A DNA stretch of 47,739 nucleotides from Candidatus Zixiibacteriota bacterium (lineage in GTDB: Bacteria; Zixibacteria; MSB-5A5; GN15; FEB-12): the NCBI GenBank assembly GCA_024277795.1, contig JAJRUL010000033.1:1-47739 (forward strand), given 5' to 3'. Each line of letters begins with the position of its first letter. Position 1 is the first letter of the stretch. The notes beneath the pieces were generated by a model. That model did no database searches and was not told where the DNA came from. It saw only the letters and a program-made list of their open reading frames with translations. Position numbers and translations under genes: made by a program. Below, one piece after another: positions 1 through 47,739 of the stretch.

Positions 1-878
1 AATGTAAACTGTGCGGAAGTAGACATACTAAACTCTGATTTATCAATATTATGCCGATCACTCTTAGAAAAACTGGAACTCAGCAATTCCAATGTCCTTC
101 TAACTGTTTTGCGATTTACCAAGCTTGTTGCAGGTGTTATTAGCCCGAGGATAACTCCCGCAATCGTTGGATGAATCCCTGACTTGAGAGTACATAACCA
201 AACTGCACTTCCAACAAGTATGAAAACGCCAACATTACGAACACCTATTCTATTCATGAGAAGTATCAAACCAAATCCGCTTGCTGACATCGCAAGCCAT
301 ATCAAATGAATGGTCTCAGTAAAAAATATCGCAATCACAGAAACCGCCAGAAGATCATCGACTATTGCCACAGATAAGAGAAATATCTTGAGACTATGAG
401 GGACTCGTTTACCCAGTAGACTTAATACACCGACAACAAAGGCAATATCAGTTGCCATCGGAATTGCCCAACCCGATTGGGCGGGTTCACCATATTGTAG
501 AGCAAGAAAGATTATTGCGGGAGTGACTGCCCCTCCAACGGCAGCCGCCGCAGGCAAAATTATTTTATGCTTCTCACTCAACTCACCGCTAGTTAATTCC
601 CGCTTGAGTTCTAGCCCTATAACAAAGAAAAAGATTGCCATCAAACCATCATTTACCCAATACCACAACGGATATGAGAGGCCAAAGTCACCTATTTTAA
701 GACTCAGCAATTGATTCCAAAATGCTTGATATGATGCCCCAAAAGGTGAGTTTGCAATTGATAGAGCGATAATAGTACAACTGAGAAGAACTATTCCACC
801 TGATGCTTCCAAATGGAAGAAATGTTGAAAAGGCTTCGTGAGCTTTTGCACCCGACGTAAAGGCAATTCTTGTTTCAT
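1..878 (-). CDS. nhaA: Na+/H+ antiporter NhaA (3' end runs off the window start; absent from the supplied ORF track)
   Basis: Manual translation from ATG at 878 gives MKQELPLRR...FFHLEASGGIVLL...WVNDGLMAIFFFVIGLELKRE...GWAIPMATDIAF...AIVDDLLAV...KSGIHPTIAGV, all NhaA hallmark motifs. Confidence 0.95.
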   Translation of the reverse strand, partial: MKQELPLRRVQKLTKPFQHFFHLEASGGIVLLSCTIIALSIANSPFGASYQAFWNQLLSLKIGDFGLSYPLWYWVNDGLMAIFFFVIGLELKRELTSGELSEKHKIILPAAAAVGGAVTPAIIFLALQYGEPAQSGWAIPMATDIAFVVGVLSLLGKRVPHSLKIFLLSVAIVDDLLAVSVIAIFFTETIHLIWLAMSASGFGLILLMNRIGVRNVGVFILVGSAVWLCTLKSGIHPTIAGVILGLITPATSLVNRKTVRRTLELLSSSFSKSDRHNIDKSEFSMSTSAQFT

Positions 879-881
879 AGA

Positions 882-2108
882 TCAAAACACCCTATGCATA
901 TCGTTGTATGATATAGTTTCTATCATCTCATAAGCCATATATGTAACACCCAATAAAAACAGAATAAGCCCTTCTTTTCTCGAAAGACGGGTACTTGTCG
1001 AAAGAAAAACTAAAACGACAACAAACAGCAACCCCATCGCCATTAAACTTTGTACTGCTCCAACATTAATCGTTATAGACTCAGCCAAAGGAGGTTGAAC
1101 AAATAGACCGGCTATACCCAGTACAGCAAATATATTGAAGATTGCACTACCCAAAAGGTTGCCAATTCCGATTTCAACAGCATTCGATCTTGCGGCTGAC
1201 AATGAGACTACTATCTCTGGTGCAGAGGTACCGAGTGCTACAATTGATAATCCGATCAGGAAATCAGGGATTCCAAAAAAATTAGCAAACCATACCGCAC
1301 CATACCCTTGTGTAGTTCCATCAATCAATTCTGCTTTGCCCACAAGCAGATGACAACCAATCATAACGATTGTCAGACCTGCCACTGTGCGAACAAAATG
1401 AGAGACAAGTCCACCCCTCTCTTTGTTATTAGCTCTTTTCAGATCTGCCTGCTGTATATTGGAAGAGCGCATATCTGTAGTAGTCTCACTTGTCCTATTA
1501 TTGTTTCGCCCAACAATTATGATATACAGATATATGGCAAAGAGTACTATCAAAACCACAGCCTCAGCAAAGTCTAACTTTAGGTTGAGTAGACCAATAG
1601 TGCTAATACTGTCAAGTAGGTTCGTATTGATCGAAGGTGCACCAAGAAAGAGTAAGGCAAGCAATGATCCAAAAATCAATACTGGTGCATCAAATCGAAT
1701 AGTCTGACGATTGATGGCCAACCCCCCTTTTGTCAAAAAAGCCAAACCACCAAGAATGACAGATATATTCAAGATGTTTGACCCGACAACATTTGCAACT
1801 GCGATATCTCCCCTTCCACCAAAACCCGCAACCATTGATGTAACTAATTCAGGAATGCTTGTTCCGAATGCGACAATTGTCAATCCTACAAGGAAGGGAG
1901 AGACATTAAAATGCTCGGCAATCTTTTGGGAAGAAGCAACAAGCATATCGGAACCTTCCCATATCAAAAGAATGACTGAAAAAAAGAGGAACAATTGTGC
2001 AAGAAAGAGTACTGCCCCTGATAATAAAGAGGCTACAATCAATACCCACGTTATGAAACCGACCAAAAAAGGGACTATCAACAACGCTATATTTTTGTTT
2101 ATGGTCAC
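882..2108 (-). CDS. Calcium/sodium antiporter (CaCA family, YrbG-like)
   Basis: Two alpha-repeats, GTSIPEL...NVVGSNILN and GTSAPEI...NLLGSAIFN, plus about 10-11 hydrophobic segments. It stops 3 nt before the nhaA start, so the two are likely an operon. Confidence 0.92.
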   Translation of the reverse strand: MTINKNIALLIVPFLVGFITWVLIVASLLSGAVLFLAQLFLFFSVILLIWEGSDMLVASSQKIAEHFNVSPFLVGLTIVAFGTSIPELVTSMVAGFGGRGDIAVANVVGSNILNISVILGGLAFLTKGGLAINRQTIRFDAPVLIFGSLLALLFLGAPSINTNLLDSISTIGLLNLKLDFAEAVVLIVLFAIYLYIIIVGRNNNRTSETTTDMRSSNIQQADLKRANNKERGGLVSHFVRTVAGLTIVMIGCHLLVGKAELIDGTTQGYGAVWFANFFGIPDFLIGLSIVALGTSAPEIVVSLSAARSNAVEIGIGNLLGSAIFNIFAVLGIAGLFVQPPLAESITINVGAVQSLMAMGLLFVVVLVFLSTSTRLSRKEGLILFLLGVTYMAYEMIETISYNDMHRVF

Positions 2109-2279
2109 GATAACAGGGTTTCCTCTTGTATCTGGCCGTCATGTCTTCTTCGTCCGTTATACAAGTTCAATATCCACAGGACGCAAAAACTGTTAAAGGA
2201 GCTACACTTTAGGGCCATGAAAAAGCCTATCAACCAACCGTAACTTTCGTTATGGCAAAATCCAACCTGTATCAAACAG

Positions 2280-2288
2280 ATTATAGCA
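2280..2288 (-). promoter_or_regulatory. Extended -10 promoter (TGCTATAAT) for the antiporter operon
   Basis: Perfect TGnTATAAT on the minus strand about 170 nt upstream of the antiporter start. Confidence 0.55.
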
Positions 2289-2360
2289 TTCTATCCTATT
2301 TATCGTGCTGTACCAATATAGAAGGCCGGAAATTGATAAGAATACTTCACCGTATTCTCC

Positions 2361-2723
2361 TCATTTTCCTTCATAGATGCACCGACTAGAATCTGTCTCA
2401 AAAATTGTAATCCTGCTTAATTGGGGTAAGTCAGGCAAAATACGTTCCCATAGCCAGTGACAAATATATTCAGTCGTTGTCAATTCTAATCCATCAATAT
2501 CATTGAGATGTGTATGGTCAAGCATTTTGATAACAGGAGTGGCTGCTTTCTTGATTTCTGCATAATCGATCAAAAAGCCCGTTGACGGATCGACTTCACC
2601 AGCAACTTCGATTTCTACTCGATAGCTGTGTCCGTGCAGGTTATAACAGGGATGATCTTTCGGCAAGTGTTCCAAACGATGACTCGCTTCAAAATGAAAC
2701 CTTTTAGATAACTTAACTCTCAC
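2361..2723 (-). CDS. queD: 6-carboxy-5,6,7,8-tetrahydropterin synthase QueD
   Basis: FEASHRL...CYNLHGHSY...IDY...LDH..LND...TTE...ETDSS motifs; adjacent to queE and queC. Confidence 0.95.
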   Translation of the reverse strand: MRVKLSKRFHFEASHRLEHLPKDHPCYNLHGHSYRVEIEVAGEVDPSTGFLIDYAEIKKAATPVIKMLDHTHLNDIDGLELTTTEYICHWLWERILPDLPQLSRITIFETDSSRCIYEGK

Positions 2724-2799
2724 AGACTCAGCCTGCCTTTCAGTTTGACACTCAACATATTCAACCTAATCCAATCTAAAACCGTCGGAAAAGTAACTG

Positions 2800-3552
2800 C
2801 TATCTTTCTCGCTCATTACCAAAAGCAAGGATATGCAATCGAGGAGAAAAACGAAAGCCGTGTTTGAAGCATTGTTCAATGACAAATGGCATATTCATTC
2901 TCTGTCGCGATTCGGTAATCCCTTCCGGCATCAACATAATCATCTCAGTCGGAATAAGTTGACCATAGTTTGCCATCATCTCATCAATGTCAGCTTCGTT
3001 TGAAACAACAAACTTGAAGTCAGCCTGTTCAGTTGCAACAAGCTTATATATTGCCTCTTCTGATAGGTTCTCATCGATTGACATTCCATTATTGGATAGT
3101 TTCGGCGAACAGTTCCACCATGAAACCTTCTCAATAAGTTCATCAGTTGGGACAAAAAGACCATTGGTTTCAATTTCTGTAAAAACAAACCCAACTTTAT
3201 GAAGTTCATCAATCAACGCAGGCAAATGGTGAGCAAACAACATCGGCTCACCACCTGTCAGAACAATATGAAAAGATTCTATCTCACAAGAAAAAGCCTT
3301 GGCCTTCTGATGAGCTATCTTTGCAATTTCGAATACTGTCATCAATTTGTCTGACTCTATTTTTTTCGGATCCCATGTGTAGCGTGTATCGCACCAACTA
3401 CATCCGAGATTGCAATAGTTGAACCGTATGAAAAGCGCAGGGTATCCTGAAAACCTTCCCTCTCCCTGAACTGAAACAAAGATTTCATTGACAGGAAGCT
3501 GACTGCCTAACTCTGTGGGTATATTCTGCACATTTTTCATCGATTGACTCAT
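2800..3552 (-). CDS. queE: 7-carboxy-7-deazaguanine synthase QueE (radical SAM); start probably ATG 3552 or 3540, not 3588
   Basis: EIFVSVQGEG, CNLGCSWCDT (CxxxCxxC), LTGGEPM, IETNG, SPKL and RLH motifs. Confidence 0.93.
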   Translation of the reverse strand: MSQSMKNVQNIPTELGSQLPVNEIFVSVQGEGRFSGYPALFIRFNYCNLGCSWCDTRYTWDPKKIESDKLMTVFEIAKIAHQKAKAFSCEIESFHIVLTGGEPMLFAHHLPALIDELHKVGFVFTEIETNGLFVPTDELIEKVSWWNCSPKLSNNGMSIDENLSEEAIYKLVATEQADFKFVVSNEADIDEMMANYGQLIPTEMIMLMPEGITESRQRMNMPFVIEQCFKHGFRFSPRLHILAFGNERER

Positions 3553-3560
3553 CACACTAC

Positions 3561-4256
3561 TCACTCTGACTCCTGATAGCGAGTACAATCAGTGATCCCC
3601 GCATCCTCAAAACCGCCACGTCGAATAACACAACTGTCACATTTGCCACAAGCCCGACCATCATCATTGGCATCATAGCAACTAACAGTCAATGAATAAT
3701 CAAACCCAAGTTTTGTCCCCAATGTTATGATCTCACCTTTTGTGAGATGCATGAGTGGTGTTTTAATAGTAAAACCATTTCCATCAATCCCCGCTTTTGT
3801 GGCTACATTAGCCGTATCTTCAAATGATTGTATGAATTCAGGGCGACAATCGGGATAACCGGAGTAATCGACAGCATTGGCTCCTATGTATATCACTTTC
3901 ACATCAAGCACTTCCGCCCACGCAACCGCGTAAGAAAGAAATATCAGGTTTCGTGCGGGAACATACGTGACAGGGATCTGGTGTCTCATGCGATCTTTGT
4001 CACCATCTTTAGGCAATTCGATTGTGTCTGTAAGTGCAGACCCGCCAATCATATCAAGCGGTGCACTAATAACTAGATGCTTCCTCACCTCAAGCCATTC
4101 CGCAATTCTATGTGCGGATTTCAGTTCTGCTCTATGTCGTTGGCCATAGTCAAAACTGAGTGCAAAAAGCTCACATCCGTTTGATTTCGCAAAAGCCCCA
4201 ACCGTTGCTGAATCAATTCCTCCAGAAAGTAGTATGACCGCTTTTTTATCATTCAT
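3561..4256 (-). CDS. queC: 7-cyano-7-deazaguanine synthase QueC
   Basis: SGGIDS PP-loop, [20 protein letters not shown] and the SCY...CGKCDSC Zn site. Confidence 0.97.
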
Positions 4257-4345
4257 ACTATAATCTCGTCATTGACTTGAAAAAAGGCAAGCAGTCAAGT
4301 ATCATGAAGAATAAGAATAGCTGTTATTTCTTATCGGAAGGATAC

Positions 4346-5098
4346 ATGAAGGTAGCTCAATACAAAGTCATCACCGCAAAAGAGAACCGGGAAATTGTGG
4401 CTAAAGCAGATGCTCTGGTTTACCGCGAGTGGCCGGAATTCATGCTCCATGATCCGGTGGCTGATCTTTTTTCTGACTGTTACAGAGATTTGCCCGAATT
4501 CCAGTTTGCTCTTGTTGATAGCGATTCTAATGAAACTGTCGCTATCGGCAACTCGATACCGCTTTCATATCATGGTGAAATACACGAACTGCCCGAAGAA
4601 GGGTGGGACTGGGCCTTAACGAAAGGGATTGATGACTATAAAAGAGGGAACAAACCGACATTACTTTGTGCGTTACAAATCGTTGTCTTTGGTAACAATA
4701 GAGGGAAAGGGATAAGCAGTAAAGCTGTCACGGCTATGAAAAAAATCGGTCAAATGTCAGGACTGCACGACCTAATTGCTCCTGTACGTCCCTCTCAAAA
4801 ATCTGACTACCCGTTGATAGCTATTGATCGGTATATAAAGTGGCAGAATGATAACAAAGAACCTTTTGACAGTTGGCTACGGGTACATACTAAGCTAGGT
4901 GGGAAGATTATCAGACCATGTGTAAAAGCAATGAGAATAGATGGAACGATAGAACAATGGACAGAATGGACTGCACTCTCATTCAAAGAGAGTGGTAAGT
5001 ATATTGTACAAGGAGCTTTAGTACCAATCGATGTCGATCTTACAGCTAATCGGGCTGTTTATATCGAACCGAACGTCTGGATGCACCACCGCACTTAA
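4346..5098 (+). CDS. Putative GNAT-fold N-acetyltransferase (start likely ATG 4346 after GGAAGGA)
   Basis: RGKGIS acetyl-CoA motif, APVRP, and DSWLRVHTKLGG...GTIEQW..WT, typical of an uncharacterised GNAT family. Its stop codon overlaps the convergent mtnN stop (TTAA at 5095-5098). Confidence 0.75.
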   Translation: MKVAQYKVITAKENREIVAKADALVYREWPEFMLHDPVADLFSDCYRDLPEFQFALVDSDSNETVAIGNSIPLSYHGEIHELPEEGWDWALTKGIDDYKRGNKPTLLCALQIVVFGNNRGKGISSKAVTAMKKIGQMSGLHDLIAPVRPSQKSDYPLIAIDRYIKWQNDNKEPFDSWLRVHTKLGGKIIRPCVKAMRIDGTIEQWTEWTALSFKESGKYIVQGALVPIDVDLTANRAVYIEPNVWMHHRT

Positions 5099-5868
5099 AC
5101 TTCGCTTTTTTGCCAGTTTAGGATTATCTGTTCGGTTGGTGATGTCGACTCGGCTTGATCACGATAAGACATAATCCGTAGCATAGTACTCACTATCTTA
5201 TATGAATTTTCCGATGCTACTTTCAGGTAAGCATCAAAGTCATCTGTCGCAGATTCACCACCTGTATCTGATATTGTACGGATAATGACAAAGCTCACAT
5301 CATTGAGATGGCATGTATATCCGACAGCCGCCCCCTCCATTTCAGTTGCTACTGCACCGAATTCACGTTGAAGCCAGTTTATCTTCCGGGGATCGCTGAT
5401 AAATCGATCGCCTGAACAGATAGTACCAACGATTACTTTCGGGTTACCCTTTTTCTTTTCGATAACATCGTCAAAAGCATAGCAGGCAAATTTCACAAGT
5501 TTGGTATCAACCTCCAGTATCCGACCAACATCAGGCAGTTCCCCGTGTTGTCGTCCGAAAGCGGTCAAATCAAAATCATACTGGACGACATTATTTGAAA
5601 TAACGACATCCCCACGTGAGAGATTTGGCAGTAAGGCACCTGCTAAGCCTGTGAATATAATCAAATCTACGTTGAAGTAATCTATCATAATCTGGGTACC
5701 GATAGTGGCATTTACTTTGCCGATCCCTGATTGCAAGAGAACAATCTTCTTCCCAGACAATTGACCGACAGTAAACTCCATTCTGGCAATAGTCTTTTTC
5801 TCCACAACGTCCATACTTTTGGTAAACAGGACGATTTCCTCGCTCATTGCTCCAATAATACCTATCAT
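5095..5868 (-). CDS. mtnN: 5'-methylthioadenosine/S-adenosylhomocysteine nucleosidase
   Basis: IGIIGAMSEE, SGIGKVNA, TGLAG, SGDRFI, EMEGAA and IRTISD motifs. Confidence 0.95.
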   Translation of the reverse strand: MIGIIGAMSEEIVLFTKSMDVVEKKTIARMEFTVGQLSGKKIVLLQSGIGKVNATIGTQIMIDYFNVDLIIFTGLAGALLPNLSRGDVVISNNVVQYDFDLTAFGRQHGELPDVGRILEVDTKLVKFACYAFDDVIEKKKGNPKVIVGTICSGDRFISDPRKINWLQREFGAVATEMEGAAVGYTCHLNDVSFVIIRTISDTGGESATDDFDAYLKVASENSYKIVSTMLRIMSYRDQAESTSPTEQIILNWQKSEV

Positions 5869-6104
5869 CTCTCACCTATTTTCATGTTGTTTTCCAAAAG
5901 TGCTTAGTACTCCTATCGACAGTTTTGATCGGATGTTTGAGCTATGATAAACCAAACAAACCGATTGATTTATCGAACCTATAGAAACTACCAATTTCTT
6001 CGTTTTTTTACACATTTCACGTGACAGTTTAGCCCCCTCATCGTACCTTCTCGCTTGAAAAAGTAACAGAAACTGTACAACATTTTCTTATTATTGGAGT
6101 TCAG

Positions 6105-6722
6105 ATGAAAAACATACTAATCCTATTGAGTATTTGTTGCCTGTTCATGGTTTCATGTAGCTCAGAGCAGAAGACAGAACAAAAAACAGTCGCTAAAACT
6201 GATTCAGGGTCTCAGTTTGAAACAATTTCTGAAGGTATACAATTAGACGGAAAATCAGTAACTTTGGCAGGAATTACATTCACTCCACCTTCAATATGGA
6301 AAGATCTTGGCCCGAGTGGGATGAGAAAAGCCAACTATGCTCTCGATCCTGTCGAAGGCGAAACCGAAGCTGGATCTGTTGCTGTCTACTATTTCGGTAA
6401 GAATCAAGGGGGAACTGTTCAAGCGAACCTTGATCGTTGGGCTAGTCAAATCGGTTCTTCTGATTCAGCAGAATCAGATATCAGATCAACTTTGACTGTG
6501 GACGGAATGACAGTTAGTACAATAGAAGTTGGTGGTGCCTATAATTCTTCTATGGGTACAGCAATGGATGTATCAAAAGATGCTAAAGCCAACTATCGCC
6601 TCTTGGGTGCAGTAGTAGAAGGTCCGGAAGGAAATGTCTTTTTCAAATTGACAGGACCTGACAAAACAGCTCAGGCAATGTCAAAGGGCTTTGTCACAAT
6701 GATACAGAGCTTACATAAATAG
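6105..6722 (+). CDS. Hypothetical lipoprotein
   Basis: GGAG RBS, signal peptide with a VSC-SS lipobox, and conserved-looking MRKANY...GGTVQANLDRW...FFKLTGP segments; no function recognised. Confidence 0.8.
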   Translation: MKNILILLSICCLFMVSCSSEQKTEQKTVAKTDSGSQFETISEGIQLDGKSVTLAGITFTPPSIWKDLGPSGMRKANYALDPVEGETEAGSVAVYYFGKNQGGTVQANLDRWASQIGSSDSAESDIRSTLTVDGMTVSTIEVGGAYNSSMGTAMDVSKDAKANYRLLGAVVEGPEGNVFFKLTGPDKTAQAMSKGFVTMIQSLHK

Positions 6723-6754
6723 AAACAGCATCTCTTCTAACGTTGAGACAGCAC

Positions 6755-6786
6755 AAAGCGCGATCAGTTTTATCGATCGCGCTTTT
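6755..6786. terminator. Bidirectional intrinsic terminator
   Basis: AAAGCGCGATC-N9-GATCGCGCTTT hairpin between convergent genes. Confidence 0.8.
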
Positions 6787-6806
6787 ATTATTATTGTTTT
6801 TTCACA

Positions 6807-7721
6807 TCAAAAATTGTAGGAGAATTCAATTATCGGGATACCGGGGAAGAAAGCATCTTCACCTCCGACATTAAAGAAGGCGAGATCAACGGAAATACTC
6901 TCTCCAAAGAACCGTAAACCATAGGAGATCAGGGGATCATCAACACCGGGAAATACCCAGTTTTCAGTCACCAATGATATTGTACGAGCAAAACGATACT
7001 CTCCGCCAAGCAGTACTGCGGGTTTGTCGGCAATTTCATCTCCAACATACCCATATCCAAGGCCGAAAGTCATTGATGCATCACCCGAACCAATTGTCCC
7101 CGTCCCAAATAAAATACCTGCTATTTTGCTGTTATTTACACCGTTTTTAGGAATACGAACCATCAGCATTGATCCTGCTACCGAAAAAGTTTCTTTGGCA
7201 GTAAAGCCGATTTTTGTAAAACCGTAGATAAGTTGTTCATCCAAATCCAATCCTGGAATAATCGAGACACCCCCTCCAAGAGAAATATTGTCCGTTACTC
7301 CGATTGCAATACTTGGGAAAAAAATCAGAATATCTGAGAAATATCCCTGACCTTTTTTCAATGACCTCCCGGTTGGAGAAACATATAGACGAGTTTGATT
7401 CGGGTTTTCAAACCAATACTTCCCGCCCTTGAAAGCACTTTCGGTAACCTCTCGCATCTCCTTAATCTTGGTAATTGCAATAGTCAAAGACCCTGAGTTT
7501 GTCTCAAACTGTATTGTGTTTCCATCAACCTGAAGAATCCTCCCAATCAGAGTAGAGCCGTCAGTGAGCTTCAATACTTGAGTATATCCTTCAGGGGGAA
7601 CGCGTAAGTCAACTTCCGCATAGATACTTGAGGATACGACAAATATCAGAACAAGAAAGCAAATGATAGATATTCGGGTTGTTCTATGTTTGGTTGCAGT
7701 TTTCAATACATTATTTAACAT
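6807..7721 (-). CDS. Hypothetical exported protein with a probable C-terminal outer-membrane beta-barrel
   Basis: Signal peptide, small LxDGSxxxG domain, amphipathic Gly/aromatic strands and a terminal FSYNF (BAM-type C-terminal Phe). Confidence 0.7.
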   Translation of the reverse strand: MLNNVLKTATKHRTTRISIICFLVLIFVVSSSIYAEVDLRVPPEGYTQVLKLTDGSTLIGRILQVDGNTIQFETNSGSLTIAITKIKEMREVTESAFKGGKYWFENPNQTRLYVSPTGRSLKKGQGYFSDILIFFPSIAIGVTDNISLGGGVSIIPGLDLDEQLIYGFTKIGFTAKETFSVAGSMLMVRIPKNGVNNSKIAGILFGTGTIGSGDASMTFGLGYGYVGDEIADKPAVLLGGEYRFARTISLVTENWVFPGVDDPLISYGLRFFGESISVDLAFFNVGGEDAFFPGIPIIEFSYNF

Positions 7722-7842
7722 ATAACAACTCCTCTGTTTTCACATACGGTGTCTGTCATAGTATTCACTTGAGATTATAGATTACTGTACAAAAATAGAG
7801 TAATTCGGAGCATAGTGTCAACGTTTTTGTTGATATAACATA

Positions 7843-7879
7843 ACAAAAGCTATCCACACACAATATGGATAGCTTTGTT
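7843..7879 (-). terminator. Intrinsic terminator after the OmpA-family gene
   Basis: AAAGCTATCCA-N9-TGGATAGCTTT inverted repeat. Confidence 0.7.
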
Positions 7880-7902
7880 CTATTTGGGAAGCAATACGTT
7901 GA

Positions 7903-9480
7903 CTATTGCTGAATAAGAATATCTATACGACGATTCTTCGCACGCCCTTCTTTTGTTTGATTCGAAGCGACAGGTCGATCCATGCCGAATCCCATCGACT
8001 TTATCTTATCAGCAGGGATCAATAAACTCTGGCGAAGATACTGAGTAACTGCGTAAGCTCGTTTTTCAGAAAGCATCATATTTGATGAAGCATCGCCTGA
8101 TCCGTCGGTATGCCCTTCCACAACAAGATTTGCTGAAGGGAAAAGATTAATAATCTCCTTCACTTTTTCAAGCAACGGAATATGTTCATCTTTGATTTCA
8201 CTTTGACCAATATCAAACGAAAGTCCGCGTAACCTTAGAACAACATCATTTGATGAATTGAAAAGCACTTCCCCCTCAGACGGATTCAGGATCGTCTTTG
8301 CTTTCTTGAAGCGCTCTTCTTTCTCAACACGAACTGCAAGATCCGCCTCTACCGCTTTGTGGGATGCTTCAAGAGCAGCTAGTTTGTCTTGTACTTCCTG
8401 TAATTGCTTAATAGTCGAAGCAGACTCTTCCTGCATTGCAACTAATGCTTCCTCAACCGCTTTCCCCATAGCGACAGGGTCATTCCCTTCATACGATACG
8501 CCGATTGATTCAAGAATGCTTCTTAGTTGTTTAACCACCGCACTTGAAAGGAATTCGCTATCCTTAGAGAGATTTTTTATTTCATCCTGATACATTTCGA
8601 CTTTATCAATCATCGCATCAGCAGCCGCAAGCGGACCGTTGTCAAATTTCAGATAATCAAACCCCATTTTCTTACCGACACGATTCATTTGTATCTCATA
8701 TAAAAGCATCAATTTTTCCCATGCCTGATCATTACGATTCAAAGCGCGAACTGATAGAGCTATGTTGGATGCGTGCATCGCTTCATACTCGGCAAGTGAT
8801 GCGGTTTCCACTGCTTCCTCACGGTTATACCGATCTCCTACTAAGATTGCGTATGACTTGTCTCGTGCACTTTTTGCCTTATCAAGAGTTGATAGAGCAT
8901 ATTTCGTAGCATCATCAGCTTTTGCCTTTTCTATAAGCCTGTCAGCTTTTCCAAGAATCTCGACTTCTATCGCTTTAATTTCGGCTGTATCGAATAATGG
9001 CTTCGACTTGTCAGCCTCTTTTAATGCCCCTTTTACGTTGCCGGATTCTACTTTTTCTGTAGCTTTAATAAACTGCTTTTCAGCTTTAGCATATATATCA
9101 GGGACATGCACATGCGCTCGTGCTTTTCTTGCATTGTCACGAGGCTCAAGATACTGTTGCAACGTTAGCTTGCTCACCGATGTAGTCCGTATCGCATTCT
9201 CCACATATTCCAATGCGGAAGCAACATGTTTGTTTATATCTTTTTGGCTCTTACCTTGATTAACTGAGCGTTCTGCCTTTTCAAATGCCTTCACTGCTTT
9301 AGACCATACTTTGGGAGCAAATACATCAGCTTCTAAGACTAAAGCTGAGTCTTTGAGAGTTTTAAGACTGGCAAATTGATCAAGATCAGCCGCATGAGAC
9401 TGATGTGTTAGAGTAAGCACGCACATTACTGTGACAGTACAGATAAGCAAATATGCTGTGATTCGATTTCCTACATGCAT
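7903..9480 (-). CDS. OmpA/MotB-family peptidoglycan-binding protein with a long helical/coiled-coil N-terminus
   Basis: C-terminal FDIGQS...VEGHTDGSG...NMMLSEKRA..V..YL...GFG...PVASN...GRAKNRRIDI; signal peptide; Ala/Lys/Glu-rich helical repeats. Confidence 0.9.
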   Translation of the reverse strand: MHVGNRITAYLLICTVTVMCVLTLTHQSHAADLDQFASLKTLKDSALVLEADVFAPKVWSKAVKAFEKAERSVNQGKSQKDINKHVASALEYVENAIRTTSVSKLTLQQYLEPRDNARKARAHVHVPDIYAKAEKQFIKATEKVESGNVKGALKEADKSKPLFDTAEIKAIEVEILGKADRLIEKAKADDATKYALSTLDKAKSARDKSYAILVGDRYNREEAVETASLAEYEAMHASNIALSVRALNRNDQAWEKLMLLYEIQMNRVGKKMGFDYLKFDNGPLAAADAMIDKVEMYQDEIKNLSKDSEFLSSAVVKQLRSILESIGVSYEGNDPVAMGKAVEEALVAMQEESASTIKQLQEVQDKLAALEASHKAVEADLAVRVEKEERFKKAKTILNPSEGEVLFNSSNDVVLRLRGLSFDIGQSEIKDEHIPLLEKVKEIINLFPSANLVVEGHTDGSGDASSNMMLSEKRAYAVTQYLRQSLLIPADKIKSMGFGMDRPVASNQTKEGRAKNRRIDILIQQ

Positions 9481-9634
9481 AATATCGACCTTCCCAGTCT
9501 ATTTCTGTGATATGTTATCGTATAATCAACGGACTTTATCCTACTTGGTATTTTCGACTCTCTTGCTATATGCCTTTAGCTAAAAGCCCCCGTTGATCTG
9601 TCGAATTAGCTTTATTAGTGGTCAGTACAGATAC

Positions 9635-9670
9635 AAAAAAACCCCGCTGTTAAGTGTAACAGCGGGGTTT
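9635..9670 (-). terminator. Intrinsic terminator after the DT-repeat lipoprotein
   Basis: AAACCCCGCTGTTA-agtg-TAACAGCGGGGTTT with an A-tract on the + strand (U-tract on the minus strand). Confidence 0.88.
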
Positions 9671-9690
9671 CATTGTTTAATCCATACCTG

Positions 9691-10473
9691 TTATGAGTCT
9701 GATTCCTCTTCAAGCTCAAGGCAAATCTTCACCTCATGACCATACGCTGGTGGAAGATCAGGTATAATCCTAATAATCGAATTCTGACGAAGTGTTTGAA
9801 CTATCTCAAATTCTTCCAGTGTTGATGAATTCCATGTGTACTCGGTGCCATCAATATAAATGGTCAATATTCGAGCTGTCCTATCAGATTCGACAACAGC
9901 TTCGAACTCCAGATGATAGACCCCCTCCCTGTTAAGAAGTCGCCATTCGATCTCTTTTTCTTCTGGCGAAAGCCAAGCACAGTTTCTCATTTCATGCGGG
10001 GAATCATCATCGTCATCATCCCCAACCTCAACAGTATCGATAACTTCAACTGTATCAATAACAATAACTGTATCTATTGTTGTCACAGTATCTATGACTA
10101 TGATAGTATCAAGATTTGTAACTGTATCAACCACAACAACCGTATCATAATTCATCAATGTATCGATAATAATGACTGTGTCTGAATTAATAACTGTATC
10201 AATTACAAACAGAGTATCAAAATTAGTTACTGTATCGATTACAACAACAGTATCAGCAGTCGTAACAGTATCGACCACATAAACTGTATCGTAATTTGAG
10301 AGTGTATCTGTGATTATGAGGGTATCGATTAGTATGACTGTATCATATTGAATGATCGGATTGCTTGGGTTCAAATCTTCGTTTGTGTTATCCAATGGAC
10401 TAGAACAATTGACAAGAGTTTGAAAAGCCAAAATGCTGGAGGCTATGAGTAGAAGAAAAGCTAGCCGTTTCAT
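9691..10473 (-). CDS. Lipoprotein with 18 tandem x-D-T-[VLI]-x-x hexapeptides and a poly-Asp tract
   Basis: Signal peptide ending LVN-C. Its ATG overlaps the upstream stop (ATGA) behind a GGAGG RBS, and the repeats are read directly from the translation. Confidence 0.85.
   Translation of the reverse strand: MKRLAFLLLIASSILAFQTLVNCSSPLDNTNEDLNPSNPIIQYDTVILIDTLIITDTLSNYDTVYVVDTVTTADTVVVIDTVTNFDTLFVIDTVINSDTVIIIDTLMNYDTVVVVDTVTNLDTIIVIDTVTTIDTVIVIDTVEVIDTVEVGDDDDDDSPHEMRNCAWLSPEEKEIEWRLLNREGVYHLEFEAVVESDRTARILTIYIDGTEYTWNSSTLEEFEIVQTLRQNSIIRIIPDLPPAYGHEVKICLELEEESDS
10024..10347 (-). repeat. Coding tandem repeat, 18 x 18 nt (xDTxxx), with a secondary 36-nt period
   Basis: YDTVIL IDTLII TDTLSN YDTVYV ... 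IDTVEV IDTVEV; GTATC recurs about every 18 nt on the + strand. Confidence 0.95.
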
Positions 10474-11426
10474 TTTCCACCTCCAAAAATACGATTGCCG
10501 GTTATTGTTATCATGAATTGATCGTTATGTGTGTTGGCAAAAGACTGTCCTATAACTCGTTCTTTCGATGGGTTGTATGCTCCTGTTATTGTTAAATATT
10601 CAAATGGGGAGTAACGTAAGCCGAGAATAATTCCTTCCGACATTCTGACATACTCGAAATATTTCTGGGATACTTCTTCGGATCGAACCCATCCACCAAC
10701 AAACCCAAAATGCCTGTTGTTAAACGGGAAGACTGCGATGTTCAATCCTGCTAACCTACGACGAGTTTGTAGTTTGCTATTTTCGAACCTGTAGTCACTA
10801 TTCCAGAAAGAATATCCGATCATGGCATCAACAAAGACTATGCGTTTCCACGTCACAGCAGAACCAAAAAAAGGTATTCCTCCAAATGGGGATGAAGCTA
10901 AGCCTAGGGAGACCTGTAAACCAATATCCTCTGCAAGAACACTCTTTACTTCCCTGACCTCTGTATAATGCTTTTCTATCGGTGGTCTCTTTTCAACCGT
11001 GGTCACACGTTCTTCAACATCAGCCAGCACTCTCTCAACACGAACAGAAACATAACGATACTGACTCCCTCGAACACGGACATCTTCTGATCGTAATACT
11101 ATTTGGGCAGAATCAACACCAAATTCGGACATGAGCAGATTGCGCATCGCGTGTGCCCTGCCTAGAGCAAGAGACGGATTCTTGGCATCATTGCTATGAC
11201 GATACCGTTGGCCGTCAGCACCACCAGTAACAATTGCACGTGCTAACTCATACTTGCTTAACGTATCAGCAATATCTCTGAGTTGATTATAGTATGGTTT
11301 GAAAAATGATTTATCAATGCTCCCTCCAACTCCAATCGGGAAATCTGTGATAACAACTTCACTAGAGATCGCAGTGGAGGACAATATCAAAAGACAACAA
11401 ACCGCCAATAATACTTGTTTTGTCAT
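10470..11426 (-). CDS. Exported protein with an N-terminal degenerate OmpA-like domain and a C-terminal beta-barrel-like region
   Basis: FPIG...IVTGGADG...NPSLALGRAHAMRNLL...GV...YRYVSV resembles OmpA_C (F..G, I.GHTD, N..LS..RA, NRRV). It is followed by about 8 amphipathic strands. Confidence 0.6.
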   Translation of the reverse strand: MTKQVLLAVCCLLILSSTAISSEVVITDFPIGVGGSIDKSFFKPYYNQLRDIADTLSKYELARAIVTGGADGQRYRHSNDAKNPSLALGRAHAMRNLLMSEFGVDSAQIVLRSEDVRVRGSQYRYVSVRVERVLADVEERVTTVEKRPPIEKHYTEVREVKSVLAEDIGLQVSLGLASSPFGGIPFFGSAVTWKRIVFVDAMIGYSFWNSDYRFENSKLQTRRRLAGLNIAVFPFNNRHFGFVGGWVRSEEVSQKYFEYVRMSEGIILGLRYSPFEYLTITGAYNPSKERVIGQSFANTHNDQFMITITGNRIFGGGK

Positions 11427-11815
11427 AATACCCTCTGAGGCTTTAGGCTACCTGCCTCTCCATTGCTATTGTTTATGTAGGAGTATAACTTCATCTCTAT
11501 ATACTTCTCCGGTTAAACGTACTGTTCAGTATTCAAACAACATTAGGTCTATTGCATTGATAGCATGATTAATGGAAGACAACTTGTTTAGACCTTCTGC
11601 AAACTGTTGCATTTTCCATTCATCTTATCAGTTTAATCTATCAATACTATTCAATCAGACAGCGATAATTCCGCTGCCATCAAAGACTTTAATTTTTTCT
11701 CTAGAGTTATTGAGCAAATACCATACCTGAATGGTGAGGCAGATTGATTTAGGGGGCAGATAATAGATATTGACCGTCGTTTTAAGGAAGTCTTCTAACA
11801 ATAGTTTGTCAGCAT

Positions 11816-12742
11816 CTATTTGTTCTTCTTGATTTCAAAGTTAAAGACATCCGGTCGTGCATAGTGGCCGGCAACATCAAATAACCATTTTTGTGAAGGT
11901 ATTTCAGATAAGTTTATATCTACGTAAAATATCGACTGTTCAGCTTCAAACGGCCCGGCTATAACCTTTCCATCAGGACCTACAACGCAACTGTTCCCTT
12001 TATTGATCCATTCTCGTTCATCAGGATAGAATTGTTTGAATTCGTACGAGTCAGGGATATCACTCATTCTCACACACTGCGCGCAACCCACAACAAACAT
12101 CCCCCCCTCTCGGGCAATATGTCTCATTGCAATCTGCCATGATTCAGACGAATCCCAAGTCGGAGCAAAAAAGAGTTGCACACCGGATTGATACATTGCC
12201 TGACGCGCTAATGGCATATAACACTCCCAGCAGATTAAACCGCCAAGTTTCCCGAATGGGGAATCAAGTGATATCAGAGTGTTCCCATCTCCCTGTCCCC
12301 ACATGAGACGTTCACCGCCGGTTGGGATCAACTTTCGATGTTTACCTGCAATTGATCCATCACTGTTTATATAGAGGAGTGTGTTGTAAACTGTAGCATC
12401 GCTACTTTCCGAGTTTCGTTCATTGACCCCGATTGCGACAAATATCGACGAATCTTTGGCCGCTTTGCAGAGTAGATCAATAGACACGTCAGGGATCCGA
12501 ACAGCATGGGTTATGAACTCACGATATAAATCGTTGATCATATCTTTTTTAGACGGTGGTAATAGCCATACCCAATCCGGATATCCTGATATAAAAGCCT
12601 CTGGAAACAGAATGATCGATGCTCCGGATTTTGCCGCTTCTTTAATCAGGTCACAAGCTAACTCGACAGTCGCATTCTTGTTGAGAAAGATAGGAGAGGT
12701 CTGCACAATCGCTATCTTATATGATGTTTTTTCATTGATCAT
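11816..12742 (-). CDS. Nitrilase (carbon-nitrogen hydrolase family)
   Basis: Catalytic triad motifs FPEAF, HRKLIPT and LICWE, plus the C-terminal DVAGHYARPDVF. Confidence 0.92.
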   Translation of the reverse strand: MINEKTSYKIAIVQTSPIFLNKNATVELACDLIKEAAKSGASIILFPEAFISGYPDWVWLLPPSKKDMINDLYREFITHAVRIPDVSIDLLCKAAKDSSIFVAIGVNERNSESSDATVYNTLLYINSDGSIAGKHRKLIPTGGERLMWGQGDGNTLISLDSPFGKLGGLICWECYMPLARQAMYQSGVQLFFAPTWDSSESWQIAMRHIAREGGMFVVGCAQCVRMSDIPDSYEFKQFYPDEREWINKGNSCVVGPDGKVIAGPFEAEQSIFYVDINLSEIPSQKWLFDVAGHYARPDVFNFEIKKNK

Positions 12743-12906
12743 CGTATCACCTCTTTTCTTTTTTAACCAAAACCTACCGACTACACACTGATAAACAGAT
12801 ACACATCAGACGATTTATTATGGATATTATATATCTATATACGTTTTTTTCTCGCTTAGCTGATAACATAATTTGTTAATTTGTTGCAGGCAATCACTCT
12901 TTCCAC

Positions 12907-12935
12907 TTGCGATCGGCTTTGAGGTTGTTTAGTAT
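12907..12935 (+). promoter_or_regulatory. Putative sigma70 promoter for carAB
   Basis: TTGCGA-N17-TAGTAT. Confidence 0.4.
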
Positions 12936-13017
12936 GTATTGATACGGAGGACAGATATCTTTTTGCAGATAAATGCCCTGACTATGAACCTTAGTTCCAG
13001 CGAGCAAGGAAACACGA

Positions 13018-14148
13018 TTGCCGTCAAAAGCTCAAATCATCCTTGAAGATAATTCAATAATACATGGCATTAGTTTTGGAGATCCAAGTAGTTGCTCTGG
13101 AGAAGTAGTCTTCAGTACAGCGATGGTCGGCTATCCTGAGGCACTTACCGACCCTTCCTATAAGGGGCAGATTCTTGTCCTCACTTATCCTCTAATCGGC
13201 AACTACGGTGTCCCCAAAATGACAATGGATGAATATGGTCTGCCAAAAGGCTTCGAATCAGATCATATTCAAATTGCCGGACTCATAGTCTCTACGTATT
13301 CATCGACGTACAGCCATCATGATGCAACTCAATCGCTGGCCGACTGGTTACAATCGGAATCCATCCCTGCTGTCTCAGATGTTGACACTCGAGCCCTGAC
13401 AAAAAAATTGCGAAACTGTGGTAGTATGTTGGGCGAAATAGTAATAGCATCAGAACCAACAAAGCTGACCGACCCTAACGCATCAGACCTTGTATCGTTG
13501 GTATCAACCCAAGAGGTCGTTAGATTTGAAAGCCATGTAGATACTCAAGGTAAAGCAAAACCAACAGTTGTCCTTCTTGATTGTGGATGCAAAACCAATA
13601 TCATCCGTTCATTATTAATACGCGGTCTCAATGTGCTTAAAGTACCCTACAACTACTATTTCATGAATCTCGATTTTGACGGTCTCCTAATATCTAACGG
13701 ACCGGGTGATCCAAAGATGTATTCCACTACAATTCGCAATGTCGAACACTCATTAGCTGTCGGTAAACCAATTCTCGGAATCTGTCTCGGACACCAAATC
13801 CTCGCCTGTGCAACAGGTGCTGATACATACAAGCTCAAGTATGGTCACCGTTCTCATAATCAACCATGTCTTGAATTGACCCGTTCAGCCAATGGACAGC
13901 CACCTGAGTATGGAAGCTGTGTGATAACCTCGCAAAATCATGGTTACGCCGTGAAAGAAGAAACTCTGACATCAGACTGGGAAGTCTGGTATCGCAATGC
14001 GAATGACAACACGATTGAGGGTATCCGTCACCGAAGTAAACCATTCTCATCAGTACAATTTCATCCCGAAGCAACACCAGGACCGGTCGACACAGAAGGC
14101 ATCTTTGACCAATTTGTCCAACAGGTAAAATGTCGTGTCACAGCCTAA
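13018..14148 (+). CDS. carA: Carbamoyl-phosphate synthase small subunit
   Basis: GEVVFST..VGYPE.LTDPSY, SNGPGDP, GICLGHQ (catalytic Cys), SQNHGY and QFHPE motifs. Confidence 0.98.
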   Translation: MPSKAQIILEDNSIIHGISFGDPSSCSGEVVFSTAMVGYPEALTDPSYKGQILVLTYPLIGNYGVPKMTMDEYGLPKGFESDHIQIAGLIVSTYSSTYSHHDATQSLADWLQSESIPAVSDVDTRALTKKLRNCGSMLGEIVIASEPTKLTDPNASDLVSLVSTQEVVRFESHVDTQGKAKPTVVLLDCGCKTNIIRSLLIRGLNVLKVPYNYYFMNLDFDGLLISNGPGDPKMYSTTIRNVEHSLAVGKPILGICLGHQILACATGADTYKLKYGHRSHNQPCLELTRSANGQPPEYGSCVITSQNHGYAVKEETLTSDWEVWYRNANDNTIEGIRHRSKPFSSVQFHPEATPGPVDTEGIFDQFVQQVKCRVTA

Positions 14149-17100
14149 ATCGACATACACTATCCCCCCTCCGACCAATGTTCTTGTTTTAGGTAGTTCC
14201 GCACTGAAGATTGGTGAAGCAGGGGAATTCGACTACTCAGGCTCACAAGCAATTAAGGCTTTAAAAGAAGAACAGATCCGAACTGTATTGATTAACCCAA
14301 ATGTTGCAACTATCCAAACATCGGAAGATCTAGCCGATGAAGTGTACTTCACTCCCGTTACACCGAAGTTTGTTGAGAAAGTAATAGAAAAAGAACGACC
14401 CGATGGTATTATGCTTGGATTTGGCGGTCAAACTGCCCTCAACTGCGGTGTCGCTCTACACCAAAACGGGGTACTCAAGAAATATGGGGTCAGAATCTTA
14501 GGAGCACCGATCGAAGCTATTCTCGATTCGGAAGACCGTGAGCGATTCAAGCAAAGGCTCAATGAAATACAGGTACAAACTGCACGAAGCATCTCTACAT
14601 CTACAATTGATGATACACTAGTAGCTGTTGAACAGATTGGCTTTCCCTGTATGGTTCGCATTGCCTATGCCTTAGGCGGGCTCGGTTCAGGAATCTGTCG
14701 CAATCGAGATGAACTCACTGACCTAGCTTTACGTGCCTTTGCCCATACTGATCAAATCTTGATCGAAGAATACCTCGAAGGTTGGAAAGAGATCGAGTAT
14801 GAAGTGGTACGTGACTCAGTTGACAATTGCATCACTGTGTGCAATATGGAAAATCTTGATCCAATGGGAATCCATACTGGTGAAAGTATCGTTGTCGCCC
14901 CGAGCCAAACCCTGAACAATCAAGAATATCATAATCTACGAGAAATAGCTATTCGCGTCGTTCGACACTTCGGAATCATCGGAGAGTGCAATATTCAATA
15001 CGCTCTTTCACAGACTTCGTCAGACTATCGAGTGATCGAAATAAATGCAAGGCTCTCACGCAGTTCAGCTCTTGCATCAAAAGCAACAGGGTATCCTTTA
15101 GCTTTTGTAGCGACTAAACTCGCCCTCGGGAAAAAGCTGACTGACATTTCGAACTCAGTTACCAAAGTTACCACAGCCTGCTTTGAACCATCGCTTGACT
15201 ATATCGTTGTAAAAGCACCTCGCTGGGATCTGAAGAAGTTTCAAGGAGTCTCACAACAAATCGGATCGGCAATGAAATCTGTAGGGGAAGTGATGTCGAT
15301 CGGTCGCAATTTTGAAGAGGCTCTGCAAAAAGCTCTTCGAATGTTAGAAACGGGTGCTGATGGTGTTGTCCTCAATCATGAGATAACTTTTGACAATCTT
15401 AAGAAGTCATTGGCCGAACCGACCGATCAAAGAATCTACGCTATTGCTGAAGCATTAAGAACTGGTATGACAGTAGATGAAATTGTAGAGATTACAAAAA
15501 TCACTCCTTGGTTTATCGAAAGAATTGTCACAATAGTTGAGATAGCCTCAAAACTCACATCAGCAGGTACAGAAAACCTTACTGAAGAGCTGATGCTTCA
15601 GGCGAAGAAACATGGATTCTCCGACAAACAGATTGGTCGTGCTATCGGGTACGATGAATTTGAAGTGCGTGCTTTACGTAAGTTTTTTGGTCTGCGACCA
15701 TTTGTTAAACAGATCGATACGCTAGCGGCTGAATATCCTGCGGAAACAAACTATTTGTATTTAACCTACAACGCATCAGAAGATGATATCAACTTTGGTA
15801 TTGAAGGGTCAGTAATGATTCTGGGGCCGGGAGCTTATCGCATCGGAAGTTCAGTCGAATTCGACTGGTGTTGTGTTAATACTGCCCGTACTCTACGCTC
15901 ACTTGGATACAATACCCTGATGGTCAATCATAATCCTGAAACAGTGAGTACTGACTATGATGAATGTGACCGTTTGTATTTTGATGAGCTATCTTTTGAG
16001 ACAATTGCGGATATCTATGACCTTGAAGAACCAATGGGGATAGTGCTTTCTATGGGTGGGCAAGTACCGAACAGTTTGGCAATGGTCTGCTCCAAAGCAG
16101 GGATGAGAATACTCGGTACATCACCGAACAACATTGATAAAGCAGAAAATCGTCATACTTTCTCACAACTCCTCGAAGGCTTAGATATTCTTCAACCTGA
16201 TTGGCGAGAGTTGACATCTTTAGATGAGATGTTTACATTTGTCGAAAAGGTAGGCTATCCCGTTATTATCCGTCCTTCTTACGTTCTTTCAGGTGCTGCT
16301 ATGGCTGTTGCTGGAAGCGATATTGAATTGAGGACATTTCTTGAAAAAGCAGTAGAAATATCACCAGATCACCCCGTAGTGATCAGTAAGTTTATAGAGA
16401 ATGCTAAAGAGATCGATATTGATGCGGTCGCACGTGATGGAGAATTGGTTTGCTATGCCGTATCAGAACATGTCGAAAATGCAGGTGTACATTCTGGCGA
16501 TGCTACGTTAGTTCTCCCCCCGCAACGAACCTATCTCGAAACGATGCGTCAAATCTCAAAAGTTACAGCACAAATCGCAAAGGCACTCTCAATCAACGGG
16601 CCGTTTAATATACAGTTTCTCGCTATCAATAATCAGGTACTTGTTATCGAGTGCAATCTTCGTGCCTCGAGAAGTTTCCCTTTTGTATCCAAAGTTCTTA
16701 AACATAATTTTATTAGTGCCGCTACAAAAGTCATCATGGGACGGTCACTCACCGACAACGACTTTTCATATCTTGATCTTGACTACGTCGGTGTAAAAGC
16801 TCCACAGTTTTCTTTCAGCCGACTCGATGGTGCCGATCCAACTCTAGGGGTAGAAATGGCATCAACTGGTGAGGTCGCCTGTCTTGGTTGGGATTTTGAA
16901 GAGGCATTCTTAAAAGCATTAATTTCAGTCGGGTTCCGACTACCTATCAATAGTATCCTGCTTTCATCCGGTCCGATAGGTGCCAAAGCTGCCTTTAGTC
17001 AAGGGGCACACCTGCTTCAACAACATGGTGTGAAATTCTACGCTACAGAAGGATCGGCCGACTTTCTCCGCAAAGAGGGGATCGATGCAGAAACAGTTCT

Positions 17101-17353
17101 GTGGCCTCTAGACAAGCAATCACCTAACGCTCTTGATATTATTCATGACCGTAAGGTCGATTTGGTAATCAATATCCCGAAAGATTATCGTAAAGAAGAA
17201 CTAACCAATGACTACATGATCCGTCGTGCCGCCGTTGACTATAATATCCCGCTCATTACAAATCTCCAACTGGCACAACGACTAGCTGAGTCAATAAGCC
17301 GATATTCTATTGATGATCTCAAAGTTCAAAGTTGGAATAGTTACGGTTGTTAA
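14135..17353 (+). CDS. carB: Carbamoyl-phosphate synthase large subunit
   Basis: IGEAGEFDYSG, GIHTGES, EINARLSRSS, IGSSVEFDWC, HSGDATL, NLRASRS and a C-terminal MGS-like domain. Confidence 0.98.
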   Translation: MSQPKSTYTIPPPTNVLVLGSSALKIGEAGEFDYSGSQAIKALKEEQIRTVLINPNVATIQTSEDLADEVYFTPVTPKFVEKVIEKERPDGIMLGFGGQTALNCGVALHQNGVLKKYGVRILGAPIEAILDSEDRERFKQRLNEIQVQTARSISTSTIDDTLVAVEQIGFPCMVRIAYALGGLGSGICRNRDELTDLALRAFAHTDQILIEEYLEGWKEIEYEVVRDSVDNCITVCNMENLDPMGIHTGESIVVAPSQTLNNQEYHNLREIAIRVVRHFGIIGECNIQYALSQTSSDYRVIEINARLSRSSALASKATGYPLAFVATKLALGKKLTDISNSVTKVTTACFEPSLDYIVVKAPRWDLKKFQGVSQQIGSAMKSVGEVMSIGRNFEEALQKALRMLETGADGVVLNHEITFDNLKKSLAEPTDQRIYAIAEALRTGMTVDEIVEITKITPWFIERIVTIVEIASKLTSAGTENLTEELMLQAKKHGFSDKQIGRAIGYDEFEVRALRKFFGLRPFVKQIDTLAAEYPAETNYLYLTYNASEDDINFGIEGSVMILGPGAYRIGSSVEFDWCCVNTARTLRSLGYNTLMVNHNPETVSTDYDECDRLYFDELSFETIADIYDLEEPMGIVLSMGGQVPNSLAMVCSKAGMRILGTSPNNIDKAENRHTFSQLLEGLDILQPDWRELTSLDEMFTFVEKVGYPVIIRPSYVLSGAAMAVAGSDIELRTFLEKAVEISPDHPVVISKFIENAKEIDIDAVARDGELVCYAVSEHVENAGVHSGDATLVLPPQRTYLETMRQISKVTAQIAKALSINGPFNIQFLAINNQVLVIECNLRASRSFPFVSKVLKHNFISAATKVIMGRSLTDNDFSYLDLDYVGVKAPQFSFSRLDGADPTLGVEMASTGEVACLGWDFEEAFLKALISVGFRLPINSILLSSGPIGAKAAFSQGAHLLQQHGVKFYATEGSADFLRKEGIDAETVLWPLDKQSPNALDIIHDRKVDLVINIPKDYRKEELTNDYMIRRAAVDYNIPLITNLQLAQRLAESISRYSIDDLKVQSWNSYGC

Positions 17354-17578
17354 AATAGCCTGATACGTTTTCTTCTCTCTCAATGCTTCACTCAACGCAA
17401 CAACTTTATCAAACAGCTCCTAATCATCTCTATCCGGAAGTGGGGCAATGAAACTTCGCATACTTTCTTCCATTCCCGATTGTCCATTTCGTAACACAGA
17501 CGCATATCAGACAGTAGCTTCTCAACCAAATAAGCCTGTCGGAGAAAAAGAATAATCAGATTTGACTTATCTGACTTT

Positions 17579-17950
17579 TTATCTGCTTCGAATCATCTCA
17601 CATATAACACAGGAATCATCTATTTCAATTACTGTAGTATTCACATTCAACTGCTTGCCTAGTTGTTGAAACTGTTCCATACTAAACGTTGTCGCGTGAA
17701 AACCATCTTTGCAAACTATTGCACCATCTCCTGTCTTTTCATAGTCTATTCCGACGATATATGATCCGGCCCTAACAAATTCAGGTATCAACCTTCCATA
17801 TCCACACCCAAGCTCAAGTACTTTTTCATTTTGCTCAACACGACTTACAACATATTCTATTTCTGTACGCAAATATTGCTGAATACGAAGAGGTGCTAAA
17901 TCGTAACACCGCTTTAGACGTAGTCCTGAAAGTTTCTCGCTGTAAGACAT
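17579..17950 (-). pseudogene. Class I SAM-dependent methyltransferase with an apparent in-frame internal deletion
   Basis: Motif I VLELGCGYG and post-I VGID are followed directly by a C-terminal-looking segment (YEKTGDG..VCKDGF). Motifs II/III are missing and the protein is only 123 aa. Confidence 0.6.
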
Positions 17951-18027
17951 ATCCGACTCACCTGATTTTCAATATCTTTAATCGATTTAACATCACTAAT
18001 TTGTAGTGATTTATCCATACATTAATC

Positions 18028-18056
18028 TTGCAAATTTAACTAATGTTCAGTATATT
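18028..18056 (+). promoter_or_regulatory. Putative sigma70 promoter of the S1 protease/M14 operon
   Basis: TTGCAA-N17-TATATT, about 225 nt upstream of AGGAGG-N7-ATG. Confidence 0.45.
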
Positions 18057-18283
18057 ATGTTTTATACAGCAAGAATCTTCTTTCAAGGAATGTCCGTACT
18101 GTACACACTAAGGGTAAAGCAGGAAAACCGCCCTAACTGGCTAAGTAAGTTAAGTTTTTGTCTCATAATATAATACACCGTCCGTAATAGGACATTACAA
18201 GCTTCATACGATGTATGATGTTACATTTTTGAATTTGGTAATAAAACATCTCATATTAGGAATTCTTCGTAGGAGGAGATAAC

Positions 18284-21200
18284 ATGAAACGGTTGCTCTT
18301 TGTAGTACTCGGTTTGTCTGTCATGTGTTTTATGCAGGCATCAGCTCAAATCTCAAGTGGCGGAACACCCGTCAGTTTTACTCGTTCTGCAAAAACGAGT
18401 ATTCAATCAATTACAACAGCCTCAGTAGATCGTCAGGCTCTTTTAGCTGAAGATGAAATTGAGCAAGCGACAAAAGATGTTCCATACCGTTTCGGTTTTC
18501 CATTTGATGTACACTACAATTTAAGCAACTCAGGTACTTGGGAGACACTCCCTGATGGTACTCGTATGTGGCGCTTACGGATCGAGAGTAAAGGTGCATA
18601 TTCTATAAACTTGATATATGACGACTTCTGGCTTCCTGAGGGTGCCAAGTTCTTTGTCTATAATGCTGACAGGAGTATGGTACTTGGAGCTTTCACAAAC
18701 AAAAACAATAAGGATCACGGTAAATTCTCGACTGGTTTGGTCAAGGGGGATGTTTGTATCCTTGAATATACCGAACCGAAAGGGGTTAAAGCTCCCGGAC
18801 GTTTATCAATCGAACGTATAGTCCACGGTTATCGCAATCTATTTAACTGGCCAACAATGGAGCAGGCATTACGTTATAGCGGAGACTATTCTGAAGCCAC
18901 AGACTTTGGAGGATCCGGTTCTTGTAATAATAATGTAAATTGCCCTGAAGGTGATCCATGGCAGAATCAGACTCATGCTGTCGCGATGATTCTATCCTCG
19001 GGAGGTTTTCGTCTATGTTCAGGCTCGATGATCAATAATGTTCGTCAGGACAGGACACCATATTTCCTGACTGCAAATCACTGTGCAGGTGGCGAAGCGA
19101 CCTGGATTATCATGTTTAACTACGAAAGTCCGACGTGTGCTAACATAGACGGCCCTACATGGATGACAATATCGGGAACAACAAAAAGAGCATCCCGCTC
19201 TTTTTCTGATTTTATGCTTCTTGAGCTTAGTTCACAACCACCAGATTCATATAATGTCTATTATGCGGGTTGGAATGCGATAGATACGCCGTCTGATTCG
19301 GTAATAGGAATTCATCACCCTGCAGGTGATATAAAGAAAATCAGTTTCGACTATGATGCAACTACTTCAACATCATATTTGGGAACTTCTGTCCCAGGCG
19401 ATAACTCCCATTGGCGTATAGGACAATGGGAAGACGGAACGACTGAACCGGGCTCTTCAGGATCGCCGATCTTCAATCGCCAAGGCCAGATTATCGGCCA
19501 GCTTCATGGAGGATACGCTTCATGTAGTAGTATAACCTCAGATTATTATGGTAAAGTATCACGGTCTTGGGCAGATGGCGGTACACCGTCAACACAACTT
19601 AAAGACTGGCTTGATCCTGATAATACTGGTGTACTCCAATTGGGGGGATTAGGTGGCTCTGGAGTAAAAATCACTCATACTCCCCTCTTAGATACTCGTG
19701 ACACAGCCGTTGACTATGAAGTTTTGGCAACAATAGTATCGGATACGACACTTGTAGCAAACGCTCTTCTTCTCACCTATGAAATCAATGCTGTTCAAAC
19801 TTCGGCAACCTTACTCCCAACAGGCAACCCGGATGAGTTCAACGCTTTTATTCCTGCGCAATCACCTGGAACAATTGTTAGCTATTTCCTAACTGCTCTT
19901 GACGATGCAGGCGCCACAGACACAGCCGGTCTATTTACTTTTAGTGTTGCAGATAATTATGAAATGTCCCTTCTTCCACTTTCTCAATCGCAATACGGAC
20001 CCGCGGGCAATGATGCTATATTCTTGCTCACAATCCACAATCTTGGGCTACAGAATGATACCTATGACCTTGTCTCTTCTGGAGGTACCTGGACTGTAAG
20101 TTTCTTTGATGCTACTGGTACCACACCAATTACTTCGGTAGGACCAGTTGTAGCGACTGATTCAGCTCAATTTGTTGTCAAAATAGCTGTACCACCTGGA
20201 ACGCCAATGCTTGCTTCCGATGTTTCAACAATTACCGTCACATCACAAGGTGATCCATTGATTAGTGCAAATGCACAAGTAACTGCTCTCTCAGCAGGTA
20301 CCCCTGGAGGTTTCCCGTGGTATGAATCTTTTCCTACCAACAGTCTTAACAGTAATCGATGGATGACTAATATTGGTGGTGTAGTTTCAGACTCTGGTGT
20401 TGCTCCACCTTCAAGCCCGTACTCGTTGAATCTTGATGGAGGCAACGATACAGTAGTCACACAACTTATCGACGTAAGCGGACAAACTGGTGTTATTGTC
20501 TCTTATTATTATGAATTAGGCGGAGCAAGTGAACCACCTGATGCAGGCGATGATCTGGAATTGTGGTACTTGAATAATGTCGGCTCGTGGGTTTTGTTAC
20601 AGACCCATCTAGGTTCTGGAGCAACCATGAGCAACTTTGAGTTTGTTTCTGTCGGTTTACCTGCTGACGGACTTCACGCTGGCCTTCAACTTCGGTTTAC
20701 TACTGTTGGGTCGTGTATCGATTGCGATAATTGGTTTGTTGATGATATCCGTGTAGATTTTGCACCTGAAATATCAGTAACATCTCCATCCTATTCATTT
20801 ACCTTACCAGTTGAAGATTCTACAACTGATGTAATGACAATCGATAATATCGGGTTAGGTGGACTCTCGTATAGTCTTAGTGTAACATCGGTTACCACAC
20901 CAAAAAGAACATTGGTTGAAGAACTCATCAAGAATGGCCAAGCTGAGCCAGCTCGGAGGAAATATGATGAAGGTATTCTTGACTACAATGATTTCAAAGG
21001 AAGCGACGCACCTTTTGCAGGTTATCCTGTAACGAAAAGTGCAGGTGGACCAGACACCTACGGGTATGTCTGGATAGACTCTGATGAACCAGGTGGACCG
21101 ATATTTGCATGGCAAGATGTCAGTACTACCGGCACTGACATTGTAGCAGGTCTGGCAGATGATAACTACATCGGACCGTATGATTTAGGGTTCCCGTTCT

Positions 21201-22057
21201 CATTCTATGACAGCACATATACACAAGTTTATATTGGATCAAACGGTATCATTGGTTTTGATTCGGTAGGTATGAACTCCAGATTCAAAACTAGCCTCCC
21301 GTCTGCAACGACTCCAAATAACCTTATCGCTTGGCTCTGGGATGACCTGAATCCTACCGATGCAGATAATCCGAATGCTCATGTCTATATTGATACTACA
21401 GGTGGACGATGCGTGATCCAATTTGTCGATTACGCTGAATACGCAGCCGCTGCAGGTGAAGTTGTCAACGCTGAGGTTATTCTCTATCCTGATGGCAGAA
21501 TAACATATCAATATTTGACGATTGCCCCCGGTTTTGATATAGCAAACAACACTATCGGTCTTGAGAATGCCGATGGTACAGACGGTATTGAAGTCTCGTA
21601 CTTGACAACATATCTTCATGACAATCTGGCAATCGACTTCCTGCCTCCGGCACAATGGCTATCACTTGATATAACTTCTGGCTCATTGGTATCAGGTACT
21701 TCTGAAACTATTACTATGGGTGTAAAATCAGTCGGACTTGATACTGGCTATTATCAAGCTGAGATTGTTGTTACATCAAACGACCCAACTAATGGTCAAG
21801 TAATCATTCCAGTCGATTTAACAGTCAATCCTGTAAGCACATATATTTGCGGTGATATCAATGGAAGTGGAGCATTGCCTATAACCGTTGATGATCTCAC
21901 ATATCTGGTTGCATTTCTCTTTCAGGCGGGACCTCCTCCTCCTGAAATCGCTTCTGCTGACTGTAACGGCTCTGGAGGGATTATCAATGTTGACGATCTA
22001 ACATACTTAGTTGCTTACTTATTCCAAAGTGGACCACCGCCTATTTGTGGTACATGA
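18284..22057 (+). CDS. Secreted S1 serine protease, lysyl endopeptidase (Achromobacter protease I)-like, with accessory beta-domains and a C-terminal dockerin-like domain
   Basis: Signal peptide and propeptide; TANHC, DFMLL and TEPGSSGSP triad; IHHP, GQLHGG and SDYYG as in API; C-terminal GDINGSG..TVDDLTYLVAFLF duplicated. Confidence 0.9.
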   Translation: MKRLLFVVLGLSVMCFMQASAQISSGGTPVSFTRSAKTSIQSITTASVDRQALLAEDEIEQATKDVPYRFGFPFDVHYNLSNSGTWETLPDGTRMWRLRIESKGAYSINLIYDDFWLPEGAKFFVYNADRSMVLGAFTNKNNKDHGKFSTGLVKGDVCILEYTEPKGVKAPGRLSIERIVHGYRNLFNWPTMEQALRYSGDYSEATDFGGSGSCNNNVNCPEGDPWQNQTHAVAMILSSGGFRLCSGSMINNVRQDRTPYFLTANHCAGGEATWIIMFNYESPTCANIDGPTWMTISGTTKRASRSFSDFMLLELSSQPPDSYNVYYAGWNAIDTPSDSVIGIHHPAGDIKKISFDYDATTSTSYLGTSVPGDNSHWRIGQWEDGTTEPGSSGSPIFNRQGQIIGQLHGGYASCSSITSDYYGKVSRSWADGGTPSTQLKDWLDPDNTGVLQLGGLGGSGVKITHTPLLDTRDTAVDYEVLATIVSDTTLVANALLLTYEINAVQTSATLLPTGNPDEFNAFIPAQSPGTIVSYFLTALDDAGATDTAGLFTFSVADNYEMSLLPLSQSQYGPAGNDAIFLLTIHNLGLQNDTYDLVSSGGTWTVSFFDATGTTPITSVGPVVATDSAQFVVKIAVPPGTPMLASDVSTITVTSQGDPLISANAQVTALSAGTPGGFPWYESFPTNSLNSNRWMTNIGGVVSDSGVAPPSSPYSLNLDGGNDTVVTQLIDVSGQTGVIVSYYYELGGASEPPDAGDDLELWYLNNVGSWVLLQTHLGSGATMSNFEFVSVGLPADGLHAGLQLRFTTVGSCIDCDNWFVDDIRVDFAPEISVTSPSYSFTLPVEDSTTDVMTIDNIGLGGLSYSLSVTSVTTPKRTLVEELIKNGQAEPARRKYDEGILDYNDFKGSDAPFAGYPVTKSAGGPDTYGYVWIDSDEPGGPIFAWQDVSTTGTDIVAGLADDNYIGPYDLGFPFSFYDSTYTQVYIGSNGIIGFDSVGMNSRFKTSLPSATTPNNLIAWLWDDLNPTDADNPNAHVYIDTTGGRCVIQFVDYAEYAAAAGEVVNAEVILYPDGRITYQYLTIAPGFDIANNTIGLENADGTDGIEVSYLTTYLHDNLAIDFLPPAQWLSLDITSGSLVSGTSETITMGVKSVGLDTGYYQAEIVVTSNDPTNGQVIIPVDLTVNPVSTYICGDINGSGALPITVDDLTYLVAFLFQAGPPPPEIASADCNGSGGIINVDDLTYLVAYLFQSGPPPICGT

Positions 22058-22088
22058 TTTGTTTCGAAAAATATGAGAAAAACAATCG

Positions 22089-24764
22089 ATGATTAAGAAA
22101 AGAATAATGTTGTGTATGTTAATAGCATTGGGAGCGTGTTTTTACACGCTCCCAGTTGCTGTTGAAGCGGGAGAGTACTACATCCAATTTGAGATCGACT
22201 CAAAGGAAGATCTAACAAAACTAACCCGCATACTATCAATCGATAATGTCAATGGATTGGTTGTTCGCGCATATGCGAATGATCGTGAATTGGCTGACTT
22301 TGAACAACTCGGCTACAAATATGATCAACTCCCTCATCCAGGGACACTGATATCACCGACAATGAGTTCAACTCTCAAGGCGGCCTACCTGTTCAATACA
22401 TATCCTACTTACGAAGTATATGATTCGCTGATGTGGAAATTTGCCACCGATTATCCGTCACTTTGCCAAGTGATGTCTGTTGGCACAACTGTTCAGGGAC
22501 GTGATATCCTCTTTGCCAAGATATCCACAAATGTCAACATCGAAGAGAATGAACCTGAAGTACTTTACAGTTCTACAATGCACGGTGATGAAACTGCAGG
22601 GTTTGTTTTGACTCTTCGTTTGATTGACTACTTGTTATCGAATTATGGCACAGATACTCAAGTCACCAATATGCTCGACAATCTTGAAATCTGGATCAAC
22701 CCAAACGCAAACCCAGACGGTACGTACAACAGCGGGAACCATACCGTAAATGGTGCGACACGATACAATGCGAACAGTGTTGATCTAAACAGGAATTTCC
22801 CTGATCCGCAAGATGGCCCGCACCCTGATGGCAACGGGTATCAGAATGAATCAATAGCGATGATGAACTTGGCTGATGCACACCGTTTTGTAATATCAGC
22901 AAACTTTCATGGTGGAGCAGAAGTCGTCAACTACCCATGGGATACATGGTCAAAACGACATGCTGATGACAACTGGTATCAGACTATCTCCCATATGTAC
23001 GCTGATACTGCTCAAGCATACAGCCCTGCATCCTATATGAGTGGTTTTACTGACGGTATTACAAACGGTTGGGATTGGTATGAAGTCAATGGTGGCCGTC
23101 AAGATTACATGAACGCCAAGCATAATTGCCGTGAAATTACAGTTGAATTATCAAATACAAAACTGCTCCCCGAAAGTCAGCTCGACAATCATTGGACATA
23201 TAATCGGGTCGCCCTGCTGAACTATTTTGAGAACGCACTCTATGGTATTAAGGGGCTGGTAACTGATGCCCAAACTGGACTCCCTCTCCCTGCTGTTGTA
23301 ACAATTCTCAATCATGATTCAGACAGCTCGTTCGTTCAAACAGATCCCGATGTTGGTGATTACCATCGCATGATTGCGGCAGGTACCTATGACCTTCAGT
23401 TCACGTCCCCGGGCTATGTTTCTCAAACGATCTTCGGAGTTGTTGCTAACGATGGAGCAGTTACAACTCTGGATGTCCAGCTACAACCTCTCAGTTCGGA
23501 TCCCGTACTATCTTTTGTATCCCACGATCTCACATCAGTACAACCAGGGACATCAGTCTCTATAAATGTTACCATACAAAATGCAGGTGGCGGACCTGCA
23601 ACAAATGTAGCAGGAGTTCTCTCTACAACTGATACGTATGTTACTATCACACAGAATACGAGTACATACCCAACAATTCCTGCTCTTACAGGTCAGGGAA
23701 CGACAATCACGCCGTACCAATTCGATATTGCATCTAACTGTCCGACTGGCCATGTAGTACAATTTGTAGAACATATAACAGCTGACGGCGGGTATACAGA
23801 TTCTATAATGTTTTCGCTTACTGTCGGTTTGGCTATAGAGGACTTTGAATCTAATGGTTTCACAACTTTTCCGTGGCAACAATCTGGTAATGCGAACTGG
23901 GTAACGGTTAGTGACATAGTCTTTGATGGTACCTATAGCGCAAAATCGGGAACTATTACTGATAATCAATCATCAATACTATCAGTAGTTATGGCTGATC
24001 GAATAGCAGGTAATCTTATCTTTAATTACAAGGTCTCATCAGAATCAAGTTATGATTTCCTCAGGTTGTATATTGATGGTTCACAGGTTATAAACTGGTC
24101 AGGGAACATAGACTGGACTGAATACACCTACGCATTGAGTGCAGGTACCCATACAATAGAGTTTAGATACACGAAAGATGGATCAGTCTCAGCAGGATCA
24201 GATGCTGCCTGGATAGACAATATCACATTCCCGCTAGCTAATCAGGACCCCGATGGTGATGGAATCCCATCAGACATAGACAACTGTCCTAATGTATATA
24301 ATCCTAGTCAAACAGATACTGATTCTGACACAGTCGGTGATCTTTGCGATAACTGCCCAACTGTCAGTAATACAAACCAAACTGACAGCGATTCTGACAC
24401 AATAGGCGATCTTTGTGATAACTGCCCAAATGTCAGCAATACAAGCCAAACTGACACTGATTCCGACACAGTTGGTGATCTATGTGATAACTGCCCGAAC
24501 GATCCGAACCCAGGTCAAGAGGACACAGACTTGGATGGGATTGGTGATGTTTGCGATCTCCTATGTGGTGATATCAACCTTGATGGTTTAATAGCAGTTG
24601 ACGATGTAACGTATTTTGTCAATTACTTATTCAAAGGTGGACCAGAACCTCCGAATAAGTCATTAGCAGAAATTGATGGAACTGCACCAATAACTGTTGC
24701 TGATTTAACAGTCTTGGTCTCTTATCTTTTCCAAGGTGGTCCACAACCGACTTGTACGCTGTAA
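22089..24764 (+). CDS. Secreted M14 zinc carboxypeptidase with a regulatory-like domain, TSP3 repeats and a C-terminal dockerin-like domain
   Basis: HGDE (HxxE), NPDG, DLNRNF, NFHGG, YPWD and EITVELS motifs; GIKGLVTD..TG regulatory domain; DNCP repeats; GDINLDG...LFKGGPEP. Confidence 0.93.
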   Translation: MIKKRIMLCMLIALGACFYTLPVAVEAGEYYIQFEIDSKEDLTKLTRILSIDNVNGLVVRAYANDRELADFEQLGYKYDQLPHPGTLISPTMSSTLKAAYLFNTYPTYEVYDSLMWKFATDYPSLCQVMSVGTTVQGRDILFAKISTNVNIEENEPEVLYSSTMHGDETAGFVLTLRLIDYLLSNYGTDTQVTNMLDNLEIWINPNANPDGTYNSGNHTVNGATRYNANSVDLNRNFPDPQDGPHPDGNGYQNESIAMMNLADAHRFVISANFHGGAEVVNYPWDTWSKRHADDNWYQTISHMYADTAQAYSPASYMSGFTDGITNGWDWYEVNGGRQDYMNAKHNCREITVELSNTKLLPESQLDNHWTYNRVALLNYFENALYGIKGLVTDAQTGLPLPAVVTILNHDSDSSFVQTDPDVGDYHRMIAAGTYDLQFTSPGYVSQTIFGVVANDGAVTTLDVQLQPLSSDPVLSFVSHDLTSVQPGTSVSINVTIQNAGGGPATNVAGVLSTTDTYVTITQNTSTYPTIPALTGQGTTITPYQFDIASNCPTGHVVQFVEHITADGGYTDSIMFSLTVGLAIEDFESNGFTTFPWQQSGNANWVTVSDIVFDGTYSAKSGTITDNQSSILSVVMADRIAGNLIFNYKVSSESSYDFLRLYIDGSQVINWSGNIDWTEYTYALSAGTHTIEFRYTKDGSVSAGSDAAWIDNITFPLANQDPDGDGIPSDIDNCPNVYNPSQTDTDSDTVGDLCDNCPTVSNTNQTDSDSDTIGDLCDNCPNVSNTSQTDTDSDTVGDLCDNCPNDPNPGQEDTDLDGIGDVCDLLCGDINLDGLIAVDDVTYFVNYLFKGGPEPPNKSLAEIDGTAPITVADLTVLVSYLFQGGPQPTCTL
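24246..24557 (+). repeat. Thrombospondin type-3 (Ca-binding) coding repeats with a 69-nt period
   Basis: DNCP..xN..QTDxDSDTxGDLC repeated four times. Confidence 0.9.
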
Positions 24765-24785
24765 CCACCACTTTGTGACTTATAT

Positions 24786-24819
24786 CAGCAATGTGACTGT
24801 TGCGTCACATTGCTGTTTT
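24786..24819 (+). terminator. Intrinsic terminator
   Basis: CAGCAATGTGAC-tgttgc-GTCACATTGCTG-TTTT, 21 nt after the stop codon. Confidence 0.9.
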
Positions 24820-24921
24820 CGTTCAGTATCCATCGTACAGTGACACTGTACAAAACTCCTTGTATATTTATGAGAATCAGCGGTAAACATGACTTTTTAC
24901 ATTGGTTTTGGTGCTATTTAC

Positions 24922-24950
24922 TTGACATTACGATTGTAGAATAGTAGATT
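24922..24950 (+). promoter_or_regulatory. sigma70 promoter for the 1,347-aa protein
   Basis: TTGACA-N17-TAGATT. Confidence 0.6.
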
Positions 24951-25215
24951 TCTGATACAATCAAAGACAAAGTCTGATACATATATAAGATAACCGATTG
25001 CTCAGTTGATGGACGACATTCGCACTATGCGGATGAAACAGAGGTAACCCGGGTCAGTATGAATTCTTATTCATTTTTTCATTCAATAATCACCAATAGC
25101 ACTATTGAGGTAAGGAGGTAGTACGCGTAGGACAATTAACGGTGCGACATAATCCACTATAGTCGCATAAATCTGCAGGTAACTAACACACAACATTCTC
25201 CTGGGAGGATTGTTA

Positions 25216-28200
25216 ATGTTCAAAAACAAAAGTAAAGTGCGAATCGTTCTTGTACTGGTATTGGTAGGCTTGTGTAGTGCACTAGCCCTCTATGCTGGTA
25301 TTGACCGTGAGCTTGATAAGGAAATGCGAGCCGCACAGCTAGAAGCCAGATCTTCAGCGACAATCAGCAGAAATGCTGAAGTCGATCCTGATGTATTGGC
25401 AAAGCAACAAATGATTCTTGATGAGCAGGTAAAACTCGAAGCAGAGCTTGCCAATGCTCAAAATGTATTAAAAAGCAAAAAAGATGAATGGCGTCCTGGC
25501 AAAGATGCGATGAGGACCAAGGATGAGATTGCATCATTAAAAGCTCGCCTTTCTCTCTCAGGTCACCCATCGATTAAACGCAGTCCTTCATCAATCTTCG
25601 TTAGTGAAGATTTTGAAGGGGCAACGTTCCCACCTCCAATGTGGGATACAATCAATACCGACCCGGGTTATGGCTTTTTTCAAACAAGTTGGACAGGTGG
25701 AGGCACACAAGGTGCTTTTGTAACGTGGCATGCGGCTGGATTCATTCAAGATGAATGGCTACTCACGCCACCACTCAATGTCTCAACGGCAAATCCTGCT
25801 GAACTTAAGATCGAGTTCTGGATGCTCAAAGGATATACATATCCACATGACTTCAAAGTCTATGTTGATGCAGGAGCAGGAATGGTTGAAGTCTGGGATG
25901 CGGCATCAGTTGCATATCCTGATTTCCAATGGTATGCCGTTTCGATTCCTATTGGTGCTTATGCCGGTGGATCTGACATTGTAGTCGGCTTCCAATACTA
26001 CGGAGAAGATGCCGATCTATTTGGTCTTGATGATATCTCTATCAATGATGATGTCGTTGTCACACCAACAGGTCGTTGCTGTTCAGGTGATCCTGCATCT
26101 CCAACCTGTACTGATGGATTGACCCAAGCTGAATGTACAGCCCTGAGTGGTGCATGGCAGGAAGGTGCAGATTGTGCATCTAGCCCGTGTCCTCTCCCGG
26201 GTGGTAATGATGAATGTGTCAATGCTGAATATATCGCCGGTCCATACCCAACTTCAGTGAGTGGCACAACAGTTGGTGCTACAATTGATTGCCCTGGTGA
26301 TCCTGATATTGGTGATTGGGATGCTGTATGGTATGAAATCGAATTACCATATGCAGTGAATAACGTAGTAATTGATTACTGTGGTACAGCAGTATCACCG
26401 CCAACTATTAGTGCAACTCTGTTCACATCTTGCACCTGTGATGCGGCTGCTCGCATCTATTTTGATGACGGTGCTTATGTTGATTGTGGTGACGGTGTCG
26501 GTACACCTGTGATCGGTTGGAATGGTGTCCCTGGACCGGGAACTATTTATTACGCAGTATGGACAGGTGGTGTGAAGGCCGATATGCGTGCTCAGCAAGC
26601 CTTCACGTTCACAGTTGATATCACAGAACCACCTCCTGCACCAGCCAATGATGACTGTGCTACCGCTCAAGAAGTTTCCGATGTTGTTGACCTTGCATTC
26701 TCTACAACAACAGCAACTGCTGACGGTGCTGGTTATACAACTGGACCAAATATCTGGTATGCTTATACTGCAACATGTGACGGCAATGCAACAGTTAGTC
26801 TTTGTGGATCAACATACGACACAAAAATAGCTGCTTACGATGGTGTCACTTGTAGTCCATTGGGAACGATGTTGTCATCTAATGATGACTTCTGTTCTCT
26901 TCAGTCGGAGATCACATTCCCTGTTGTTGCCGGCAATCAATATCTCATTGAGGTTGGTGGATACAGTACGTCTGCAGGCGACGGTCTTCTGAACATAAGT
27001 TGTGCAGCTGGTGGTGGTGGATCTCCGGGAGATAATTGTAGCAACCCGCTTAAGATCGACATCCCGGCCCTGCCATACTCAGATATTGGTCAAACGACAT
27101 GTGGTCGTGGCAATTCATACGAAGACCCGTCCGATGCTATCTGTATGGGATATTACACGAGTGGTGAAGATATCTTCTATGAAGTCACTGTCACCTCAAC
27201 TATTCAAGTCTATATCACACTCGACCCGAAAGGTACTTCATATGCAGGTATGGGATTATTCACATCCTGCCCGCCTTCATTGACGAACTGTGTGGACTTT
27301 GTTACAAGTTCATCGAGTTCACCAAAATCAATGAATTGTGTAAGTCTTGATCCTGGTGTCTACTATTTGATGATTGATACGTGGGCATCACCGAACTGTA
27401 TACCAGACTTTGATCTGACAATCACGGAAGCTACCGGTTGCGGTGGCGGTGGTGGACCTGAAAATGATGATTGTGCCAATGCCACACCTGTTGGTAATGT
27501 AGTTGACTTAGCTTTCAATACTGACGCAGCTTCCTACGACGGTACTGGAACTTGTCTTTCATCACCAAACATTTGGTATGTATACACAGCGACCTGTGAC
27601 GGTGAAGTTGTTGTAAGTCTTTGTGGTTCTGGTTACGACACAAAGTTAGCCGCGTATGATGGCGGAACATGCGGTTCCCCAGAACTTGCTTGTAATGATG
27701 ATTTCTGCAGTCTTCAATCTGAAGTGTCATTTATTGCAGTAGCTGGTAATCAGTATCTGATAGAAGTTGGCGGTTATGCTTCGAGTACAGGCTCAGGTAT
27801 ACTCAATATTACCTGTTCTGATCCGTGTAAGGTCGACTGTCCTCCAGGTGCTATCACAGAAAGTGAAGCATGTGGTGCTGACGAAAACGGTGGTTGTAAC
27901 TCAACAGTACCTGCTTTCCAGACGATTGAATGCGGTCAGCCAATCTGTGGAACAGCATGGGCAGATGCAGGTAGCCGTGACACTGACTGGTTAGAGTTTA
28001 CACTTACTACAAACTCTGAAGTTACATGGACTGCTGTTGCCGAATTCCCATTGGCCACAGGATTCATTGAGACAACATCTCCCGGCTCAATTGACTGTTC
28101 AAACATTACCGGATCTATCAATCCATTTGCTAGCACAAACCCATGTGACACTGCTGTTGTAACAACAGTGCTCCCACCGGGAACGCATTGGATATTTGTC

Positions 28201-29259
28201 GGTGACCAAGGTTTCACTGGCAACCCATGTGGATCTGGCTTTAACACCTGGACAGGTACTCTTACCTGCACTCCTGTAGCACCTACCTATTGTGCTGCTT
28301 CGGGTGGCTGTGATGAGTATATTGAACAGGTTACTGTCGGAACTATCGACAATCTTACCGCTTGTGACAACTATGGTGATTACACCGCATTGTCAACACA
28401 GATGGAAATCGGAGTAGGTTATCCGATTACTATCGCAATTGGTAATGCTTACAACTCTGACGAAGGTGCTGTTTGGGTTGACTGGAATCAGGATCTCGAC
28501 TTTGATGATCCAGGTGAACAGGTAGTTCTTGATGTCAGTAGTGGTGTTGGACCATACACTGGTACTATCACTCCTCCTGCTGATGCTCTTGGCGGATCAA
28601 CCAGAATGAGAGTCAGGCTCGTATGGGGTTCAACACCGACACCATGTGGTACTACATCATACGGTGAAGTTGAGGATTATACGATCAACCTCGGACTGCC
28701 TATGAGCCCTGCAATGGTACTTGATCCTGATATGATGTATGCAATGTATTACTATGCAATCACACCAATGACCGGACATATTTATATTGGCGGTCCTGAT
28801 GCAGGTGATGTCAACTTGATAGATCAGGCAAGTATACTGATCAATGGTACAGTAACTCCTACTGCAGTAGCAGTTGTTACTGATGCAGGTGGTTATACAG
28901 GCGATGTCCTTGACATCTCTTTCTCAATCACTGACTTCCTTGCCGGCTATATGCCAGCTTGGGATAACATGCAAGAACCATTCTCAGTGAGCGGAACGTT
29001 GAATGATGCTACACCATTTGATTTCACCTCTGCTTTCTGGTTGCGTGGACATATCTCAGGTGATATTAATCTCGACAAAGAGATCAACGTAGCTGACCTC
29101 ACGATGCTTGTTGGATATCTGTTTAAGAGTGGAGAAGAACTCCCATACAAACCTGTTGCAGATATGGACAAAACGTGTGAAGTCAATGTCAGTGATCTTA
29201 TGAAACTAGTAGACAGACTGTTTAAGGGTGGATCAGAATTAGAATCTTGCCACTTTTAG
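25216..29259 (+). CDS. Large Cys-rich secreted non-catalytic protein (cleaved-adhesin/MAM-like domain, repeated NDxC beta-sandwich modules, GEVED domain, dockerin-like C-terminus); start likely ATG 25216
   Basis: GGGAGG-N7-ATG; EDFEG..FPP..W...DEWLLTP...LDDI; modules NDDC...NIWY.YTATCDG...SLCGS.YDTK.A.YDG twice; YGEVEDY; GDINLDKEINVADLT. Confidence 0.85.
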   Translation: MFKNKSKVRIVLVLVLVGLCSALALYAGIDRELDKEMRAAQLEARSSATISRNAEVDPDVLAKQQMILDEQVKLEAELANAQNVLKSKKDEWRPGKDAMRTKDEIASLKARLSLSGHPSIKRSPSSIFVSEDFEGATFPPPMWDTINTDPGYGFFQTSWTGGGTQGAFVTWHAAGFIQDEWLLTPPLNVSTANPAELKIEFWMLKGYTYPHDFKVYVDAGAGMVEVWDAASVAYPDFQWYAVSIPIGAYAGGSDIVVGFQYYGEDADLFGLDDISINDDVVVTPTGRCCSGDPASPTCTDGLTQAECTALSGAWQEGADCASSPCPLPGGNDECVNAEYIAGPYPTSVSGTTVGATIDCPGDPDIGDWDAVWYEIELPYAVNNVVIDYCGTAVSPPTISATLFTSCTCDAAARIYFDDGAYVDCGDGVGTPVIGWNGVPGPGTIYYAVWTGGVKADMRAQQAFTFTVDITEPPPAPANDDCATAQEVSDVVDLAFSTTTATADGAGYTTGPNIWYAYTATCDGNATVSLCGSTYDTKIAAYDGVTCSPLGTMLSSNDDFCSLQSEITFPVVAGNQYLIEVGGYSTSAGDGLLNISCAAGGGGSPGDNCSNPLKIDIPALPYSDIGQTTCGRGNSYEDPSDAICMGYYTSGEDIFYEVTVTSTIQVYITLDPKGTSYAGMGLFTSCPPSLTNCVDFVTSSSSSPKSMNCVSLDPGVYYLMIDTWASPNCIPDFDLTITEATGCGGGGGPENDDCANATPVGNVVDLAFNTDAASYDGTGTCLSSPNIWYVYTATCDGEVVVSLCGSGYDTKLAAYDGGTCGSPELACNDDFCSLQSEVSFIAVAGNQYLIEVGGYASSTGSGILNITCSDPCKVDCPPGAITESEACGADENGGCNSTVPAFQTIECGQPICGTAWADAGSRDTDWLEFTLTTNSEVTWTAVAEFPLATGFIETTSPGSIDCSNITGSINPFASTNPCDTAVVTTVLPPGTHWIFVGDQGFTGNPCGSGFNTWTGTLTCTPVAPTYCAASGGCDEYIEQVTVGTIDNLTACDNYGDYTALSTQMEIGVGYPITIAIGNAYNSDEGAVWVDWNQDLDFDDPGEQVVLDVSSGVGPYTGTITPPADALGGSTRMRVRLVWGSTPTPCGTTSYGEVEDYTINLGLPMSPAMVLDPDMMYAMYYYAITPMTGHIYIGGPDAGDVNLIDQASILINGTVTPTAVAVVTDAGGYTGDVLDISFSITDFLAGYMPAWDNMQEPFSVSGTLNDATPFDFTSAFWLRGHISGDINLDKEINVADLTMLVGYLFKSGEELPYKPVADMDKTCEVNVSDLMKLVDRLFKGGSELESCHF

Positions 29260-29284
29260 TCTAAGCTACTGATATAGTCCTTAT

Positions 29285-29320
29285 GGGCGGACAGGTTTTG
29301 AATCTGTTCGCCCTTTTTTT
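29285..29320 (+). terminator. Intrinsic terminator
   Basis: GGGCGGACAGG...TCTGTTCGCCC followed by TTTTTTT. Confidence 0.88.
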
Positions 29321-29357
29321 ATTCCAACAGAGACACATAATACGCAACATATTTACT

Positions 29358-29392
29358 GAGATCGCCACGTCGCTTACGCTCCTCGCGATGAC
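29358..29392. repeat. Short palindromic interspersed element ('VIARS...AIS'-type)
   Basis: GAGATCGCCACGTCGCTTACGCTCCTCGCGATGAC resembles, from recall, a widespread palindromic repeat whose reverse strand reads VIARSxxDxAIS. Confidence 0.6.
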
Positions 29393-29478
29393 GGTAGTAT
29401 GCAGGTGTTGCAAGATGGATGTTGTGCTACTGGGGTATTGGATCAAGCTCCGCACTATATAAGAGAAAGATTTCATCT

Positions 29479-29522
29479 GCCGTTGTGTCTTGATCCACCT
29501 TGGCGGATTGTGACACGACGGC
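29479..29522. repeat. REP-like nested hairpin, copy 1
   Basis: GCCGTTGTGTC-ttg-ATCCACCTTGGCGGAT-tgt-GACACGACGGC, with an outer and an inner stem. Confidence 0.65.
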
Positions 29523-29534
29523 TATAAGTAGTTG

Positions 29535-29586
29535 TGACTGTCAACACTTTTGACAAGTCAGAAGCAAAACCTGACAGAAGATTGAA
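29535..29586. repeat. REP-like element, copy 2 (direct repeat of 30412-30467, lacking 4 nt GGTC)
   Basis: TGACTGTCA----ACACTTTTGACAAGTCAGAAGCAAAACCTGACAGAAGATTGAA. Confidence 0.85.
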
Positions 29587-29659
29587 TGTCATTATAAATC
29601 ATTTTTACTACAAGTTCTCCAATATTAGACGACTAAAATGGTTAAAAAAACCGTTGTAT

Positions 29660-30304
29660 TCAATTGTGTGAGTTAGTATTACAGCAAATTGGCTTTGTTT
29701 TTTGACAGTTTGCTGTTTTGTTCTCTTTCTTTCTCATTGAGCTTGTTATATGGTACTGAATTTTCCTCAGTAAATTGTACGTGCGGGTGAGTTGTCGGTC
29801 AAGACGCATTTCATAGTACAGAATGCGTTTAGCAAAATTCTTATCGGGAATAGCATGTTGCATAACCAGATTAATATAGTCATTTGTATCTTCTGATGAG
29901 AAGTCAAGAGGTACATTTTCGCAGTCATGATATTTCGCCTTGAATTCCTGATCTTGTTGAGCATCATACATCTTCTTGTCGAGATTGTTGAGCTGTTTGT
30001 TTATTTGAGCGGTTTCAGCAAGCGCAACACGGTGAGTCCGCCACAATGCATTGGCAATCTTTCGTATAAGATATTCTTGAAAACAGGATCGAGGATCCAG
30101 TTCCCATCGTAGTGATTCGACAAGCATTTCATAGTCGACTCTGCTTTCTTTGTGATATTTGGAATCGATGACAAGCTTGTTTGAGTAGAGGCCATAGGTT
30201 GTAGCGTTCTGTCCGACTGTCTTTTTCCCTTCTTCGCTCTTGGGGCCAGTAGATTTCTTACTGTTTTGTCTGTTGGCTTTGATTTGTTTTTTTGATACAG
30301 GCAT
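29660..30304 (-). CDS. Hypothetical protein with an N-terminal 'KQIKANRQNSKKSTGPKSEEGK..NATTYGL' motif
   Basis: AAAGGAG RBS. The N-terminal motif is one I recall from an uncharacterised family common in accessory regions; it also has a YEMRLDRQL helix. Confidence 0.75.
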   Translation of the reverse strand: MPVSKKQIKANRQNSKKSTGPKSEEGKKTVGQNATTYGLYSNKLVIDSKYHKESRVDYEMLVESLRWELDPRSCFQEYLIRKIANALWRTHRVALAETAQINKQLNNLDKKMYDAQQDQEFKAKYHDCENVPLDFSSEDTNDYINLVMQHAIPDKNFAKRILYYEMRLDRQLTRTYNLLRKIQYHITSSMRKKENKTANCQKTKPICCNTNSHN

Positions 30305-30411
30305 ATATCTCCTTTGTTTGTTTTATTAATTGATAGAGGAGTGGAATCAACACAAACATTGTAGGAGAGATGCTGTCGTTGTTTATTTTATGAGTAACAT
30401 ATCAACTTATA

Positions 30412-30467
30412 TGACTGTCAGGTCACACTTTTGACAAGTCAAAAGCAAGACCTGACAGAAGATTGAA
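30412..30467. repeat. REP-like element, copy 3 (intact nested hairpin)
   Basis: TGTCAGGTC-aca-CTTTTGAC-aa-GTCAAAAG-caa-GACCTGACA followed by GAAGATTGAA. Confidence 0.85.
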
Positions 30468-30480
30468 ACTTATCGTATAT

Positions 30481-30578
30481 CATATGTTACACGTTACATG
30501 TTACATATTACATGTTTACACGTGTATGCGTTATGGGTTACACGTTACGCATTACATATCACGTTCTTTGCTACATTA
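30481..30578. repeat. Degenerate ~7-bp tandem repeat (GTTACAY)
   Basis: gttacac gttacat gttacat attacat gtttacac ... gttacac gttacgc attacat, immediately downstream of the S8 stop. Confidence 0.8.
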
Positions 30579-33500
30579 CCCGCCACAAATTGGAGGCGGT
30601 CCACTTTGGAAGAGGTAGGCAACAAGATATGTCAGATCATCTACATTAATCAGCCCACCTGAACCATCGCAATCAGCCGATGCGGGAACGGGTGGTTGCG
30701 GTCCGCTTTGAAAGAGGAAAGCAACCAAATAGGTGAGGTCATCAACAGTAATCGGCAAGACCCCGCTCCCATTAACATCACCACAGATATATGCTGGTGT
30801 GTCGGTAACTTGTAAGCTCACAGGCATACTAATCGTCCCTGTTGCAACATCATTGCTCGTCAGAGCGATAGTTGCGTTGTACGTACCGACATCCATACCT
30901 GTTGAGTTATAGCTCAACGTGAGGGTATCTGTTTCACTTCCTCCGATGTAACCGTTTATATTATCCAAGGTGAGCCATTGATATGGTGCGCTAAATTGAA
31001 TTGCGAGGGAATCATGCAGGTATGTTGTTAAGTACGCGACCTCTATCCCATCACTACCATCGAAGTTTTCAAGACCAACAGCACAATTGGCAATATCAAA
31101 ACCTGTCGCAATTGATTTGTATTGATAGGTAATATCACCATTGGGCTCAAGTATTACTTGCGCTGTTACTACATCACCTGCATTCCCTGCATATTCGGAA
31201 TAGTCAACAAATTGAATTATACAACGACTACTATTCGTATCGATATACACATGTGCATTCGGGTTGTCAGCATCATCAGGATTAAGATCATCCCATAACC
31301 ACGCCAAGATATTATTCGGAGTAGTTGCAGTCGGCAGTGCAGTTTTGAAGCGAGAGCTCATTGTTGTAGAATCAAATCCTATGATGCCGTTGGAGCCGAT
31401 ATATATTTCAGTGTAATCATTTCCATAGAAATTAAATGTGAACCCGATCGGATATGGGCCACCGTAGTTATCATCGTTGAGATCAACAACCACATCTGTA
31501 CCTGTTCCGCTCACGTCAATCCAATTGAAGGTTGGTCCACCGAGTTCATCAGAATCAACCCAGAAATAACCGAAAGCATCAGGACCTCCAGCATTCCTCA
31601 ACACAGGGAAACCTTCTCTTGGGTCGATACTCCCTTTTTTATCATCATAGATATGAAATCCTTCAGGATATTTCCTGCGAGATGGTTCGACCAATCCTGC
31701 ATTGAGTAATTCAGCAAAGCGCCCATACTTGCTAAAGTTTGGAATCACTGAAGCAGACCATTGCAGTGCACCTAACCCGAGATTGCTGATATACAGTTTA
31801 TCTGTCGTTGAATCATCTATCGGGAGGATTTCCGAAAAGGCCAAAGGAGTTGCAGAAATCAATGGGGCATGGTCAACTCTTATGTCGTCAATATACCAGT
31901 CGTCTGTCAAGGCACCTGATCCTACAGTATGAAAACGTACCTGAAAAGCAGAATGCATGGCATCGGCAGGAAGGTTGAAGTTTACCTGTTGGAAATTTGA
32001 CATTGTCGGTTCTGCACCCAGATGCTGAGCGACAGGCATCCAAGTGCCGACATTATTCTTATATTCAACAGTTAGATCGTCGCCTGCATCGGGTGGTTCG
32101 CCCGAACCGCCTCGCTGATAATAGTATGATAGAATGACATCGGTCTGACCTGTTATGTCCATAATTTGAGTAACGGCTGTATCATTCCCGCCATCTACGT
32201 TCATAGCATAGAGTGCACTTGGAGGATTGGTTCCCTCAACATTGACTTCTACACCTATCGCTGTCAACCAACGTGCAGTAAAAAGGGTATCGAATGGGAA
32301 TGGTTCATACCACGGGAATCCTCCCGGAGCACCTGCTGAGTAGGTAACAACAACACTATAATCGAGAACTGAAGCATCACCTACAGATGTTGCTACAACA
32401 AGGGCAGTGTCATTTGTATTCATAATGGCACCTGCATCAATCGCTACCTTTACCATAAAAGCAAATGAACTTGCGGGATTGATAATACCTGTGTTGCTTA
32501 TTTGTGTTGTTCCCGTTTCGTCATAGATAAAAGCCGGCCAAGTTGCACTTGAGGCACTAAGTACATAGTCATCAGCGTTGACCCCTTTATTCACAACAGT
32601 AAACAGATAGGACACGGTATCACCTGCGGGGCCGAACTGGTTTGCAGTTTGAGGTGTCAATTCAACAGCATACGGTGGTGGAGGTCCGACATAAATATCA
32701 TCAACAAACCAATCATCAAAACTGCCTGCTGTTGCTGTACAACGGAAACGCAATCTAAACCCACTATGTATCATCGTGCTAGGTAATGTCATCGATACTT
32801 CGGCATACGATGTCATATCGGGATTTCCCCCGAAATGTTGTTGTAGCAGTTGCCAGACTCCAAGTGAATCAAGCCCCTCAACAAAAAGATCATCGCCAGC
32901 TTCCGGAGTATCGCCACCGCCTGTTTGTTGATACCAATATGACACTACAACATTGATCTCATTTTTGAGGTCGATTGCCTGAGTCATCATGCTATCGGCT
33001 CCGCTAGGATTTCCGTTCAGGTTAGCACTATACGCAGGTGATGGTTCATTCAACCCGATATCGTTGCTCGTGGCTCCAGATATTAGAACCCATTTCCCGT
33101 TATCTATTGTGGTTGTAGGAAAGTTCTCTGTGAATGGAACTGTTAGTGGTTGTCCGTCTGATGTTGTAATACAACTGCTCGCACTTGATATGAGCGGGTT
33201 TCCAGTTGAAGTAGCAGTAACCACAGCAGTATCAAGGTCACCATAAAGACTTGTAGGAATTATCACTCGAAGTTTGAACAGAACAGTATCATCACCGAAC
33301 ATATTCCCTGAGGATGATATTGGATTGATACCTGTCGCATCATATAACACAGACGGCCACGTATTGTTGGTAACGCTGAGCGTATAATCATCTGCATACA
33401 CACCTGTATTTACTAATACAAAATCATACCAAACTGTATCATCAACAGGGCCAAAGTTTGTTGCGGTTTGTGGTGAAAGTGTCATTGCATATTCGATTAC

Positions 33501-35165
33501 GCTAAATTGGAAAGTTGGTGTTGTATCAACTTTTCCAGCAACATCACCCGCAGTTAGATAATAATCGATAATTGTACCTGCTTGTTGGGCGGGAATGAAT
33601 CCTTCATATTCATCAGGATTGATTGTTGGGGATAGAAGCATTGACGTCCACACCCCTGAAACTTGATAATGGAGTTTTAGGGAGTCTGCCACTAGTGTTG
33701 TATCAGATGTAATACTGGCAACCACATGATAGTCGTTAAGGGTGTCACGGGTATCTGTCAGAGGGGTATGGTTGATTGCAACACCGCATGGATATGCCTG
33801 CACGAGTAACGCAGAATTGTATAGATTCAACCGTCCACCAGAAACTGTGATTCCCGCAAGTGCTGAAATCGGATCAGTGCCATTGAGAATGGCTTGCTTG
33901 ACAAACAGAGCAATTGTTGCTGGATCAAGTTTTGCTTGTTGTAAAAAGTTAGTACATCCGACACCATACATAAATGCTACTGCACCGCAAACCTGCGGAG
34001 TAGCCATTGATGTTCCTGTTTTGTATCCATACCCACCACCCTGTAATGATGAATAAATTGATGTTCCCGGTGCACCAAGATCGATAGTTGTTGTACCGTA
34101 GGCGGCTCCGGAGTTTCTACTGTCAGTATCGGTTGTATTCGTTACTGAGATAAGATAATCAGAGGCACAAGCAGTAGGGACATCACCTTGTACGTCAATG
34201 TCGATATTCAAATTTGCAGTTGCGGCCATTGAAAGAACTCCAACAGCTCCGAGAGAGTCATACATTGCACACCAAAGAGGGAAATTAGCAGGGTTTCCAT
34301 AATCCACACCAAAAGAAGAGTTGGTTGCGACGACAAAAGCACCTAAGGCTCCATTGGTCTGATTGTACAGTGCGCGCATTTCATGTACATACGAATATGC
34401 TGCAACAGCAACCGCTTCCTGACTGGTCGAGCCAGCAACAGGCATGACTTTTACTCCCCAGTTGACACCAACCACACCCGTATTGTTGTTACCGATTGCC
34501 GCAGCTATACCTGCAACATGGGTACCATGATCATTTGAAGGAACAGTCCCGTCATTCGCATACGCATCCCAACCATCATAATCGTCAATATAACCGTTGC
34601 CATCATCATCAATACCATTCCCCGGTACTTCATGGATATTCTTGAAGTAGTCGATATCAGGGTGAGTCAGATCACACCCTCCATCTACGACAGCAACAAC
34701 AATCTGGTCTCCGAATACTGTTGTATCACCTGTTGTTATGTCCCAGGCTTCTACGGCATCAATATCAGCATCAACTGTTCCACCTGATTGGCCTGTATTG
34801 TTGAGTTCCCACTTATTGTTGAAACTCGGGTCATTTGGAAAGGTGGCACGCTCTTTGATATAATGATTGAACTGGGCTATTTCGACTGCTGAATGATTGC
34901 GAACTTCTGCCAGCAATGCTTTATGTTGAGCTGTTTTCATCGCACTCGCGTCATATTGGAACAGCCAGATATTCATTCTTTTAGAGAGAAGCCTGACAGG
35001 ATGCAGTGAATTTGACTTGAATGAATTTGTGAGAGATAGTTCGGCTCCCGAACCAGTCACTTGCACAATGAGATCGCCTTTAACATAGTCAGCCTCACCT
35101 GCTGATACAGATAATGCAGACATACAGATCAACGAAAGGATCAGCAATATCTTAGCTAATTTCAT
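30576..35165 (-). CDS. Secreted S8 subtilisin-like protease with accessory beta-domains and a C-terminal dockerin-like domain; start likely ATG 35165
   Basis: VAVVDGG (Asp), HGTHVAG (His), GTSMATP (Ser); MKLAKILLIL signal peptide; GDVNGSG..TVDDLTYLVAFLF duplicated. Confidence 0.93.
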   Translation of the reverse strand: MKLAKILLILSLICMSALSVSAGEADYVKGDLIVQVTGSGAELSLTNSFKSNSLHPVRLLSKRMNIWLFQYDASAMKTAQHKALLAEVRNHSAVEIAQFNHYIKERATFPNDPSFNNKWELNNTGQSGGTVDADIDAVEAWDITTGDTTVFGDQIVVAVVDGGCDLTHPDIDYFKNIHEVPGNGIDDDGNGYIDDYDGWDAYANDGTVPSNDHGTHVAGIAAAIGNNNTGVVGVNWGVKVMPVAGSTSQEAVAVAAYSYVHEMRALYNQTNGALGAFVVATNSSFGVDYGNPANFPLWCAMYDSLGAVGVLSMAATANLNIDIDVQGDVPTACASDYLISVTNTTDTDSRNSGAAYGTTTIDLGAPGTSIYSSLQGGGYGYKTGTSMATPQVCGAVAFMYGVGCTNFLQQAKLDPATIALFVKQAILNGTDPISALAGITVSGGRLNLYNSALLVQAYPCGVAINHTPLTDTRDTLNDYHVVASITSDTTLVADSLKLHYQVSGVWTSMLLSPTINPDEYEGFIPAQQAGTIIDYYLTAGDVAGKVDTTPTFQFSVIEYAMTLSPQTATNFGPVDDTVWYDFVLVNTGVYADDYTLSVTNNTWPSVLYDATGINPISSSGNMFGDDTVLFKLRVIIPTSLYGDLDTAVVTATSTGNPLISSASSCITTSDGQPLTVPFTENFPTTTIDNGKWVLISGATSNDIGLNEPSPAYSANLNGNPSGADSMMTQAIDLKNEINVVVSYWYQQTGGGDTPEAGDDLFVEGLDSLGVWQLLQQHFGGNPDMTSYAEVSMTLPSTMIHSGFRLRFRCTATAGSFDDWFVDDIYVGPPPPYAVELTPQTANQFGPAGDTVSYLFTVVNKGVNADDYVLSASSATWPAFIYDETGTTQISNTGIINPASSFAFMVKVAIDAGAIMNTNDTALVVATSVGDASVLDYSVVVTYSAGAPGGFPWYEPFPFDTLFTARWLTAIGVEVNVEGTNPPSALYAMNVDGGNDTAVTQIMDITGQTDVILSYYYQRGGSGEPPDAGDDLTVEYKNNVGTWMPVAQHLGAEPTMSNFQQVNFNLPADAMHSAFQVRFHTVGSGALTDDWYIDDIRVDHAPLISATPLAFSEILPIDDSTTDKLYISNLGLGALQWSASVIPNFSKYGRFAELLNAGLVEPSRRKYPEGFHIYDDKKGSIDPREGFPVLRNAGGPDAFGYFWVDSDELGGPTFNWIDVSGTGTDVVVDLNDDNYGGPYPIGFTFNFYGNDYTEIYIGSNGIIGFDSTTMSSRFKTALPTATTPNNILAWLWDDLNPDDADNPNAHVYIDTNSSRCIIQFVDYSEYAGNAGDVVTAQVILEPNGDITYQYKSIATGFDIANCAVGLENFDGSDGIEVAYLTTYLHDSLAIQFSAPYQWLTLDNINGYIGGSETDTLTLSYNSTGMDVGTYNATIALTSNDVATGTISMPVSLQVTDTPAYICGDVNGSGVLPITVDDLTYLVAFLFQSGPQPPVPASADCDGSGGLINVDDLTYLVAYLFQSGPPPICGG

Positions 35166-35621
35166 GTTCTTCCCCAGATTGTTATGATAATATATTTTAT
35201 GCGTGGTTTCTTTTCTTAGAGTCAATAGATCAATCATAGAGTATACCTATAATCAGATATGGTCATATTGACGTCAATTAACGCGGAATGCAACCAAGAG
35301 ACGGATTTTCTGCTATCGTCGACAGGCAAGTAACTTGAACAGGTACATAGAGTTATAGCCCTATAAGTTTCTTCTGAAAAATAATAGAGCAGTTCTTCCT
35401 GACATCTATATAATACGCTTTATGGCAGATAAATCAAGGCAAATCAGGCCAAAGATTTTGGCCTGGAAATCATGATTTCATCACGATTCGACCCGATACT
35501 GAAGAGATAAAACGTATAGTTCTCAAATCAAACTTGGGCTGTTGGTCTCTTGCGATTGAGATGTAGAACAGATGACTCAGTAATACCAAACACGTACTTA
35601 TCCTCACAGGTATTTTTTTCG

Positions 35622-35697
35622 AAATACTTAGCTTTAGTCAAGGGTATAAGAGTATAAATAGACTATAATTGACTACTATAGTCCTTGTTTATAGAGT
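35622..35697 (+). promoter_or_regulatory. ric promoter (TTGACT-N17-TAGAGT) overlapped by an Rrf2/IscR type-1-like box
   Basis: ATAATTGACTActaTAGTCCTTGTT (35665-35689) versus the IscR type-1 consensus ATASYYGACTRwwwYAGTCRRSTAT. A second half-site TTTAGTCAAGG lies at 35633-35643. Confidence 0.5.
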
Positions 35698-35730
35698 ATA
35701 TGTAAACGTAATATAATACGGAGTGTTAAA

Positions 35731-36450
35731 ATGTCAGAAAACAGATTAGAAACACCGATAGGTGAAATCGTTGCAGAGAATCTCAACAGATCACGAGTAT
35801 TCGAACAGTACGGACTTGATTACTGTTGCGGTGGACATGTTACCCTTAACAAAGCATGTCAAGATAAGGGAATCGACCCGAACGAATTGATAACTGCTTT
35901 GGAAAAAGCAGATAGTGAAAGTAGTGACGTTGAAAAGAAAGACTGGCGGAATGCTGGGTTGACAGAATTAGCTGATCACATTGAAGCGACGCATCATGCT
36001 TACTTGAACAAAGAACTTCCTCGTTTGAATGGCTTGATGGAAAAAGTAGTTAATGCCCACTCTGAACGACATCCTGAGCTCTCAAAAGTTGCTGCCACTC
36101 TCGGTGCATTAACTGCTGAGCTTACTCAGCATCTCGCCAAAGAAGAGCAAGCACTCTTCCCTATTATCCGTCAGATGGATCAAACAGGTGATGCTAACCA
36201 CCATTGTGGTGAAGTAGCTAATCCGATTCGAGTCATGGAGATGGAGCACAACACAGCGGGTGACGCACTTGCGACACTACGAAAACTTACTAATGATTTT
36301 CAAGCTCCAGCGGACGGATGCACAACATATCAAGCACTATATCTCGGGTTAGCCGAAATGGAATTTGATATCCATCAGCATATCCTGAAAGAAAGTAGTA
36401 TCCTCTTCCCGCGTGCAATTGCACTTGAAGAGAAATTGAAACAAGGTTGA
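35731..36450 (+). CDS. ric: Iron-sulfur cluster repair di-iron protein (Ric/YtfE/ScdA)
   Basis: DYCCGG N-terminal motif; HH.YL, H..KEE..LFP, ME.EH and HQHILKE..ILFP hemerythrin-like motifs. Confidence 0.95.
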   Translation: MSENRLETPIGEIVAENLNRSRVFEQYGLDYCCGGHVTLNKACQDKGIDPNELITALEKADSESSDVEKKDWRNAGLTELADHIEATHHAYLNKELPRLNGLMEKVVNAHSERHPELSKVAATLGALTAELTQHLAKEEQALFPIIRQMDQTGDANHHCGEVANPIRVMEMEHNTAGDALATLRKLTNDFQAPADGCTTYQALYLGLAEMEFDIHQHILKESSILFPRAIALEEKLKQG

Positions 36451-36559
36451 TTGTTACAGATTTACCTTCACTAGCGTAATTGATTGTCGTACTCATACGA
36501 GTATTATTATTGACAATACGATATGAGAATATGCGATTCGTTGGTTGTAGATAAAGAAA

Positions 36560-36600
36560 CAGGTAAGAGAACCAGTTTCAAAGGTCTCTTACCTGCTTTC
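36560..36600. terminator. Hairpin/terminator between convergent ric and rubrerythrin
   Basis: CAGGTAAGAGA...TCTCTTACCTG inverted repeat. Confidence 0.65.
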
Positions 36601-36623
36601 ATTCATTTCTTATTTAATTTAGC

Positions 36624-37202
36624 TTACCAGTTTTCACCCAATAGTTCGAAATGTGCTTGAGGATGCAAACATGCCGGGCAGAGGTTTGGCGCGTCTTCTG
36701 ATTCATGCAGGTAGCCACAGTTCCTGCAACGCCAGACAACTTTACCGTTTCGTTTGAACACTCTTCCAGCTTCGAGATTATCTGCAAGCTCTTTGTAACG
36801 TTTTCCATGCTGTTTTTCAGCAATTGAGATTGCATCAAAAGCATCAGCAATCTTGTTGAATCCTTCTTCTCTGGCAATTTTGGCAAAGCCGGGATACATG
36901 GTACTCCATTCATGTTCTTCACCGGCTGCGGCGGCTCTTAAATTGTCAAGGGTTGATGCGATAACTCCTGCGGGAAATGTTTCAGTTATTTCGACATTCC
37001 CACCCTTGAGAAACTTGAAGAATCTTTTTGCGTGCTCTTTTTCTTGATTTGCGGTTTCTTCGAATATACTCGCTATCTGTACCAACCCTTCCTTTTTCGC
37101 AACTCCCGCATAATATGTATATCTGTTTCGAGCTTGAGATTCTCCTGCAAATGCTATTAGCAGGTTCTTTTCAGTTTGAGTACCTTTGATATTTGCTGAC
37201 AT
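36624..37202 (-). CDS. rbr: Rubrerythrin (start ATG 37202 after GGAGG)
   Basis: AFAGESQARNRY, EKEHAK, GEEHE and AEKQH di-iron motifs; C-terminal CRNCG...CPAC rubredoxin site. Confidence 0.96.
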   Translation of the reverse strand: MSANIKGTQTEKNLLIAFAGESQARNRYTYYAGVAKKEGLVQIASIFEETANQEKEHAKRFFKFLKGGNVEITETFPAGVIASTLDNLRAAAAGEEHEWSTMYPGFAKIAREEGFNKIADAFDAISIAEKQHGKRYKELADNLEAGRVFKRNGKVVWRCRNCGYLHESEDAPNLCPACLHPQAHFELLGENW

Positions 37203-37273
37203 TTCTTTACCTCCATTGCGACATATATGTAAGAACATACTATTAATACATAAGATTGTCTATCATTATAGCT

Positions 37274-37307
37274 AAAAAAAAGCAGGCACCTGTTAGGGTG
37301 CCCGCTT
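37274..37307 (-). terminator. Intrinsic terminator of the 2,734-aa gene
   Basis: AAGCAGGCACC-tgttag-GGTGCCCGCTT with an A-tract on the + strand. Confidence 0.8.
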
Positions 37308-37329
37308 CTCTTACAAGAGGTAGTTACTA

Positions 37330-40300
37330 TTAGTTACAAGGAGATGGTGCAGGACCGCCCTTGAACAGATAGTCAACAAGATATGTCAAATCTGCAACAT
37401 TGACTGCTCCGATATTATCAACATTCGCTTCCTCCAAACAATATGGAGGTGGAGCACCCTGGAAGAGGTATGCCACAAGTGCTGTCAAATCAGAGACATT
37501 GACAGCCAATCCGAATTGGTATCCACTATGGTTTATGTCACCTCTGATAACACAGCAATTCCATGCATAGAGTCCCCATGGACAATAGATCACGTTTTCA
37601 CTAACGCCATCACCTAAACCGCTGGCAGGATATGTCTCTGCGATTTCATTGGTAACATCAGCAACATCATGACAAACAGTGACTGTTGCCTCAGCGGTAC
37701 CGATTGTATCGGTCGGACCATCCCAAACACCCCAGAAGTTATTGCGTGCATCAACTCCTACCGTCAGATTGGAATCATAGAACAATCCCCAATGATTGTC
37801 ATGGATAGAGTTCTGTTCAATGACTGTTCCAACAGGATCGTAGTCAACTGCTGTCCCACCAAAATGACTACCCACGAGGATGGCTGAGTTATAATATGTG
37901 CGACAGTTAGGACCCGGGCAATCGATATAGCGTTTTCCTTGATAGGAGTCCCCCATATCAAACAGTTCATTGTTGCTGATTGTCGTGTTGTTGGCCCAGG
38001 TTTGTATCCCATTGACACAATCTGACACAGTATTGCCATCGACTAGCGCATTGTCAGAGCCAGGTGCAATCTGAATTGCCGCGGCATTAAATCCGCCCCA
38101 ACCATCAGGACCATAGTAGTTACAATCATAGAGAATGTTGTTAAGAACTTGAGCATTCTCAGACCGAATATCAATACCCGGTTGTAGGGTAAATGATACT
38201 TCATTACCACTAATAACCGAAGTCACAATCGAACCTCCGCTTTCAGGAACAATGCCATACGCCCAATGACTGACTTCACAGTTTGTGACATTGAAATCAA
38301 TTGGACCGACAGCATAGGCAGAAACTCCCCAACTATCAGCAAGGTCGACACCTGTGAATGTACTGTTGCTAATCGTAATAGAAATCGGAGCTTTGTCAGC
38401 TCTATAATCTATTTCTGTCTCAAACGCTTCTGGCAATTTCAGACGTGTATTTGATGCCTTAGCAGTTCCTGTACTGTAGACCCAGAGACCATCACCAGTT
38501 GGATTAGTTACAGTGGAATTATCGAATGTACCGCCACCATCAATATAGTAGACAGAGGTCTGACACTCATCAATAGTTACCGCATTTGCATTGACAGTTC
38601 CCGGACCAAACACAAGGAATCCTGTTGCTGTCCAAGTCCCACCAGTATATGTCACTTTACTGATTGAGCAGTTATCAACGGTACCACCAGCGCCACCGCT
38701 TATCTGTATACCATTTTGTGCGGTAACTGAAGTCGCACCAGCACCAATAGTGGTTACATTGCTCACATCAACGACCAGCCCGTCACCGATCAGAGCAACT
38801 GCTGTTTTCTGGAACTGTTCTACTAACAAACCATTCAGGGTGATAGTATACGGTCCACCAGTATTGTTATTTGCCAAGACACCAACACCATGTTGAGCAC
38901 CGCTAAATGTGCTGTTCATAATGTTAATGATTTTGAGGTCAGTAAATGATCCAGATGAATTCCAAATACCGAGCCCAGCAAATCTATAGTTTGAATCACC
39001 TTGATGGTCACCATCAATAGTGAGTCCACTCATTGTAACATTGCTAATACTATCAACAAACACTACAGGATAGTCGTTGTTACTTGTTGCAGTAAAGAAA
39101 TGCGTCAAGGTTGCAGGTGAGGTAATTACTGATACATCTACACCCGCTCCTATAAATGTCAGGTTGTCTTTGTTGATGTGAACTTGTTCAGTATAGATAC
39201 CTTCAAAGATATAAATTGTTCCACCAGTATTGATTACATCAATACCATCTTGAATTGAAGTAAAGGCATCATAACCCCAGATATGTCCATCGTTTGCATC
39301 GGCTGGTGTATAATCATCATCGATCCATACAACATTCGGTGTACCAAAGCCACATACCGAGAAGTCTTCATTACACCAAGGTTCATAATCAACGTTGGCA
39401 CTGACTGAGACACCAAATCCTTTATCGGCAAGGTTTGGACGTGTGTACTCAAACGACTCAGGAGTGAAATCATCATTCGCCATGAATGGCAGATAAAGTT
39501 TCTTTGTAGTCGTTCCTGATGATTTACTTAAATCAAGGAATGGTCCTGAGATATCTCCCCACCAGTTTTCCTCAGCATTAAACAGAGTTGAGAAATTGTT
39601 GTACACGCCATAGCTCGTACTGCCAGCAAAGCTGTTTTTATGGGCTTCACTGTTGGTCACATTGCCAGTAGTTAGATCAAGCCATTGTTCTATACCGATA
39701 CTTCCGTCGGTAATAACATTGTCATGAATATTGGCATTTAGTGTTCCATTGGTCCAACCTGCATAGTAAGCCCCACCCCATGGATCGGCATCACTACCCC
39801 ACAATTCAACACCTGCTGATGTACTGTTGGTAATAGTACAATTCAGTACTTCAACATTCAAACTAACACCATCATTGCCCAAATGGGTTTCAATAGCCCA
39901 TTGGTTATTATCCAACGTAACGCCATCGACAATAATCGTTGGGGTAACTGTCGGAGTGTAGACCCAATTCCACTGTGAGTAGTTGATCCCCATCTCACAG
40001 CCAACAACAGTACCTCCAGTAACGGTTATGTCACCACTTTCAAAGAAGAGAATACCAGTTCCTGACCAATCAGTTCCTGGATAGGCTACACCGCTAACAT
40101 CATTACCTGTCAGGGTACCTGATGTCCCGTAAGATACTTGAATGCCATTTTGGGCTAGTGTAGTTATACCTCCACCGTCGACATTGTTGTTGTCTACTGT
40201 ACAAGTTCCACTTGGTCCCATGAGTAGAATTCCGCCCTTCTGGAACGATGGAATCAAGTTGTTGGAAAAGTCGACATTGAACGACCCTGAGGCACTATGA

Positions 40301-43300
40301 GTTGCAACTAAACTCGCAACTCTGCTGTTGCTTGGTCCTGCGGCATTGGTAATGTCAACGATACGACAATCTGTAACAGAACCATCGGAATCAAAGAAAT
40401 GGACACCATAGAAATTATTGGGGCCTAGTTCTTTGCCATCGATCGTAAAGCCACTAATATGTACAGTTCCAGCTTCAAAAACACCGATACAAGCATCAAT
40501 AGTTCTTACTGATCCAGACCATTGAGTAATATCATACGTTGTACGATCAACTAACGGTACTGCTTCAATAATGGAGTTGTCCATACCAGCACCAATAATG
40601 TCGAGCGATTTATTAATATATGTCTGACCTACATACGTTCCTGCCAGAACATTAATGATATCACCAGACGAGGCGGCATCAACAGCTTCTTGAATTAAAG
40701 AATTGTAGGAATTATCCAAGTTCCATGTCCAACTCGAAGTATGAGGATCACCAACATAGTTGGCATTCCACCATGGAGAATAATCGACTGCACCTAAAAC
40801 AGTCTCACCTGTTCCCTTATCTGTTGTCGTATTTGTTACAACTACAGGAGCATTCTCAGGCATATCGTCACCATAAGGTGATGGTGCCATTGTTATACTC
40901 TTTGGTGCGGAAGACTTTACACCGACAGTAGGACCTGACGGATCGTCCCAGTAACAACCAGTCGCACTGATCGTGTCAGTGAAGGTATTATTAACAGCAG
41001 ATGCTGTATTTCCCGTAAAGTAGCAACCGTGGATTTCTACAGAAACCGTATTGGTTGTGTTACCTGATTGGTCAGCAGTCCAGATGCCGTCATATAATGA
41101 CCCAGTAATTGTACAACCTGTGATGACAGCATTGAGATTACCGTTGTTCCATCCTGTATAGTATGAACCTCCCCATGGATCAAGCGCGGTACCGAATATA
41201 TCGATCCCGTCTCCGCCATTATTCAATATATTACAATCGGTGACTGTCATATTAACTGAACTGCTGTCACGACTCATTTGAACACCAAGGGTCCACGTGT
41301 TGTCATGCAGATTCAGATTTGTAAAACTGAGATTGACAGGAGTCGGTTTGTTGTATACCCAACCCCAATCGCTATAATTGATTCCGCTTTCACAGTTGTA
41401 GGCTTCATCACCATCCATTGAGACATCACCACTCTCGAATAGGAGGATACCTGTTGATGCCCAATCTGAGCCTGTGTAGGCTGTACCCTCAACATAGTTT
41501 CCTGATGTAGAGCCAGAAGCCCCATAACTCAACTGGATACAGTTACCTGCAAGACTGCTTGAAACGACTCCTGAAACAGAGTTGTTATTAACTGTAAATG
41601 TTGCTCCAGGACCCATTATCAGTATACCACCCTTTTGGAAGTTCGGTATAACATTGTCTGAAAAGTCAATTGAGAATGTCTCACCAACACCATGTGTTGC
41701 AACCAAACTTACTATTCTTGAGTAAGAGAGATTCACAGCATCGGTGATGTTACTAATTTGACAGTTGTTTACCGATCCATCAGTATTAAAGTAGTGGATG
41801 CCATAGAAATTATTCGGTCCAGATTCTAAACCGTCTACAGTCAACCCAGAGATATTGACAACTCCCGCATCGGCAACACCGATACATGCATCGATAGTTC
41901 TCGCCGATCCAGACCATTGGGTTACACTATACGAGACTCGATCTACAACAGGAACAGCCTGTACAATTGTTGTTGCGCTTCCCGCACCAATCAGATCAAG
42001 GCTTTTCGTTTCGATCTTAATCTGTTCAACATACGCTCCACTAGCAACATTGATTGTCCCACCATCGGCTATTGCATCAACTGCCGACTGGATATTATCA
42101 AACGCATCGTAACACCAATAGTGGCCATCATTTGCACCGAGTTCAGTATAGTCATCATCAACCCAGATTTCTGCCGGAGCTGATGTTGTGAAGTCACATT
42201 TTGTGAAATCAGCATTACACCACGGTTCGTATACGATACCATCACTGACTTGGTTACCCATTCCATTTGGATTTGTAACTGCATGGAGTGGTCCGCAATA
42301 GGAGCCCCAGTAGTTATTACTCATTGAAATAGGTGTAACAGTATTTGACCAAGCACCTTCAGTATTGTTGGTAATTGTATTGGAGGTGGCAATAATATCA
42401 GCGACACTTCCACTTTCGTATGCAACGACACCGATTTCCCAATCAGTAATTGTACTGTTTGTTATAGTAGCTGTGATATTATCACCTACTGACCAAACTG
42501 CGACACCATAGCTGTTTACATATTGGATACCTGTTAAGGTAAGATTGTCCATCGAAACTGATGTTGCCATACCTTTCAAAGGAGTTGACTGATTGTATGC
42601 TTCTTCAAAAGGCTGAACATTTCTGAATGCGAGATCAGTAATTTGACTCTTGGAATACCCGTAATCTCGAATACTCACACCTTCTTCATATTCTGCACCC
42701 ATTGCCACAACACTCACGCCATCGATTGTACCGTTAGTGCCCTGATAGACAATGCTTGACTGTGAATTAGTCACACTACTGTTGCCGATGAGATCAACTG
42801 AGTTTGCCAGATAGAATAACATACCACTAGCAGTCCAACTTGGACCTGTATATACAATACCTGAGACACTACAATTGTCAACAGTTCCCGTTGCTCCAAA
42901 GCTAATCTGGATACCATTTTGTGCAGTAATTGCTGTCGGGCCTTGACCAGTAACAGTACATCCTGTAACGTTTGCCGTCAGTCCGTCACCGCTTAGGGAT
43001 ATTCCTGTTTTTTGCATATCATCGATAGTGACATTTGTCACATCGATTGTATATGGGCCACTTGTATTGTTATATGCATAAATGCTCACCCCATGCTGGT
43101 TTCCGCTAAACGGCTCGTCACGTACAGTAGTAATATGTACATTACTAATTGTTCCCCCTGTATTCCAATAGCCGACACCAACAAAACGATAGTTTGCATT
43201 TCCGCGTCCCATACCGTCGATAGTTAGATTAGAAATCGACGGGTTGACAGCGTCATGGACATATACTATCGGATAATTATTCGCACTGGTTGTGAAGAAA

Positions 43301-45534
43301 AGAGGAAGAGTTGTTGGAGACTGAATGGTTGTAGCACCGATGCCAGCACCTACAATGCTTATCTCCTTGCTGATATCCAATTGTTCTTCATACGTTCCTG
43401 CATCGACGTTTATTGTTTGTCCATCGACAGCGGCAACAATCGAAGCTTGTATAGTCATTCCGACTGAGACCATTAACTCATTAGTTGTACGGTCAATAAT
43501 AAAGCTATTCAACGGATCAGGACCTCCAAGTACAACTGCTTGTGCAGTTGCAAGGTCAGGATAGTAGGCATGGAGTCCAGCAACTGAATTGCTTCCTGTT
43601 AAATGGCTAAAATCTGAAGTAGGGATTGTCAAATTTGTTATTGGGAACCCGCCTCCTTCTTCAGTATACAAGCCTGTAATTTCGCCGAATGAATTTGTTC
43701 CAGTCAGCACAATATTGTCAGTTCCGCCTGTATAATATGTTCCCTGAGTATAGATCCCGATACCACCCCAAGCATTGCCACTTGTTGTGATATTCTCGAT
43801 TGTGATATTTCGACCGTCGGTTATACCCAATCCAACACCACCATTACCAGTAACGGTTACATTTAGTAATGAACCTAAGTCTGCACCGTTGATATCAATA
43901 CCAGACCGTCCACAGTTTTGTACTGTTACATTGGCAATAGTACAATTGGTCAAATCACCTGCTATTTTTAATCCATAACCGAAAGCAGCAGGGAGAGGAC
44001 CTATCATTGTGAAGTTGTTAAAATTCACATTTGTTGCACTAGAGTTAATACCATAGGCAGAGAAAGATGAAGCATCAATTATGACACCTGCTTCACTCTC
44101 ACCTGTGAGGGTAAGATTCTTGCTAACAGTTAGTGCTTCTGCATAGTTACCATTCAAGACATATACTGTACCATTGTCGAGTACCGCATTAATTCCTTCC
44201 TGAATAGTAGCAAAAGCATCATAACCCCAGGCATAACTTGTTCCATTTGCGGAGTTATATATGTCAACATCTGCCTGACTCGTAAATCCATCATCTACAA
44301 TGATATTGCTCAAGTCACCAGTAGCATAATAAATGCCTCGTGCACACTCTCCTGCTACTTCTGGATAGTGATTGCCAGAACCAGCATATAACCAGCCCCC
44401 ACTCAGATCTTGAGTCATGCTCAACCAATATGACATACGATTGATTTCTGTTTGATAGGTTGCTTGATCCAAGCGACCGAGAGTCATCATTGCATACGCT
44501 GTTGATTGCCAATCTTCATCATCAATATTAACACCATTGCAATAGCCCATTGCTCCCGAAGGATGCAGACTTTGCAGGAGGAGAGTTACTAGGCCAGGTA
44601 TTTCAACAGTATGTGCTCCTGATTCGGAGAATGCATCGATCAAGCCTGCGATACCCAAGTTATACATCCAGTAATCAGCTACGCCATACGCAGGGTCAAA
44701 GCCTGCATCAGCAACAATATCAAAATATCCTGGATTGCTGTTGTATGAATCCTGCCAGAGGACTTCAGCTATATCAATTGAAGCCTGCGCATAATCATAA
44801 GGATCAGTCGGGTAACGTGCTGAGAGCATCGCCGCACTACGGGCAAACGCACCCACATCCCACGCAATAATTCCGTTTGAATACCCTTGACCATTTCTTA
44901 CATCACGAATATACTCAGCCAACAATGTTGCTGATCCTTTACTCGCAATTCTCGCATCAAATTTCGCTTTGGCCGCATCTGCATACATTGTTCCAGTAAC
45001 AACCGAGAGGTCATTATATTGCATGAGGAATATAATATCAGCCGCTGACCAAATTGAAGTGTTGCCAGCCATATAATCGGCGGCATCAGTCAAAGCGGTA
45101 AAGTAGGAAGCGTCTCCTGTTGCCTTATATGCCGACAGAAGCCCCATCGCCGTTGCACCATATATGTTGGTTGGACTATTTGCTGTAGAATGAGCGAACG
45201 GTGCTGGTGGAGATGCAATCACCCAATCCCAACCACCATCATCGGGATCATCAGGAGTTTCATCTACTCCGTTGGTTCCGTTTCCCGCATTATCATCAGT
45301 TATATCTGCCTGCATCCCTTTGAGATATTCAGCAACCTCAACCAGAGCTGAACCAGAAGAAGCAGGGATGCCGTTCGATTTTACTGCACCTTTGCTCCTT
45401 TCAAAGGACCCTGCCACAGGCAGTGTATTGTTTTCTTTACCCCAAGGGTTAACTGGTTCCGCTGAAATGCTTGCTGTGAGAGCAAACAAAACAAGCAGAA
45501 TCACAAACCCAACCTGTCGTTTTGTGAAAAACAT
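37330..45534 (-). CDS. Giant secreted protein: N-terminal (alpha/alpha)-barrel-like domain, multiple parallel beta-helix modules, C-terminal dockerin-like domain
   Basis: Signal peptide; QW-like motifs (YLKGMQ..GGW, WLSMTQDLSGGW); repeated TIQ.AI.A...G..I.V..G.Y.E beta-helix caps and N.W/G...GP ends; GDINHSG...NVSDLTALVAYLF duplicated. Confidence 0.85.
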   Translation of the reverse strand: MFFTKRQVGFVILLVLFALTASISAEPVNPWGKENNTLPVAGSFERSKGAVKSNGIPASSGSALVEVAEYLKGMQADITDDNAGNGTNGVDETPDDPDDGGWDWVIASPPAPFAHSTANSPTNIYGATAMGLLSAYKATGDASYFTALTDAADYMAGNTSIWSAADIIFLMQYNDLSVVTGTMYADAAKAKFDARIASKGSATLLAEYIRDVRNGQGYSNGIIAWDVGAFARSAAMLSARYPTDPYDYAQASIDIAEVLWQDSYNSNPGYFDIVADAGFDPAYGVADYWMYNLGIAGLIDAFSESGAHTVEIPGLVTLLLQSLHPSGAMGYCNGVNIDDEDWQSTAYAMMTLGRLDQATYQTEINRMSYWLSMTQDLSGGWLYAGSGNHYPEVAGECARGIYYATGDLSNIIVDDGFTSQADVDIYNSANGTSYAWGYDAFATIQEGINAVLDNGTVYVLNGNYAEALTVSKNLTLTGESEAGVIIDASSFSAYGINSSATNVNFNNFTMIGPLPAAFGYGLKIAGDLTNCTIANVTVQNCGRSGIDINGADLGSLLNVTVTGNGGVGLGITDGRNITIENITTSGNAWGGIGIYTQGTYYTGGTDNIVLTGTNSFGEITGLYTEEGGGFPITNLTIPTSDFSHLTGSNSVAGLHAYYPDLATAQAVVLGGPDPLNSFIIDRTTNELMVSVGMTIQASIVAAVDGQTINVDAGTYEEQLDISKEISIVGAGIGATTIQSPTTLPLFFTTSANNYPIVYVHDAVNPSISNLTIDGMGRGNANYRFVGVGYWNTGGTISNVHITTVRDEPFSGNQHGVSIYAYNNTSGPYTIDVTNVTIDDMQKTGISLSGDGLTANVTGCTVTGQGPTAITAQNGIQISFGATGTVDNCSVSGIVYTGPSWTASGMLFYLANSVDLIGNSSVTNSQSSIVYQGTNGTIDGVSVVAMGAEYEEGVSIRDYGYSKSQITDLAFRNVQPFEEAYNQSTPLKGMATSVSMDNLTLTGIQYVNSYGVAVWSVGDNITATITNSTITDWEIGVVAYESGSVADIIATSNTITNNTEGAWSNTVTPISMSNNYWGSYCGPLHAVTNPNGMGNQVSDGIVYEPWCNADFTKCDFTTSAPAEIWVDDDYTELGANDGHYWCYDAFDNIQSAVDAIADGGTINVASGAYVEQIKIETKSLDLIGAGSATTIVQAVPVVDRVSYSVTQWSGSARTIDACIGVADAGVVNISGLTVDGLESGPNNFYGIHYFNTDGSVNNCQISNITDAVNLSYSRIVSLVATHGVGETFSIDFSDNVIPNFQKGGILIMGPGATFTVNNNSVSGVVSSSLAGNCIQLSYGASGSTSGNYVEGTAYTGSDWASTGILLFESGDVSMDGDEAYNCESGINYSDWGWVYNKPTPVNLSFTNLNLHDNTWTLGVQMSRDSSSVNMTVTDCNILNNGGDGIDIFGTALDPWGGSYYTGWNNGNLNAVITGCTITGSLYDGIWTADQSGNTTNTVSVEIHGCYFTGNTASAVNNTFTDTISATGCYWDDPSGPTVGVKSSAPKSITMAPSPYGDDMPENAPVVVTNTTTDKGTGETVLGAVDYSPWWNANYVGDPHTSSWTWNLDNSYNSLIQEAVDAASSGDIINVLAGTYVGQTYINKSLDIIGAGMDNSIIEAVPLVDRTTYDITQWSGSVRTIDACIGVFEAGTVHISGFTIDGKELGPNNFYGVHFFDSDGSVTDCRIVDITNAAGPSNSRVASLVATHSASGSFNVDFSNNLIPSFQKGGILLMGPSGTCTVDNNNVDGGGITTLAQNGIQVSYGTSGTLTGNDVSGVAYPGTDWSGTGILFFESGDITVTGGTVVGCEMGINYSQWNWVYTPTVTPTIIVDGVTLDNNQWAIETHLGNDGVSLNVEVLNCTITNSTSAGVELWGSDADPWGGAYYAGWTNGTLNANIHDNVITDGSIGIEQWLDLTTGNVTNSEAHKNSFAGSTSYGVYNNFSTLFNAEENWWGDISGPFLDLSKSSGTTTKKLYLPFMANDDFTPESFEYTRPNLADKGFGVSVSANVDYEPWCNEDFSVCGFGTPNVVWIDDDYTPADANDGHIWGYDAFTSIQDGIDVINTGGTIYIFEGIYTEQVHINKDNLTFIGAGVDVSVITSPATLTHFFTATSNNDYPVVFVDSISNVTMSGLTIDGDHQGDSNYRFAGLGIWNSSGSFTDLKIINIMNSTFSGAQHGVGVLANNNTGGPYTITLNGLLVEQFQKTAVALIGDGLVVDVSNVTTIGAGATSVTAQNGIQISGGAGGTVDNCSISKVTYTGGTWTATGFLVFGPGTVNANAVTIDECQTSVYYIDGGGTFDNSTVTNPTGDGLWVYSTGTAKASNTRLKLPEAFETEIDYRADKAPISITISNSTFTGVDLADSWGVSAYAVGPIDFNVTNCEVSHWAYGIVPESGGSIVTSVISGNEVSFTLQPGIDIRSENAQVLNNILYDCNYYGPDGWGGFNAAAIQIAPGSDNALVDGNTVSDCVNGIQTWANNTTISNNELFDMGDSYQGKRYIDCPGPNCRTYYNSAILVGSHFGGTAVDYDPVGTVIEQNSIHDNHWGLFYDSNLTVGVDARNNFWGVWDGPTDTIGTAEATVTVCHDVADVTNEIAETYPASGLGDGVSENVIYCPWGLYAWNCCVIRGDINHSGYQFGLAVNVSDLTALVAYLFQGAPPPYCLEEANVDNIGAVNVADLTYLVDYLFKGGPAPSPCN

Positions 45535-45990
45535 AATCGTCCCCGATCAAAAAAAATTAATGTTTTGATATTTCAATGAAATATCTGTACCCTGGTAATT
45601 CAAAAAACTAATATTGTATCTTTTTATCCATATCCCCTCCGAATGAAAGACCCGCCGTTATCAATCACATGTACTAAATATTGTGTGCTCGTTGTTCTAT
45701 AATCCCATCGTTACTTGTTACATAATGAAAAATCGGCATTCTGTCAACCGCTATCTCAGGCATAGCACCAAAACTTTCGATTCAGATTTCTTACGATGTG
45801 ATACAGCTTATCGATGGGACAACAACAGTTGAAGTTGTATGCAACAGATGTGATTTTTCATGCAATTCGCTATACAAATAAGTTATCACATCACTTCTGT
45901 GAAGAAGTGCGTATAATGTGCTTACTATCTATAGTCAAGGTCGATGAATAAAATAATGTGAAGGAAAGAATTGATGCTGTACTTTGTTCC

Positions 45991-46028
45991 CCAAAAAAGA
46001 ACTGCCTGACTGTTTTAGCCCGACAGTT
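45991..46028 (-). terminator. Intrinsic terminator downstream of the small Cys-rich gene
   Basis: Minus strand reads GAACTGTCGGGCT-aaaac-AGTCAGGCAGTTC-TTTTTT. Confidence 0.7.
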
Positions 46029-46138
46029 CCTCTTGTCAACTTCTAGGTAAGTCACCCGACATTACAGTAATAGTATCTTTCAACATAGATACGTAGCCAT
46101 AGGTGCAAGGTCTGCTAATATTGTTTATGCTCTAAGGA

Positions 46139-46333
46139 CTAGCTGACTGAGCAACTCATATCCTCACCACAACATATAGGTGACTTGATCTTACCGTGGT
46201 CATTTGGGCACTTTGATATTTGCACTTCTCTGCCATCGTCAAGTTGTAGCATATCGTTGACCAACGGTGCATCACATTTTGCGCACGTCGCATTGACTGC
46301 CATTCCGCATTTCTTACATTCGTATGTAGCCAT
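46139..46333 (-). CDS. Small Cys-rich putative metal-binding protein (64 aa)
   Basis: AAGGA RBS; CKKC, CAKC, CPNDH and CCGEDM (desulforedoxin-like CCG..M) motifs. Confidence 0.75.
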   Translation of the reverse strand: MATYECKKCGMAVNATCAKCDAPLVNDMLQLDDGREVQISKCPNDHGKIKSPICCGEDMSCSVS

Positions 46334-46405
46334 TGTTTTTCCTTTATAGGTTTATAGTTTCTTATCCAAGGTCGGGATTCGATATGGATTTGCACAATAA
46401 AAAAA

Positions 46406-46478
46406 TACGCCATCTAGGGATCGAACCTAGGACAAGCTGATTAAGAGTCAGCTGCTCTACCAACTGAGCTAATGGCGC
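46406..46478 (-). tRNA. tRNA-Lys (anticodon CTT), CCA not encoded
   Basis: GCGCCAT acceptor stem, TAGCTCAGTTGGTAGAGC D-arm, GCTGA-CTCTTAA-TCAGC anticodon arm, CTAGG-TTCGATC-CCTAG T-arm. Confidence 0.97.
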
Positions 46479-46831
46479 ATTTTCAAACTGTCGCTATTTT
46501 CAACCAAGCGACAGGTAGCCGATAATTCGGCCATTCGAGGACATTATATAAGAAAACAGGTTGAAATTGGCAAGGGATTTCAGCAGTACATGCAATATCC
46601 GACCAAGAGCTTAATTCTTCACTCATGGTGGGGTACAACAGGGAATTGTGCAGGTCCGCAAGCGAACGCTACGCTACTGCTTCTGTAACAGACCAATCGA
46701 ATGGCAACATTCTTCATTTCATAGATATCATCAAAAGGGGATATATCCGGCAGATTGGGGTATCAAAGATAAGAACAGATTAATCGGTGCATATGGAGAA
46801 TACGAGGTGTCAGGAGCACAGGGCTCTTGAC

Positions 46832-47146
46832 CTACTTTGCTATCTTTCTGTTTTGAGAGGGGGGAGGTTTCATCAGCTGTTTGATAGCATCAAAAATCAG
46901 TTTTATGTCACTATCGTGCCCAGCTAATTTCCGTTCAAGCTGAGTTAGTTTTTCTGTGATTTCCTTATGAGCCGTCAGCAATTCCCGAAGTCTTACAAAT
47001 GCCCTCACTACCAAAATGCTAACTTCAATCGCCCGCTTGGAGTTTAGCACACTTGCCAACATTGTAGCCCCATGCTCGGTAAAGACATACGGCGGATATC
47101 GCCTGCCCCCTCGCCCTTTCTTTGAGGTCACAATTTGTGACCTCAA
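46832..47146 (-). pseudogene. ORF6N-domain (antirepressor-like DNA-binding) protein, 5'-truncated
   Basis: LRSQIVTS..GRGGRRY.PYVFTEHG..MLASVLNS.RAI.V.I..VRAFVRLR is the second half of ORF6N. The usual N-terminal DLAELY...NQAVKRN..RFP..F.FQL half is absent and there is no RBS. Confidence 0.75.
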
Positions 47147-47150
47147 AGAT

Positions 47151-47739
47151 TCATAAAAACAAATAACTTACCAACGCCGTTATATCGCTAACATTAACCG
47201 TTCCGTTACCATCAAGATCGGCTGCCTCAATAAGCTGAGGTACTGGACCACCTCCAAATAGGAAATCTACTAAGTAGGTCAAATCAGAGATATTAACAGT
47301 TCCATCCATATTGACATCCCCAGACCTATGCCCGACCATCACAACCTCTCCAGATGCAGAGAAACTTGCCGCATCGGTAAAGAGTCCCGTCAAACTATAA
47401 GTTTGTGTGGTGGTGTCGTACAACTGTCCATAGTCTTGAATAAACTGGGTCAGAAGAATATCAGCTTTCATCACTTCACCCGTAAACCCGGAATAGTTCG
47501 GAAGAATCGACCATGAAACGGGAACCAATGTTCCGTTAATAAGCAAAGTCGATACATCAACATCCTGCACAGTCCTTCCCTCAGTTATGTTACCGAAGTA
47601 GATACTGAATAGCAGGCTATCTATGTTGTTAGCCTGTAAGGTATAAATTGTATCTGGTGAAATTGTAGCGTCATACCCGGTAAAAGGAGTGTACTTAAAC
47701 ACTCTATCTGTGACACTTGATAAATCATGACCACCTATC
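47151..47739 (-). CDS. C-terminal part of a sixth dockerin-tagged protein (5' end beyond the window), possibly preceded by Kelch repeats
   Basis: The frame stays open to the window edge (IGGHDLSSVTDRVFKYTP, Kelch-like); GDVNMDGTVNISDLTYLVDFLFGGGP...ADLDGNGTVNVSDITALVSYLF. Confidence 0.85.
   Translation of the reverse strand, partial: IGGHDLSSVTDRVFKYTPFTGYDATISPDTIYTLQANNIDSLLFSIYFGNITEGRTVQDVDVSTLLINGTLVPVSWSILPNYSGFTGEVMKADILLTQFIQDYGQLYDTTTQTYSLTGLFTDAASFSASGEVVMVGHRSGDVNMDGTVNISDLTYLVDFLFGGGPVPQLIEAADLDGNGTVNVSDITALVSYLFL

Follow-up and report, generated by a model that had tools for sequence, protein, structure and literature searches.

A predicted divergent dockerin on exported peptidases of a Candidatus Zixiibacteriota bacterium and its probable display on T9SS-anchored cohesins

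Six genes in a 47,739-nucleotide stretch of DNA from a Candidatus Zixiibacteriota bacterium (contig JAJRUL010000033.1; the whole stretch is called the window here) end in the same duplicated motif, which raises the question of what such a shared tail does. Two alternatives had been offered by an earlier note on this DNA, namely a peptidase-centred cohesin-dockerin complex, or a C-terminal tag that replaces the C-terminal domain (CTD) of T9SS cargo. The motif was recovered at the end of all six genes, within a few bases of the positions given in that note, and its duplication is seen in 6/6 window tails.

On the plus strand, an S1 (trypsin-like) peptidase of 1257 aa (18284..22057, tag 21845-22054; Trypsin_2 34 bits over cut-off) is followed by an M14 carboxypeptidase of 891 aa (22089..24764, tag 24561-24761; Peptidase_M14 E 7.7e-59), which also carries CarboxypepD_reg and TSP_3 repeats, and by an exported protein of 1349 aa (25210..29259, tag 29053-29256) with GEVED (E 7e-23) and a galactose-binding-like domain (GBD_T9SS_assoc E 4e-9). 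The minus strand encodes an S8 subtilase (30576..35237, tag 30579-30788; Peptidase_S8 E 4e-26), whose 1553-aa ORF likely starts at an internal Met 24 codons in to give a product of ~1529 aa, a right-handed beta-helix (adhesin-like) protein of 2734 aa (37330..45534, tag 37333-37548; Beta_helix E 4e-46, with matches in 9 stretches), and the 3' end of an edge gene that is cut by the contig edge (47151..47738) and ends in a near-canonical dockerin (47154-47327). A stalk of ~700 aa is common to the S1 and S8 proteins, with 58% identity. Against an HMM of the tails, those of the S1, M14 and 2734-aa proteins score 111, 115 and 107 bits, respectively. The signal peptides previously read on the five complete genes, that of the S1 protein included, are also seen with a hydrophobicity heuristic (not SignalP). 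Tags are clustered here, as six occur in 29.5 kb against 0.44 expected from 44 per 2.96 Mb (Poisson P ~1e-5).

In type I dockerins (PF00404), a segment of ~22 residues, with a Ca-binding-type loop ahead of a helix, occurs twice in tandem. The tag is a duplicated loop-helix module of ~65 residues, in which each of the two Ca-loop and helix repeats continues from its helix into a conserved LFxGGPxP(C) extension. With Pfam Dockerin_1, a clear pass is obtained for one window tail, that of the edge gene (40.6 bits, over cut-off, with 12 residues in each of its two loops), the 1349-aa protein is borderline (19.2 bits, below cut-off, and 25.1 bits in a six-frame search), and 4/6 window tails give no match at E 0.01; genome-wide, the cut-off is passed by 10 of 44 tagged ORFs. 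When a profile of 42 tails was compared with solved structures, the best match was the dockerin 4fl4_A (E 2.2e-9), and 30 of the 36 matches up to E 1 were dockerin modules or dockerin-bearing proteins, the remaining six being EF-hand proteins at E 0.08 or weaker. An AF2 model of the S8 tail (pLDDT 94.3, pTM 0.81) retrieved dockerins as all of its top ~30 Foldseek matches (TM 0.62-0.76; TM 0.71-0.76 and probability 1.00 for the ten best), although a domain this short yields E-values no better than 7e-3. Profile and model together mark the tail of these genes as a divergent, type-I-like dockerin.

Its divergence lies in both loop and helix. The 12-residue, EF-hand-like D/N-x-D/N...D spacing is kept in 42/82 repeat loops, and the other 40 have 13-17 residues, including 25/82 loops of 16 residues, most with a GPGG-type insert, so that Ca binding may differ. 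The KR helix residues, said earlier to be lacking, are indeed missing in alignment to C. thermocellum dockerins. The extension noted earlier is likewise present, LFxGGPxP occurring in two copies in 31/42 tails and in one copy in 9/42, and the description 'Cys-bracketed' suits the exactly two Cys of 31/42 tails; the C-termini read ...GPPPICGT or similar. Loops that are often non-canonical, together with a helix face that is hydrophobic (VxYLF) where clostridial type I dockerins have Ser-Thr and Lys-Arg pairs, would suit a tag that binds a partner other than cohesin, for instance stabilising Ca2+, the S-layer or a glycan of the cell surface, or a second dockerin. The genome's cohesin-like modules would in that event have an unrelated role. 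This explanation has a very slim chance in our judgement, since both the dockerin and the cohesin folds are well supported.

Could the tail be a sorting signal of a known kind? None of the six window proteins matches the T9SS CTD profiles TIGR04183 / PF18962, and the tail is helical. In short C-terminal sorting signals, a short motif precedes a transmembrane helix with a basic tail behind it; no hydrophobic helix stands at the tail ends, which speaks against PEP-CTERM, IPTL-CTERM and LPXTG, and in an NCBIfam search no sorting-signal family matched any window tail.

Beyond the window, the HMM of the six tails, a search proposed from the outset, identified 38 more ORFs (E 1e-26 to 5e-7) among 19,635 six-frame ORFs, giving 44 tagged ORFs in the genome, and N-termini are signal-peptide-like in 35 of the 36 with a complete 5' end. 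Peptidases make up 13/44, comprising five S8, two M14 and one each of S1, M1, M6, M23, M28 and M64. No more than 9 residues separate the tag from the ORF end in 43/44, and the DLTYLVxYLFxGGPxP core of the tag is conserved far above what is usual in dockerins. Both features would fit a sorting or export signal read by machinery other than cohesin, with the dockerin ancestry incidental, as would the many-fold excess of tags over cohesins. We regard this as decidedly improbable, considering that no candidate machinery was found in the searches made, that the tag has neither a transmembrane or basic tail nor a sorting-signal family match, and that its position varies: it is N-terminal in one ORF (C80), and 150/150 top representatives carry 2-12 tandem tag modules, 70 of them with the array starting in the first 60 residues. 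Such variation argues for a binding module.

If the tag is a binding module, a receptor should be encoded, and the absence of any cohesin-like protein had been named as what would sink the complex; the genome does encode cohesin modules. The cohesin fold (PF00963) is a nine-strand beta-sandwich. The C127 protein combines a Cohesin match (30.7 bits, cut-off 24.1) with a Por_Secre_tail; its cohesin profile found only cohesins in the PDB (13/13 matches, best E 5e-6), and the one module modelled, that of C127, adopts the cohesin fold (pLDDT 90.3; Foldseek to type I cohesins E 1e-10), with matches including 2xdh, a non-cellulosomal cohesin of Archaeoglobus fulgidus. C122 has two cohesins (50.4 bits, over cut-off 24.1), the highest number of Pfam-detected modules per protein, and a CTD, and C229 and C196 have one cohesin and a CTD each, so at least four cohesin-bearing proteins end in T9SS sorting domains. 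C29 and C119_55317 unite a cohesin-like module with the tag, and the existence of such possible adaptors speaks against a non-cohesin partner. Altogether, cohesin modules are a mere handful next to the 44 tags here and the 50 or more tag matches in most relatives.

The core of the T9SS is formed by SprA, PorU, PorV and the PorKLMN / GldKLMN motor. The T9SS search called for in the earlier note returned SprA (531 bits) and PorU (689 bits), both over cut-off, and PorV-like matches of 92 bits or less, below cut-off; a GldM search without positive control, in a genome that is 90.7% complete, gave no match. Ordinary CTD cargo is represented by ~30 proteins, with 30 matches over cut-off, all in ORFs other than the tagged six. 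A cellulosome is a different matter, as it comprises dockerin-bearing glycoside hydrolases and a multi-cohesin, CBM-bearing scaffoldin. The reported lack of glycoside hydrolases extends from the window genes to 44/44 tagged ORFs, none of which has a GH catalytic family; no protein has more than two Pfam-detected cohesins, and with no CBM seen in the proteins scanned either, a cellulosome is rejected.

In a comparison set of 121 related genomes, probably Zixibacteria, the tag occurs in 118, and 117 of these have cohesin as well, which counts against a non-cohesin partner. All three genomes lacking the tag (G066, G115 and G090) are among the four without cohesin, and this joint absence counts against both a non-cohesin partner and a signal read by other machinery; related genomes are not independent samples, however, and as the three belong to only two families, a single event or two may lie behind it. 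The fourth, G105, has 31 tag matches and 0 matches to this cohesin profile, a point in favour of a non-cohesin partner.

Homologous peptidases of tag-poor relatives illustrate what else may stand at the tag position. Among the five best M14 matches (41-57% identity), three have a TIGR04183 CTD, one has an IPTL-CTERM (G079) and one a dockerin; for M1, a T9SS CTD takes the tag position in 7/7. Judged by these alignments, the tag and the T9SS CTD occupy an equivalent slot on homologous cargo, which could also be expected of a sorting signal. It is in this respect that the notion of a CTD-replacing tag stands. As a self-sufficient sorting signal the tag finds no support, considering that the genome retains its T9SS and its CTD cargo, that the tag is also found N-terminally and, elsewhere, in arrays of up to 12, and that the features of known sorting signals are missing from it. 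The complex in turn is supported by the dockerin fold and profile, the presence of cohesins and the joint absence in three genomes, with binding being predicted, so each of the two original alternatives is borne out in part and the evidence favours a hybrid.

The hybrid that we consider probable, with moderate confidence, is a non-cellulosomal, peptidase-centred cohesin-dockerin display on T9SS-anchored cohesins in a diderm. The tag would be a non-covalent address label on Sec-exported peptidases and adhesin-like proteins, and would dock on cohesins borne by a small set of proteins that are T9SS cargo in their own right, among them the conserved 285-aa protein made of signal peptide, cohesin and CTD, another small protein of this kind and some larger proteins with several domains. 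PorU would process the CTD and leave the cohesin proteins on the cell surface, with the small cohesin and dockerin proteins as possible adaptors, and the outcome would be a protein-degrading, adhesive assembly at the cell surface rather than a cellulosome. We infer the cohesin-dockerin binding, its Ca dependence, the surface location and, most of all, the crossing of the outer membrane by tagged cargo.

For that crossing, small cohesin-CTD proteins might bind tags already in the periplasm and carry the cargo through the T9SS, a possible but unlikely course, and it is similarly doubtful that the cargo ends anchored together with its CTD-bearing carrier. Hitchhiking of this kind would account for the cis CTD in the same slot on relatives' cargo and for the C127-type protein, which is full length throughout its family and order and consists solely of signal peptide, cohesin, linker and CTD. 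Since Sec-type N-termini are present on both partners, each would traverse the periplasm. CTD candidates in a first look number 73-225 in tag-poor or tagless families versus 30-73 in the tag-rich family f1, in line with such a carrier, but such candidate counts do not give copy numbers, and a single clade may comprise the tag-poor families. No dedicated alternative outer-membrane route for tagged cargo was identified. Secretins, being present in 121/121 genomes with or without tags, do not discriminate tagged from tagless genomes, but secretin-type systems could export the cargo. Moreover, the cargo includes the 2734-aa beta-helix protein, and we know of no precedent for piggyback export through the T9SS.

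The probable display system has counterparts. Non-cellulosomal cohesin-dockerin modules were reportedly described by Peer et al. in 2009; cohesin and dockerin occur without cellulose degradation in both cases, but here they are phylum-wide, with 44 tags in the genome and at least 50 scored matches in the majority of relatives, and coupled to the T9SS. Clostridial type I pairs (C. thermocellum 1ohz, 4fl4) have the same duplicated loop-helix dockerin as a C-terminal tag on secreted enzymes and the same beta-sandwich cohesin, and OlpA and OlpC (3ul4, 4dh2) are single-cohesin anchors like the small cohesin proteins here. They differ in anchoring (SLH or sortase, as against a T9SS CTD in a diderm), in cargo (here peptidases and adhesins, with no GH among the tagged ORFs), in the helix face (KR, as against VxYLF and the LFxGGPxP(C) extension) and in the 16-residue loops found here. 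T9SS type A CTDs (TIGR04183 / PF18962) share position and protein class, namely exported peptidases and adhesins, but have an unrelated fold (beta-sandwich versus helical Ca-loop tag) and no sequence match, and they act directly on the translocon whereas the tag would act in trans via a cohesin-CTD partner. In Ca. Stygibacter (Cloacimonadota), a cellulosome-like complex has been inferred in silico from MAGs only, with signal-peptide enzymes bearing C-terminal dockerins, including S8 and C25 peptidases beside GH18 and GH57, and one 3,755-aa scaffoldin of tandem cohesins and CBMs (Williams et al. 2021, PMC8542988). Both are FCB-group diderms with a T9SS CTD on a cohesin-bearing protein and a MAG-only inference, but several small cohesin-CTD proteins, no GH, 44 tags per genome, a dockerin subtype mostly missed by Pfam and the tag-for-CTD exchange on homologous cargo set the present case apart.

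Standard annotation mostly misses the tag on these 44 exported proteins, many exported peptidases included. In this uncultured lineage, common in anoxic sediments, extracellular protein degradation may be better read as an organised, cell-attached assembly than as free enzymes. Homologous peptidases that bear, depending on the relative, either a cis T9SS signal or a dockerin provide a natural experiment, by which cohesin-dockerin function across a diderm envelope and T9SS cargo in trans become testable; the short, highly conserved dockerin might also be paired with the small cohesin as a compact tool for surface display in T9SS hosts. To our knowledge, the T9SS is so far known for cis-tagged substrates only. 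If hitchhiking were true, dozens of cis CTDs would have been replaced by one CTD-bearing carrier family, adding a modular, non-covalent cargo-selection layer to the T9SS.

The window is the entire 47.7-kb contig C245 of a 2.96-Mb metagenome-assembled genome (MAG; 90.7% complete), and the six open reading frames (ORFs) singled out in the earlier note all exist as described there. According to Pfam, they encode an S1 peptidase (18284-22057, + strand), an M14 carboxypeptidase (22089-24764, +), a GEVED/galactose-binding-like protein (25210-29259, +), an S8 subtilase (30576-35237, -) and a 2734-aa beta-helix protein (37330-45534, -); the sixth gene runs off the end of the contig and is present only as a fragment (47151-47738, -). 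All six share an alignable C-terminal module of ~65 residues, hereafter the tag, whose previously reported coordinates were reproduced to within a few bases. It is composed of two repeats (D/N-rich loop, helix 'DLTYLVxYLF' and 'xGGPxP' extension, with Cys often next).

Several features of these genes and their surroundings deserve mention in their own right. The S1 and S8 proteases have in common a 698-residue C-terminal stalk plus tag (58% identity) and another 420 residues alike at 40%, and their catalytic heads are unrelated, which looks, at the sequence level, like an exchange of heads on a shared display stalk. In the S8 ORF, the first ATG heads a non-hydrophobic 24-residue stretch, and because a signal-peptide-like segment begins at an internal Met (MKLAKILL...), the true length of the protein is probably ~1529 aa. 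A ScdA/hemerythrin gene for iron-sulfur repair (35731-36450, +) and a rubrerythrin gene (36624-37238, -) separate the tagged S8 gene from the tagged beta-helix gene; both are stress genes typical of anaerobes and stand outside the tag system. In addition, a tRNA gene (46406-46478, -; 69.3 bits) adjoins a 104-aa ORF (46832-47146, -) in which the phage Rha and ORF6N regulator domains are represented by their C-terminal parts alone, and the two may be what is left of an integrated element lying between a pair of tagged genes.

Among the six window tails, the edge gene alone passes the Pfam Dockerin_1 cut-off (40.6 bits), the GEVED protein is borderline, and the other four have no match at E 0.01. 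A profile of 42 tails from the genome matches solved dockerins (best 4fl4_A, E 2.2e-9), with 30 of its 36 listed hits being dockerin modules or dockerin-bearing proteins and the weakest six EF-hand proteins. Moreover, the AF2 model of the S8 tail (pLDDT 94.3) retrieves dockerins as all of its top ~30 Foldseek hits, with TM values of 0.71-0.76 for the ten best. In an alignment with C. thermocellum dockerins the claimed lack of Lys-Arg helix residues held up, with hydrophobic residues or Asn there instead; the 12-residue loop spacing is kept in 42/82 repeat loops, and 25/82 are 16-residue loops, most with a GPGG-type insert. All this marks the tail as a divergent dockerin rather than a new fold.

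An HMM of the six window tails identified 44 tag-bearing ORFs in the genome, in 43 of which (one cut by a contig end) the tag lies no more than 9 residues from the ORF end. The sole tagged ORF with an N-terminal dockerin, C80:1200-2030 (-), carries it directly after the signal peptide, and a DUF3108-like domain follows. Eight tagged ORFs are 5'-truncated; of the other 36, judged by a simple heuristic rather than SignalP, 35 have a basic-then-hydrophobic N-terminus. Peptidases account for 13 of the 44 (five S8, two M14, and one each of S1, M1, M6, M23, M28 and M64), and the remainder carry adhesin-type repeats (TSP_3, HYR, FG-GAP, PKD, He_PIG, BACON_2, beta-helix, beta-propeller), a cupredoxin, DUFs or nothing known. 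The absence of glycoside hydrolases (GHs), first remarked in the window, extends to the genome-wide set, with a GH catalytic family in none of the 44. The six tagged genes of the window fall within 29.5 kb, ~14 times the genome density.

Whether such a tail is a binding module or a terminal signal can be considered from its wider use. Against 1.84 billion representative proteins, the tail profile gave 48,079 matches at E 1e-3 and 15,500 at E 1e-10. Every one of the top 150, a sample biased toward multi-copy proteins since scores add, has 2-12 tandem modules; the first module falls within the opening 60 residues in 70 of them, and a C-terminal module is present in 87. Such position independence and tandem use sit more easily with a binding module than with an export signal at the protein end. 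Three representative proteins (P0007, P0008 and P0013) consist almost wholly of 6-12 tandem dockerins of the tag subtype, with nine modules in the 720 aa of P0007, and proteins of this kind could act as cross-linkers for cohesin-bearing proteins.

Cohesins, on whose presence the complex proposed in the earlier note depended, are indeed encoded in the genome. A 299-aa ORF on contig C127 combines a Pfam Cohesin match with a C-terminal T9SS sorting domain (CTD), an 869-aa ORF on C122 has two Pfam Cohesin modules and a CTD, and a CTD-bearing ORF on C229 gave a weak Pfam Cohesin match in a six-frame search. A profile built from the C127 module together with 24 orthologues has 13 PDB matches, all of them cohesins (best E 5e-6), and the AF2 model of the module (pLDDT 90.3) matches type I cohesins (Foldseek E 1e-10). 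As a first cohesin HMM had the C29 protein in its seed and was circular for it, the non-circular C127-type profile was used instead. This profile added a 274-aa CTD-bearing ORF on C196, and matched C229 and, weakly, C205 (both CTD-bearing), as well as C223, truncated by the contig end. It also matched C29 and C119_55317, which are tagged themselves and look, from their domain content, like cohesin-plus-dockerin adaptors. A complex prediction of the C127-type cohesin with the tag scored 0.02 relative to a mark of 0.32, was run without controls and carries no weight either way. The C127 cohesin gene (C127:30084-32904 (-) region) lies directly downstream of genes for HtrA-like (Trypsin_2 plus PDZ) and PDZ proteins, in a neighbourhood of HtrA-like, PDZ, Ser/Thr kinase and TPR genes with no T9SS gene; the HtrA-like and PDZ neighbours would suggest periplasmic quality control.

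Components of the T9SS are present in the genome, including SprA (531 bits), PorU (689 bits) and PorV-like proteins under the cut-off; GldM had no match here or in any control genome and is hence uninformative. None of the 30 Por_Secre_tail matches over cut-off falls in a tagged ORF, and therefore the tag and the CTD mark disjoint cargo sets in one cell. In the arrangement that we propose, peptidases and adhesins would be displayed non-covalently on T9SS-anchored cohesins.

The relationship between the two address labels becomes apparent on homologous cargo. When the catalytic part of the window M14 peptidase was searched against five tag-poor genomes, the best match of each (41-57% identity) had one of three endings. 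Three matches carry TIGR04183, a T9SS type A sorting domain (44.7-47.6 bits), and another carries a dockerin (tag HMM E 1.4e-14). The last, an 886-aa ORF on G079:C86, ends in IPTL-CTERM (TIGR04174, 21.9 bits against a cut-off of 20.5), which adds a third address label to this enzyme family in a single phylum. All seven homologues of the tagged M1 aminopeptidase on C116 in the same five genomes (38-41% identity) end in TIGR04183. The S1 head of P0001, the window S1 gene, had no homologue at E 1e-20 in these five genomes, so the comparison rests on just two cargo families. From these endings, the dockerin occupies the slot of established surface-sorting signals, which supports a surface-addressing role for it. 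The suggestion that the tag replaces the CTD thus gains substance for its place on homologous enzymes, though the tag would act via a cohesin-CTD intermediary rather than as an autonomous signal.

The system is widespread in the phylum. A motif search with an alignment of eight closer tails found the tag in MAGs whose record labels are inconsistent: Candidatus Zixiibacteriota (5 isolates), 'uncultured Ignavibacteriales' (7), candidate division GN15 (1), Ca. Deferrimicrobium sp. (1) and 'bacterium' (3). Among 121 genomes sampled from the phylum, the tag is present at E 1e-8 in 118, mostly with at least 50 scored matches per genome and up to 289 first-look candidates, and the C127-type cohesin at E 1e-5 in 117, with 1-12 matches each; the full-length signal peptide-cohesin-CTD protein is kept through family and order at 35-52% identity. 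The cohesin never occurs without the tag: four genomes lack the cohesin, and they include all three that have no tag, namely G066 and G115 (family f13) and G090 (f17). The remaining one, G105, of the same family as the window's genome, has 31 tag matches but no match to the C127-type profile at E 1e-5, and may carry another cohesin subtype, e.g. the C122 type, missed by that profile. CTDs are present in 121/121 genomes. First-look CTD counts, which are candidates rather than copy numbers and come from non-independent kin, are 73-225 in the tag-poor or tagless families f9, f13, f14 and f17 versus 30-73 in f1, making a trade-off of tag versus CTD across families a lead, not a test.

The system uses the same modules as clostridial type I cohesin-dockerin pairs. 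A cellulosome reading was rejected: with no GH and no CBM scaffoldin, the system fails the cellulosome definition. The nearest described case is that of Ca. Stygibacter (Cloacimonadota), for which a 'cellulosome-like' complex was inferred in silico; it comprises GH18, GH57, S8 and C25 enzymes with dockerin tags, and its 3,755-aa scaffoldin bears cohesins and a CTD (PMC8542988). This was the only paper retrieved in a literature search for dockerin, peptidase, T9SS and metagenome-assembled jointly. Searches of papers, excluding supplements, which may contain relevant tables, found none linking dockerins with Zixibacteria/Zixiibacteriota, nothing related for Zixibacteria and cellulosome, and, in the accessible parts of the records, apparently nothing related for dockerin and Latescibacteria. 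New here are the phylum-wide scale of the tag system, the restriction of its enzymes to peptidases, the small conserved cohesin-CTD anchor, a dockerin subtype mostly missed by Pfam, the exchange of tag for CTD on homologous cargo, and the joint absence of tag and cohesin.

One gap in the display model is how tagged cargo, which has no CTD, crosses the outer membrane. The genome has two secretins, one beside PilO and the other beside weak T2SSC and PilM/N matches. Secretins occur in 121/121 related genomes, tagged or tagless, so their presence speaks neither for nor against a T2SS-like route, and they were set aside as a discriminating export route. Another explanation is co-export, in which cargo bound to a cohesin-CTD carrier would cross the outer membrane with it. 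Since both partners traverse the periplasm, and the homologous enzymes of relatives are exported by means of cis CTDs, this is a serious and novel possibility, if a rather improbable one. As to the cell surface itself, the interpretation in the earlier note is partly supported, its two alternatives, a peptidase-centred complex and CTD replacement, holding in combination: the best-supported reading of the sequence evidence is that peptidases and adhesins would be held there by non-covalent display on T9SS-anchored cohesins.
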